Positions 1-42,550 of a DNA stretch of 42,550 nt are shown piece by piece. This DNA is from Holosporales bacterium. Lineage in GTDB: Bacteria > Pseudomonadota > Alphaproteobacteria > BNTO01. A program made the translations under genes and the position numbers. The DNA lies in assembly GCA_031273545.1 (NCBI GenBank), contig JAISRQ010000078.1, forward strand, positions 1-42,550. The letters run 5' to 3'. The notes beneath the pieces were generated by a model. That model was given only the letters and a program-made list of their open reading frames with translations, had not been told where the DNA came from and did no database searches. The first letter of the stretch is position 1. The number at the start of each line of letters is the position of its first letter.

Positions 1-2207
1 ATTCGCACGTATTGCCTAACTTAAACTACCTAAGAGACCTGGGGACTGACTTAGGTGTCGTCCTGAAAACATTCGAAGCAGAGGCCGACTCCAAGTCAAG
101 CGAATCAGGCGAATCAAAAGTCGCATCCCCCGACATCCTTGACGCGCCCCCGACCTGGATGGACAAAAATGTGTTTGAACCAGGGCCCGAATTTGAAGAA
201 TTTTTGTGCGCTCTAGACAGATCTCCCTTCTTTGGAGCAGAAACATCACAAGCCGTTGTAGACAATTGCGCTGTTGGAATGTACCACCTAAGGTACAGCC
301 TACGTGAATTAACGAAGTTGCTGACTTCCGACGTGCGCTTTGGCGAGCAACCAGAGGAATCTACGCGTTCCTGCTCGTACGGAATAATCCTGCTTGGAAA
401 GGCGATCAAAACCTTATTCAGCGAACCATATATGCGCCGGGCCCTTGGGCACCAATTTATGACGACCGTTCCTGAAGGACAGCTTTTATATTGGGATGAC
501 AAGATGTTGAAGGCAGCGTGCGAGCTTTGTGCACAATATGAAGCGTTCACCACCCAAAAGATTAGCTCTTTCCCAGTAGTCCTCCAAGAAAGCTTTAGGT
601 TGCTTGCTCGTGACGGGCTTCAGCAAAATGTGATGAGCCTGATCGCGCAGTCTCAGAACTTTGTTCCAGTCCCTATGGGGTCGGATGGGTCTGCATTGGA
701 GGAATCGATCCGCTCTCTAACGGCAAATATGCGGCTCGTTGTACAACAGTTCTTGAAGCTATTAGAGATGCTTAATTACGAGTCTGTAAGCTTTTTTTAC
801 ATTACTTTGCGCGATTTATTGCTCGCATCAAATTACGAGACTTTGTATGCCATTGATGCGCTTATGAAAAAAGTGGGGCCATACCATATATGGGATCCTT
901 CCTTTAGTTGGTGGGACGGCAAGACAAGTCCAGCATACCCAGCATACGGGGTGAAGGACGCACAGGATTTAAATTCATTTTTGAATATTCAAAGTCAACA
1001 TGTGACTAACTTAGCAATAACGCTAGCAAAACCTGTAATTGATTTACTTACAAGTGACGTAATGTTGACCGCTAACCCGCTTAACAGAGCATTGCTTACA
1101 AAGTGGAAGCGCATTGTTGAACAAGCTGAAGCGTTTCAGAATAAACAGCCAGGAAGCAGCATTGGTACACTGGAAACATTTATTACAACAACACTTAAAG
1201 GCTACACATTAGAAAATGCATTTGAAGAAATAAAACTTGCGGACCTTCAAGAAGAACAAGGCGACCATTTCCTTGAAACGATGCAATACATAAAAAAGGG
1301 AGTACTCGGGAGAGCTGAAGTGCTAACGCGGCAAAAAAATATGAAGAACTACCAAACGTTGGTTCAATATTTTAATAAGAACCTTCGCGGCAAGTTTCCG
1401 TTCTCTCCGCCGTCGTCAGACTCATCCCAAGCGACTGAGGTGGATCCGGATGATTTTAAGGAATTTTTGCTTCGTTTTAATGAATTTGGTGGGTCCCCTG
1501 AGAAAATATTAGACCAAATATATCAGCTTGGTGTAATTGCACAGGATGCCGTTGTGTTTTTGCGAAGGATTGAGGCAATTGCAGCAGTATTTAAGGAATA
1601 CCTATCGGATAATTCCGTTGGACTTCCTGTCATTACTTATACGAATGAGTTTAATGTCAACAGAGACAGAGCCATTGGAACGAACTATGTTGCGGACTGG
1701 ACCATAAAATCCAATTATGAATTTGCGATCGGGCATATGGACAAGGTGAAGCAAACGCAGTGGGTGTATGGATGTCCGACCGAGGTGTCCTTTCGCTGGC
1801 CGGATGTGAAGGGAATGACGGAGCTTCCGTTGAATGACCCAAAACAGGATGACCTTGTTGTGTCTGGGACGACTGCGACGTTTACATGCAAGGGGAAGTG
1901 GAGCTTACTGAGAATGATCCGGCGACACAAGGCGCACAGGGGGGATTATGTGCCTATGTCAAACCCGAATTCGGTTGTGCTTAAGTTTGTTGTTCCTGTA
2001 TCTGAGACGAAAAGTGCGGTTCTGTTTAATACAGTGTCTCTCATGGGGGATTCGACTAACCCGAATTTGCCCGGAAGAATATTAAATTTGCCAGATTTTC
2101 CGACGTTTGCACCAGATTTACCGCAAGATATCGAACAATTCAGGAATGAGGCTGTGCTAAGCTTTGGGGTCGTGAAGGCGGTGTCGATGTCTTCGTTTGG
2201 AAATTAA
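1..2207 (+). CDS. tssM: C-terminal ~730 aa of a TssM/IcmF-family type VI secretion membrane-complex protein. It is partial: the reading frame is open to the window edge.
   Basis: Long ORF with no upstream stop before base 3. 'LRGKFPFSPPSS...DPDDFKEFLLRFNEFGG' resembles the conserved TssM block '(G)RYPF..s...v.l.dF..fF.p.G'. C-terminal 'GKWSLLRMIRR' resembles 'GPWALFRLL' of the IcmF C-terminal domain. A PAAR-like gene lies 6 kb away. Confidence 0.6.
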   Translation, partial: SHVLPNLNYLRDLGTDLGVVLKTFEAEADSKSSESGESKVASPDILDAPPTWMDKNVFEPGPEFEEFLCALDRSPFFGAETSQAVVDNCAVGMYHLRYSLRELTKLLTSDVRFGEQPEESTRSCSYGIILLGKAIKTLFSEPYMRRALGHQFMTTVPEGQLLYWDDKMLKAACELCAQYEAFTTQKISSFPVVLQESFRLLARDGLQQNVMSLIAQSQNFVPVPMGSDGSALEESIRSLTANMRLVVQQFLKLLEMLNYESVSFFYITLRDLLLASNYETLYAIDALMKKVGPYHIWDPSFSWWDGKTSPAYPAYGVKDAQDLNSFLNIQSQHVTNLAITLAKPVIDLLTSDVMLTANPLNRALLTKWKRIVEQAEAFQNKQPGSSIGTLETFITTTLKGYTLENAFEEIKLADLQEEQGDHFLETMQYIKKGVLGRAEVLTRQKNMKNYQTLVQYFNKNLRGKFPFSPPSSDSSQATEVDPDDFKEFLLRFNEFGGSPEKILDQIYQLGVIAQDAVVFLRRIEAIAAVFKEYLSDNSVGLPVITYTNEFNVNRDRAIGTNYVADWTIKSNYEFAIGHMDKVKQTQWVYGCPTEVSFRWPDVKGMTELPLNDPKQDDLVVSGTTATFTCKGKWSLLRMIRRHKAHRGDYVPMSNPNSVVLKFVVPVSETKSAVLFNTVSLMGDSTNPNLPGRILNLPDFPTFAPDLPQDIEQFRNEAVLSFGVVKAVSMSSFGN

Positions 2208-2218
2208 GGAGAGCAGCA

Positions 2219-2437
2219 TTGAAGCAGACGCTAACTGGAAAAGTCTGGGTCTTTGTCTGTGAAGCATCTGCTGCTGTTTGTCCTGGAACTGGTGAGGCAA
2301 ACGTCAACACCATTCCAACACGCTATATAATATTATTTATTATAATATTATTCATATCCTTCATAATTTTCTTCTATTACCTAGCGCATAATGTTGGGCT
2401 CCAAAAAAAGAGGGCGTACCCCACCACCACCCTTTAA
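2219..2437 (+). CDS. Possible small single-pass membrane protein (72 aa, TTG start).
   Basis: AAGGAG at 2206-2211 lies 7 nt before TTG 2219, directly after the tssM stop. Hydrophobic stretch YIILFIIILFISFIIFFYYLA. The last ~11 codons are read out of repeat A1, so the ORF may be fortuitous. Confidence 0.25.
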   Translation: MKQTLTGKVWVFVCEASAAVCPGTGEANVNTIPTRYIILFIIILFISFIIFFYYLAHNVGLQKKRAYPTTTL

Positions 2438-2561
2438 CCCTACCAGAAAAAGATTAATGAACGACTAACGGCAATTTTGTCGTTTTTTAGCATTTACGTT
2501 TCGTTAATCTTCTTATGATAGGCTTAACGGAGGTGGTTGGGGGAGGCCCCTCCCCTTTTTT
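2403..2561 (-). repeat. Family A palindromic element, copy A1 (inverted relative to A2 and A3).
   Basis: The reverse complement aligns along its length with 9194-9341 and 25374-25533. Ends are AAAAAAAGAGGGCGTACCCCACCACCACCC and GGAGGTGGTTGGGGGAGGCCCCTCCCCTTTTTT. It sits between the convergent tssM and MFS genes. Confidence 0.8.
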
Positions 2562-2564
2562 CCT

Positions 2565-2662
2565 TATACCCCCTATCTTCCCAAATGATTGCGAATTTTT
2601 GGGACACCAAAACACTTACTATCCCTCGTCTTATTTTCCACAATATTTTGGGGCCCTGACAT
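2565..2662 (-). repeat. Family B palindromic element, copy B7 (diverged).
   Basis: Reads CCCAAATGATTGCGAA...AACACTTAC...CCACAATATTTTGGGGCCC, matching the reverse complement of the family B consensus. It directly abuts A1 and ends 12 nt before the MFS stop codon. Confidence 0.7.
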
Positions 2663-2673
2663 CAACTTATATC

Positions 2674-3975
2674 TTATTTACTAGACGACTTAATTTTATA
2701 CCCCATAACGACAATAAGGCTCATCAACCCGAAAACGGAAACAATCCCGCTCGTAACAAACGCCGCACGCATCGACCCCCCAAAGTGGTCAACGATTCCT
2801 CCCATCACTGTATCGCAGATAATCGTCGCAATCGCACACGTAATCCAATATACCCCAAGTCCGGTCCCACGAAGACTTTCAGGAACGACTTCATTAATTA
2901 ATGATAAAAATATATTTTGCGTCGTCCCATATTGGATTCCCCACAAAAGGACGCCCAAATAGAACGCAGGCAGCGCATCCGCCGTAGACAGCACAAGGTC
3001 CGCCAATATCAACGTCCCCATGCCAAGGCACAGCAACCAATAGCGGTTCATCTTATCCGCAATCAACCCCACAGGGTACGAAGACAGAGACCAGGACGCA
3101 TTAAAAACCATCATTACCGTAGGGATCCATTTCGTATCCAGCCCAAAAGAAAACCGCCCATACATAGACAGAAAAGTTTCCCCCATTCGTGAAAGAAGGA
3201 ATATAAAATTGACGATCATGAGCTTCCAAAACGTATTGCCAAGAAGTTTCACGTTCGCCGTACTAAACGTTGGACGGTACTTTGGCGCGTAGCTTGGGAT
3301 CCCGGATAGGACGGCAGCATGTTTTATCTGAGGTGGCTCTTTTACTTGTGTAATAAGCAAAATGAAGCCTATAGTTGCAGGAATTACAGTAAATGCAAAT
3401 AAAATTTGGTAGTTATCATTAGTGACATACATAATAACCGCAGCGACGATAGCGCCCCCGAAGGAGCCAAGGGTGGCAAGGCTCCGCTTAAAGCCGTAGC
3501 ATGCGCCAATCCGCTTAGGGGGAGAAATGTCGCCAACGAGGGCACTTCTTGGGGCGGCTTGAACACCGTTTCCGATTCGCTCAAGCAATCTGGCTAGTAC
3601 GACCGCGATGGGCAGCGTGGACCAAATTGCCAACAAATATCTGGCGATGACAATTACACCATAGCCGCCAACCATCAAAACTTTGCGGCGGCGGAACGCG
3701 TCACTTAGCACGCCAGATGCGAGCTTCATGATGTTCGATGTCCCTTCGGCTATCCCCTCTATAAAGCCAACCTTAATCGAGGCGAGGCCCATTCTTTCTT
3801 TCATATATACACCCCCGAAGGCGTATACAATAACAGCGGCAAAGTTCGCACAGAACATAACAATCCCGATTATCCGAACCATCCGTGGAATGGGCGCGAG
3901 CTTGTTACTATCGGAGGAGGCGACTTTGTCGTTAGTGCCGTTTGACGGCTTGAGATGACTCATGTTTGCAGTCAC
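2674..3975 (-). CDS. Major facilitator superfamily transporter (433 aa).
   Basis: About 12 hydrophobic segments. MFS motif-A-like 'GVLSDAFRRRKVLMVGG' follows the second hydrophobic segment. Confidence 0.75.
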   Translation of the reverse strand: MTANMSHLKPSNGTNDKVASSDSNKLAPIPRMVRIIGIVMFCANFAAVIVYAFGGVYMKERMGLASIKVGFIEGIAEGTSNIMKLASGVLSDAFRRRKVLMVGGYGVIVIARYLLAIWSTLPIAVVLARLLERIGNGVQAAPRSALVGDISPPKRIGACYGFKRSLATLGSFGGAIVAAVIMYVTNDNYQILFAFTVIPATIGFILLITQVKEPPQIKHAAVLSGIPSYAPKYRPTFSTANVKLLGNTFWKLMIVNFIFLLSRMGETFLSMYGRFSFGLDTKWIPTVMMVFNASWSLSSYPVGLIADKMNRYWLLCLGMGTLILADLVLSTADALPAFYLGVLLWGIQYGTTQNIFLSLINEVVPESLRGTGLGVYWITCAIATIICDTVMGGIVDHFGGSMRAAFVTSGIVSVFGLMSLIVVMGYKIKSSSK

Positions 3976-4051
3976 ATACCAGGTCTAAACAATTAAGAGT
4001 AGATTAAAATTTGAGGGAAAAATCAAGTCATTATGTAAAAAAAGAAAAGAG

Positions 4052-6469
4052 ATGAAGAAAAAAAGGAACATTCGCCAGCAATTGATAAAGCGTTCTTATG
4101 ATTTGTCACAACGTGTAAGCTCAGATACAAATGATCCGGCATACAAATATTTGACTAAAATAGATATATATGGAAGACTAGATATAATAAGAATCAATTG
4201 GACACACATTATAATGAAAAAATTAAGTAAAATAAAACGGTGTAGTACCATCGTTTGTATGATGGTGTTTTACTCATTTAGTGCAAAAATATCATTTGGT
4301 GCAGAAATTCGCATGCAACCGCGAGAATTAACTGTGCGATTATCCGAACCTCCCAAGAGTGTAGATTGGGGCGATTATAGAACTTTATCCACATGTATTG
4401 AGGAAATAGATCCCACATATAACGTATATGACGGTAAGACCCAATATCCCCATCTTTTAAATAGTAATTTTTTAAAGGTGGTACACAACAAGTCGAGTGA
4501 TTTACAAAATAAGGTATTTTCATCTAGTAATCTGTTTCTTTCTACTGTGCTGGATGCATCTATCGTTAGACAATCAAACAAAATAGCAACATTTATCTTT
4601 GAAACGCTTGCACATCAGGTAAATGGAACAGAGGCACAGGATGCAACTTTTATTAGAAACTTCAAAGAAAAGGTAATAAATTTCTCTATCAGTTGTTTAA
4701 CACCAGAGCTTTTCGGAACGATCCTTCCTGCAAAAGAAGAGGTCACAAGAGCACTAAATGAGCGTTTCGATCACCCATTATGCAATGGATTTGGAAACCT
4801 AAATGGTGAGCTTTCAGCTGAAGAAACAGCGGAACGAATTGCGCTGATTGCAACAGACCTCGCAACATACCTACAAACACTTCTGAGTAGTGCTTTATAT
4901 AAAAAAATGGGGTTAGATTTTTCTCTTTATTTAAATTGGGATAATTTCCGATGGGAACCAATATGTACTCTAACTGACGCAATTCATCCACGGGGTTATG
5001 GAGGACGTGAAGCACCTTATTTTGAAGAACGTTTAAAACTGGACGAGGCCTTGAAAGATAAAAAATTTGAAAAAACTCCACCAATTATACAACTTGCAGC
5101 AGTTGATCTTGCGAGAGTAATATCAAACGTAAAAGAGTGTACAGCTTATCTAGCAGGCTATCCGACAGATTTGCCAATTTTTGTATCGTTGGCTGATATT
5201 CACGGAGCAGAAATTGATTACGGTACAATAAAGCATACGATATCTCTTTTAAAGGAAGTCCACGATAATATCACAGTTGTATTCAACGGAGATATTGAAA
5301 GAAGAGAAGAACCTTATTCTTCTGAGTCTAGATACCAAGCTAATGCCGCTGGGTGTAATAGCACAATTATTGAAACGTGCGATAAACTTATAATCCCGAT
5401 TAAACAAGAATTAGGGTGCAACGTTATTGTTAATATTGGAAATCACGATATACAGGAAGTAAATCGTTTTGTGTTAGCGTTGGAAAAATTACAGCAGGCG
5501 GAAATTCCAGTTATAACTAATCTTAAAAATAGCTTTAATGACAATTTTGAAGTGGTAAGATCGCCTCTTGGACAAAATGTGAAAGAAAATATAGCACTTC
5601 AACCTATGCTTGAACACTATATTATACAAGGTGATACATTAGTATTCCCATATGTAACAGCCTTTATTAAGTATGGAGGAGGGTCGATTTCAAAAATAAG
5701 CTTCGAAAAGTTATTACGTGATCCCTGTCATGAAAATCTAACAAAGTTATATACAAACCAAACTGGAACAGATCAACGCATGTATCCAGAACGACTATTA
5801 CTTGATGGAAAAGTTAACCCGATCGTTTTAGAAACAGCGAAAATATTTCATGATGCACTGATTGCTCTTAACGAAAGAAATCCAGATGGCAGGCTTAACC
5901 TTGTATTGGCGACTCACGAAAGTCCAATAAAAACACTAAAGTTTTTTCAACTTTGTTCGGTGTTATTTCCAGTGCCCAAACATATCTTGGATCGGCTGTC
6001 CATTACTATGATGACTGGACACGACCATTTAATTTTTGATTTTTATACAACATTGCAATTATTTGGTGAAGAAAATGGAAATGTTCTCCCTGTGGACATT
6101 GGTTGTTCCGCATCTGGCAGGGGAATATATGGTCCTACTCCGCATAAAAAATATGGGTCATATGGGGTTATGTCTCTGCATCTTATTTCAGACCTTGTTG
6201 AATTACCATGGAGCTTGACAAAACGAGAGACAGGAGTAACAAGGAGAGCAGGACAGATTACTCCAGAAGAAAAAGAGGCCTTGCTGACGGATGCGTTTAT
6301 TTCTGTATCTTGTACGTACACTAGTAATAAGGGCGAAGGTCAGGCATCTCTCGCAGATATACTCGCAAGTGTTTGTCGCCAACATATCGTTGGAGAGCCC
6401 GTCGCTGAAAAGCTGTGGATATCCACTATACAAATAGATGAACCTTTAGAGGAAGGTGAGCGCCATTAG
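4052..6469 (+). CDS. Secreted or membrane-anchored calcineurin-like metallophosphoesterase with a ~350-aa N-terminal region of unknown function. The likely true start is ATG 4214.
   Basis: All five metallophosphoesterase motifs occur in order: 'LADIHG' (DxH), 'FNGDIERRE' (GDxxxR), 'IGNHDIQ' (GNHD), 'LATHESP' (H), 'TGHDHL' (GHxH). The internal Met at 4214 is followed by a signal-peptide-like 'MKKLSKIKRCSTIVCMMVFYSFSAKISFGAE'. Confidence 0.7.
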   Translation: MKKKRNIRQQLIKRSYDLSQRVSSDTNDPAYKYLTKIDIYGRLDIIRINWTHIIMKKLSKIKRCSTIVCMMVFYSFSAKISFGAEIRMQPRELTVRLSEPPKSVDWGDYRTLSTCIEEIDPTYNVYDGKTQYPHLLNSNFLKVVHNKSSDLQNKVFSSSNLFLSTVLDASIVRQSNKIATFIFETLAHQVNGTEAQDATFIRNFKEKVINFSISCLTPELFGTILPAKEEVTRALNERFDHPLCNGFGNLNGELSAEETAERIALIATDLATYLQTLLSSALYKKMGLDFSLYLNWDNFRWEPICTLTDAIHPRGYGGREAPYFEERLKLDEALKDKKFEKTPPIIQLAAVDLARVISNVKECTAYLAGYPTDLPIFVSLADIHGAEIDYGTIKHTISLLKEVHDNITVVFNGDIERREEPYSSESRYQANAAGCNSTIIETCDKLIIPIKQELGCNVIVNIGNHDIQEVNRFVLALEKLQQAEIPVITNLKNSFNDNFEVVRSPLGQNVKENIALQPMLEHYIIQGDTLVFPYVTAFIKYGGGSISKISFEKLLRDPCHENLTKLYTNQTGTDQRMYPERLLLDGKVNPIVLETAKIFHDALIALNERNPDGRLNLVLATHESPIKTLKFFQLCSVLFPVPKHILDRLSITMMTGHDHLIFDFYTTLQLFGEENGNVLPVDIGCSASGRGIYGPTPHKKYGSYGVMSLHLISDLVELPWSLTKRETGVTRRAGQITPEEKEALLTDAFISVSCTYTSNKGEGQASLADILASVCRQHIVGEPVAEKLWISTIQIDEPLEEGERH

Positions 6470-6473
6470 ATAG

Positions 6474-6527
6474 ATGAGCTACTCGCTTCAGGACCAACAG
6501 GTGAGCTACTCGCTTCAGTACCAACAT
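6474..6527. repeat. 27-bp direct tandem repeat, two copies.
   Basis: atgagctactcgcttcaggaccaacag followed by gtgagctactcgcttcagtaccaacat, immediately after the metallophosphoesterase stop codon. Confidence 0.9.
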
Positions 6528-6586
6528 CTGTTCGTATCAAAAGTCTGTAACCTTTTGGGAAAGTAGGGGTCTACCAAGGCCCCTCC

Positions 6587-8419
6587 TCACTTAATCCGCG
6601 CCACAGCAGCCGCAAGCGCCTTCCCTCCAATAGGAGCAGCTGCACGTCCGCCGCTTTCGCCATGCTCCACCACGACCACGACTGCAAAGCGCGGACACTC
6701 CACTGGGGCATACCCAATAAACAGCGCGTGGTCCTTCAAGTGATATGGCCGCTCAATCTGCTTCCCGCGCGCGCGCTCCTCCTTTGTGATGCGGCAGACC
6801 TGCGTGCTTCCGGTTTTGCCCGCGATTGACAGATTATTGTTGCGTATTGTGAGAGCTGTTCCTTTTTGTACAACAGATGCAAGCCCTTCCCTGACGATGT
6901 TGAACGCCGCCTTGGAGTAGTCCATCGCTTCGGCGTCAACGTTTAGCATATTACTTTCTGAACCCAAAGTAGGGGACCCAACTTCTGAACCCAAACTAGG
7001 GGACCCAATTATATGCGGATAAACCCTTTTCCCGCTCGCGATACGCGCCGTCATGACAACCAACTGTAGCGGAGTCGCAGACAAATGCCCCTGCCCAATC
7101 GCCAAGTTAATGACCTGCCCAATGTCGCGCTTCTGCCAGACCCTTTTGGATGGCGGAATCTCCCCCTTCTTTTCTTCAGGCAACTCTATATTTGTAAGCA
7201 CTCCAAAACCAAAGTCCTTCGCCGCCTCAATTATGCTTTCGCCCCCTAGTTTTACTGCAACATTGTAAAAGAATACATCGCATGACTGTTCCATTGCCTT
7301 GATTATATCAAACGAGCCATGCCCACCATATCTCCAGCGATGACAATGAAACCTGTGCTTATTAACCTCGTAATATCCGGGGCAAAAAAAAGTCGTCTTC
7401 CTAGACACTGTGTCATTATTTAGTGCCGCTAACGCGACGATCGGCTTAAATGTCGACCCAGGTGCATACATCCCCGACACAGAGCGGTTAATTAGCGGCA
7501 AATCCTTATTCCCCAGCAACTCTTGCCATTCCTGCTGAGTAATCGTTTTCGCAAAAACATTTGGGTCAAATGCCGGGACAGATACACTTGCCAAGATCTC
7601 ACCCGTGTTTATGTCCATAACTATCGTCGCCCCACAACGCACATCCTTCATTATGTCCATCACATCCATTTGAAGATCCATGTCTATCGTAAGGTGAATA
7701 TCCCGCCCCTTTACCGGCTTCTTTTCATCAATCAACCTTATCATATGACGCGCGGCATTTACTTCGACCTGCTTTATTCCGATCTGCCCCTGAAGTTCAG
7801 AATCACAAGCGCGCTCGATTCCCATTTTCCCCAAACATGCATCCAGCACCTTTAGGTTCGCATTTTGCTTTATGTCGTTTTGATTTGGCTGCGTAACATA
7901 CCCCACAAAGTGACAACACGCCGCCCTATGAGGGTATACCCGAATAATCTTTGGAAGGACGACTACGCCTGTAATTTGCGAAGACAATGTTTCTATTTCG
8001 AGTATTTCGTTCCAAGTTAGTTGTTCTTTGATGGGAATGACTGATGTGGGCCCAACGTCGTGTACTTGTTTATTTACATAAGTTGAAAAAGGAATACTTT
8101 TATCCAGGCTAAGTTTTTCACACACTATATTCCAACTTGAATGCTTATACTGATTCAGGTCGATCGCCGCCCGATAGCTTAGCCGGGACGTAGCGAGGAT
8201 TCTGCCTTTGCGATCGAAAATTGTCCCCCTAGGAGCAGCCGAATACGTCGTATAAATACGGTTTTTATCAGAGAGTAATTTATATTTATCATTATTTATT
8301 ACCTGCAAAAAAAATAAACGCCCCACCAACAATATAAATATTAAAGCGATAACCCCAAAGCATATGAATACACGTTTGGGAAACAATCTTGGGTCTTTAT
8401 CTTGGTAATTTGTCTCCAT
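6587..8419 (-). CDS. mrdA: Penicillin-binding protein 2 (elongasome transpeptidase).
   Basis: N-terminal membrane anchor. SxxK 'GSTFKP', 'SCDVFF' at the SxN position, and 'GKTGST' (KTG). 610 aa. No rodA is adjacent. Confidence 0.9.
   Translation of the reverse strand: METNYQDKDPRLFPKRVFICFGVIALIFILLVGRLFFLQVINNDKYKLLSDKNRIYTTYSAAPRGTIFDRKGRILATSRLSYRAAIDLNQYKHSSWNIVCEKLSLDKSIPFSTYVNKQVHDVGPTSVIPIKEQLTWNEILEIETLSSQITGVVVLPKIIRVYPHRAACCHFVGYVTQPNQNDIKQNANLKVLDACLGKMGIERACDSELQGQIGIKQVEVNAARHMIRLIDEKKPVKGRDIHLTIDMDLQMDVMDIMKDVRCGATIVMDINTGEILASVSVPAFDPNVFAKTITQQEWQELLGNKDLPLINRSVSGMYAPGSTFKPIVALAALNNDTVSRKTTFFCPGYYEVNKHRFHCHRWRYGGHGSFDIIKAMEQSCDVFFYNVAVKLGGESIIEAAKDFGFGVLTNIELPEEKKGEIPPSKRVWQKRDIGQVINLAIGQGHLSATPLQLVVMTARIASGKRVYPHIIGSPSLGSEVGSPTLGSESNMLNVDAEAMDYSKAAFNIVREGLASVVQKGTALTIRNNNLSIAGKTGSTQVCRITKEERARGKQIERPYHLKDHALFIGYAPVECPRFAVVVVVEHGESGGRAAAPIGGKALAAAVARIK
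6956..7009. repeat. In-frame 27-bp tandem duplication inside mrdA.
   Basis: ttctgaacccaaagtaggggacccaac followed by ttctgaacccaaactaggggacccaat. It encodes the duplicated 'GSPSLGSEV/GSPTLGSES' near the PBP2 C-terminus. Confidence 0.9.
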
Positions 8420-8499
8420 TGAGGAATAACCTTGGGTCTTTATTCTACTAATTTATTTTTATTACTATGACAATTTTGCACAATCATATTTATTTTTAT

Positions 8500-8571
8500 T
8501 TAACACAACTACATTTACTTCAACTTAACGACTATGTTTATTTCAACTTAACACAACTACATTTACTTCAA
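8500..8571. repeat. Three tandem ~24-bp units. Units 1 and 3 are identical, and the array overlaps the 3' end of the PAAR-like gene.
   Basis: ttaacacaactacatttacttcaa occurs at 8500-8523 and 8548-8571, with a diverged unit ttaacgactatgtttatttcaac between them. Confidence 0.85.
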
Positions 8572-8952
8572 GTTAGTAAGGGACACTCCGGGAAAAGCTA
8601 CTTTGATTACGCCTCCCCAGTTACACATAACAATTGAGTCGCTGTTCAATATAGGCATATTTTTTATCAATATGGTCGGACTAAGCGGGAGCCAAGGCGA
8701 CGCCGTCACAGGAATGCAAGGCATAGGGGTAAGCACTCCAAGCGCCGCAGCGGTAGCCGCGATCACCATCGGGTTCGCCATGCTCATGCACATGCCAAAC
8801 GGCATTATGTTCAGGAGGGGGACATGATCCATTATTGTTGCGCCCGGCATGTTTTTGAATAGCGTCATATTCGTCGGCAGGACCATGAACGGCCCAGGAG
8901 CAGCGCCAAATGTGCATTGGCAGAGGCCTCCCATTAATACTGGCATTCCCAT
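8563..8952 (-). CDS. PAAR-like (DUF4280-type) T6SS spike-tip protein, 129 aa.
   Basis: By-eye match to the DUF4280 pattern: 'CQCTFGAAPGPFMVLP', 'NIMPFGMCMSMANPMVIAATAAALGVLTPMPCIP...SPW', 'SIVMCNWGGVIKV'. The size is typical. Confidence 0.75.
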   Translation of the reverse strand: MGMPVLMGGLCQCTFGAAPGPFMVLPTNMTLFKNMPGATIMDHVPLLNIMPFGMCMSMANPMVIAATAAALGVLTPMPCIPVTASPWLPLSPTILIKNMPILNSDSIVMCNWGGVIKVAFPGVSLTNLK

Positions 8953-9040
8953 TGTGTCTCCTGTGTAAGGTTTGGTAGCTTTTGCTAAAATTTAGCAAAA
9001 ATAGATCTCATGCAGAACCTTTTAAAAAAAGCCCGTCATA

Positions 9041-9140
9041 AAAAAAATGGGCCATTTTTTTCGAAAAGGGGAGGTTTTCTTCGAAAAGGGGAGGTTTTCT
9101 TCGAAAAAGGGGCATTTTTTCCGAAAAAAGAGTATGCCTT
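9041..9140. repeat. Five tandem 20-bp units (two perfect, three degenerate) upstream of the PAAR-like gene.
   Basis: tcgaaaaggggaggttttct at 9061-9080 and 9081-9100, flanked by degenerate units. Each unit has a gaaaa...ttttc mini-palindrome. Confidence 0.85.
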
Positions 9141-9193
9141 CTATCTTCTAAAAAAGGATTCGGCCTTCTAAAAAAAGACACTCTGCTTTTATC

Positions 9194-9341
9194 AAAAAAA
9201 AGCTCCACCCCAACCACCACCTTTGACCCTATCACAAAAAGGTTAATGAAAAGTAAATACTAAAAAACGGCAAAATTTCCATTAACGGTTCCTTTACCTT
9301 TTTCTGTTAGGATGTAAGGGTGGCGGTGGGGTACACCCCTC
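9194..9341 (+). repeat. Family A palindromic element, copy A2.
   Basis: Aligns with A3 over ~150 nt (shared core CCTATCACAAAAAGGTTAATGAAA.GTAAAT.CTAAAAAA...TTAACGGTTCCTTTAC). Right end is GGGTGGCGGTGGGGTACACCCCTC. Confidence 0.8.
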
Positions 9342-9563
9342 ATTCTTTCAGCTCCCCCCGCGCCATACGCACTTTTTACTACAATCAACACCGTAAACAA
9401 AATAAATATTCAGAATTATTTACTAAATCCCCGCAACAATAAAACCGCTATCGTAACAAAAACCTATCCACTACACGGCCGTAACAACCGCCTGCCAATT
9501 TGATTTTTCGTAAAAACAAGCTCACTATCTAGACAGTCAATCGTGTGAAATGAGGAAGCCGCT

Positions 9564-10460
9564 GTGAAATCGGCGTTCGTTTTTTTAAGTGAATATTTGT
9601 TGTTGTCTAGCGCAGGAAATTGTGCGGATGGCGCAGCGTACGATCATGGCAATTTTACCACCCATTGTTATGCTGAGTTGCCCGGTTGTTCTAAACTTGA
9701 TAGCAATGTTGCCCATTGTGTTGTGAGTCCTTCGCCAGGGTTAATAAGGGATTTTCATGTAGATTTTTCTTCGCCTCCCCGTGCGCCTATGGTACCTGCG
9801 TCTATAGTTGGCACTTGCACAGAAAAGCTCCCCATGCGCAAAGTCGCAGAGTTCCCAGAAACTGAATTTACGAGTGCGTATGGGAAACTAACATTGGCTG
9901 CTGTTTCAGTGAAGGTCCCAGTCTCAGTGTATGAGCAACTTCACAACGACTCAAGCGTGCCAATCGAACACAGCAATTTGATGGACTCTTACAAGGCAGG
10001 GTTAAATATATGTAGTTACGAATTTACCGAAGAAGAATTTCCTGAAAAAGAATACACCGAATATCATATGAACTTAAGTAAGTGGTGTACGGCTGTGGAG
10101 TTGTGTTTAGTTGAACAAGGTTGTATTTACAAGGCAGGTTTTTTTCCGTGCTACAGTTTGACTGACATGAGGAATATTTGTAATAAATTGATTAAGTTTG
10201 AATGTGATGGTGACGAGAAAGAAATTTCTTCGCTCATCGCACATACAGCAGGTGTATACCTGAACGCCATGTATAGATGCGCAATAGGAATATGTCCCAA
10301 AAAGTCGAGCATATATAAGCTGCCTACGGAGGAGTTTTACAGAGAACACCCCACAGGGAATTATGTTTCTTGGTCTATAAAAAAGGCGTTCGAAAATGAT
10401 GAAGTGCGGGAATTTGTTTGTAAGTTAAACTCCATACCTTATTTTATGGAAGACGATTGA
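9564..10460 (+). CDS. Hypothetical Cys-rich protein (298 aa, GTG start) with a signal-peptide-like N-terminus.
   Basis: GAGGAAG lies upstream of GTG 9564. The ORF is long, has no better overlapping ORF, contains many Cys, and shows no motif I recognise. It is divergent from the PAAR-like gene. Confidence 0.5.
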   Translation: MKSAFVFLSEYLLLSSAGNCADGAAYDHGNFTTHCYAELPGCSKLDSNVAHCVVSPSPGLIRDFHVDFSSPPRAPMVPASIVGTCTEKLPMRKVAEFPETEFTSAYGKLTLAAVSVKVPVSVYEQLHNDSSVPIEHSNLMDSYKAGLNICSYEFTEEEFPEKEYTEYHMNLSKWCTAVELCLVEQGCIYKAGFFPCYSLTDMRNICNKLIKFECDGDEKEISSLIAHTAGVYLNAMYRCAIGICPKKSSIYKLPTEEFYREHPTGNYVSWSIKKAFENDEVREFVCKLNSIPYFMEDD

Positions 10461-10603
10461 TAGATAGGATGATATCGCGCGTGTTGGGGGTGATGTTGAC
10501 GTTTACAAAAAAAACATCACCTCATATATATTGTTTTTTCCTGCCACAATTTATACTCTTTATAAAGACTCAGCAAAATTGTTAACAAAAGGAAAAATTC
10601 CTT

Positions 10604-12004
10604 ATGTCGAGCTTAAGAAGCGTAAAAATCGTAGCAACCCTTGGTCCATCAAGCAACGACCCAGACACAATTCGCCAATTGTGCATTGCTGGGGTAAATG
10701 TATTTCGTTTGAACTTTTCTCACGGAACTCATGAAGATCACAAGCAATCCGTCATAAACATACGGGAAGCCGAAAAGCTTTCAGACCACCCAATTGCGAT
10801 AATGCTGGACCTTCAAGGACCAAAGCTTCGGATTGGAACATTCGAAAACAAAACAGTTCCACTTCAAATACACCAAAAATTTCAACTGGACTTAAATAAA
10901 ACCCCAGGAGACAACACACGTGTATACTTCGGATATCCCGAAATATTAAAGTCACTCATCCCCGGAACCGACATACTAATTGATGACGGCAAAGTCCTCC
11001 TTCGAGTAGACGAACTATATGAAGACCGCCTCATCGGGACAATCCAGTCTGGTAATGAAATCTCGGACCGCAAGGGCGTAAACCTCCCAAGCGTGTGCCT
11101 TTCCATTGATGCAATGACCCCAAAAGACGCAGAGGACCTCTCCTTTGGACTAGAGCTCGGCGTAGATTGGGTGGCCGTTTCCTTTGTGCAAAGCGCGGAT
11201 GATATAAAGCGTGCACGCGCCAAAGTGCCCAACTGGATAAAAATTATCGCAAAAATAGAAAAACCGCTTGCTATAAAAAACCTAAATGCAATAATCGACG
11301 CCGCAGACGGAATCATGGTTGCGCGCGGAGATCTTGGCGTGGAGGTCCCGTTGGAGCGCGTCCCAGGAATACAAAAACAAATATTGCAGGAATGTCACTA
11401 TTTGGGAAAGCCTGTAGTAGTTGCGACACAAATGTTGGACTCTATGGTAACTGCCCCAACACCTACGCGCGCAGAGGTGTCTGATGTTGCTAACGCTGTA
11501 TATGACGGAGCTGATGCTGTGATGCTGTCGGCGGAGTCAGCTTCGGGGCGTCACCCTGTTAAGGCAGTGCAAATCATGGACCGCATCATTCGCCAAGTCG
11601 AAAGCGATCCGCATTATTTGGAAAAATTGCGGTGCCCATTTGAAGAAAGCGTATGCTCAGCAATTACATCAGCCGTACCGGGGATAGTAAAGAGGTCAAA
11701 TGTTTCCGCAATAGCGACATTAGCATCAAGCGGAACAACAACGCTGCGCTTGTCTAGGGAGCGGCCAAATGCGCCAATTATCGCGTTAACGAGCGATAAC
11801 CATATTGCGCGGTATTTGTGTTTGGTGTGGGGCGTTTATGCGCTGCAGGTAAAAAATTTGAACTGCTCCAGTATTGAAGACTGGATACAAATGGTGCGAC
11901 GCATAATCTTAAATGAAAAAGTTGTGTCGTCAGGAAGTTATGTGCTCATCGTAGGCGGGCACGGGGATGCGCAGTCAGACTTTATTACTATCGTGGATTT
12001 GTAA
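10604..12004 (+). CDS. pyk: Pyruvate kinase.
   Basis: 'KIVATLGPSS', 'FRLNFSHG', 'MVARGDLGVE', 'TQMLDSM'. 466 aa. Confidence 0.95.
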   Translation: MSSLRSVKIVATLGPSSNDPDTIRQLCIAGVNVFRLNFSHGTHEDHKQSVINIREAEKLSDHPIAIMLDLQGPKLRIGTFENKTVPLQIHQKFQLDLNKTPGDNTRVYFGYPEILKSLIPGTDILIDDGKVLLRVDELYEDRLIGTIQSGNEISDRKGVNLPSVCLSIDAMTPKDAEDLSFGLELGVDWVAVSFVQSADDIKRARAKVPNWIKIIAKIEKPLAIKNLNAIIDAADGIMVARGDLGVEVPLERVPGIQKQILQECHYLGKPVVVATQMLDSMVTAPTPTRAEVSDVANAVYDGADAVMLSAESASGRHPVKAVQIMDRIIRQVESDPHYLEKLRCPFEESVCSAITSAVPGIVKRSNVSAIATLASSGTTTLRLSRERPNAPIIALTSDNHIARYLCLVWGVYALQVKNLNCSSIEDWIQMVRRIILNEKVVSSGSYVLIVGGHGDAQSDFITIVDL

Positions 12005-12023
12005 GAGAGCGCTGAAATCGTAT

Positions 12024-12103
12024 TAAGAACCTGTTATCATTCTGAGTGGCGTTTCGACACCGAAGAAATCTATCTATTTAATAGACACGCAAGCAGGTTC
12101 TTA
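12024..12103. repeat. 10-bp inverted repeat (taagaacctg / caggttctta) with a 60-nt spacer, between convergent pyk and hslV.
   Basis: Arms at 12024-12033 and 12094-12103. It could be a bidirectional termination structure or a relic element. Confidence 0.3.
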
Positions 12104-12150
12104 GAAAATCCATTTTTTATTATACTCTTTGCAATAAATGTTTAAGATAT

Positions 12151-12708
12151 TCAGATTACTATCTTCTCTATAACAAACTGGTTATTTGTATAAATACATA
12201 ATTCGCTTGCTATCTTTAAAGCCGAATTCGCGATTTGCTCTGCATCATAATCCGTGTGTGCCGACAGTGCTCGTGCTGCAGCCAAAGCAAACACGCTCCC
12301 CGACCCAATCGACATAATGCCGTCTTCTGGTTCAAGGACATCGCCAACACCTGTTATAGTGAAAGAATGTTGACGATCCGCTACAAGCATCATCGATTCC
12401 AGTTTCCTTAAATATTTATCCGTCCTGTAGTCTTTTACAAGTTCGACACATGCTCGCATAAGTTGGTTCGAATACTTTTCCAGGTTCGCTTCAAGCCGTT
12501 CCAGCAAAGTGAATGCGTCCGCCGTTGCCCCTGCAAACCCAACAATTATATCGCCATTGCCAATCCTCCTGACCTTTTTGGCTGAAGATTTTATTACGTG
12601 CGCCCCAAGCGTGACCTGCCCATCCCCTGCGATGACGACAGTGTTCCCTTTGCGCACAGAAACGATTGTTGTTCCGTAAAGCTTTGGATAATTATCTGTA
12701 TGTTCCAT
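12151..12708 (-). CDS. hslV: ATP-dependent protease subunit HslV.
   Basis: '[22 protein letters not shown]' (N-terminal Thr nucleophile after a short propeptide) and '[14 protein letters not shown]'. 185 aa. Confidence 0.9.
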
Positions 12709-12803
12709 TTATTGTCCTTTTATTACAATCTCACCCACTTAATATAACCTAGCGCATCACACATAACATACTTCTTCGTATATTCATCTCACATATTCTC
12801 TTT

Positions 12804-13265
12804 TTATTGTGTCTCTTCCTCTTCTCCTGTTTCTTTTGAGCTGTTTATTTTTAACAATTCATCAATACGTTCAGCTACTGCGAAGCTCGAGTCTATCTCA
12901 AAGTGAAAATTCGGAACAATTCTCATTTTAGATTGATGAGCAAAAACTTTCCGGATTAGCGGGGTTGCTGTCTCAAAATAATTGAGGATAACCTCAGCAT
13001 TATCATGCTCGCCTGCATGAAGGACATTACTTGCCAGCGGCATCAAAAACACCTTACACTCGCGCAAATCCCCAGAAATGTGCACTCCTGTGACGGTAAT
13101 AATCCCAGGAAACGGAATTAACTTCTTATCCTTATCAAAAACCGGAGGGATATCTTGGCGCTGAAATATGTCAGCCAAAATGGCGCGAACCTCTTTTTCC
13201 ACGCGCTTTACTCGCGGCAATGGAGCACGCGCTGGCACGAACAAATTTAATTGACTACTTGGCAT
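12804..13265 (-). CDS. rbfA: Ribosome-binding factor A.
   Basis: 'RVKRVEKEVRAILADIF', 'ITVTGVHISGDLRECKVF', and an acidic tail. Size is consistent with RbfA. Confidence 0.75.
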   Translation of the reverse strand: MPSSQLNLFVPARAPLPRVKRVEKEVRAILADIFQRQDIPPVFDKDKKLIPFPGIITVTGVHISGDLRECKVFLMPLASNVLHAGEHDNAEVILNYFETATPLIRKVFAHQSKMRIVPNFHFEIDSSFAVAERIDELLKINSSKETGEEEETQ

Positions 13266-13361
13266 GGAGCGACCTTAAATTAAGCTCCCGAATACTTGTT
13301 TGTAACATTTTTAGGAGATTTTTGCTACACTCTCCTGGGGAAGCGGGCCAATGAAGATCTC

Positions 13362-14729
13362 GTGAAAATCATAGTTCTTGGTGTCGGAAATATTGGCTAT
13401 AACATAGCTAAACACTTGGTTTCATCCGAAAACGAGATAACTATAGTTGACCATGATAGAAGTCGCCTCAGTGAGGTAAGCAACATTCTTGATGTGCGCC
13501 CGGTGTTTGGGTATGCGTCTCACCCGAGCACACTGGAGCAAGCCGGCGCTGAGCAAGCGGATATATTAATTGCAGTCACAAATGTGGATGAAGTTAACTT
13601 AATTGCATGTGAAGTAGTACATTCTTTATTTGATATTGAAACGAAGATTGCAAGAGTAAGACAACAAAATTACTTTGAAGATAAATATAGGCTGACGTTG
13701 TTTCAACCGAACAATATTTCCATTGACTATCTCATCTCCCCGGAAATAGAAATAGCGCGGTCAATCAGTAAAAGTATAAAGATAAACGGGACATCCGATG
13801 TTGCAGACTTGTGTGACCAAATAAAACTAATAAGTGTTCGTTGTTTGGATTCTTCTCCTGTAATAAATACTCCGTTGCGAGTTCTGTCAAATTTATATCC
13901 GCTGTTGTCTATGTGCATTGTAGCGATTCAGCGTCAAGAACAAACGATAATTCCAAATATAAACGATGTAATTACGCCGAACGATCAAGTTTACATTGTA
14001 ATAAAAGAGCAACAAGCTCGCGAAGTTATGGCGGCGTTTGGTTACACAGAACAAGCCCGCAGACGCGTGACCATTGCTGGGTGCGGAAATATTGGAAGGA
14101 CGCTTGGAAAAGAAATTGAACAGGCCCTCCCCGATGTACAGCTAAAAGTTATAGAAAAAGACCCCGTTTGCTCTGAATTGGGCTCAAAACTACTTAAACA
14201 TGCGGAAATCTTAAGTGGGGACGCCCTCGATTCGGATATTTTGCGTGAGGCGGAAATTCAGCATTGCGATACATTTATCGCAGTAACGGATGATGATAAC
14301 ACAAACGTGATGGCGGCTCTTTTGGCCAAATACTATGGTGCTTCACGTGGGATATCTTTGCTGGATGATATGCAAAATGCCCAGTTTGTGACATCCCTTG
14401 GAGTGGATTCGATAGTAAATCAGAACGCAATTACGGTGTCCACGGTACTGAAGGCAATTCGTCAACATAAAGTGCGCTCGCTATATGCGATTGAAGGCGG
14501 GGTGGAAGTGCTGGAGGTTTGCGTAAGTGAATCAAGCAATATTGTTGGCATGTCAATTGAGGACATAGTCATGCCAAATCAGGTATTAATTGCACTGCTT
14601 AAGCGCTCAGATGAAGTTCACGTTGCACCGGAAAAATTTATTATAAGCGTAAATGATTACCTCATTTTCGCCGTATCAAAGGAAATGGTAAACAAGGTAG
14701 AGAGACTCGTTTCAGGAAGATACATTTGA
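13362..14729 (+). CDS. trkA: Potassium uptake protein TrkA (two RCK/NAD-binding repeats). I place the start at GTG 13362 rather than the ORF-track TTG 13296.
   Basis: GTG-AAA-ATC-ATA-GTT-CTT-GGT gives 'MKIIVLGVGNIG', the usual TrkA N-terminus. A second Rossmann motif 'VTIAGCGNIGRTLG' is present. The product is 455 aa. Confidence 0.85.
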   Translation: MKIIVLGVGNIGYNIAKHLVSSENEITIVDHDRSRLSEVSNILDVRPVFGYASHPSTLEQAGAEQADILIAVTNVDEVNLIACEVVHSLFDIETKIARVRQQNYFEDKYRLTLFQPNNISIDYLISPEIEIARSISKSIKINGTSDVADLCDQIKLISVRCLDSSPVINTPLRVLSNLYPLLSMCIVAIQRQEQTIIPNINDVITPNDQVYIVIKEQQAREVMAAFGYTEQARRRVTIAGCGNIGRTLGKEIEQALPDVQLKVIEKDPVCSELGSKLLKHAEILSGDALDSDILREAEIQHCDTFIAVTDDDNTNVMAALLAKYYGASRGISLLDDMQNAQFVTSLGVDSIVNQNAITVSTVLKAIRQHKVRSLYAIEGGVEVLEVCVSESSNIVGMSIEDIVMPNQVLIALLKRSDEVHVAPEKFIISVNDYLIFAVSKEMVNKVERLVSGRYI

Positions 14730-14867
14730 GGCGCAAAAAACAAGAAATAAAAATAAGAAATTTTATTGCCTTGTCGTATTGCAAAAAAAAAAAACTACAC
14801 TATCAACATCAAAAATCTTTTATTTATAAAATTAAACAGCTTACGCCAGGAGTCCCTACCTTTGAAA

Positions 14868-14960
14868 GCCCTGTTCCCCCCAAAAGATTACGAATTTTTT
14901 CAAAACAAGCGCCTATGATTTGTCAGTTTATTGTTCGCAATACTTTTGGGCCCCCGGCAT
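14868..14960 (-). repeat. Family B palindromic element, copy B0.
   Basis: CCCCCCAAAAGATTACGAA...CAAGCGCC...TTCGCAATACTTTTGGGCCCCCGGCAT matches the reverse complement of the consensus. It lies between the convergent trkA and Sel1 genes. Confidence 0.75.
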
Positions 14961-15028
14961 CTAATCAAGAACCACATCTACGCCCTGTCTAAAAAGGGAC
15001 AGCAGGAATATTTTTTATAGTTTTATTT

Positions 15029-15817
15029 TTATTCATTTTCTATTTCTTTCTCAATTTCGGCCAACCATCTATTTGCTTGTTTTTCACTCTTTATTAAATT
15101 CAATCCTTCCCTCGCAAGATACTTAGCAAACTTACCACCACCAAATCCCTCCAATACATTCAAAAAACAACGCCTAGCAGAGCCAAAATCTTGCTCTACT
15201 CCTATTCCACTTGCAAGACATACTCCATACAAATAACAACCAAAAATATCATTTTGTTTTGATGACACAACTTGCGTACAAAAGCTCACATCTTCTCCAT
15301 TTGATTCAGCCCTATTCATTTCATCTATTATACCATTTAAAAATCTTATACACCTGCGATGCAAACCTTGATCGTGATACGCCTTCGCAACAGCGAGACT
15401 GTTGTCTATTACAGCACGTACACCTATCCTATAACAAGATTCGTTTTCAAGCGCTCCTTTTTCTTGCAATGTCTCGGCTTCTTTTTTTATGTTTCGAAAA
15501 ATTCTCATAGCCCCATCTAAATCTTGACCTACTCCAACCCCCTCTGTCAAACACAAACCGTACAAACACAAACAAGCAGGACTTTCTTTCATACAAGACC
15601 CATTCTGATGTATGAGACGAAGTGTATCTTCTTTACAATTACGCAAACCTTCACGAAAACTTTCAATTTGACAATAAAGACTATCAGAAAAAGCCCTATC
15701 CATTCTTTCTGCTTGTCTTAATGTAGCAGCAGTCATTTCGCCTAAAGACATAAAAGCCAACGAAAGACACAATATTTTACCAAAAGAATTCCTTAAATCA
15801 CTAAAAAACATCATCAT
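15029..15817 (-). CDS. Secreted Sel1-like repeat protein. The start is probably one of three consecutive ATGs at 15817, 15814 and 15811.
   Basis: 'GLCLTEGVGVGQDLDGAMRIF' and 'GVCLASGIGVEQDFGSARRCF' are Sel1-type repeats. AAGGAGA lies directly upstream of ATGATGATG, followed by a signal-like 'MMMFFSDLRNSFGKILCLSLAFMSLG'. The 50 extra N-terminal codons in the ORF track are read through repeat B1. Confidence 0.7.
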   Translation of the reverse strand: MMMFFSDLRNSFGKILCLSLAFMSLGEMTAATLRQAERMDRAFSDSLYCQIESFREGLRNCKEDTLRLIHQNGSCMKESPACLCLYGLCLTEGVGVGQDLDGAMRIFRNIKKEAETLQEKGALENESCYRIGVRAVIDNSLAVAKAYHDQGLHRRCIRFLNGIIDEMNRAESNGEDVSFCTQVVSSKQNDIFGCYLYGVCLASGIGVEQDFGSARRCFLNVLEGFGGGKFAKYLAREGLNLIKSEKQANRWLAEIEKEIENE

Positions 15818-15886
15818 TCTCCTTAAAAAAATTACAAAATCAACACACATTGGATTCAAAATGAATACAAACCTCAATAAAGAAGA

Positions 15887-15983
15887 TATATACCGGGGCC
15901 CCCAAAGATTGCGGGCCAGAAAATGAATAATTGTAAGCGTTTGACCGCCTAAAAAAACCGTAATCATTTGGGGAGTGGGTATA
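15887..15983 (+). repeat. Family B palindromic element, copy B1 (reference copy).
   Basis: TATACCGGGGCCCCCAAAGATTGCGGGCCAGAAAATGAATAATTGTAAGCGTTTGACCGCCTAAAAAAACCGTAATCATTTGGGGAGTGGGTATA. It matches the reverse complement of B2 at 89 of 90 positions. Confidence 0.9.
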
Positions 15984-16132
15984 ATCGCTTATTTGCTAAA
16001 AAAAACATAATCACCTGGGTAAACAAATTCTAAGCACTAAATCAACACTAAGAACCTGCACATCGCTTTATTTTTCAACACTCGACAAAACTATATGCTC
16101 GACAACAAAAAACGACACTTACAAAAAATAAC

Positions 16133-17338
16133 TTACTCAACTATCCCCCATGGAATCATTGGATTGACATTATGTTTCAAGTGCTCCAAACGTGCATAAA
16201 CGGAACGACGTCTATATTTAGCATCCAAATGATACCTGGCACCCATACCAAGCACAAAATCAAAGTGCGCCAAAGCATTTTCAAAATCAAAAGGAGAAAT
16301 CCCCAGGTAAGAATACAAGCACGCCATTTCATAATGCAGAATTGCAACATCCGCGTCATCTAAAAATGACAAATCTAATGAATTATCCACAAAATCAACA
16401 AGCCTACCTAAGTACGACTTCAAATCATTACTCAACCTTTTCGCTGAAACACCTAGAAAACTTCTTGCGACAGAAACAGCAGCAGCACGACGCAAAGAAT
16501 CACAACAAAGAGTATTTACCTTGTCGATGTATTTTTCCTTATCTTCATCACTCAAATTAAAATAACCATCTACCTTATCACCATTAATAATTCCATCAAA
16601 GCTATTACGAGCTCTCTTACTTCCAAGAATTACAGCATTCACCAAATCCTCGATTTTACAAGAAGAACTCTGTGATTTGTTAAAAATTGATCTCTCTAAT
16701 GCTGTTGTCGCATTTTTTATGATCTGATTCTCATATGCTAAACGAGCACGACGACATTCATTCAAAATACTATTTGCAATCGCTCTCATTTCTGCATTTT
16801 TTTTAAACTTCCCCTTATTATGAACAAAAATGAAGAAAGGTACATTCTTTTCTTTACATTTTTTTATAATAAAATTTAATATCGTCTCACCTTGCTGTAT
16901 ATCTTGTTCTCTTCCAACCCCCTCAAAGCAGCAACGTCCCAAAACATAACCACAATGCAGATTACCTTTTTGAAAAAGTTCCTTACAACGTGCAACCCCT
17001 CTTTCAATATTTTCTTCGCCGTTCTTTAATTTATTAAAATAAGAATCTGCTTCTTTTATTGTAGATAAAAAAGACACATCTGAAGAATCAAGTAAACTCA
17101 AATCAACACCTGAAGAATCAGATGAACTTGATTGACTCAAGATCCCAGGACCACCATTCACTGCACTAGGAGTGCTTGCTACAACAATATTCCCTCCACA
17201 ACAAGAAACAATAGCCAGAGAAAAGTACGAAACCCTACAAAACAAAGTCTTAAAAATATGTGATAACATATAAAAACTCAAAACGAAGCACACCTGTATT
17301 ATTATATACAAAAAAGCACTCACAAAATCAACCACCAT
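16133..17338 (-). CDS. Hypothetical secreted or membrane protein with at least one Sel1-like repeat (401 aa; an alternative start exists at Met24, 17269).
   Basis: Hydrophobic N-terminus and 'GYVLGRCCFEGVGREQDIQQGETI'. It sits next to another Sel1 gene on the same strand. Confidence 0.55.
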   Translation of the reverse strand: MVVDFVSAFLYIIIQVCFVLSFYMLSHIFKTLFCRVSYFSLAIVSCCGGNIVVASTPSAVNGGPGILSQSSSSDSSGVDLSLLDSSDVSFLSTIKEADSYFNKLKNGEENIERGVARCKELFQKGNLHCGYVLGRCCFEGVGREQDIQQGETILNFIIKKCKEKNVPFFIFVHNKGKFKKNAEMRAIANSILNECRRARLAYENQIIKNATTALERSIFNKSQSSSCKIEDLVNAVILGSKRARNSFDGIINGDKVDGYFNLSDEDKEKYIDKVNTLCCDSLRRAAAVSVARSFLGVSAKRLSNDLKSYLGRLVDFVDNSLDLSFLDDADVAILHYEMACLYSYLGISPFDFENALAHFDFVLGMGARYHLDAKYRRRSVYARLEHLKHNVNPMIPWGIVE

Positions 17339-17395
17339 CTACAAAAAAAATAAAATACTCGCACTTTTCACATGAAAAACTTACCATACACTAGC

Positions 17396-17435
17396 CTATC
17401 AACAATATGAGCAGCACCAAGCGCCGCTGCCTTAC
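17396..17435 (-). pseudogene. ~40-nt fragment duplicating the 3' coding end of asd.
   Basis: ctatcaacaatatgagcagcaccaagcgccgctgccttac compared with asd 17519-17559 cttatcaacaatctgaacagcattaagcgccgcccccttac. Confidence 0.4.
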
Positions 17436-17485
17436 CTTTAGCACTTCCCCTGCTTTTCTTCGAATTCCCCCTTTTTTTAACAACC

Positions 17486-18505
17486 TTACCCCTTCCTCAA
17501 CATGCCAAACTCCACAAGCTTATCAACAATCTGAACAGCATTAAGCGCCGCCCCCTTACGAATATTGTCGCTCACAACCCACATCTGATACCACCTCTGG
17601 CGATACGGATCCTTGCGCAAGCGGCTAACATACACGTCGTCATCCCCCTCAATGTCCAGCGGAGTCACGTACGAGTTCCTCTTGAGAGTAACCCCAGGAA
17701 AGTCATTTAACGCCACTTCTAGCTCCACCAACGGAACATCGTGGGTCAGCTCTAACGTAACTGCCTCACTGTGCCCACGGACCACAGGAACGCGAACACA
17801 CGTCGCAAAAACATCAACACTATGCTGCAGTATCTTTTGCGTCTCCATAACCATCTTCCATTCTTCTTTTGTTTCTCCTGTTGGCAAAAAAACATCTATC
17901 TGAGGAATAACATTGTAAGCAATTGGGCAAGGAAAACGTTCAACAGTTTGATCCCCTGCGATTTGCTTTCGCAGTTCTAACTCAGCCAACCTTCCTGCTC
18001 CTGAAACAGATTGATACGTAGATACAATGACTGTGCGTAACCTGGAAACGCGATCAATCGGCTGCAACGCCATAAGCATTTGTATTGTAGAGCAATTGGG
18101 GTTCGCAATTATGTTCCGCTTGGCTTGCTTTATGGTGGACGCATTTATTTCCGGTATAACCAAAGGAACATCCGGGTCCATGCGAAAAAATGACGTATTA
18201 TCAACAACCCAACACCCAAGAGCAGCAGCTTTCGGCGCAAAAACAGACGACACCTTTGCCCCAGGTGAAAATAAGCCAACCTGACATTGAGAAAAATCGA
18301 ATGAATCCAAGTCATGAAGGGTTAATTGCGCATCGCCATATTGCAGAGTTTTTCCGATGGAACGTTCTGATGCTATAACGAAAATATTGCCATAGGGAAC
18401 ATTTCTTTCATGCAATATCTTTAAAAATTCTTGACCAACATTTCCTGTTGCGCCAACGATGGCAAACTTAATTTCTGAAAAAGGTAACATACTGGGTAAC
18501 TCCAT
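17486..18505 (-). CDS. asd: Aspartate-semialdehyde dehydrogenase. A start at ATG 18490, with GGAG 9 nt upstream, is plausible.
   Basis: 'KFAIVGATGNVGQ', 'IANPNCSTI', 'STYQSVSGAG'. About 335-339 aa. Confidence 0.9.
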   Translation of the reverse strand: MELPSMLPFSEIKFAIVGATGNVGQEFLKILHERNVPYGNIFVIASERSIGKTLQYGDAQLTLHDLDSFDFSQCQVGLFSPGAKVSSVFAPKAAALGCWVVDNTSFFRMDPDVPLVIPEINASTIKQAKRNIIANPNCSTIQMLMALQPIDRVSRLRTVIVSTYQSVSGAGRLAELELRKQIAGDQTVERFPCPIAYNVIPQIDVFLPTGETKEEWKMVMETQKILQHSVDVFATCVRVPVVRGHSEAVTLELTHDVPLVELEVALNDFPGVTLKRNSYVTPLDIEGDDDVYVSRLRKDPYRQRWYQMWVVSDNIRKGAALNAVQIVDKLVEFGMLRKG

Positions 18506-18589
18506 AAAATAATATAATTTATATATATAATATTTTGTTGTTGTTGTTGTACCCTGTTGATAACGTTGGTAAGTTTTTTATAAACAGGG

Positions 18590-18786
18590 TTATCCACATT
18601 TTAGGGTTAGCCTGTTTCTTTGTTTTTGATTAGTTATCCACAGACTGTTTGTAAACTTTTGATCTGTGGAGTGTTTCTTGTTAAAGCTGTGAAAAGTACG
18701 AAGTTGTTCACAGTTTTGATTTTTTCGATATTTTCAACAAAGTTTTGTATGAGTTATCATGCATGTTATCCACAGAGTTATTCACA
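18590..18786 (+). promoter_or_regulatory. DnaA-box cluster (candidate oriC or another DnaA-binding locus).
   Basis: Perfect TTATCCACA at 18590-18598, 18634-18642 and 18766-18774. TTATTCACA at 18778-18786 and TTGTTCACA at 18704-18712. All are in the same orientation. An AT-rich tract at 18506-18550 and the hairpin accctgtt/aacagggt at 18551-18590 lie alongside. Confidence 0.55.
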
Positions 18787-18844
18787 CGTATGTTTTGTTG
18801 AAAATATTGCGTACCTAAACCACTTCGTATTTGACTAGCTATTC

Positions 18845-20305
18845 TTACGGTGCAGCAGGCTGAGTATCTGCGACAGGCTGAGTATCTGTAATGGCGGGCT
18901 GAGTCTCGGCTATAACCTGAGTGTCCGTGGTTGCTGGCTGAGTCTCTGCAACCACTTGATTTTCTGTAAGTGCAGGCTGAGTTTCCGCAATTGCAGGTTG
19001 AGTCTCTGTGGTTTCGGGCTTAGTATTCGCAGTGGCGAGCTGGATCTCTGTTGCAGGTTGGGTTTCTGTCGTCACGGAGGTCTCCGTAGTTGCAGGTTGA
19101 GTATCCGTGGTTGCAGGTGAGGTATCCGTGGCTGCAGGTTGAGTCTCCGTAGTTGCAGGTGGAGTATCCGTAGTTGCAGGTGGAGTATCCGTCGTCACGG
19201 AGGTCTCCGTAGTTGCAGGTTGAGTCTCCGTAGTTGCAGATTTAGCTTTCGCGATAGCACGTTTTGCTTCTACTATTTCCTTTCGAATCTTCGCGTTCCT
19301 GAGTATGTCGCTTACGTGGCTAGGGTTATATAGTATGGGGTACGCCTGGCAATTCAAATCAGGCACAACCGTCCACTCTGATTCAGGAGTAGCGATGTCG
19401 GCTATGTACATTAATTGGTCATCAATAAATATTATTTTTTTTGGTAATGCTAGTAATCCATCTTTTATTGCATTTATTACTGCTCGTCCTTTAGATGTTA
19501 TGGTAACACCTTCAACGGGAAGGCGTTTTTCAGGTTTTTGTCTTGTTTCGTCAAAGAAGACCTTTTTTCCGTTCTGCATTGTGTAGGAACGAGATACGTA
19601 TATGATATCGTGTTCTATGTCCATCATGGCATGTTTTCCATCTTGACAATCTATGTAGCGCAACCTATCCCCTTGGTATTCATTGTCCGATGCAAAGCCT
19701 AATTCCTTTAGTTGTGTTGCTCTAGCACGACAGGATCCGCTATCTCCGCCGGTTACCATAATGATCTTGCATCCAGATTTTCTCCATTTGTTTAGTGCTT
19801 CTTTTGCTAATGGTGATTCATATCGATCTTGGGGCCTAGGAGTTTTAGATATGTCTTTTTTTACAAGTACTCCGTCAACGTCAAACGCAATCAATGTTTC
19901 TTGAGGTGAGTTATCTATAGCTTTGTCGATTTCTTCAATGAGTTTTTCCCACGAATAAACAGTATGAAAAATATTATCTCTATTTTCTTCCGTTAGTTCC
20001 ATGCCCTTAGAAACGCCGTGTGATTCACAAATGTCGACGATCTCTGATTGTTCTACGTCGTTGTATTTCATTGTTCTATTTGATCTCGGAGCAAATATGT
20101 TCAAAAGAACATTGTTCCAGTAGAGATATGGTGAAGTATCTTTAGTTGCAGCTACTGGAGCGGACGGAGTTGTTGTTGTGGATGTTGCAGGACTGCTTGT
20201 TGTAGGAGTCTCGTTTGTTGTAGGGTTACTGCCAGTTGCGAATGAGACTTGGCAAAGTAACCCAAGAAAAATGCTAGTATTATTGAATTTTGTTTTATTT
20301 GTCAT
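18845..20305 (-). CDS. Secreted HAD-superfamily phosphatase-like protein with Thr/Pro-rich N- and C-terminal repeat regions.
   Basis: Signal peptide 'IFLGLLCQVSFATG'. HAD motif I 'AFDVDGVLV', 'IIMVTGGDSG', 'KIIFIDDQ'. The C-terminal ~130 aa consist of 7-aa TETQPAT-type repeats. Confidence 0.65.
   Translation of the reverse strand: MTNKTKFNNTSIFLGLLCQVSFATGSNPTTNETPTTSSPATSTTTTPSAPVAATKDTSPYLYWNNVLLNIFAPRSNRTMKYNDVEQSEIVDICESHGVSKGMELTEENRDNIFHTVYSWEKLIEEIDKAIDNSPQETLIAFDVDGVLVKKDISKTPRPQDRYESPLAKEALNKWRKSGCKIIMVTGGDSGSCRARATQLKELGFASDNEYQGDRLRYIDCQDGKHAMMDIEHDIIYVSRSYTMQNGKKVFFDETRQKPEKRLPVEGVTITSKGRAVINAIKDGLLALPKKIIFIDDQLMYIADIATPESEWTVVPDLNCQAYPILYNPSHVSDILRNAKIRKEIVEAKRAIAKAKSATTETQPATTETSVTTDTPPATTDTPPATTETQPAATDTSPATTDTQPATTETSVTTETQPATEIQLATANTKPETTETQPAIAETQPALTENQVVAETQPATTDTQVIAETQPAITDTQPVADTQPAAP
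18848..19238. repeat. Imperfect 21-bp tandem repeats (coding; TETQPAT units).
   Basis: The period gttgcaggttgagtctccgta and its variants repeat through the 3' end of the HAD-like gene. Confidence 0.85.
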
Positions 20306-20389
20306 GATGTGTGCTCTTTATCTATAGGAATGCTAATCGCTTTATTTGTGAATTGTAAAAAATGTTAAATGTGTTTGCATTATTTATTA

Positions 20390-20794
20390 CTATAGCCTTC
20401 TGATTTTGTCTAGCCACTGTTTTCTTAATGAAATGCAGTTTGCTCTGTGCGAAATTTCATATACTGTGACGCGTGCCACTACGTTTGATATGGCTTCGTT
20501 TGATGTTCTCGCGTACAGAACTAGCGGTCCGCGATATAGTATAAGATTTTTAACATTGCTGTCGTTATGCATTTTATATAAGCCAAGGAGCTCGTTTTTA
20601 TTTTTTACGCGCAGCTCATTCAGAACTTCGATAGGCGCGAAGTTTTCTATAATAATCTGGGTGTCGCTTAGTGCGCTTTGAATCTTCGCAGGGCAACAAC
20701 GCAATGCGTTGGTTGCATATTCTTTAATCTGCTTAAGACACGGTACATCAAAAACTACGTTCGTCATGTTCATCCCACAAAGATTGGAATCCAT
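20390..20794 (-). CDS. Zincin-like (DUF1025 / PF06262-like) small protein with a degenerate HExxH motif. The start is possibly at 20767.
   Basis: It aligns by eye along its length with alphaproteobacterial DUF1025 proteins ('IIIENFAPIEVLNEL...ELLGLY', 'LILYRGPLVLY'). The family 'HEIGHH' position reads 'YEISHR'. Confidence 0.5.
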   Translation of the reverse strand: MDSNLCGMNMTNVVFDVPCLKQIKEYATNALRCCPAKIQSALSDTQIIIENFAPIEVLNELRVKNKNELLGLYKMHNDSNVKNLILYRGPLVLYARTSNEAISNVVARVTVYEISHRANCISLRKQWLDKIRRL

Positions 20795-20858
20795 AAACTA
20801 AGTATACGAACAAATGTATTAACAAAACGTGTGCGCGAACGCGTTTTTTCCATAAAAA

Positions 20859-22106
20859 TCATCGCTTTTGTGTAATTTCGGCTCTGTTTATTTCGAAAAA
20901 TTGGGCGCTTTTCATAGGGTTGAAGGGGTCTATATCCGTTCCCGAAAAAAAAGTTTGTACGTGAGCTGTATTCGCACTTCCCTTGTTTAATTGTTCGACT
21001 TGTTCAAATAAAACCATACGATGCGCGTGGTCAAGGCGAGCAATCACGTCATCTAGCAACAACATAAGGAATCCGTCGAGCGTTTGGATCTTTTGGTGAA
21101 CAAACGACAAAATTGTCGATATTAGTAAAATTTTTTGTTCTCCTGTGGAGCATTCCTTTGCGCAGCGATTTTTTGTCTTATGTGTGACGTCAAAGTCACT
21201 TCGATGGCACCCGAAGGTTGTCATGCCTGTGAGGCGGTCTGTTTCTCTGTTTTTGTGTAATATATCTCTGAATACTGTTTCGATAGTATTGATATTACCA
21301 TTTAAATTGGTGATAAGTCCATTATCTATTTTGTTTAATTCGTCTTCAACTCTTCCTATTATTTTGCACAAGAATTGAGGAAATAGTGGTACGTGATCTT
21401 TTTGTCCGTCCATCAACCGTTGCGTCAGCTTTGTTCTTGATTTTGCTATTTTTATATTTTGTTGTGCCATGATTTTTTCTAAAGAGTCTAGCCACATTAG
21501 ATCTGGGTTTTGTGATTTTTTTAGTAAAGTTAATCGTTGGTGTGTTGCTTTTTCGTATATCGACAGCGCTTCCATGTGCGTAGGGTCATATGACTCGATT
21601 AGGCGGTCGACGAAGCGTCTGCGTTCACTTGAGGCATTGGTAAAAATGTGATCCATATCAGGAGTAATGTGAATTATGCTTGCGTAGTCATGAAATTTGG
21701 CGGCACTTTTTACTGGGGCTCCTTGAATTTTACAGATGCGGCGAGCCCCTTGGTAACCTGTGGCGAGGATGGTTTCGTCGTTGAGGGTGGCGGTGATCGC
21801 CCATGGTGACACGGCGGCGGATGGAGATGATGCTGTGGATGGTGATGCGGGTAGTGGCGCCTCTAGGTGCTTTGGTGACTCTTCTGGTTTCGATTCGCAT
21901 TCATCGTGAGCCTCGGTATATGCAAGCTCTTGTAATTTCGCCCCTCGGAACCCTGTCCCTACTGCAAAAAGCGAAAAAGCTTCCATCAAGTTTGTTTTTC
22001 CTGACCCATTTTTTCCGTACAGCACAACCGGATATGAATCAAACGATACTTCCGCATGTTTGTAATTACGAAAATTGTGAACCACTATTTGTTTAAAAAA
22101 ATTCAT
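20859..22106 (-). CDS. recF: DNA replication and repair protein RecF, with a ~33-aa low-complexity insertion.
   Basis: 'NFRNY', Walker A 'GKNGSGKTNLMEA', 'STGEQK', Walker B 'LLLLDDV'. 415 aa. Confidence 0.9.
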   Translation of the reverse strand: MNFFKQIVVHNFRNYKHAEVSFDSYPVVLYGKNGSGKTNLMEAFSLFAVGTGFRGAKLQELAYTEAHDECESKPEESPKHLEAPLPASPSTASSPSAAVSPWAITATLNDETILATGYQGARRICKIQGAPVKSAAKFHDYASIIHITPDMDHIFTNASSERRRFVDRLIESYDPTHMEALSIYEKATHQRLTLLKKSQNPDLMWLDSLEKIMAQQNIKIAKSRTKLTQRLMDGQKDHVPLFPQFLCKIIGRVEDELNKIDNGLITNLNGNINTIETVFRDILHKNRETDRLTGMTTFGCHRSDFDVTHKTKNRCAKECSTGEQKILLISTILSFVHQKIQTLDGFLMLLLDDVIARLDHAHRMVLFEQVEQLNKGSANTAHVQTFFSGTDIDPFNPMKSAQFFEINRAEITQKR

Positions 22107-22152
22107 ACACTACTGAAAATTCGATACTCCTCTAAACTCCGGAATGCGATCA

Positions 22153-23112
22153 TCAAGCTACTTCGATTTCTCTTTCCACTTCAACATCTCTTTTGTTTAA
22201 GTCAATCGCTTGTTCTATTAAATTAACCAACTCCATATCAACTTCCAAATTCATAGGAAACACATGAATTTGATGTTTCATTTTTTTTGACAAAAACGGC
22301 GCATCTTTGTCGCTTGTAACAAGAATCCCGCCACTTGAGGACGCCATCTTTAGTATAACTTGAAGTTGCTTTTCTTGGCGTTGTAAATGAAGAAGTGGAA
22401 TGAACCCTTTTATATTGTATTTATGTTTTAAGAGCGAGTGGTAAAACGCCCCAGAATCATGCAAGCCCGTAAACCCAAATATATTTACATCCTGCGTGAT
22501 ATTTTGATGAGGAATACTCCATTTTGCAGAGTAGACAGCGCGGTACACTTGTTTCAATTCTTGGATATTTTCCGGCACAAGTGAAACGATAGCGTCCGAC
22601 TTTGCTAACATGTTTGATGCATATGCATTTGTACCGATATTTCGCTCAACCAACGCAACAGAAAAGCTAAAAAGGTGATCATCGCGTTCGGATCGTTCAT
22701 TTAACAGAAGAATGGTAGCCCCTGCATGTGCGGCTGCGAGTGCGGCATTCCGTGGCGAGCTACACACCCAAGTGGGGATCTTTTGGCTCAAAATAAATGC
22801 TTCCTCATTAATCCCGTTTGGGGAAGTCGGTGCAGTTAGTAACCGTGCTTGACGAGCGTGCGCTCCTTTGGACCACACATGCGGCTTATGCCCGCGCAAT
22901 GTCAGCTGCTCGGCCAACGTGAGGATGATGCCCATTTTCTCGGCCACCATAGTCGATTTATCTACGCTATCAATTACTATTATCGGAATCGGGATAGAAA
23001 TCCTGGATTTTTGGCGTGTGCTTTCTTTTAGGTGCCTAGACACAAAAATCACACAGCGCTTTCGACATTGCCGAATAAAAAACGCTATTTTTCCTTTGAT
23101 CTGCAACATCAC
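22153..23112 (-). CDS. LpxK-like (tetraacyldisaccharide 4'-kinase family) protein with degenerate catalytic motifs. It may be a pseudoenzyme or a decaying gene.
   Basis: The architecture is collinear with LpxK: 'FGFTGLHDSGAFYHSL' against 'GIG.P..FF..L', and 'LVTSDKDAPF' against 'TEKDAVK' at the same distance from the C-terminus. The P-loop position reads 'VIDSVDKSTMVAE' where LpxK has 'VGN...GG.GKTP'. RGYGG, GDEP and DDG.QH are also lost. Confidence 0.5.
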   Translation of the reverse strand: MMLQIKGKIAFFIRQCRKRCVIFVSRHLKESTRQKSRISIPIPIIVIDSVDKSTMVAEKMGIILTLAEQLTLRGHKPHVWSKGAHARQARLLTAPTSPNGINEEAFILSQKIPTWVCSSPRNAALAAAHAGATILLLNERSERDDHLFSFSVALVERNIGTNAYASNMLAKSDAIVSLVPENIQELKQVYRAVYSAKWSIPHQNITQDVNIFGFTGLHDSGAFYHSLLKHKYNIKGFIPLLHLQRQEKQLQVILKMASSSGGILVTSDKDAPFLSKKMKHQIHVFPMNLEVDMELVNLIEQAIDLNKRDVEVEREIEVA

Positions 23113-23447
23113 GCTCGTACTTCACCAATGCCTGGTTTTAAAGGGTATCGTAGCCGGCTGTAAATATCAATATCGTTAAGAAGATATTCTGATTTTTGTA
23201 ATCTTTTTGCGCGTCTGATGTGTTTCTTAAAAAAAAGTTTGCAAAAATCTAAAAAAAACATTGCGTCCATCGGTAAAAAGGTTGTATATTGCATTCTAGG
23301 TTGGTTGAGAGACCAACGCTAAAGTTCTTCCCCCTAAAAGAACTGCCTCCTTCGCTTTGCGGGGGAGGTCTTGTCGTACCCGTGTTTTGTCTCTGTGCTG
23401 GGTCGTTCGGTTGTTCTGCACCGCCTTCAAATTTATTGCGAAATCTG

Positions 23448-23477
23448 TTGAGTATTTGTGTGGTTGTGTGTTATAAA
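23448..23477 (+). promoter_or_regulatory. Candidate sigma70-type promoter for carD/cdnL.
   Basis: TTGAGT (23448-23453), an 18-nt spacer, then TATAAA (23472-23477), about 115 nt upstream of ATG 23594. Confidence 0.25.
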
Positions 23478-23593
23478 TAAGCATTCGCAGCGCATCTGGT
23501 TCTTGTTCGAAGAACATAATATTGGAGCGTTTTGGGTGCTTTTGTAGAGAACTACATAAGGCGGTTGTGTTGTTGTTTTCTGAGGCGGGCAGT

Positions 23594-24091
23594 ATGATTT
23601 CAAAAGAGTCCATCACGATCGGTGATTTTGTCGTATATCCAGCGCACGGTGTTGGCAAGTTAATTGACATAGAAGAGCATGATATATGCGGAACAAACGT
23701 AGAATTATTTGTGATTGAATTTACTAAAGACCATATGGTTTTGAAGTTGCCGCTACAAAAGGCGTGTAGTTCAGGGCTTCGTCCTATTTGCGGAAAAGAA
23801 GAGATGGATTTGGCGCTGGAGTCGTTAGGGACGAAGTCTCGAAAGAAGAAGGCGATGTGGAACCGTAGGGCTCAGGAGTACGAAAGCAAGATTAATTCCG
23901 GAAAAATAAGTTCGCTGGCTGATGTGATACGCGAGCTGCATACTCCTCAGGATGCAGGCGACCAGTCTTATAGCGAGCGTCAGATTTACCAAATAGCGTT
24001 GGACCGCTTTGTTCGCGAGCTTTGCATTGTTGAAGAAGTCGATGAAGGGACTGCATCAAAGAAAGTTCAGGAAATGCTTGGCGTTGCGTAA
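23594..24091 (+). CDS. carD: CarD/CdnL-family RNA-polymerase-binding transcription factor. I place the start at ATG 23594.
   Basis: 'GDFVVYPAHGVGKLIDIEE...ELFVIEF' is the CarD N-terminal Tudor-like domain. GAGG lies upstream of ATG 23594, and the resulting 165 aa is typical. Confidence 0.8.
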   Translation: MISKESITIGDFVVYPAHGVGKLIDIEEHDICGTNVELFVIEFTKDHMVLKLPLQKACSSGLRPICGKEEMDLALESLGTKSRKKKAMWNRRAQEYESKINSGKISSLADVIRELHTPQDAGDQSYSERQIYQIALDRFVRELCIVEEVDEGTASKKVQEMLGVA

Positions 24092-24313
24092 TGACGCAGG
24101 GTGAGGCGGGTGGAGCGCTAAAAAGCAAGGGGGGTCTGTGCTGCGCGATGCACTTCCTTTTTTTTATACTGGGCGCTTCGTTAAGATCAATAAAGGAATG
24201 TAAAGGCAAAGGGGGCGTACCTGTTGCCTGGTATAAACAATAATTATAAAAATCAAGGTTTCACTGAAATAGCATTCACTTGTTTGTCAAAAATTCAGGA
24301 TTTGACCGCGTTT

Positions 24314-24414
24314 GGGTATATGGGCCACTCCCCAAATGATTACGGTTTTTTTAGGCGGTCAAACGCTTACAATTATTCATTTTCTGGCCCGCAATCTTTG
24401 GAGGCCCCGGTATA
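24314..24414 (-). repeat. Family B palindromic element, copy B2.
   Basis: The reverse complement of 24325-24414 matches B1 (15887-15976) at 89 of 90 positions in my manual alignment. Confidence 0.9.
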
Positions 24415-24485
24415 GGCCACAAAAGTAAAATAAAAAAACAAAAAAATGACAAATCACAATACGTCGTGTATCATCCCCCCGAGGG

Positions 24486-25367
24486 GTGGTTCTTTTGTCG
24501 AGTGTAAAAATGAAGAGGATTTCATCCATTCTACACACAATGTTCTTGTTGCTTTTATATGCATTTTGTTCTATTTTGTGTTTTGTTTTTGAAGATGTAA
24601 CGCATATTGATGCACATAGTAGCGATTTTTTCCCAGTAATTTTTGGAGTACTCTCCTCTAATTATTGGATAAATTGCGCCACCATGTTAGTCGCTTCCAT
24701 ATCTTTCATCCTTTATGATCTGTTCAGCTACAACAAGGCGGATCGACCTGAAGTGAATGAAAAATTTGGTGCATTTGTCCCGTTATGTTTATTTATTATT
24801 ATCTCATTTGTTAATATTATTGCGACCGTAACTGAAGGGTTGTTTTACTTAAGATTTAAGTTTTTGGTTATTACTTGCATTAATTTATTTGCAATTGCGG
24901 CATATCTTGTGTGGTGTAAGTTCGAACAAAGTGATTTTCGCTTTAAGAAAACTAGGGTATACAACATTGTTACGTATTCTTCTATTGCCTTTTTATTCTT
25001 AAGTGGAGTTTCTCTTTCGCACATATTTTTGCCATTGGATAGGATACAAGCAATTTTGCGCGCTCATGAATGTCAAAAAGCTATAAACGAGCTGTCTGAA
25101 GAATTACGATACGAGGGGGGGAAGAAGAGGACCGTTGCCCCTGAAAATATAGACGATTATGCGAAAAAAAATGGTTGTCTCGATTTATTAAAATCAGGGT
25201 ACATCGTTTACAAAAAAATAGATGATACGACCTTTTCATTAACCGCTAATATTAGGTTTGATGCGCGCGAACCGGAGAGGATGCGCGGTGTTGTTCCCAA
25301 ACTTAGGTGCATTATGAAGACTATGCCTTTTACTACGACAATCAGTCTAAAGGAAAAAGGGGATTAA
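24486..25367 (+). CDS. Hypothetical polytopic membrane protein with a ~100-aa soluble C-terminal domain (alternative start at ATG 24510).
   Basis: Five or six hydrophobic segments and no recognisable motif. The gene is bracketed by repeats B2 and A3/B3. Confidence 0.5.
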   Translation: MVLLSSVKMKRISSILHTMFLLLLYAFCSILCFVFEDVTHIDAHSSDFFPVIFGVLSSNYWINCATMLVASISFILYDLFSYNKADRPEVNEKFGAFVPLCLFIIISFVNIIATVTEGLFYLRFKFLVITCINLFAIAAYLVWCKFEQSDFRFKKTRVYNIVTYSSIAFLFLSGVSLSHIFLPLDRIQAILRAHECQKAINELSEELRYEGGKKRTVAPENIDDYAKKNGCLDLLKSGYIVYKKIDDTTFSLTANIRFDAREPERMRGVVPKLRCIMKTMPFTTTISLKEKGD

Positions 25368-25373
25368 TATGTC

Positions 25374-25533
25374 AAAAAAAGGGAGGGCGTACCCCACCAC
25401 CACCCGTTCAGCCTATCACAAAAAGGTTAATGAAACGTAAATGCTAAAAAATGGTAAATTTTCGCTTAACGGTTCCTTTACTATTTTCTGCTAAAATCTA
25501 TGGGTAGTGGTGGGGAGCGGACTCCTCTTTTTT
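25374..25533 (+). repeat. Family A palindromic element, copy A3.
   Basis: Ends AAAAAAAGGGAGGGCGTACCCCACCACCACCC and GGGTAGTGGTGGGGAGCGGACTCCTCTTTTTT form an imperfect ~30-nt inverted repeat. It starts 7 nt after the stop of the membrane-protein gene. Confidence 0.85.
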
Positions 25534-25589
25534 GCGGCTATTCGTCCTCCTCTTCACAGAGCGCGGACTCCTCCTTTTTTTGGCGGCGG

Positions 25590-25611
25590 CCTTCCTTCCT
25601 TCCTTCCTTCC
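25590..25611. repeat. (CCTT)5.5 microsatellite.
   Basis: ccttccttccttccttccttcc. It is preceded by a local duplication of the A3 terminus (gcggactcctc..ttttt..gcgg at 25515-25537 and 25558-25587). Confidence 0.9.
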
Positions 25612-25797
25612 TTCCAAGAATTAGTTCCCTATCTGGCGGCCATCGTTCCCTCCTTCTTTCGAAGGTAAGTGCGAAAGTCAAGAAAAAAATCCATTCCATC
25701 TGGGCCATTTTAGCATTTGAAAAAGTTACAAAAACCCCGTTATTATTAATTTATAGGCGGGTGAGATTGTTTACAAGCTCGCTTCGTTTAGGTCAGA

Positions 25798-25890
25798 TAT
25801 ACCGGGGGCCCTGAAGATTGCGGTCCAAAAACCGAAGGATCGTAAGCGTTTATTCGGCTTGAAAAGTCCACAATTTTTGGGAAGTGAGTT
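25798..25890 (+). repeat. Family B palindromic element, copy B3.
   Basis: ATATACCGGGGGCCCTGAAGATTGCGGTCCAAAAACCGAAGGATCGTAAGCGTTTATTCGGCTTGAAAAGTCCACAATTTTTGGGAAGTGAG. Confidence 0.8.
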
Positions 25891-26028
25891 CGCTCCTAGA
25901 AAACTACTTGATTGAAAGTTTCTTCGCTGAATTTTCGGTGGACCCCCGTTGTATGTAAAAAAACGCACTCACAACAAATCTAACTTAACACTAACGTTTT
26001 AACCTTTTTTTGTACAATAGGAGAGATC

Positions 26029-26598
26029 ATGAATTTTATTAATTACCCAATGCAGATCAAGTCACTGGATCAAACTGGTGCTCTTGAGGGCTATGCAAGC
26101 GTTTTCGGCACTGTCGACTTGCAGAACGAAGTAGTCCAACCGGGCGCATTTGAAGCGTCATTGGCGACATGGAAGCAAAACTCTTGTTTCCCGAAAATGC
26201 TGTGGCAGCACGATCCAAAGTCCCCCATAGGCGTGTGGGATGACATGTTCGAGGACCAATATGGCTTGTATGTTAGGGGCCGCTTGCTTTTGGACCTTCA
26301 GAAAGGGCGCGACGCATATTCGCTGATAAAAAGCGGCGCGGTGGATGGGTTGTCTATTGGTTTTATGCCAAAGCAATCACACAAAGACGGCGACGTTCGC
26401 GTATTGGATGAAGTCGATTTATTTGAGGTGTCGCTTGTCACTTTTATGGCGAATCCCCTTGCGAAGGTGACGTCTTGCAAACACTGGAGCGACGCATATG
26501 ATCAGACGATTTATTTGATGAACCGCCTGAAATCGCTGAAGCGGGCGATGGACAAAACAGATTGGCATGTAAAAAGTTTAATGATGGAGCAAGTTTAA
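26029..26598 (+). CDS. HK97-family phage prohead (maturation) protease.
   Basis: 'LEGYASVFGTVDLQNEVVQPGAF', 'MLWQHD...PIGVW', 'GLYVRGRL', 'VDGLSIGF', 'LFEVSLVTFMANP'. AGGAGA lies upstream of the ATG. Confidence 0.85.
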   Translation: MNFINYPMQIKSLDQTGALEGYASVFGTVDLQNEVVQPGAFEASLATWKQNSCFPKMLWQHDPKSPIGVWDDMFEDQYGLYVRGRLLLDLQKGRDAYSLIKSGAVDGLSIGFMPKQSHKDGDVRVLDEVDLFEVSLVTFMANPLAKVTSCKHWSDAYDQTIYLMNRLKSLKRAMDKTDWHVKSLMMEQV

Positions 26599-27881
26599 TG
26601 AACAACAAATCTTTTAATGTGGACGTTGAGAGGCTCGACCCTCCAAATATAAAGTCTACACTTGGGGCCTCAATGAATGCGGACCAGAAACCTAATGATA
26701 GCAAGCATTTGTCCTGCTCAAATTCCCACAATAATTTGGGGAATGGGTCTACAACGAGAAATTCGTTCCTATCTAAGATGGACGAAATTATTACAGACAT
26801 AGAAAAATCTATTTCAGAATTCAACACTTCAAAGGAGCACGATATGTTAAATCAGTCAAACACAAGCAATTCATTTGCAAGCAATTCAAACACAAATAAT
26901 TCGGCAGAAAAACCGCACGCTACTTTATATGCAGAAAAACCGTATTCCACGCAAAAGGCCTTCATAAATTACTTAGCAAAAGGCGAAATGAACTTCGAGT
27001 CAAAGGGACACCTCCTGAGTCGCGATGAAAACAACGGCGGCTACCTTGTTCCAGGGGCGACCATGGCGCAGATCGACGCACGCATGAAGTATTTGTGCCC
27101 TCTTCGATCGTTGGCAAAAGTAGACACAATCAAAAGCGAATCCCTTGAATTGTTAATCGACAAAGGTGCGACGGATGCTGGGTGGATGTTAACGGACGAG
27201 CTAACGGACGGAGGCTATCCTGATTTGACGAAAATAAAAATTCAAACGCATCCGCTTTATGCAAAGCCCAGAGCGAGCCAAAAAATTTTGGATGACGTGG
27301 GCGACGCACTTGAAGAGTGGATCATAGCGAAAATTGCTCAAAAAGTGGCCGCAATCGAAAATCATGCATTTTTATACGGAGACGGAGACCGTAAACCGAA
27401 AGGAATATTGGCGTACCCTATGGTGCCGATTGGGGACGGCGACTGGGAAAAAATTGAATGCGTCGACTCAAAAGCAATTTCGCGCAACAGCCTCTTAAAT
27501 ATCGTAGGCGCACTTAAGTCTGAATATTTGCAAAATGCGACATGGCTAATGTCGCGCAGTGCGTTCACGGCAATTCAACAAATAACCGACGAGTTAGGGC
27601 GGTTCTTGTGGCAACCAGCGCTTGTATCTGGAGCGCCATCATGCTTACTTGGGTACCCCGTGGTTGTATCAGACGATATGCCTAAAGTTGAAGATAACAG
27701 CACACCAATCTTATTTGGAGACTTTGCTAGTACATATCAGATTGTGGACCGCGGCGAAATTAGCGTACTAAGAGACCCGTACAGCGCAAAACCGTATGTC
27801 GAATTTTATGCAACAAGACGCGTCGGCGGAGATGTTGTAAATTTTGACTCGGTTAAAGCGCTGTGCATTCGCGACGGATAG
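26598..27881 (+). CDS. HK97-family phage/GTA-type major capsid protein. The start is ATG 26598, overlapping the protease stop in TAATG.
   Basis: 'NNGGYLVPGATMAQI...LCPLRSLA', 'WQPALVSGAPSCLLGYPVVVSDDMP', 'ILFGDFASTYQIVDR'. The N-terminal ~115 aa are Asn/Ser-rich and delta-domain-like. Confidence 0.85.
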   Translation: MNNKSFNVDVERLDPPNIKSTLGASMNADQKPNDSKHLSCSNSHNNLGNGSTTRNSFLSKMDEIITDIEKSISEFNTSKEHDMLNQSNTSNSFASNSNTNNSAEKPHATLYAEKPYSTQKAFINYLAKGEMNFESKGHLLSRDENNGGYLVPGATMAQIDARMKYLCPLRSLAKVDTIKSESLELLIDKGATDAGWMLTDELTDGGYPDLTKIKIQTHPLYAKPRASQKILDDVGDALEEWIIAKIAQKVAAIENHAFLYGDGDRKPKGILAYPMVPIGDGDWEKIECVDSKAISRNSLLNIVGALKSEYLQNATWLMSRSAFTAIQQITDELGRFLWQPALVSGAPSCLLGYPVVVSDDMPKVEDNSTPILFGDFASTYQIVDRGEISVLRDPYSAKPYVEFYATRRVGGDVVNFDSVKALCIRDG

Positions 27882-27888
27882 AGCCTCA

Positions 27889-28992
27889 TTATTGAGTGTT
27901 CGCATTTTCGCGTCCTTGTCCATTTCTACGCGCTAGCATCTCTGCAAGGGACTCACCTTCTCCTCTCGTTTCAGTCGCTTTGCCCATTGGTCTAGATGCT
28001 GGTGGCGTAGTTTGAATTTTTTCTGGGGGCGAGTCCAAAACTTGTGCTGGCGGCGGAGTTTGAGCCATAACTGGCGGCGAAGGAGGGGTTTGAACTAGAG
28101 CCGGTGGTGATGCCAAGACTGATGCCATCTTTTGCGTAACAACTTTACTTTGTGCAAGAATTATAGCGGGAGGCAGAGTCTGAACTTTTGCCGAAGCCGA
28201 GCCCGTAACTGATGCTGGAGGCAGAGTCTGAATTTTTTCTAGCGTCGAGCTCACAACTGGTGCCGGAGTTGAATCAGTTTTAGGGGTTAGTTCTACACGC
28301 GGCGTACTTTTTAGTATTTCCCTTAATTCTCGTCTCTCACTAAGAGACATTCCTGGACCTCTCGTTTGTTTCGGTTTTCCCAGGGCTCGTGAATGTGGCG
28401 GTTCTTGTCTGGCAGAATCACCCCAAGGCCCTTTATTAGATGAGTTAGCCTGGGAATCATCAGAAGAGCTTGTCGACATACTATAACTATACTCACTTCC
28501 GAAATTATTTTGAATTAATGGCCCACCGGCAAGGGAAGTGTTGTTTGATTCGGTTGGACTTTGTCTGCGCGGTTTTTTTGTAATTTTAAACCTAGAAGAT
28601 GACTGCTGTTTTTCATCAGAAGAGCTTGTCGACGTACCACAACTATACTCACTTCCGAAATTGTTTTGAACTAGTGACTCACCAGCGAGGGAAGTGTTGG
28701 TTGATTTTGTTGGACTTTGTCTGCGCGGTTTTCTCGTAACTTTTAATTCAGTACGAGAATACTGCGTATTTATTTGATGTTCGCCTGCAAGTAAAGGGGG
28801 GTCTAATTCGATTGCGCCTTGTTCGTGCGATGGTGTCCCTTTAATTGGATTTTTAAAAATAGGCGGCTGAGTGTTAATCAACGGTTCAACCAAATCGTCT
28901 ACTACTTGACTTGCGTGCAACACAACGCACCTAAATGAAGTCACCGCAATAAAAAGCGATAAACACAAAAATGCTTTCCTTCCTATAAACAT
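27889..28992 (-). CDS. Secreted Pro/Ser-rich repeat protein (367 aa).
   Basis: Signal peptide 'AFLCLSLFIAVTSFRCVVLHA'. A 52-aa unit occurs twice ('K.T.KPRRQSPT.S.NTSLAG..L.QNNFGSEYS...STSSSD'). C-terminal 'K.QTLPPA / QTPP' proline repeats are present. Confidence 0.6.
   Translation of the reverse strand: MFIGRKAFLCLSLFIAVTSFRCVVLHASQVVDDLVEPLINTQPPIFKNPIKGTPSHEQGAIELDPPLLAGEHQINTQYSRTELKVTRKPRRQSPTKSTNTSLAGESLVQNNFGSEYSCGTSTSSSDEKQQSSSRFKITKKPRRQSPTESNNTSLAGGPLIQNNFGSEYSYSMSTSSSDDSQANSSNKGPWGDSARQEPPHSRALGKPKQTRGPGMSLSERRELREILKSTPRVELTPKTDSTPAPVVSSTLEKIQTLPPASVTGSASAKVQTLPPAIILAQSKVVTQKMASVLASPPALVQTPPSPPVMAQTPPPAQVLDSPPEKIQTTPPASRPMGKATETRGEGESLAEMLARRNGQGRENANTQ
28457..28768. repeat. 156-bp tandem duplication (coding) inside the Pro/Ser-rich gene.
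   Basis: tcatcagaagagcttgtcgac occurs at 28457 and 28613, and aactatactcacttccgaaatt at 28485 and 28641. The period is 156 bp, equal to 52 codons. Confidence 0.9.
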
Positions 28993-29131
28993 GTATACTC
29001 CTCTTTTGAGAATAAAAATATGCCATATATAAGTGTATTATAGCAGCATATTTATAATAATGAAAAGTTAAAAATAATTAGCTTGAAAAAGTCAAGCAAA
29101 CAGCCAGAATCATGCCCCAAAAAGCACATAA

Positions 29132-29158
29132 ACCCACTTCTTATTTGAAGAAGTGGGT
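29132..29158 (-). terminator. Rho-independent terminator downstream of the 29269-30456 gene.
   Basis: 11-bp stem acccacttctt / aagaagtgggt with a 5-nt loop. On the minus strand it is followed by TTTATGTGCTTTTT. Confidence 0.55.
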
Positions 29159-29268
29159 CTATTTGTACCCTAAGTGATTATAGAATTTTTTTATCCAACA
29201 AAGACTTACGATTGCTTAGTTTTTGTCCAACAACCTTTAATAATTCTGGATACTAGAATTACGCCCGT

Positions 29269-30456
29269 CTATTGACCGCTGTTTTGGGCATCTTGCTGCT
29301 CCTGCCTGTCTAATCTACTTACTACCTGACTGAATCGTTCCATGTGCATCTCTAATAACCGCTCCAAATGTTCAACCCTTCTGTCTATTTCCACGAAATG
29401 TTCAACTTGTCTGTTTATCAATTCTTGGAAATATTCCAGTCGTGCATAGATCACTTGCTGTTGATCTATGGACAAGGTATACGCAGGCCCACCATTCCAA
29501 GCGGTTGACTCGTAATCATTTGGGTAAGGAGGCGGCGCAAAATATTCCCTCCCCCTCTCGCGCGCAACATCCGATAACGCCGGAATGCTCATATCTGTTG
29601 TGTCATTCGTATCAACAATACGCGCACAATCTTCCATGAAATTAACCTCGCGCGAAGCTCCCCAACCGCGCGCAATATATTCCGGAGTCTCGAATAAATG
29701 CGGACTAAAATCGGAATCGTGAGTGTCTTCATACTCTCCTTCCTCGTTTATCCATCGCACGTTAGGGTCAGACTCAAAGTACCTTTCCGTTGCTCCACGA
29801 TATCTGCTTGCCGTTCCATCGTATCTGCCCCTCCAAGGCCCCGTTTCCGCATAGTCAAGGCTGTAGAACTCTGCGAAGTTCATTGAACGCGAGATAGGTA
29901 AGTCGCTTGCGTCACTTTCTTCTGCCGGAAATAGTGAAGCAAAAAGATCGCTACCTGCGAAAACATCAGCATTCGCACCAATTTCAAACGGTTCTGCAGT
30001 CATGGGGCTACAGTGTTCATTATATTCATCAAGGATTGCTGTAATGTAATGTGAAACTCTACGCATTACCCTATCTAGTCCCAAACAAAATCCTGGAAAA
30101 TGCCTGATCAATGAACGTATTATCGCGGAAGTTCCTTCGTCCGACACCCTATCTGCTGATGTTTCAGCCGCAGGGACATGTTGCACTCCGACATCAGCTT
30201 GTCTGGGTAGTGTTGATGGTCCCTCAGGCATCAATGATTCAGCCGCTATTGGTTCTTCAGCTTGCCTTCGCGACCGCTCGAGTGTTGATGTATCACGCGT
30301 ATATTCGTCTGAATCGCTACTTTCCTCTTCAGGTGACCCATAAGAAGGCCACAATCGAGATAAATCTTCTTGTTGATTTGATGCCAAACAAACCTGTAGT
30401 TCGCTTATTATAATAGTAGATACAATTAAAAATTTATTACTCATGATAGTTCTCAC
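29269..30456 (-). CDS. Secreted acidic protein with a C-terminal coiled-coil-like region (395 aa; ATG 30444 is a more likely start than GTG 30456).
   Basis: Signal-like 'MSNKFLIVSTIIISELQVCLAS'. Asp/Glu-rich body. C-terminal heptad-like 'LEYFQELINRQVEHFVEIDRRVEHLERLLEMHMERF'. I recognise no family. Confidence 0.55.
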   Translation of the reverse strand: MRTIMSNKFLIVSTIIISELQVCLASNQQEDLSRLWPSYGSPEEESSDSDEYTRDTSTLERSRRQAEEPIAAESLMPEGPSTLPRQADVGVQHVPAAETSADRVSDEGTSAIIRSLIRHFPGFCLGLDRVMRRVSHYITAILDEYNEHCSPMTAEPFEIGANADVFAGSDLFASLFPAEESDASDLPISRSMNFAEFYSLDYAETGPWRGRYDGTASRYRGATERYFESDPNVRWINEEGEYEDTHDSDFSPHLFETPEYIARGWGASREVNFMEDCARIVDTNDTTDMSIPALSDVARERGREYFAPPPYPNDYESTAWNGGPAYTLSIDQQQVIYARLEYFQELINRQVEHFVEIDRRVEHLERLLEMHMERFSQVVSRLDRQEQQDAQNSGQ

Positions 30457-30466
30457 ATAGGCAGGT

Positions 30467-30486
30467 AACGCGTTGTAACATGTTAC
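30467..30486. promoter_or_regulatory. Adjacent palindromes (possible operator) in a divergent promoter region.
   Basis: AACGCGTT (30467-30474) is immediately followed by the perfect 12-bp palindrome GTAACATGTTAC (30475-30486). Confidence 0.25.
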
Positions 30487-30631
30487 GGTACTACAGGAAT
30501 ATTATTTGTGGCAACACGCTTCAATTGGTGTCAATCCGTTCTGGAGCGGTTTGTTTATTTGAGTTTGTACGCGTGGCGTGGGTGAACGAATCATATATGC
30601 GTGGAGTCATTTTCGAAAACTGTGTATAGTG

Positions 30632-30660
30632 TTGACTTTTGATGTGGTATTGCATAGAAT
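30632..30660 (+). promoter_or_regulatory. Candidate sigma70-type promoter of the Sel1-repeat gene.
   Basis: TTGACT (30632-30637), a 17-nt spacer, then TAGAAT (30655-30660), 40 nt upstream of ATG 30700. Confidence 0.45.
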
Positions 30661-30699
30661 AAGCATTAGGGTATCTTTTTATAATAATAGGCATCATTA

Positions 30700-31773
30700 A
30701 TGAATTGCAGTAATATTCGAAGCTTAGCTCTTTTTTGCGTTTTGTCAGGAGCATTTATTTTATCAGGTTTTTTTGACATGTCTGTTAACGCGGCTGACTT
30801 TTTTACAGGTGCGGAAAGGGATCAAGCTGTATACTTTCCCCAGGTATTTCCACAAGTTCCGCCAATTTGCCTAAAGGATGCCCAAGGTCCCCTAACTTTT
30901 GCGGATAAAGTTAAGTATTATAAACTAGCTGCGGATCAAGGTGATACGATAGCGCAATTAGAATACGGAAATTGCTTGCGCTATGGATTTAGCGTAAAAA
31001 AAGATTTGGTTGAGGCTGTCAAGTATTATAAATTAGCTGCAGATCAAAAGCATCCAATCGCGCAATGCAGATACGGCTGGTGTTTAGATAATGCAGTTGG
31101 CATAAATCAGGATTGTGTTGAGGCTGCGAAGTATTTTAAATTAGCTGCAAAGCAAGGTAACGCAAACGCGCAATGCAATTACGGTCTCAGCTTATCTAAT
31201 GGGCGTGGCGTGGATGTGAATTTTGTTAAGTCTGCGAAGTATTATAAAATGGCGGCGGATCAAAATTATCCCGCTGGGCAGTTGTGTTATGGATGGTGTC
31301 TAGAGAAGGGAATTGGAGTGGGTAAGAATTCGGTCTTGGCTGCTAAGTATTATAAATTAGCCGCAGACCAGGATGAGATGAATGCGCAGTTCTCTTATGG
31401 AAAATGCCTATTTTATGGGATTGGTGTTGAGAAAGATTTGATTGGAGCTGTTAGGTACTATAGACTGTCGGCAGATCAAGGTAACGCTAAAGCACAATTC
31501 GATTATGGGTGTTGCTTAGAAAGAGGGTGTGTGGTGCCTGAGAATTCGGTCATGGCTGCAGAGTATTATAAGTTAGCAGCAGACCAAGGTCACGTAGACG
31601 CGCAATTTAATTACGGATTATGCTTAGAGGACGGAAGTGGTGTGCCTAAGAATTTGGTCAAGGCGGCTAGGTATTATCGACTTGCTGCGGATAGTGGCGA
31701 TGCGGAAGCACAAGCTGGATATGATCGCTGTGTAAAGTTACAGAAGAGAATAGAAAGGCGCAGAAAAAAATAA
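30700..31773 (+). CDS. Secreted Sel1-repeat protein with eight tandem ~36-aa repeats.
   Basis: Signal peptide, then eight occurrences of 'A.KYYKLAADQG...AQ..YG.CL..G.GV.K'. Confidence 0.85.
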   Translation: MNCSNIRSLALFCVLSGAFILSGFFDMSVNAADFFTGAERDQAVYFPQVFPQVPPICLKDAQGPLTFADKVKYYKLAADQGDTIAQLEYGNCLRYGFSVKKDLVEAVKYYKLAADQKHPIAQCRYGWCLDNAVGINQDCVEAAKYFKLAAKQGNANAQCNYGLSLSNGRGVDVNFVKSAKYYKMAADQNYPAGQLCYGWCLEKGIGVGKNSVLAAKYYKLAADQDEMNAQFSYGKCLFYGIGVEKDLIGAVRYYRLSADQGNAKAQFDYGCCLERGCVVPENSVMAAEYYKLAADQGHVDAQFNYGLCLEDGSGVPKNLVKAARYYRLAADSGDAEAQAGYDRCVKLQKRIERRRKK

Positions 31774-31843
31774 AGAGTAAAAGAGAAGTAGGTCTGAATA
31801 AAGAAGAATAAAAAGTAATAACGGGTATGATTAAGATAAAGAG

Positions 31844-33214
31844 ATGGAAGTGTTAGCTGAATCTATGCGAGAAAATACTATGCGCGAAAAATTGGTGGAG
31901 CTTATAGCGGCGGCGTTGCGCAACAAAAGCATCCCTGCTGACAGGGTTTTTCAGAATTTTTGCAAAAAGCGAAATCTTGGAAGCAAACAAAGAAAAAGCC
32001 TGTCTGATTCGTTTTTCGATTTTTGGCGCAATTATTGGAAATGTGCGTTTTTGGTTGATGCTCAAGGATATGATGAGTTTGCCACGAATACTTCGTCAGA
32101 CCAACTAGCAAGCGTAGCAGAAGTAGTTATTTTAAGTAAAACAGAAATGATTGAGGCAAATAAGTTAGTCTCAGCGTTCGAACGGCTTAGTGCATATTCC
32201 TCGGATGTATTTCCGATCTCTGCTCAAATGAACATGCATCCAGGCATTTGGGCGCTATTCACGGAATCTTTTCCAAGCGAGGAGTCTGCAATTTCGGTTG
32301 CCTCGTACGTTCCTCCTTCCGTTGATATCCGCGTAAATACATTTGCAGGCTTCACAAAAAGCGCAGTAATTCGTCATCTTTGCGGCCAAGGAATCATCGT
32401 AGACGAGCTCCCGTACGACGCCTTACGAATACACAAGCGCGCCCCTTTGACTCGCGACGCCTTATATCAAGCCGGCGCCTTCGAGGTCCAGGATTTTGGC
32501 TCGCAAATAATTTCGCGCTTATGCGACGCTAGGGTAGGTGAATGCGTGTTAGATTATTGCGCAGGCGGGGGCGGCAAGGCGATTGCGATGTTGAATGACA
32601 CAAACGGAAAGGCGGAGCTTACACTGACGGACGTCAATGCGCCTAGGCTTGCAAAGGCCAACGCACGAATTTCTCGCATTCCAAAGGCGGTCGTGAGTTT
32701 CCGCTCTGAATTAGATATTCCGCTCGCTTCGTTTGATCTCGTCGTCGTGGATGCGCCCTGCTCTGGGGTCGGGACGCTCCGTCGTAACCCAGATAAAACA
32801 GTGCATTTACGTGACTCAGATATATTTGCTTTTGCAGAATTGCAGCTTAAAATATTGCGAAATGCAGCTAAATTTGTAAAAAAAGGGGGACGATTGGTTT
32901 ACATAACGTGCTCCTATCTTAAAGCAGAAAACGAGGATGTCGTGCAAGCATTCGTGGCGCAGCAGTCAGGTTTTGATTTTGTTGATATGCGCGAAGTTTG
33001 GAGGCGAAAATGCGCCCTAAGTTTCCCGGATCATAGTTCTTCACAGGGGATAAGATTGACGCAGACGGACGGATTTTTTATTTCAACCATGCAGTATATG
33101 CCGAGGGCCCTAAAGATTGCGGAAAAGAAGATCGAAAATAGTAAGTGTTTTACGGGCCAAAACGACCGCAATCATTTGGGGGGTATACCGGAGGGCAAAA
33201 AATGTGGACCATAA
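31844..33214 (+). CDS. rsmB: RsmB/Sun-family rRNA cytosine-C5 methyltransferase. Its last 39 codons are supplied by family B repeats.
   Basis: SAM motif 'LDYCAGGGGKA', 'VVVDAPCSGVGTLRRNPD', 'LVYITCS', 'TDGFFIS'. Confidence 0.8.
   Translation: MEVLAESMRENTMREKLVELIAAALRNKSIPADRVFQNFCKKRNLGSKQRKSLSDSFFDFWRNYWKCAFLVDAQGYDEFATNTSSDQLASVAEVVILSKTEMIEANKLVSAFERLSAYSSDVFPISAQMNMHPGIWALFTESFPSEESAISVASYVPPSVDIRVNTFAGFTKSAVIRHLCGQGIIVDELPYDALRIHKRAPLTRDALYQAGAFEVQDFGSQIISRLCDARVGECVLDYCAGGGGKAIAMLNDTNGKAELTLTDVNAPRLAKANARISRIPKAVVSFRSELDIPLASFDLVVVDAPCSGVGTLRRNPDKTVHLRDSDIFAFAELQLKILRNAAKFVKKGGRLVYITCSYLKAENEDVVQAFVAQQSGFDFVDMREVWRRKCALSFPDHSSSQGIRLTQTDGFFISTMQYMPRALKIAEKKIENSKCFTGQNDRNHLGGIPEGKKCGP
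33095..33187 (+). repeat. Family B palindromic element, copy B4a (inside the rsmB ORF).
   Basis: TATATGCCGAGGGCCCTAAAGATTGCGGAAAAGAAGATCGAAAATAGTAAGTGTTTTACGGGCCAAAACGACCGCAATCATTTGGGGGGTATA. Confidence 0.8.
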
Positions 33215-33276
33215 ACTGAATAATCACAAGTGTTTGTTTGGTTAAAAAGTCCGTAATCTTTTGGGGGAGTAAGATA
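33184..33276 (+). repeat. Family B palindromic element, copy B4b. It is tandem to B4a, shares the TATA junction and contains the rsmB stop codon.
   Basis: TATACCGGAGGGCAAAAAATGTGGACCATAAACTGAATAATCACAAGTGTTTGTTTGGTTAAAAAGTCCGTAATCTTTTGGGGGAGTAAGATA. Confidence 0.8.
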
Positions 33277-33385
33277 CATAACCAGATGAGTATTCTTGGT
33301 AAATATAATTTTCGACGTTACATTCTTCTGCGAATTTCGTAACATGGGAGTGTTTGGTGGATTTTAACAAAACATAGAGGCAATT

Positions 33386-35320
33386 TTGTCAGCAACTGCG
33401 CGTAATTTTTTAATTTGGTCGGTTCTTTTCGTGACAATCTTTGTTGGCGTGAGCTTTTTCACAGAACAAAGCGAAAAGATGGCTGAAAATTGTCTAACGT
33501 ACTCACGTTTTGTCGAATCAGTCAACTCTGGAGATGTGGCAGAAGTCACAGTTCAAGGGCAAAAAATTGTGGGAAAAACAAAAAAGGGCGAAGAGTTTTC
33601 TACGTACGTGCCGTTTCACAGCCCGGCATTACTACAAGACATGGTCAACCACGGGGTAAACGTAATCGCCAAACCTGTGGAATCTGGATATTCTTTCTGG
33701 GCTTTTATAATTCCTTGGATTCCTTTGCTCGTATTGGTCGGCTTAGTTTTTTATTCAATTCGCCAAATGCAATCTAATGGAAATAAGGCGATTGGCTTTG
33801 GAAAATCTTCTGCAAAAATTGTGGAGGATAAAACCGTGATGACCCGGTTTGAAGATGTTGCCGGGGTGGATGAGGCCAAACAAGAGCTTCAAGAGGTCGT
33901 TGATTTCCTAAAGGATACACAAAAATTCCAGAAACTCGGAGGGAAAATTCCCAAAGGTATCTTGTTGGTTGGTCCTCCTGGGACTGGCAAAACTTTATTG
34001 GGAAGAGCAATCGCTGGCGAGGCTGGCGTCCCGTTTTATAGTATGGCAGGCTCAGACTTCGTCGAAGTGTTCGTTGGCGTAGGAGCAAGCCGGGTTCGAG
34101 ATTTATTTGGCCAAGCGAAGAAAAACAGCCCCAGTATAATCTTTATTGACGAAATCGACGCAGTTGGCCGTCGCCGTGGTTCTGGGTATGGTGGAGGAAA
34201 CGACGAAAGAGAACAAACTTTGAATCAAATGCTTGTCGAAATGGATGGTTTCGATGTGTCCCAAACTGTTATAGTCGTTGCTGCAACAAACAGGGCTGAC
34301 GTCCTTGATAACGCGCTTTTGCGTCCTGGGCGATTTGACAGGCGCGTGGTCGTCCCTCTCCCTGACTTAAAGGGGAGGGAAAAAATACTAAGCGTACATA
34401 CGGCCAAAGTGCCGCTGGATAGCTCTGTTCGCAAGGATATACTCGCGCGCGGGACCCCAGGTTTTTCGGGGGCCGACTTAGCAAACTTGGTGAACGAGGC
34501 TGCCCTTATGGCCGCAAAGCGTGGGCAGGCGAACGTCACAATGAAAAACTTCGAAGAGGCTAAGGACAAAGTCCTCATGGGATCCGAGCGGCGTTCCTGG
34601 GTTATGACAGACGAGGAAAAGAAACTTACGGCCTTCCACGAAGCTGGGCACGCGATCGTGTCTCTTTTTACTCCAGGGTCCGACCCTATACACAAGGCAA
34701 CGATCATCCCACGTGGGAATACGCTTGGTATGGTTGTCAATTTGCCGGAGACGGACCGAGTGTCTGTTACGTTTGAGGCGTTACAGTCGAACATTATGAC
34801 TACCATGGGCGGAAAAATCTCTGAGGAAATGACATTTGGCAAACACCGCGTTACAACCGGTGCCGCTTCAGATATAAAAGCCGCAACAAGTTTGGCTCGC
34901 AGGATGGTGACTGAGTGGGGGATGAGCGAACGCCTTGGTTTTCAAAATTGCGACTTTATTGAATCTTACGGGGTGAGAGAGATTTCTGATTCAACTTCGC
35001 GGATTGTGGACGAGGAGGTCAGCGCCATTCTCACGTCTTGTTATGAGAAGACTCGCGCTATCTTGATTGAACACCAAAAGCAGTTGCACGATTTGGCGAA
35101 CGCGTTGCTAGATCGAGAAACTCTTACGGGGGAAGAGATTAAGCTTGTGTGCAATGGGGAGACACTTCCGCCAATTTTAGAAGAAGAAGAACATGAGCCA
35201 GCGAAAAACACAGAGGAAGGTGTCACGACATCGAGTTCGTCTACGTCCAAGAGACGCACCACAAAAACCGTGATTAAGAAAGTAAAAGGGGCGCTTCCTG
35301 ATGATCCGGATTTGCTATGA
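33386..35320 (+). CDS. ftsH: ATP-dependent zinc metalloprotease FtsH (TTG start as in the ORF track; the exact start is uncertain).
   Basis: Two N-terminal TM segments, Walker A 'GPPGTGKT', 'IIFIDEIDA', SRH '[18 protein letters not shown]', and the zinc site 'HEAGHA'. Confidence 0.95.
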
Positions 35321-36975
35321 AAAGGTTGTTTGGAACAGATGGAATTCGAGGGCAGGCTAATGCGTGGCCAATGACGCCGGATGTAATCGTGCAAGTTGGG
35401 CGCGCCGTCGCAATTTATTTTCAAAAAAACAGCGCTTCTTCCCGGAAAAGAAAGTCTATATATACCGGGGTTTCTAATGAATGCGGACAAGAAACTGAAA
35501 AATCACGGGAGTTTGCTCTTACTAAAAGTCCGCAATTATTTTGTGAGGGGGTAGATGAGGTGCGCCCTTTACCTCATAAGCATTTTAACCCGTATGTAGA
35601 TCATGCGAATCATCAATTTACGGTAGTCATCGGGAAAGATACGCGGCTGTCTGGCTATATGATTGAGTCGGCGCTTGTTTCGGGGTTGGTGTCGGAGGGC
35701 GCGAACGTAATCATGCTGGGCCCTGTGCCGACGCCTGCGATTGCAATGTTAGCGAGGTCCTTGCGCGCGGATGTGGGCATCATGATTTCCGCATCTCATA
35801 ACCCGTATTTTGACAACGGAATAAAGTTTTTTGACGAGGACGGCGTAAAATTTTCTTCGGAGGTGGAGGAAGAAATAGAAGGATTGATTGAAAGATTGAT
35901 GGAGAACAGGGCTGAATCTCCGAGCACAGGGGAATACGGTGCAGGAAATGGATGTGAATATGACGCGGGAAATGGGGCAGCGAAAGGGGGGAGGCAAAAG
36001 TCCGATTCGTCAGCAAACGCAACAAAGGAATGCGGAAAGTCCATACGGTTGGACGATGCGGCGGGGCGCTATGTTGAGTTTGCAAAATCTACATTTCCAA
36101 AGAAATACGACTTAAGTGAAGTAAAAGTTGTATTAGATTGCGCCAACGGAGCTGCGTATAAAGTTGCGCCGCGTATCTTTTGGGAGCTTGGGGCGACGGT
36201 AATTCCGCTTGGGGACGCGCCAAACGGACGCAATATAAACGACCATTGCGGAGCGCTTTACCCTAAGCCAATGCAGGAATGCTTAAGTGCCGTTGGCGCG
36301 GATGTGGGGATTGCGTTGGACGGGGATGCGGATCGGCTGCTGCTTACGACAAAGATAGGCCAGATTATTAATGGGGATCAAATTTTGGCGTTGATTGCCA
36401 AAAATTGGGCCGGTTTTTCGCAAAATGTCGAGGGGCTCCGCCGATTAACGAATGGAGTTGTATCGACATGCATGTCAAATATTGGATTAAAAAAGTATTT
36501 AAAAAGCTTAAACATTGAACACTTTGAAGCAAAAGTTGGCGATAAAAATGTTGTGGATCTTATGCGGAAAACTCAAAGCAATTTAGGCGGCGAAGAATCT
36601 GGGCACATAATACTGAGCGATTACACGACTACTGGAGATGGAATAATTGCGGCGTTGCAGGTGCTTGGCATTGCGAGAGAACAAGGAGTGGGTCTGGATG
36701 ATCTGTTCCCGCTGTATGTCCCGTGTCCTCAAGTTACTAAAAATTTCGCAATAAATGCATCTATTACGGGTTCGTTTATCAAAGATTTGCAAGATGAAAT
36801 TATGCAACAGGTTCAAGGGGATGGTTGCGTTGTCATCAGGAAATCTGGGACGGAACCACTTTTAAGAGTGATGATTCAGGACGAGGATATGCAAAATATT
36901 GAGCGCATTTTTGATGAGATAGTTATGCCAAAGGTAAATGAAAAACTGTCTGCATGCAAAATCCCCATAAGTTGA
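35317..36975 (+). CDS. glmM: Phosphoglucosamine mutase with two insertions (552 aa where about 445-450 aa is usual).
   Basis: 'FGTDGIRG', 'GKDTRLSGYM', the phosphoserine loop 'SASHNP', 'LDGDADR', 'GGEESGH', 'RKSGTEPLLRVM'. ATGA overlap with the ftsH stop. Confidence 0.9.
   Translation: MKRLFGTDGIRGQANAWPMTPDVIVQVGRAVAIYFQKNSASSRKRKSIYTGVSNECGQETEKSREFALTKSPQLFCEGVDEVRPLPHKHFNPYVDHANHQFTVVIGKDTRLSGYMIESALVSGLVSEGANVIMLGPVPTPAIAMLARSLRADVGIMISASHNPYFDNGIKFFDEDGVKFSSEVEEEIEGLIERLMENRAESPSTGEYGAGNGCEYDAGNGAAKGGRQKSDSSANATKECGKSIRLDDAAGRYVEFAKSTFPKKYDLSEVKVVLDCANGAAYKVAPRIFWELGATVIPLGDAPNGRNINDHCGALYPKPMQECLSAVGADVGIALDGDADRLLLTTKIGQIINGDQILALIAKNWAGFSQNVEGLRRLTNGVVSTCMSNIGLKKYLKSLNIEHFEAKVGDKNVVDLMRKTQSNLGGEESGHIILSDYTTTGDGIIAALQVLGIAREQGVGLDDLFPLYVPCPQVTKNFAINASITGSFIKDLQDEIMQQVQGDGCVVIRKSGTEPLLRVMIQDEDMQNIERIFDEIVMPKVNEKLSACKIPIS
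35457..35555 (+). repeat. Family B palindromic element, copy B5, in frame inside glmM.
   Basis: TATATATACCGGGGTTTCTAATGAATGCGGACAAGAAACTGAAAAATCACGGGAGTTTGCTCTTACTAAAAGTCCGCAATTATTTTGTGAGGGGGTAG. It is translated as 'SIYTGVSNECGQETEKSREFALTKSPQLFCEGV'. Confidence 0.75.
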
Positions 36976-37033
36976 AATACGAAAAAAAGCTATTATATAA
37001 AAGCATAGGTGAACCTATTTAAAAGGATGTTTC

Positions 37034-38338
37034 ATGTCACTGCTGATTAGATACATTTGTAAATTTGCTGTTGTTTTATTTTGTGTGCCGATGGTGAGCG
37101 ATGCTGTTGCTTTTCGTTCTGGCAAAAGTTCGCAACAATCAAAGAAAGTCTCATGCGAAGTAATTAAGGAATTTGTAGCTGAAGCGCTGAATTTCCCTAC
37201 GTCGAACATTGTGTATGCTGAATCGGAGGTCGGAGGACAGAAGCAGTGTGAGGCGGACGTTGTGCCTGCTAGCGTGCTGATCTATCCAGTGAATTATCGT
37301 CAGAGACGCGAATGTGTTGCTGGATGCCATTTGCCACAGTTATTAAAAATAAGGGCGGGAGATGAGTATTATTTTTTAAAAATTAATAAAGATCCATTCA
37401 ACGTAGAGATTAATAATGCTTCTTTTCTTATTAGGCTAATTGGCAAAGATCACCCCAATGGCGTTGTTGAACTTGGGACAGTAAACGGGACGCGTATTCA
37501 AGCTATATTTCCCGTGAAAATTGGAATTGCCGATATTTCCAATCAAAAAATGGTTTCTGGTTTTAGCTGCATTGACCCATATTCTAGCGAAGAAGTTTTG
37601 GAAGACGCATTAGACGTTGAAAGCAGCAATCCCAATTATGTAGGATTTCAGTTCATGAAAATGGCGCCGGGTAAAACACTAATTTCGTTATCAGAAAACG
37701 CTATATGCAGAGGGGAACGAGATGTAGCAAAAATTGCGTATGATGGATACGTTGAGGCTTTTCGACTTTTTAATGAAATGGGTATTAAACATGGAGATTT
37801 TTCGTTGCGGAATGTAATGTACGGCGACAATGTCTTGTCTGTTATGGATTGGGGCGGAGCGTCTGATGATTTGGATAAATTAATTGCATGGTGTACAGAG
37901 CGTTTTTGCCCTGAACTAGACTTCTTTTTGGATGTGATGGAAAAAGCACTACGAATCAAACCACGTATATTTCCTGATCTCATGACTCGGCTGCTTTCAG
38001 CGTATGACGTGGACGGTGGTTACAGTATACGAGATGTTCGATGTGACATTCTTCGGGCGTGTTGGCGTTTTCGTCCATATACTAGTTTAGTGGATTTTGA
38101 CAGTTCAATTATTGATAGCCTCAAAGAAAGCGTCCATTCCAAAAAATATGGTAAATTCCTTGGCGGCGTAGTATTTAATTTGCTCTGCTGCAAACAATGT
38201 CCCAAAGAATACGAAGAATTAGTTATCAATGAATGTGAGCGTAGATGTGTGCTTGATCCAAAGTTTAAGTATATCAACGGTAATGATCTATTCGACGTGG
38301 CGCGTAGTCTGAATGAAGCAGCTAGCGCAAAAGGATGA
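37034..38338 (+). CDS. Secreted protein-kinase-like fold protein (434 aa).
   Basis: Signal peptide 'ICKFAVVLFCVPMVSDAVA'. 'YYFLKINK' is VAIK-like. Catalytic-loop-like 'IKHGDFSLRNVMY' is followed by the DFG-equivalent 'SVMDWGGA'. The pattern resembles the APH/choline-kinase/Kdo-kinase superfamily. Confidence 0.5.
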   Translation: MSLLIRYICKFAVVLFCVPMVSDAVAFRSGKSSQQSKKVSCEVIKEFVAEALNFPTSNIVYAESEVGGQKQCEADVVPASVLIYPVNYRQRRECVAGCHLPQLLKIRAGDEYYFLKINKDPFNVEINNASFLIRLIGKDHPNGVVELGTVNGTRIQAIFPVKIGIADISNQKMVSGFSCIDPYSSEEVLEDALDVESSNPNYVGFQFMKMAPGKTLISLSENAICRGERDVAKIAYDGYVEAFRLFNEMGIKHGDFSLRNVMYGDNVLSVMDWGGASDDLDKLIAWCTERFCPELDFFLDVMEKALRIKPRIFPDLMTRLLSAYDVDGGYSIRDVRCDILRACWRFRPYTSLVDFDSSIIDSLKESVHSKKYGKFLGGVVFNLLCCKQCPKEYEELVINECERRCVLDPKFKYINGNDLFDVARSLNEAASAKG

Positions 38339-38371
38339 ATACTAAGTGCGGCAAGTCAAATGAGGCAAATG

Positions 38372-38468
38372 TATCTACTCTCCAAATGATTGTGGACTTT
38401 TAGCACAGCGAATGCTTGTGATTTCAATTTCTTGTTCGCACTCATTTGTGGTTCCGAAATGTGCGTAT
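38372..38468 (-). repeat. Family B palindromic element, copy B6 (diverged).
   Basis: TATCTACTCTCCAAATGATTGTGGACTTTTAGCACAGCGAATGCTTGTGATTTCAATTTCTTGTTCGCACTCATTTGTGGTTCCGAAATG aligns with the reverse complement of B4b. Confidence 0.65.
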
Positions 38469-38547
38469 CCTTCATTAACCAATGTAGCGAATCGGGAGCT
38501 ATTCGTATAGAATGCAATAATGTAAATGCGTGTGACACAGGAAAAAT

Positions 38548-40467
38548 ATGAACAGTAAAGCAAACGAACCAAACACTGCGCCTGCGTCAGGCAGATCAGG
38601 AGAGCAATTATTAGGGCCAAGCACAGGATTAAATTCAGACGCAGAAGATAGCGTTTCATTCATATCCCTTCTTAACCAGAACAAGACAGAGTCAACAACA
38701 AAGCCTCCTAAGTCTGTGCTCATTCTTGGCCTCGGAAAAACAGGACTCGCGGCGTGTGAGTTTTTTGCGAAGCATAACGTTAGTGTTTTGAAGTTCGACG
38801 ACAACGCGAATGTAGTAAATGGCGTCTCAGGTGATAACACAAACGTTAGATCTAATATAAATGATATAGATTTCGCACAGGTTTTATTTGTTGTACAAAG
38901 CCCAGGCGTGCCTTTTGATCATCCTGTTGCTTTGGTTTCAAAAGAGCGTGGCATCCCGATTTTTAGCGATATAGACATATTCGTCCAGTCTGTGCGCCAT
39001 GCCTGGAAGTCTGTTCCTCTTCTGCAACGTTATGGTTCCGTTTGCAGATCTGGTGAATATTATTTGACCTTAAAAAAGTATGTTCCTCTTATTATTGGAG
39101 TAACGGGAACTAACGGCAAATCAACTACGGTGTCGTTAATTAGTCAAATTCTGAAAACGCAATTCGAAGATGTATTCGTTGGCGGAAATATTGGAACTCC
39201 AGCCTTAAGCTTGCCTATTTTTCCGCTAAATTACGATTTAAATGCACCAATAGAATCGACAGAACATTCGTGCAGTTGTGGATGTGAGGATCATCATGGT
39301 TGTTGTCAGAATGGTAAATGTTGTGGTGATCATGATGGCTATGATGAGGAAGAGGGTTACGACGGGGATTATGAAGAGGAGGAGGATGATGATTTTGACG
39401 AAAATTTCTTGTCTTTGACGCGCAATACCTTGTTTAGCTCGTCTCCAGTGTATATTTTGGAGCTTTCGTCATATCAACTGGAACTTTCGCATACATTGGG
39501 CTTAGACGTCGGCATATTAACAAACATCACGCCAGACCACTTGGAACGCCACGGGTCGTTTGAAAATTACGTAAAAGCTAAAAAGAAAATATTTGCACGA
39601 AAAGGAATAAATGCGTTCATTAATGTTGATGATAAATTTTCCAAGCAAATATATAACGAACTTGAGGAACGGGGAGGCGGAGGCTACTCGTTGCCGTTCT
39701 CAGCAAAGGATAATCGTGAGAGCATATTTATTGATTCCAAAGGCTGCATGCGGCTTAGTGATGGAGTTTGCGTGAATTTCGCTTTGAATCGCAACTTATT
39801 GGGGCAGCACAATTGGATGAATATGGCAATGGCGTATATGATTGGAGCTCATTTGAACTTTCCGTATACCAAGAGTCTAATTCAATCGCTAAAAGGCTTG
39901 CCTCATAGGACTGAGATAGTTGGAAACCTAGGTAACATAATTTTTGTAAACGACAGCAAAGCAACGAATGCGGAATCTCTCATAAAGGCGTTAAACTGTT
40001 TTAAGGGCTGCAAAATCTTTTTAATTGCTGGCGGAAGGGCAAAAAGTGACGGGATCTCTCCTGCTGTTGAGTTTATGAACGACGTTCAAGACGTATTCCT
40101 GATAGGGGAGGCGTCCGAAAGGTTTGCCGAAGAGTTGGGGGATAGAAGACACACAATATGTAATGACTTAGCAAACGCGTTTGGATGTGCGTTGGCTGCG
40201 GCGCAGTCGCTCGCTTCTGGACCGGAGAATGTGCTCGCTGCGGGCTCATGTGCGCCGATGCTATCTATTTTGCGCAAAACGTCGTCTTCATTGCTACCTT
40301 CCTCTTCGGCGTTATCTCCATCATCAAGTGACGCATCCATTTCGCCAGGCAGTCCCATTGTGTTACTGTCTCCTGCATGTGCTAGTTTTGATCAATTCAA
40401 AGATTACGAAGAGCGTGGCGATATGTTTAGGTTGTTAGTAAATAATTTACTGAACACGGGAAATTAG
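38548..40467 (+). CDS. murD: UDP-N-acetylmuramoyl-L-alanine--D-glutamate ligase MurD, greatly expanded (639 aa, or 583 aa if the GTG at 38716 is the start).
   Basis: 'ILGLGKTGLA', P-loop 'GVTGTNGKSTT', 'ILELSSYQLE', 'NITPDHLERHGSFENY', 'LPHRTE', 'VNDSKATN', 'LLSPACASFDQF'. Confidence 0.85.
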   Translation: MNSKANEPNTAPASGRSGEQLLGPSTGLNSDAEDSVSFISLLNQNKTESTTKPPKSVLILGLGKTGLAACEFFAKHNVSVLKFDDNANVVNGVSGDNTNVRSNINDIDFAQVLFVVQSPGVPFDHPVALVSKERGIPIFSDIDIFVQSVRHAWKSVPLLQRYGSVCRSGEYYLTLKKYVPLIIGVTGTNGKSTTVSLISQILKTQFEDVFVGGNIGTPALSLPIFPLNYDLNAPIESTEHSCSCGCEDHHGCCQNGKCCGDHDGYDEEEGYDGDYEEEEDDDFDENFLSLTRNTLFSSSPVYILELSSYQLELSHTLGLDVGILTNITPDHLERHGSFENYVKAKKKIFARKGINAFINVDDKFSKQIYNELEERGGGGYSLPFSAKDNRESIFIDSKGCMRLSDGVCVNFALNRNLLGQHNWMNMAMAYMIGAHLNFPYTKSLIQSLKGLPHRTEIVGNLGNIIFVNDSKATNAESLIKALNCFKGCKIFLIAGGRAKSDGISPAVEFMNDVQDVFLIGEASERFAEELGDRRHTICNDLANAFGCALAAAQSLASGPENVLAAGSCAPMLSILRKTSSSLLPSSSALSPSSSDASISPGSPIVLLSPACASFDQFKDYEERGDMFRLLVNNLLNTGN

Positions 40468-40499
40468 AGTTAAGTCACTGTAATTATGGTCGTTATAAT

Positions 40500-41627
40500 A
40501 TGGATAAATTCGTTCGTCGTGACGTAAGCGTGCTGGGGCGTTGGTGGTGGACCGTCGACCACTGGCTATTGGGGGCAACCCTTTTGTTGATCGCCATAGG
40601 CATTGTGCTGAGCGTCTCTGCTAGTCCGTGCACTGCCATGCGAATGGGGTTCAGCCGTTATTTCTTTGTAAAAAGACACTTGTTAATGGTTCCCTTGTCT
40701 GCTTGTGCGATGGTCGCCGTATCTTTGTTGAGTCCGTCAAATATCCGCAAATTCGCTGCATCAATATTCGTTATTGGTGTCATCGCATTAATTTGTGTGT
40801 TTTTGTTTGGGCATGAAGTAAAAGGTTCTAAACGTTGGTTAGTTTTTTTCGGAATGTCGATACAACCGTCGGAGTTCGTTAAGCCGGCCTTACTAGTGGT
40901 AGTTGCATGGTTACTTACGGAGAGGCAAATGGACCCGGGTTTTTCTGGAATAAAAATCTCGCTAATTATTACTGCTGCGGTTGTTGCTCTGACGGCTTGT
41001 CAACCGGACATAGGGATGACATTTATTATTCTTGCGTCGTGCCTCGTTCAGATATTCATAGCCGGCATGCCACTTATTTGGGTAATCAGCGCAAGTGTCT
41101 TCGGCGTAACGAGCTTTGCTTTGTCGTACTTATTTTTGCCGCATGTAGCAAACCGCGTAAATGCGTTTTTTTATCCCGAGCAAGGGGATCCGGATCAGCT
41201 GTATCAGATTCGCCAATCGATAGAGGCATTCCATCATGGGGGGTGGTTCGGGTGTGGTCCCGGAGAAGGCGTGATAAAGCGTTTGGTTCCGGACGCGCAC
41301 TCAGACTTTGTTTTTTCTGTAGCTGGGGAGGAATACGGCATATTCCTATGTGCATTTATTGTGTGTTTATTTGGTTTTATCGTAATAAGGTCATTGCTTA
41401 CAGCGCTAGAAAATCAAGACATTTTCTCAATATTTGCGGTTACGGGGTTAGCTGTTCAGCTTGGTTTGCAAGCATTCATCAACATGTCTACTGCAATAAA
41501 ACTTATCCCTACAAAAGGAATGACGCTACCTTTTGTTAGCTACGGGGGGTCGTCTATGATTGCCGTTGGGGTCGCCATGGGCATAATCTTGGCCTTAACG
41601 AGAAGGAAGCACGGCCTTTTAGAATAA
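40500..41627 (+). CDS. ftsW: Cell-division peptidoglycan polymerase FtsW (SEDS family).
   Basis: Ten hydrophobic segments. 'QPSEFVKPALLV', 'QPDIGMT', 'HSDFVFSVAGEE', 'PTKGMTLPFVSYGGSS'. It directly follows murD. Confidence 0.9.
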   Translation: MDKFVRRDVSVLGRWWWTVDHWLLGATLLLIAIGIVLSVSASPCTAMRMGFSRYFFVKRHLLMVPLSACAMVAVSLLSPSNIRKFAASIFVIGVIALICVFLFGHEVKGSKRWLVFFGMSIQPSEFVKPALLVVVAWLLTERQMDPGFSGIKISLIITAAVVALTACQPDIGMTFIILASCLVQIFIAGMPLIWVISASVFGVTSFALSYLFLPHVANRVNAFFYPEQGDPDQLYQIRQSIEAFHHGGWFGCGPGEGVIKRLVPDAHSDFVFSVAGEEYGIFLCAFIVCLFGFIVIRSLLTALENQDIFSIFAVTGLAVQLGLQAFINMSTAIKLIPTKGMTLPFVSYGGSSMIAVGVAMGIILALTRRKHGLLE

Positions 41628-41698
41628 GCTGGGGCATTTTCTTCCCGTGCAGAGTCGACAGAGAAACATCCGTCGGCTCTAACGAGGGGGGGCGTACT

Positions 41699-42481
41699 TT
41701 ATTTCGCTGCGGCCGAAAACCACTTCGCTTTCAAGCTCACTATTTGCTCACTGTTCTTGGCTAGAGCATCCGACACGATCTTAGTATGGTGGGACCCTTT
41801 GGCGGTAACGATACCCATTCCGAGAATTCCTATCTCCAACGGAACGACCTTGAACCCTTGAGTATGAGCCACGAGATATTTTGCTGAATCTGCATCAAGG
41901 ACGAACGCAGCTAGCTCTCCAGAGCGAATTTTTGACACAATGTCGTCAAACTGGGAACTCTTCACGCTTCTCACGAACAAGTTTGGAGTACTGATGCAAA
42001 ACGCCTTAACTACGCCCTCTTGCCAAGTCCCTTCTCCGACGCCAACCGTTTTGTCGCTCAAATCCTTGAGTTCTCCTGATGTTGTCTCAAGCATAACCAT
42101 GGCAAATCCGCCTTCGTGGTAAGGAGGCGAAAAGTCCACAGACTTCATGCGCTCGTCTGTAATCGAGATTGCGCCGATTGCGATATCGCCCTTTCTGGTC
42201 TGCACTTGCGTAAGGATCTCATCAAAAGGAACACATTTTATCTCTATTTCTCTGCCGATTGACCCTGCTACTAACCTAATTAAGTCAATATCAAAACCGG
42301 ATAGATTATTATTTTTGTCAGCAATGGAAAACGGAGCATTAGTCCCAGTAGTAAGGACGATCAGGGGCGGATCCTTCTTTCCACAGCCTGATAAGAGCAA
42401 AAAAGCTGCGCAGCAAATAGCATGGCACACAGAACGAAACGAAAATATTGTCATAAGGGGTAGCCCCAAAAAGCACGTCAC
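41699..42481 (-). CDS. Polar amino-acid ABC transporter substrate-binding lipoprotein (family 3 SBP).
   Basis: Lipobox 'LLLSGC'. 'NAPFS...LSGFDIDLIRLVA', 'GDIAIGAISITDER...VDFSPPY'. Confidence 0.8.
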   Translation of the reverse strand: MTCFLGLPLMTIFSFRSVCHAICCAAFLLLSGCGKKDPPLIVLTTGTNAPFSIADKNNNLSGFDIDLIRLVAGSIGREIEIKCVPFDEILTQVQTRKGDIAIGAISITDERMKSVDFSPPYHEGGFAMVMLETTSGELKDLSDKTVGVGEGTWQEGVVKAFCISTPNLFVRSVKSSQFDDIVSKIRSGELAAFVLDADSAKYLVAHTQGFKVVPLEIGILGMGIVTAKGSHHTKIVSDALAKNSEQIVSLKAKWFSAAAK

Positions 42482-42550
42482 TTACTACATAATACATAAT
42501 CTTTTTGATGTTTGTCAAATCAAGTTAATGTAAACGGTATATAGACAGAA

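Follow-up and report, generated by a model that had tools for sequence, protein, structure and literature searches.

The window analyzed here, by which we mean the whole 42,550-nt stretch of DNA, comes from a Holosporales-like alphaproteobacterium whose closest GlmM match is about 57% identical, and it is densely populated by a short palindromic repeat that we call family B. We searched the window using nhmmer with a model built from family B copies, which also refined their coordinates, and found 10 full copies along with 3–4 decayed remnants, for a total of about 13 in 42.5 kb, or about one per 3–4 kb. The copies are dispersed in both orientations and are as follows, where E is the nhmmer E-value.

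15889..15983, + strand: master-like and best preserved copy (E = 1.3e-26; hairpin MFE -30.7, z = -3.5), between ORF 16133-17338(-) and the 5′ end of ORF 15029-15967(-)
24318..24414, - strand: master-like copy (E = 7e-26), upstream of ORF 24486-25367(+)
33097..33187, + strand: copy at the 3′ end of an rsmB-like gene (E = 3e-21)
33184..33276, + strand: head-to-tail tandem partner of 33097..33187 (E = 8e-20)
35461..35555, + strand: copy in frame in glmM (E = 5e-21)
25798..25891, + strand: copy in the spacer upstream of a GTA-like prohead protease gene (E = 3e-21)
26657..26751, + strand: copy most likely in the protease-capsid spacer (E = 4e-21; repeat family D2)
14868..14961, - strand: copy in the convergent spacer of trkA (13296-14729, +) and ORF 15029-15967(-) (E = 2.5e-19)
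2569..2663, - strand: copy associated with inverted repeats I1, I2, and I5 (E = 3e-19)
38370..38461, - strand: copy in the spacer of ORF 37034-38338(+) and murD (38548, +) (E = 1e-16)
21872..21920, - strand: probable decayed copy, in frame in recF (E = 0.09 alone)
29678..29739, + strand: remnant, 5′ half (E = 8e-6), inside hypothetical ORF 29269-30456(-)
29158..29252, - strand: decayed, nearly full-length copy (E = 1e-4), in the spacer of ORFs 27889-28992 and 29269-30456
6519..6570, + strand: remnant, 3′ half (E = 0.0065)

A previous sequence-only reading of this DNA had placed the element at nine positions, and all nine hold it, with E-values of 1e-16 to 1e-26 each. That reading overlooked the tenth full copy at 26657-26751(+), as well as the remnants at 29678-29739(+), 29158-29252(-), 6519-6570(+), and probably 21872-21920(-). 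A degenerate family B pattern matched 8 of the 10 copies and never matched in 100 dinucleotide-preserving shuffles. Among the intergenic copies, most are in the spacer just 3′ of a gene, and the orientation of about 7 of the 10 copies is that of their upstream gene. The copy at 2569..2663(-) begins 10 nt past the stop of an MFS transporter gene (2674-3975, -), directly adjoining a family A repeat (2403-2567), and the remnant at 6519..6570 is in the spacer between ORF 4052-6469(+) and a PBP2-like gene (6587-8419, -). Some copies overlap predicted coding sequence: the first ATG of ORF 15029-15967(-) falls within the copy at 15889..15983, and the remnant at 29678..29739 is translated antisense within ORF 29269-30456(-) as DSDFSPHLFETPEY.

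The family B unit is about 95 nt long (91–97 nt over the full copies), with termini that form an imperfect 26-nt inverted repeat, TATACCGGGGCCCCCAAAGATTGCGG / TATACCCACTCCCCAAATGATTACGG, flanking a central part of about 45 nt. When the 5′ terminus is compared with the reverse complement of the 3′ terminus, about 20 of 26 positions agree; the arms begin TATACC/GGGGCC and end ...GCGG or CCGT.... The arms are complementary, as the sequence-only reading had said, and the copy at 24318..24414(-) is palindromic right to its ends (TATACCGGGGCC...GGCCCATATA). Also as described earlier, TATA is present at both ends of preserved copies, and the tandem pair has one common TATA at its junction. Because TATA is itself palindromic, the TATA in the flanks can be read either as the end of the repeat or as a TA/TATA duplication, and no longer direct repeats are present in the flanks of the copies. 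The TA/TATA target duplication and the IS630/Tc1 link suggested by the sequence-only reading are therefore candidate readings. Family B encodes no protein, as six-frame translations give peptides of about 31 aa at most. Of the features of prokaryotic MITEs, family B has the small non-coding unit, the terminal inverted repeats, and the many dispersed copies, and we also found recent copying and, by comparison with distant relatives, insertion in the form of filled versus empty sites.

The copies differ widely in age. Their pairwise identity has a median of 63%, while positions 15889-15978 and 24325-24414 are 99% complementary over 90 nt (inverted-repeat pair I3), so the near-identical pair noted earlier is real. 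The similarity of this pair ends at the element ends, and the flanks are unrelated. A third locus, P0132, is identical to the master at 26 of 26 residues and has a different flank. With at least three nearly identical copies, the data go part of the way to showing that a master was active recently; gene conversion between copies could in principle also be the source of such near-identity. It is likewise partly shown that most of the copies are old and are decaying neutrally with loss of the hairpin.

Next, we consider the copies that reside in genes. The glmM gene (35317..36975, +) encodes a protein of 552 aa that matches TIGR01455 with E = 6e-149, and the catalytic GlmM motifs SASHNP, DGDADR, and GEESGH are intact. 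The family B copy at 35461..35555(+) is in frame within this gene, occupying aa 49-80 (YTGVSNECGQETEKSREFALTKSPQLFCEGV), and every stop codon is missing from its reading frame. PDB GlmM and 9 homologues lack the insert, and at the DNA level window positions 35423-35574 correspond to just 38 nt in the relative L013. Empty sites in relatives that are about 57–66% identical in GlmM show that an insertion occurred at some time, as opposed to recent mobility. AF2 modelled GlmM with a confident core (pTM 0.77) and with the insert (aa 40-97) as coil, most of it at pLDDT <50. From this model, in the one host protein modelled, we conclude that the insert is likely in a loop, is probably disordered, and appears compatible with the fold. 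The sequence-only reading had family B invading two housekeeping ORFs, and this stands for glmM, where the insertion is clean and in frame. It probably does not stand for the copy near the capsid gene. This copy, at 26657..26751, is between the prohead protease stop (26598) and the probable capsid start (M73, nt 26778), and the alignment of the capsid protein to the RcGTA capsid begins at aa 126, so the copy is most likely in the spacer and outside the capsid coding sequence.

A decayed copy is probably in frame in recF as well. The remnant at 21872..21920(-) reads TATACCGAGGCTCACGATGAATGCGAATC..., with the peptide YTEAHDECESKPEES in the same codon phase as the glmM copy, and RecF has about 29 extra residues (aa 63-116) compared with PDB 5z69, starting exactly at the TATACCGAGG remnant. 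In the rsmB-like gene, the RsmB domain extends to aa 417 (nt 33094), and the ORF runs on into the copy at 33097..33187 (Y-MPRALKIAEKK...). Thus, the native stop has been displaced by the tandem pair, and the stop that the ORF now uses (33214) is inside the tandem copy at 33184..33276.

The sequence-only reading had staked itself on there being copies beyond the window, and a peptide profile (A3) of one family B reading frame, searched against 1.84 billion proteins, locates them in other proteins of a Holosporales MAG. The profile detects family B in frame in TsaE, RluB, and an MreC-like protein, and also in small ORFs including a tandem; all of the matches are JGI/IMG records, and three are also NCBI records named ‘Holosporales bacterium’. 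TsaE has a 45-aa insert between residues 70 and 73 of 5np9, RluB has 63 extra aa between residues 163 and 179 of 4lab, and both of these sites are empty in homologues. At least six further family B loci on other contigs come from these proteins and are known as peptides only. No match to family B was found in JGI metagenome contigs, IMG/VR, or plasmids, and a pattern scan of 185,579 GTDB species genomes returned only four singletons, which is about the chance expectation, none of them from Rickettsia or another alphaproteobacterium.

From its anatomy, recent copying, copies elsewhere, in-frame residence, and lack of a match to known structured RNA, all of which support the RPE/MITE-like reading made earlier, we consider it likely that family B is a mobile, non-autonomous element of this kind. 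Because family B encodes nothing, its movement must depend on a transposase supplied from another part of the genome. This transposase would presumably recognise the inverted ends and insert at TA-rich sites, and such targets would include spacers 3′ of genes, stop codons, and, giving rise to tandems, the TATA terminus of a copy already in place. Since the element has stop-free frames, copies that land in frame in loops of essential proteins are tolerated and remain there as added peptide segments of about 31 residues that are probably disordered; a length near a multiple of three (about 93–96 nt) may also help. The anatomy, the copy number, the missing covariation, the empty sites of homologues, the in-frame copies, and the lack of a known RNA or protein match are direct observations; we infer that copying proceeds by transposition, that TA is targeted, and what kind of transposase acts. 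A specific TA-targeting DDE mechanism is one that we propose only tentatively. Under the TA-targeting view, the expected DDE transposase would carry TATACCGGGG-type flanking inverted repeats.

The hairpin and the placement of the copies could also be explained in other ways. The best copies fold as one long hairpin with an MFE of -28 to -31 kcal/mol and a sense-strand z of about -2.4 to -3.9, and the antisense strand of the best copy has a z of -4.1. Together with the preference for positions just downstream of genes in the orientation of the upstream gene, this stability would suit a functional structured element that is selected at each locus (a small RNA, a stabilising or terminating hairpin, or a protein-binding site) rather than selfish mobile DNA, and MITE-derived small RNAs do occur in Coxiella (PMC5896051). 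However, old copies lack the hairpin (z near 0), RNAalifold gives no consensus long stem across the copies, and arm covariation is absent, with 70.8% of cells paired compared with 70.7% in shuffles, a comparison of limited power with 10 copies (in helix 2, 79% of cells are paired). Because pairing equals that of shuffles, we conclude that the palindrome was inherited from an ancestor and decays copy by copy, and that it is not a conserved RNA. No Rfam covariance model matched at its gathering score, and at E up to 10 the only match was STnc480, at 16.7 bits against a threshold of 72, which is noise. No consistent promoter or T-run terminator signal was present in the seven family B copies within 14.5–34 kb, and selection at each locus also does not fit with copies in both orientations and within coding sequence, making a functional element very unlikely. 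A single hairpin across the whole unit of about 95 nt, high density, and preference for spacers after genes are also what one would expect of a REPIN-type unit, in which two inverted REP-like arms form a hairpin of about 100 nt that is moved as single-stranded DNA by a RAYT (an IS200/IS605-like HUH transposase). In 8 of the 10 copies, G-T wobble positions make the sense strand the better folder of the two strands, and this could reflect a single-stranded intermediate. Nevertheless, neither arm ends in GTAG or CGTC, the tags that define the two large REP superfamilies (PMC3733652), and the arms are not palindromes or short stem-loops themselves. As the sequence-only reading had stated, there is no recognisable transposase in the window, as none of the 31 non-overlapping ORFs of at least 100 aa that were scanned matches such a family (eight of the 31 match no family at all), and neither a RAYT (Y1 HUH) gene nor a cognate autonomous IS with matching ends is found there. 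TATA-bounded ends, a TATA-sharing tandem, and stop-codon insertion are better suited to TA targeting. Like REPINs and REP doublets, family B is abundant in extragenic spacers, but it differs from them in having some copies in coding sequence. A REPIN origin is therefore improbable in our view.

The peptide matches raise yet another explanation, in which the repeat would originally be a coding unit for protein, a peptide cassette of about 31 residues that recombination carried among genes, with the intergenic copies as its debris. In favor of this, the peptide read from antisense frame A (xSPNDYGFFxxxNAYxxSxSGPQSLGAPV) can be recognised in several proteins that are unrelated, and 6 of the 10 copies in the window have this frame open. 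But frame and strand vary from host to host, with glmM and recF using sense frame 1; tsaE, rluB, and the mreC-like gene using antisense frame A; the rsmB-like extension using sense frame 2; and P0132 using antisense frame B. The master is free of stops in two of its antisense frames and a subfamily is so in sense frame 1, and most copies are intergenic with stops in most frames. The peptide is also modelled as disordered coil, and DNA-level conservation together with palindromic ends accounts for the likeness among peptides without any selection on the peptide. For these reasons we regard a peptide cassette as extremely unlikely.

A mobile MITE-like family B can be compared with several known systems. 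Rickettsia palindromic elements RPE-1 to RPE-10 were reportedly described by Ogata et al. in 2000 and 2002. Like those elements (summarised in PMC10969869), family B is a densely repeated short palindrome in an alphaproteobacterium with an obligate host association, lacks a cognate transposase nearby, and is present both in spacers and in frame in unrelated housekeeping genes, where it adds a peptide segment that appears compatible with the fold. Unlike RPEs, which are about 100–150 nt, family B is about 95 nt, its host is Holosporales-like instead of Rickettsia, at least four of its frames, counting both strands, are translated, and its inverted ends are clearly delimited by TATA. The genome pattern scan also revealed no sequence relation to RPEs.

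The Correia elements (CREE/nemis) found in Neisseria are likewise MITEs, scattered through spacers in many copies, and their terminal inverted repeats span about 26 nt and start with TATA. The target that they duplicate is TA. By analogy, TA duplication would be the most economical reading of the TATA ends of family B and its shared-TATA tandem. Unlike family B, Correia elements are not known for sitting in frame within essential genes. They are about 100–155 bp, carry promoters and an IHF site, and are cleaved by RNase III as RNA (PMC10969869); family B has no recurrent promoter in the seven copies checked and no sequence similarity to them by the pattern scan. QMITE1 and QMITE2 of the intracellular bacterium Coxiella burnetii are also MITE families that overlap ORFs. 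QMITE1 is 300–400 bp with 2–3-nt direct repeats and encodes short peptides, and QMITE2 is 150–190 bp with 7–11-nt direct repeats and a GTAG REP (PMC5896051). Family B differs in being smaller and in having an unrelated host (Coxiella is a gammaproteobacterium), and its pattern matched no GTDB species genome above the chance level given above.

Our verdict is that family B is a new MITE family whose behaviour resembles that of Rickettsia palindromic elements, and as such it is a known type of element. Palindromic repeats lying in frame within essential genes have mostly been regarded as peculiar to Rickettsia. A 2024 review of prokaryotic MITEs merely speculated about similar MITE-mediated protein evolution in other prokaryotes (PMC10969869). 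Family B, an unrelated element in a Holosporales lineage, does likewise in at least five conserved genes (glmM, recF, tsaE, rluB, and the mreC-like gene). It is possible, albeit rather doubtful, that family B is an independent second origin of protein-invading palindromic DNA outside Rickettsia, with selection for survival inside essential genes having shaped both its span of about 31 codons and the stop-free frames that it has on either strand. If this were true, Holosporales-type endosymbionts would be a second natural system in which selfish repeats create protein segments. Family B gives a second lineage for asking whether such insertions are merely tolerated or useful, which loops of conserved enzymes accept about 31 residues, and which transposase is responsible for the spread. 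On the practical side, repeats at this density inflate ORF calls, shift predicted starts and stops, and fragment symbiont metagenome assemblies.

Every one of the nine intervals assigned to family B by the sequence-only reading yielded one recognizable unit on extraction, and a repeat finder independently recovered the same family (direct family D2; inverted pairs I3-I6, I8, and I9). When the window (42,550 nt, 42.8% G+C) was searched by nhmmer with a nucleotide HMM of the copies, we obtained ten full-length matches with E values of 1e-16 to 1e-26. Thus, all nine copies are present, but the count of nine had overlooked a tenth full copy at 26657-26751(+). The nhmmer search also returned decayed remnants, and with these counted the family comes to about 13 copies per 42.5 kb:

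29678-29739, forward strand, decayed remnant, E = 8e-6
29158-29252, reverse strand, decayed remnant, E = 1e-4
6519-6570, forward strand, decayed remnant, E = 0.0065
21872-21920, reverse strand, decayed remnant, E = 0.09

A degenerate family B pattern of 38 bits, which matches eight of the ten window copies, gave zero matches in 100 dinucleotide-preserving shuffles. The near-identical pair reported earlier was borne out, with 15889-15978 and 24325-24414 being 99% complementary across 90 nt, and the likeness stops at the element borders. No recognizable transposase gene emerged in the scan of 31 non-overlapping window ORFs of at least 100 aa: none matched a Pfam or NCBIfam transposase family, although eight had no Pfam/NCBIfam match of any kind.

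Preserved copies have the form 5′-TATACCGGGGCCCCCAAAGATTGCGG - ~45 nt - CCGTAATCATTTGGGGAGTGGGTATA-3′, and their inverted ends are of the TATACCGGGG... type. Written as its reverse complement, the 3′ end is TATACCCACTCCCCAAATGATTACGG, which agrees with the 5′ end at ~20 of 26 positions, so family B has an imperfect terminal inverted repeat. Pairwise identity over the aligned element has a median of 63% and a range of 52-94%, and from this we conclude that family B is old and includes one very young pair. Among the seven copies located within 14.5-34 kb, no promoter-like or terminator-like site was recurrent.

The intergenic and gene-end copies, named by start coordinate, are placed as follows:

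2569, 14868, and 25798, in convergent or tail-end spacers
26657 and 38370, between genes of one strand
15889 and 24318, in upstream regions
the tandem copy pair, at the 3′ end of an rsmB-like gene

In the rsmB-like gene, the RsmB domain stops at nt 33094 and the ORF continues for 38 codons into the tandem copies, and thus the native stop codon was displaced by the insertion. The second repeat family of the window, family A, lies at 2403-2567, 9207-9338, and 25367-25531 in units of ~130-165 nt that are 71-81% alike. The unit at 2403-2567 directly adjoins family B at 2569; one further family A copy is 267 nt from the family B copy at 25798. This adjacency suggests that mobile elements accumulate in the same spacers.

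Copies had also been claimed to reside inside housekeeping genes, and this is what we observe in glmM, together with a remnant in recF, at sites that are empty in the compared homologues. The glmM ORF (35317-36975) encodes 552 aa, while typical GlmM proteins have ~445-470 aa. Aligned to GlmM of the PDB, window residues 2-34 and 102-198 find counterparts and residues 35-101 are extra; an alignment with nine homologues places ~40 additional residues in this region in the window protein only, and at the DNA level window 35423-35574 is represented by only 38 nt in L013, one of four relatives' ftsH-glmM loci (L011-L014), all of which are without family B. The copy itself (35461-35555) encodes aa 49-80 in sense frame 1 as the peptide YTGVSNECGQETEKSREFALTKSPQLFCEGV and is free of the three stops that the master copy, the best-preserved type, has in that frame, and phmmer gave an exact 31-aa match between the window's GlmM (P0001) and the element peptide (E = 4e-10). 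The catalytic motifs of this GlmM are intact. AlphaFold predicts its core with confidence (pTM 0.77) and models aa 40-90 and 93-97 of the insert as coil at pLDDT <50. The recF ORF at 20859-22106(-) aligns to RecF of the PDB at aa 3-62 and aa 117-373, with ~29 residues over the homologue between the two blocks. This extra stretch starts exactly at the remnant TATACCGAGGCTCACGATGAATGCG, and the codon phase of the remnant is that of the glmM copy (YTEAHDECESKPEES versus YTGVSNECGQETEKS). The hypothetical ORF 29269-30456(-) reads a half remnant on the antisense strand. We rejected the capsid ORF as a further in-frame host, since the spacer between the protease and capsid genes is the more probable location of that copy.

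Other extra segments of window proteins are neither repeated in the window nor related to family B. These are GlmM aa 199-248 (35911-36061), which is of low complexity and modeled as disordered, and three MurD inserts at aa 149-181, 223-298, and 513-597 (38992-39091, 39214-39442, and 40084-40339) in a protein of 639 aa versus ~440 aa in solved homologues. They could be old elements decayed past recognition. In other Holosporales-like contigs, one GlmM (P0006, L011 10001-11512) has its own unrelated low-complexity, GEGQ-rich insert and another (P0024) has an unrelated C-terminal alanine/glycine-rich insert of ~100 aa, so housekeeping proteins that tolerate inserts may be frequent in the lineage.

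Outside the window, DNA scans returned matches at chance level only. The degenerate pattern gave four singletons in 185,579 GTDB species genomes and six in JGI metagenome contigs, none of them confirmed by nhmmer, and zero matches in IMG/VR; blastn of family B against plasmids had no match. A weak match at L007 (15.5 bits) was judged to be chance because it had been pre-selected by the pattern. The window's own contig was missing from the GTDB, JGI, and IMG/VR scans, so those collections are without this genome. In view of these chance-level results, we turned to protein searches for family B. Six of the ten window copies have antisense frame A open, and it reads as the recognizable peptide YTHSPNDYGFFRRSNAYNYSFSGPQSLGAPV; in leave-one-out trials, five of nine copies scored 36-52 bits with the profile of this frame. 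With this one frame profiled against 1.84 billion representative proteins, 11 proteins matched at E <0.001. Five were set aside as repeat proteins matched in several short stretches, and the other six are clear family B members:

P0121, family B peptide forming the C-terminus
P0122, MreC-like protein
P0126 (cluster member P0133), pseudouridine synthase (RluB)
P0127, small ORF
P0128, two adjacent copies
P0130, TsaE

Relative to PDB 5np9, TsaE has a 45-aa insert that separates the counterparts of residues 70 and 73 and contains the peptide. Relative to 4lab, RluB has 63 additional residues in the stretch from 163 to 179, and the peptide is among them. When the peptide profile was used in a further indexed search, P0132 was the sole protein returned. 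It opens with 26 residues that match the master copy, read in antisense frame B, without a difference, and its flank past the element differs from window ORF 15029-15967. With this separate locus, the master-identical copies number three. The sequence-only reading had made its case depend on copies elsewhere than the window, and such copies are present, known solely as peptides, in these seven proteins. A word-indexed search with a 2,137-aa concatenated six-frame query had no match, but it also missed the expected P0001 and its negative outcome was not relied on.

All seven element-bearing proteins come from JGI/IMG records, and three of the sequences (P0122, P0133, and P0130) are in NCBI as well, under the name 'MAG: Holosporales bacterium' with locus tag LBQ43_ (MDR1907804.1, MDR1907813.1, and MDR1907977.1 being the element-bearing LBQ43_ proteins). 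We infer that the element-bearing proteins are from the window's own MAG or a very close one. The window's GlmM is on record from one contig of 42,550 nt, so the window takes up an entire metagenomic contig. The closest GlmM proteins have ~57% BLAST identity, and several of these too are named 'MAG: Holosporales bacterium' by NCBI. An alphaproteobacterial host also agrees with the prohead protease and capsid genes of RcGTA type at 26029-27881.

From these observations, we conclude that family B is probably a non-autonomous mobile element of the MITE/RPE type, because it is short and non-coding with inverted ends, occurs in both orientations, has a neutral decay profile and near-identical young copies with unrelated flanks, and fills sites that are empty in homologues. 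The TATA ends favor insertion at TA or TATA, the kind of target seen with Correia elements or with MITEs derived from IS630/Tc1; so do tandem pairs that share a TATA (33097/33184 and probably P0128) and the insertion at a stop codon, though we can only infer such a target since TATA is its own reverse complement. Mobilization by a RAYT transposase, with family B as a REPIN, is unlikely, as the element is without the GTAG/CGTC tag that defines the two large REP superfamilies (PMC3733652).

A selected structured RNA is very unlikely. The best copies do fold as one long hairpin (MFE -28 to -31 kcal/mol; sense-strand z ~ -2.4 to -3.9), but the earlier claim that every copy does so fails for the diverged copies, in which the hairpin has decayed (z ~0 to -1.8). 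When the long stem was laid on the family B alignment by hand, 70.8% of cells were paired versus 70.7% in column shuffles, with no covariation and with double-sided changes not above the shuffle count, and RNAalifold found no long consensus stem across the alignment. Shuffle-level pairing and the missing consensus stem argue that the palindrome is ancestral and eroding in each copy without compensatory upkeep. In Rfam, nothing reached the gathering score, and a search at E ≤10 gave noise alone. That the element is at root a peptide cassette is very unlikely, since both strands are read, in four or more frames overall, and the peptide is modeled as disordered.

As a mobile element, family B joins a known kind, MITEs that invade coding sequence. 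Rickettsia palindromic elements are described as in-frame insertions in metabolic genes that are unrelated to one another (PMC10969869), and family B is alike in this behavior, as the sequence-only reading had proposed, with in-frame copies in unrelated genes. Its pattern gives only chance-level GTDB singletons, none in Rickettsia or any other alphaproteobacterial genome, and its host is Holosporales-like; judged by the genome pattern scan and the host, family B appears to lie outside the named RPE families. A phenomenon mostly tied to Rickettsia is thus met in a second lineage, in at least five conserved host genes. Identity with the QMITEs of Coxiella, a first guess from GC content and Sel1 genes, was rejected because sizes and repeat structure differ and the family B host is an alphaproteobacterium.

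The head genes at 26029-27881 encode a Peptidase_S78 prohead protease and an HK97-type capsid, with a family B copy between both genes. The capsid is closest to that of the Rhodobacter capsulatus gene transfer agent (PDB 6tb9, E = 6e-60), and the GTA-like pair stands isolated in a symbiont-like genome. Several ORFs carry repeats of their own. In ORF 18845-20305(-), tandem repeats of 21 nt (7 aa) form an extended array beside a weak HAD-hydrolase match, ORF 27889-28992(-) has internal 156-nt and 48-nt repeats without a family match, and a DUF4280 (PAAR-like) protein at 8563-8952(-) adjoins 43-48-nt tandem repeats at 8376-8575. Sel1 repeat arrays are typical of host-interaction proteins in intracellular bacteria, and Sel1-repeat proteins are encoded at 30700-31773(+), with seven 108-nt repeats, and at 15029-15967(-); in the relative's locus L011 a Sel1 gene adjoins glmM too.

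Follow-up and report, generated by a model that had tools for sequence, protein, structure and literature searches.

Known origins and the candidate locus

Linkage to marker genes is common among bacterial replication origins but does not define them. The datA and DARS sites have, to our knowledge, no adjacent unwinding element and no skew switch. The open duplex-unwinding element (DUE) of Escherichia coli is stabilised by DnaA at R1/R5M, which captures TT[A/G]T(T) motifs in the T-rich strand (PMC10325909). In the E. coli oriC sequence, which we took directly from NC_000913.3, the T-rich upper strand carries, from 5' to 3', the 13-mers (GATCTnTTnTTTT...), GCACTGCCC and TGTGGATAA (R1), with R2 (TTATACACA) and R4 (TTATCCACA) in the opposite orientation. 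The basal unwinding system (BUS) of the Bacillus subtilis type consists of tandem DnaA boxes, a GC cluster, DnaA-trios (3'-GAT-5') and an AT-rich region (PMC8287927, PMC6669920). Under the DnaA-trio rule, a box (up to two mismatches) must have at least three 3'-NAN-5' triplets in succession no more than 16 bp away, and they must be on the strand that has its 5' end distal to the box (PMC8287927). The origins of Caulobacter, Rickettsia and Wolbachia have hemE as a boundary gene and contain DnaA, CtrA and IHF sites (PMC1914354). We found no literature report that places an origin in the Holosporales.

The window analysed here is an entire contig (C144; 42,550 nt) of a fragmented metagenome-assembled genome, G000 (1.28 Mb in 160 contigs, 74% complete). 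The closest named relatives of its asd gene are found in 'Holosporales bacterium' MAGs and in the closed chromosome of 'Alphaproteobacteria bacterium LL52' (CP165730.1; 1.326 Mb), here called G004, which was analysed as a whole chromosome. The asd contigs of five other family genomes (G001, G002, G006, G007 and G009) were used as replicates, and the asd proteins are 65-67% identical between the family genomes compared.

The spacer upstream of asd (about 18491/18506 to 18844) is, judging from its sequence and that of its relatives, likely to be the chromosomal oriC of this Holosporales-like alphaproteobacterium. The candidate origin is very probably of the ordinary DnaA-dependent kind at an address untypical for alphaproteobacteria, beside asd, away from dnaA and without hemE. 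The features of the region are as follows (window positions).

17486-18505, minus strand: asd, aspartate-semialdehyde dehydrogenase (NCBIfam NF011456, 403 bits; cut-off 223)
18506-18844: spacer of 339 nt between asd and the HAD-like gene
18506-18534, no strand assigned: AT-rich tract, candidate DUE, abutting the annotated asd start codon
18535-18549, plus strand: (TTG)5 run, in which four TTGTT motifs overlap; candidate site of DnaA binding to the single-stranded T-rich strand
18550-18554, plus strand: TACCC spacer, with CCC directly 5' of the inverted box
18555-18563, minus strand: inverted DnaA box TTATCAACA, one mismatch, reading TGTTGATAA on the plus strand; R1-like, faces the AT tract
18578-18598, plus strand: tandem box pair TTATAAACA-ggg-TTATCCACA, two mismatches and perfect, 3-nt spacer
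18634-18642, plus strand: DnaA box TTATCCACA, perfect
18704-18712, plus strand: weak DnaA box TTGTTCACA, two mismatches
18766-18786, plus strand: tandem box pair TTATCCACA-gag-TTATTCACA, perfect and one mismatch
18845-20305, minus strand: HAD-like hydrolase gene (Pfam Hydrolase_6), right-hand neighbour, not kept in relatives
20859-22106, minus strand: recF (TIGR00611, 205.8 bits; cut-off 172), at a distance of 2.07 kb from the last box

Sequence elements of the spacer

Seven DnaA-box 9-mers lie within 232 nt, three of them perfect, two with one mismatch and two with two mismatches. The original prediction had listed perfect TTATCCACA boxes at 18590, 18634 and 18766, a one-mismatch box at 18778 and a two-mismatch box at 18704, and all five were recovered on the plus strand. 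These five share one orientation, as stated there; the inverted box at 18555-18563 had been overlooked, as had the two-mismatch box at 18578-18586. An inverted TGTGGAgtg at 18666, counted there as a weak match, has three mismatches and is negligible. The spacer measures 1 nt less than the 340 nt originally given, between the flanking genes that had been named.

Also present as described are the AT-rich stretch and the (TTG)5 run that follows it. A+T content reaches 97% over the 32 nt beyond the asd start codon, and 20 nt separate the AT tract from the nearest box. The (TTG)5 run occurs once in the whole assembly, where windows with at least four TT[AG]T starts have a frequency of 2e-5 per position. 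The stem of the proposed 8-bp hairpin exists as well, ACCCTGTT at 18551-18558 pairing with AACAGGGT at 18583-18590, but the fold is modest (dG -7.3 kcal/mol, z -1.9, with equal folding in 6 of 200 shuffles). We therefore do not retain the hairpin as a structural element, as it is marginal against shuffles, and its arms are better read as two inverted box-like 9-mers.

The spacer contains no CtrA site (TTAA-N7-TTAA), no IHF consensus and no GANTC, and a single GATC; the nearest IHF consensus match, at 18949-18961, is inside the HAD-like gene. An Rfam scan of the spacer returned no lysine riboswitch and no other known RNA family or asd leader, its sole match, to snoR13 (E = 0.52), being attributable to chance. 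A simple sigma-70 and terminator scan of the spacer gave no asd-strand promoter and no terminator. The asd gene is transcribed away from the spacer and is the conserved left-hand neighbour of the candidate origin. Its second ATG (18490), which is preceded by GGAG, may be the real start codon.

Comparison with described origins

The order of elements on the T-rich strand resembles that of E. coli oriC: an AT-rich DUE, TT[G/A]T motifs, CCC, TGTnGATAA, and then boxes of the form TTATnCACA in the opposite orientation, like R2 and R4. The polarity is identical, and so is the box consensus, TTATCCACA. The context of the inverted box, CCCTGTTGATAAC, is also close to that of R1, CCCTGTGGATAAC, with 12 of 13 positions identical over CCCTGTtGATAAC. 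By sequence the spacer has what defines an E. coli-type element for recruitment of the single-stranded DUE, namely four overlapping TTGTT motifs 5 nt from an R1-oriented box, and the G-to-A changes in the T/G-rich elements of G001 and G002 preserve TT[A/G]T. The locus differs from E. coli oriC in having a single DUE-facing box in place of an R5M/tau/I array, no IHF consensus between the boxes, one GATC against eleven, and asd and the HAD-like gene as neighbours instead of gidA and mioC. Moreover, no more than 5 nt lie between the box and the T-rich motif, which is a perfect trinucleotide repeat.

The arrangement likewise recalls the B. subtilis type: a box, a short G/C spacer, an element of trinucleotide periodicity and an AT tract follow one another, tandem boxes are 3 nt apart, and the strand bearing the periodic element has its 5' end directed away from the box. 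The repeat itself differs, reading 3'-GTT-5' with T where the trio rule wants a central adenine. At the (TTG)5 end the triplets are 3'-CAT-5' followed by five of 3'-GTT-5', so that only TAC has a central A. The trio rule is thus not satisfied at this end, and we do not class the element as a BUS despite its same position and trinucleotide periodicity. A trio match at the far end of the spacer (18792-18800, minus strand) was discarded, since the pattern is permissive and the match is absent in G002.

The organism belongs to the same class as Caulobacter, Rickettsia and Wolbachia, and the locus is, like their origins, an intergenic DnaA-box cluster away from dnaA. It differs from those origins in having asd as its boundary gene and in lacking hemE, CtrA and IHF sites, and GANTC.

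Box density and origin landmarks

The original claim that the box cluster exceeds chance is borne out, as the spacer is by far the densest site of the assembly. The 1.28-Mb assembly contains 36 perfect boxes where base composition predicts 13.5, and the other contigs carry at most two each, never clustered. Scoring perfect boxes as 2 and one-mismatch boxes as 1 and summing within 400 nt gave 8 for the asd spacer and at most 3 for every separate locus in the assembly, which at 74% completeness leaves room for a stronger cluster in the missing quarter. If up to two mismatches are allowed, box density is 26.5 per kb for the spacer and 3.8 per kb for the window as a whole.

No boxes were found upstream of dnaA on contig C41 (595 aa, TIGR00362) or beside dnaA at the corresponding junction of the closed chromosome G004. 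Two clusters tie for best in G004, of which the one directly upstream of asd is the best intergenic cluster. Its rival, at 1,123,289, was rejected as a coding artefact, being located inside an open reading frame of Tyr-Pro-Gln repeats (TAT-CCA-CAn). The Gln/Pro/Tyr-rich repeat protein encoded there (1,123,008-1,124,624) has YPQ codons that mimic a DnaA-box cluster, a trap for origin finders that count boxes.

None of the typical origin markers (dnaA, dnaN, hemE, parAB, gidAB) is beside the spacer. Only recF is near, at the distance of about 2 kb originally noted, and it passes the curated NCBIfam cut-off. The asd site of G004 is 170 kb away from dnaA and some 71 kb from parAB. hemE (uroporphyrinogen decarboxylase, PF01208) was undetectable in the whole genomes of G000, G001, G002 and G004, so that this lineage is without the gene that classically marks alphaproteobacterial origins. 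Sites of the parS type were considered as markers of origin proximity and set aside, as both of those in G000 are on contig C111 and allow no placement relative to C144. On C111 (1015-2704), parA-parB is followed at once by these two sites, TGTTTCACGTGAAACA and TGTTTCACGTGAAACG, 27 nt apart. G004 has parAB and no parS within two mismatches of the consensus.

The G000 dnaA gene (locus L001 on C41, 850-2637, minus strand) encodes a protein that owes its length to ~150-200 inserted residues separating domain I from the AAA+ domain. The inserted segment is of low complexity with DSSK/DSSR-type repeats, and the G004 orthologue aligns only from residue 243.

An asd-linked module conserved in the family

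Conservation of the boxes in relatives was found in the form of a module that recurs, across genera, upstream of asd in seven other family genomes (G001, G002, G004, G005, G006, G007 and G009). Counted from the asd start, the common layout is an AT tract of 25-45 nt, a T/G-rich 15-mer, a spacer of 4-5 nt, an inverted box and tandem boxes. The AT tract is at the same place in seven of the eight family genomes, as is the tandem pair of two boxes with a 3-nt spacer. An inverted box occupies the same position in G002, G004, G005, G006, G007 and G009, and the gap between it and the tandem pair measures some 13-15 nt, or 4-5 nt for G004 and G009. The T/G-rich 15-mer is (TTG)5 here and in G005, TTGTTATGGTTGTTG in G001 and TTGTTGTTATTGTTG in G002, with variants in G006 and G007. 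In G002 the counterpart of the tandem pair at 18766-18786 is TTATTCACGgagTTATTCACA. By BLAST, the part comprising the AT tract and the TTGTT motifs is the best-conserved stretch of the spacer, with 79% identity to G001 over nt 1-97.

The tandem-box pattern TTATNNACANNNTTATNNACA has 11 matches in ten family genomes and none in a reversed control. Of these matches, five lie immediately upstream of asd, and the G006 asd contig has one more. To the right of the spacer, G001 has a different, divergent gene in place of the HAD-like gene, which looks xerC/D-like from its N-terminal sequence. As the far-side neighbour varies while asd stays, the module travels with asd.

Tandem-box loci elsewhere in the family (G005:C78, G008:C20, the G009 repeats and the G006 site downstream of tatD) have no AT/TTGTT module. 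The locus on G008:C20 is near a MatE gene. On G005:C78 (L164, 2304-2383), four DnaA boxes, three of them in a 12-nt register, lie in an intergenic region by phage baseplate and tail genes (BW3TFN, DUF4815); they may represent a phage promoter under DnaA control or the origin of a prophage. A near-identical element of ~400 nt with three TTATTCACA boxes is found on both C83 and C113 of G009 (L167, 1783-1979; L168, 343-539). In G006, a second cluster of three boxes, TTATCCACAgagTTATCCACAtatttCGTGGATAA (C82:8843-8877; L166, 3844-3878), is on the far side of asd-tatD, ~2.1 kb from the cluster upstream of asd; a bipartite origin flanking asd is a possibility in that genome.

Strand asymmetry at the spacer

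The cumulative curves of the window turn at the spacer. G-C has its minimum at 18457, and the maximum of A-T and the minimum of (G+T)-(A+C) both fall within the AT tract, at 18517. The (G+T)-(A+C) curve traces a clean V, from -1 through -1163 to +566, and its size of 1409 is the largest of all contigs, the others reaching at most 542. The sequence is G+T-poor to the left of the spacer and G+T-rich to the right, which is the polarity of an origin and not of a terminus.

Length-normalised kinks similar to that of C144 occur in some 10-kb contigs from gene orientation alone, and third-codon-position skews were therefore corrected for the coding strand, with the correction of the GC3-AT3 index estimated on contigs other than C144. 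The best change point of the corrected index falls exactly at the 18505/18845 boundary (-0.216 left versus +0.122 right, t = 4.0, permutation p = 0.026). Leaving out asd and counting nothing but 4-fold degenerate sites gives -0.092 versus +0.071 (p = 0.0011). The steepest corrected values belong to three genes on each side of the spacer, and the signal is carried by the housekeeping genes asd and recF too, beyond the orphan genes.

In G001, G002, G006, G007 and G009, the keto-skew minimum of the contig is likewise in the asd-upstream spacer or within 500 nt of it. Pooled over these five relatives, the strand-corrected index is -0.140 (n=23) versus +0.099 (n=60; p = 9e-6). The stricter 4-fold test without asd gave p = 0.008 for the pooled relatives, with the direction kept in four of the five and G007 flat. 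In G001 and G002 the positive arm has more minus-strand coding bases, so gene orientation is not the cause.

The closed chromosome G004 shows no two-replichore pattern in GC skew, AT skew, GC3/AT3, gene orientation or the corrected index, and its skew thus neither places nor excludes an origin at asd. Gene order is thoroughly scrambled between G000 and G004. That a closed chromosome of 1.33 Mb is essentially without replication-associated skew or orientation bias could reflect very frequent rearrangement or an assembly problem.

Alternative explanations

An unlikely alternative is that the boxes form a DnaA-controlled asd promoter and no origin, with DnaA repressing or activating asd and thereby tying the supply of diaminopimelate and lysine precursors to the replication cycle. 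The cluster is directly upstream of asd, where the asd promoter must be, and is linked to it in seven genomes in which the far neighbour and the wider synteny are scrambled. The family also has tandem pairs at sites that are not origins, by the G005 phage tail genes and in the duplicated G009 element. Against this, seven boxes over about 230 nt go far beyond the needs of known DnaA-regulated promoters, and the sigma-70 scan found no promoter on the asd strand of the spacer. A promoter would leave unexplained both the skew switch, in the window and in relatives, and the unwinding layout of an R1-like box, TTGTT repeats and an AT tract. Neither G000 nor closed G004 offers an alternative origin candidate. 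The AT tract must contain the asd promoter or border on it, so the site could serve as both origin and asd promoter.

Still less probable is a datA- or DARS-like site for DnaA titration or reactivation, located near the origin without being it, an option that the original prediction had mentioned. The dense cluster of high-affinity boxes would suit such a site, and in an incomplete MAG the true origin might be unassembled. The skew extremum inside the AT tract is, however, foreign to datA and DARS, as is an unwinding element, and here conservation within the spacer is highest in the AT tract and its TTGTT module. The spacer also has no IHF consensus, and the closed chromosome G004 has nothing better elsewhere. 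We give very little credence to the remaining alternative, that the skew switch stems from atypical flanking genes or from the breakpoint of a recent inversion or rearrangement, and that a box cluster is there by chance. The scrambled synteny between G000 and G004, the strongest skew coming from three genes on each side, and the incoherent skew of G004 would agree with it, but most of the five other genomes, where the neighbours differ, have a switch of the same polarity at this spacer too, and asd and recF, which are housekeeping genes, carry the signal besides the orphan genes.

The interpretation of the spacer as a chromosomal origin, as first predicted, is supported by a cluster that is unique in the assembly, the skew switch here and in most relatives, the conserved DUE-like module, and the lack of a cluster beside dnaA. 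The traits of a DnaA-dependent oriC are found together at this site: the strongest cluster of a 74%-complete assembly, an adjacent AT-rich element, a skew switch and a conserved layout.

Proposed mechanism and implications

We propose that DnaA would bind the seven 9-mers seen in the spacer, and that the R1-like box at 18555 and the adjoining tandem pair would nucleate a DnaA oligomer. By analogy with recruitment of the single-stranded DUE in E. coli, this oligomer could capture the T-rich plus strand at the TTGTT repeats (18535-18549). Such strand capture would help to keep the 29-nt AT tract (18506-18534) open, and the helicase would be loaded there, again as in E. coli. The remaining boxes, all in the same orientation, might act like the middle and right DnaA-oligomerisation regions of E. 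coli. Forks would then depart bidirectionally from the spacer, and their leaving both ways would account for the switch in strand composition. More speculatively, asd transcription and initiation may affect each other, given that the unwinding region must include or adjoin the asd promoter.

A tentative extension, which we regard as rather doubtful, is that the family's single-strand recognition element is (TTG)n, that is 3'-GTT-5', at the position of the DnaA-trio with T in place of a central adenine supposed to be invariant, so that the code by which DnaA reads single-stranded DNA would have a variant specific to this lineage, and that the origin is fused to the asd promoter. If true, the (TTG)n variant would link the Bacillus 'trio' and the E. 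coli TT[G/A]T(T) views of origin opening, and the fusion could couple the synthesis of cell-wall and lysine precursors to initiation. The (TTG)n element beside an R1-like box could in any case serve as a natural variant for probing which single-stranded bases DnaA needs.

The candidate would provide a well-supported origin annotation for an uncultured Holosporales lineage without the usual landmarks (hemE, CtrA sites, dnaA linkage). As a family-level marker, the asd-linked module could help in orienting fragmented MAGs and in growth-rate (peak-to-trough) estimates.

Other features of the window

The five genes immediately to the right of the spacer (18845-23670) would be met head-on by a fork moving rightward, as proposed. 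In the HAD-like gene, the first of these, the C-terminal third contains a tandem-repeat array with a 21-nt (7-residue) unit (18855-19239, 72-81% matches). Further along the window, amid housekeeping genes, is a gene for an HK97-type major capsid protein (26562-27881; Pfam Phage_capsid, E = 1.8e-66). It could be a remnant of a prophage or a gene-transfer agent, and an orthologue is found at 1.25 Mb in G004.
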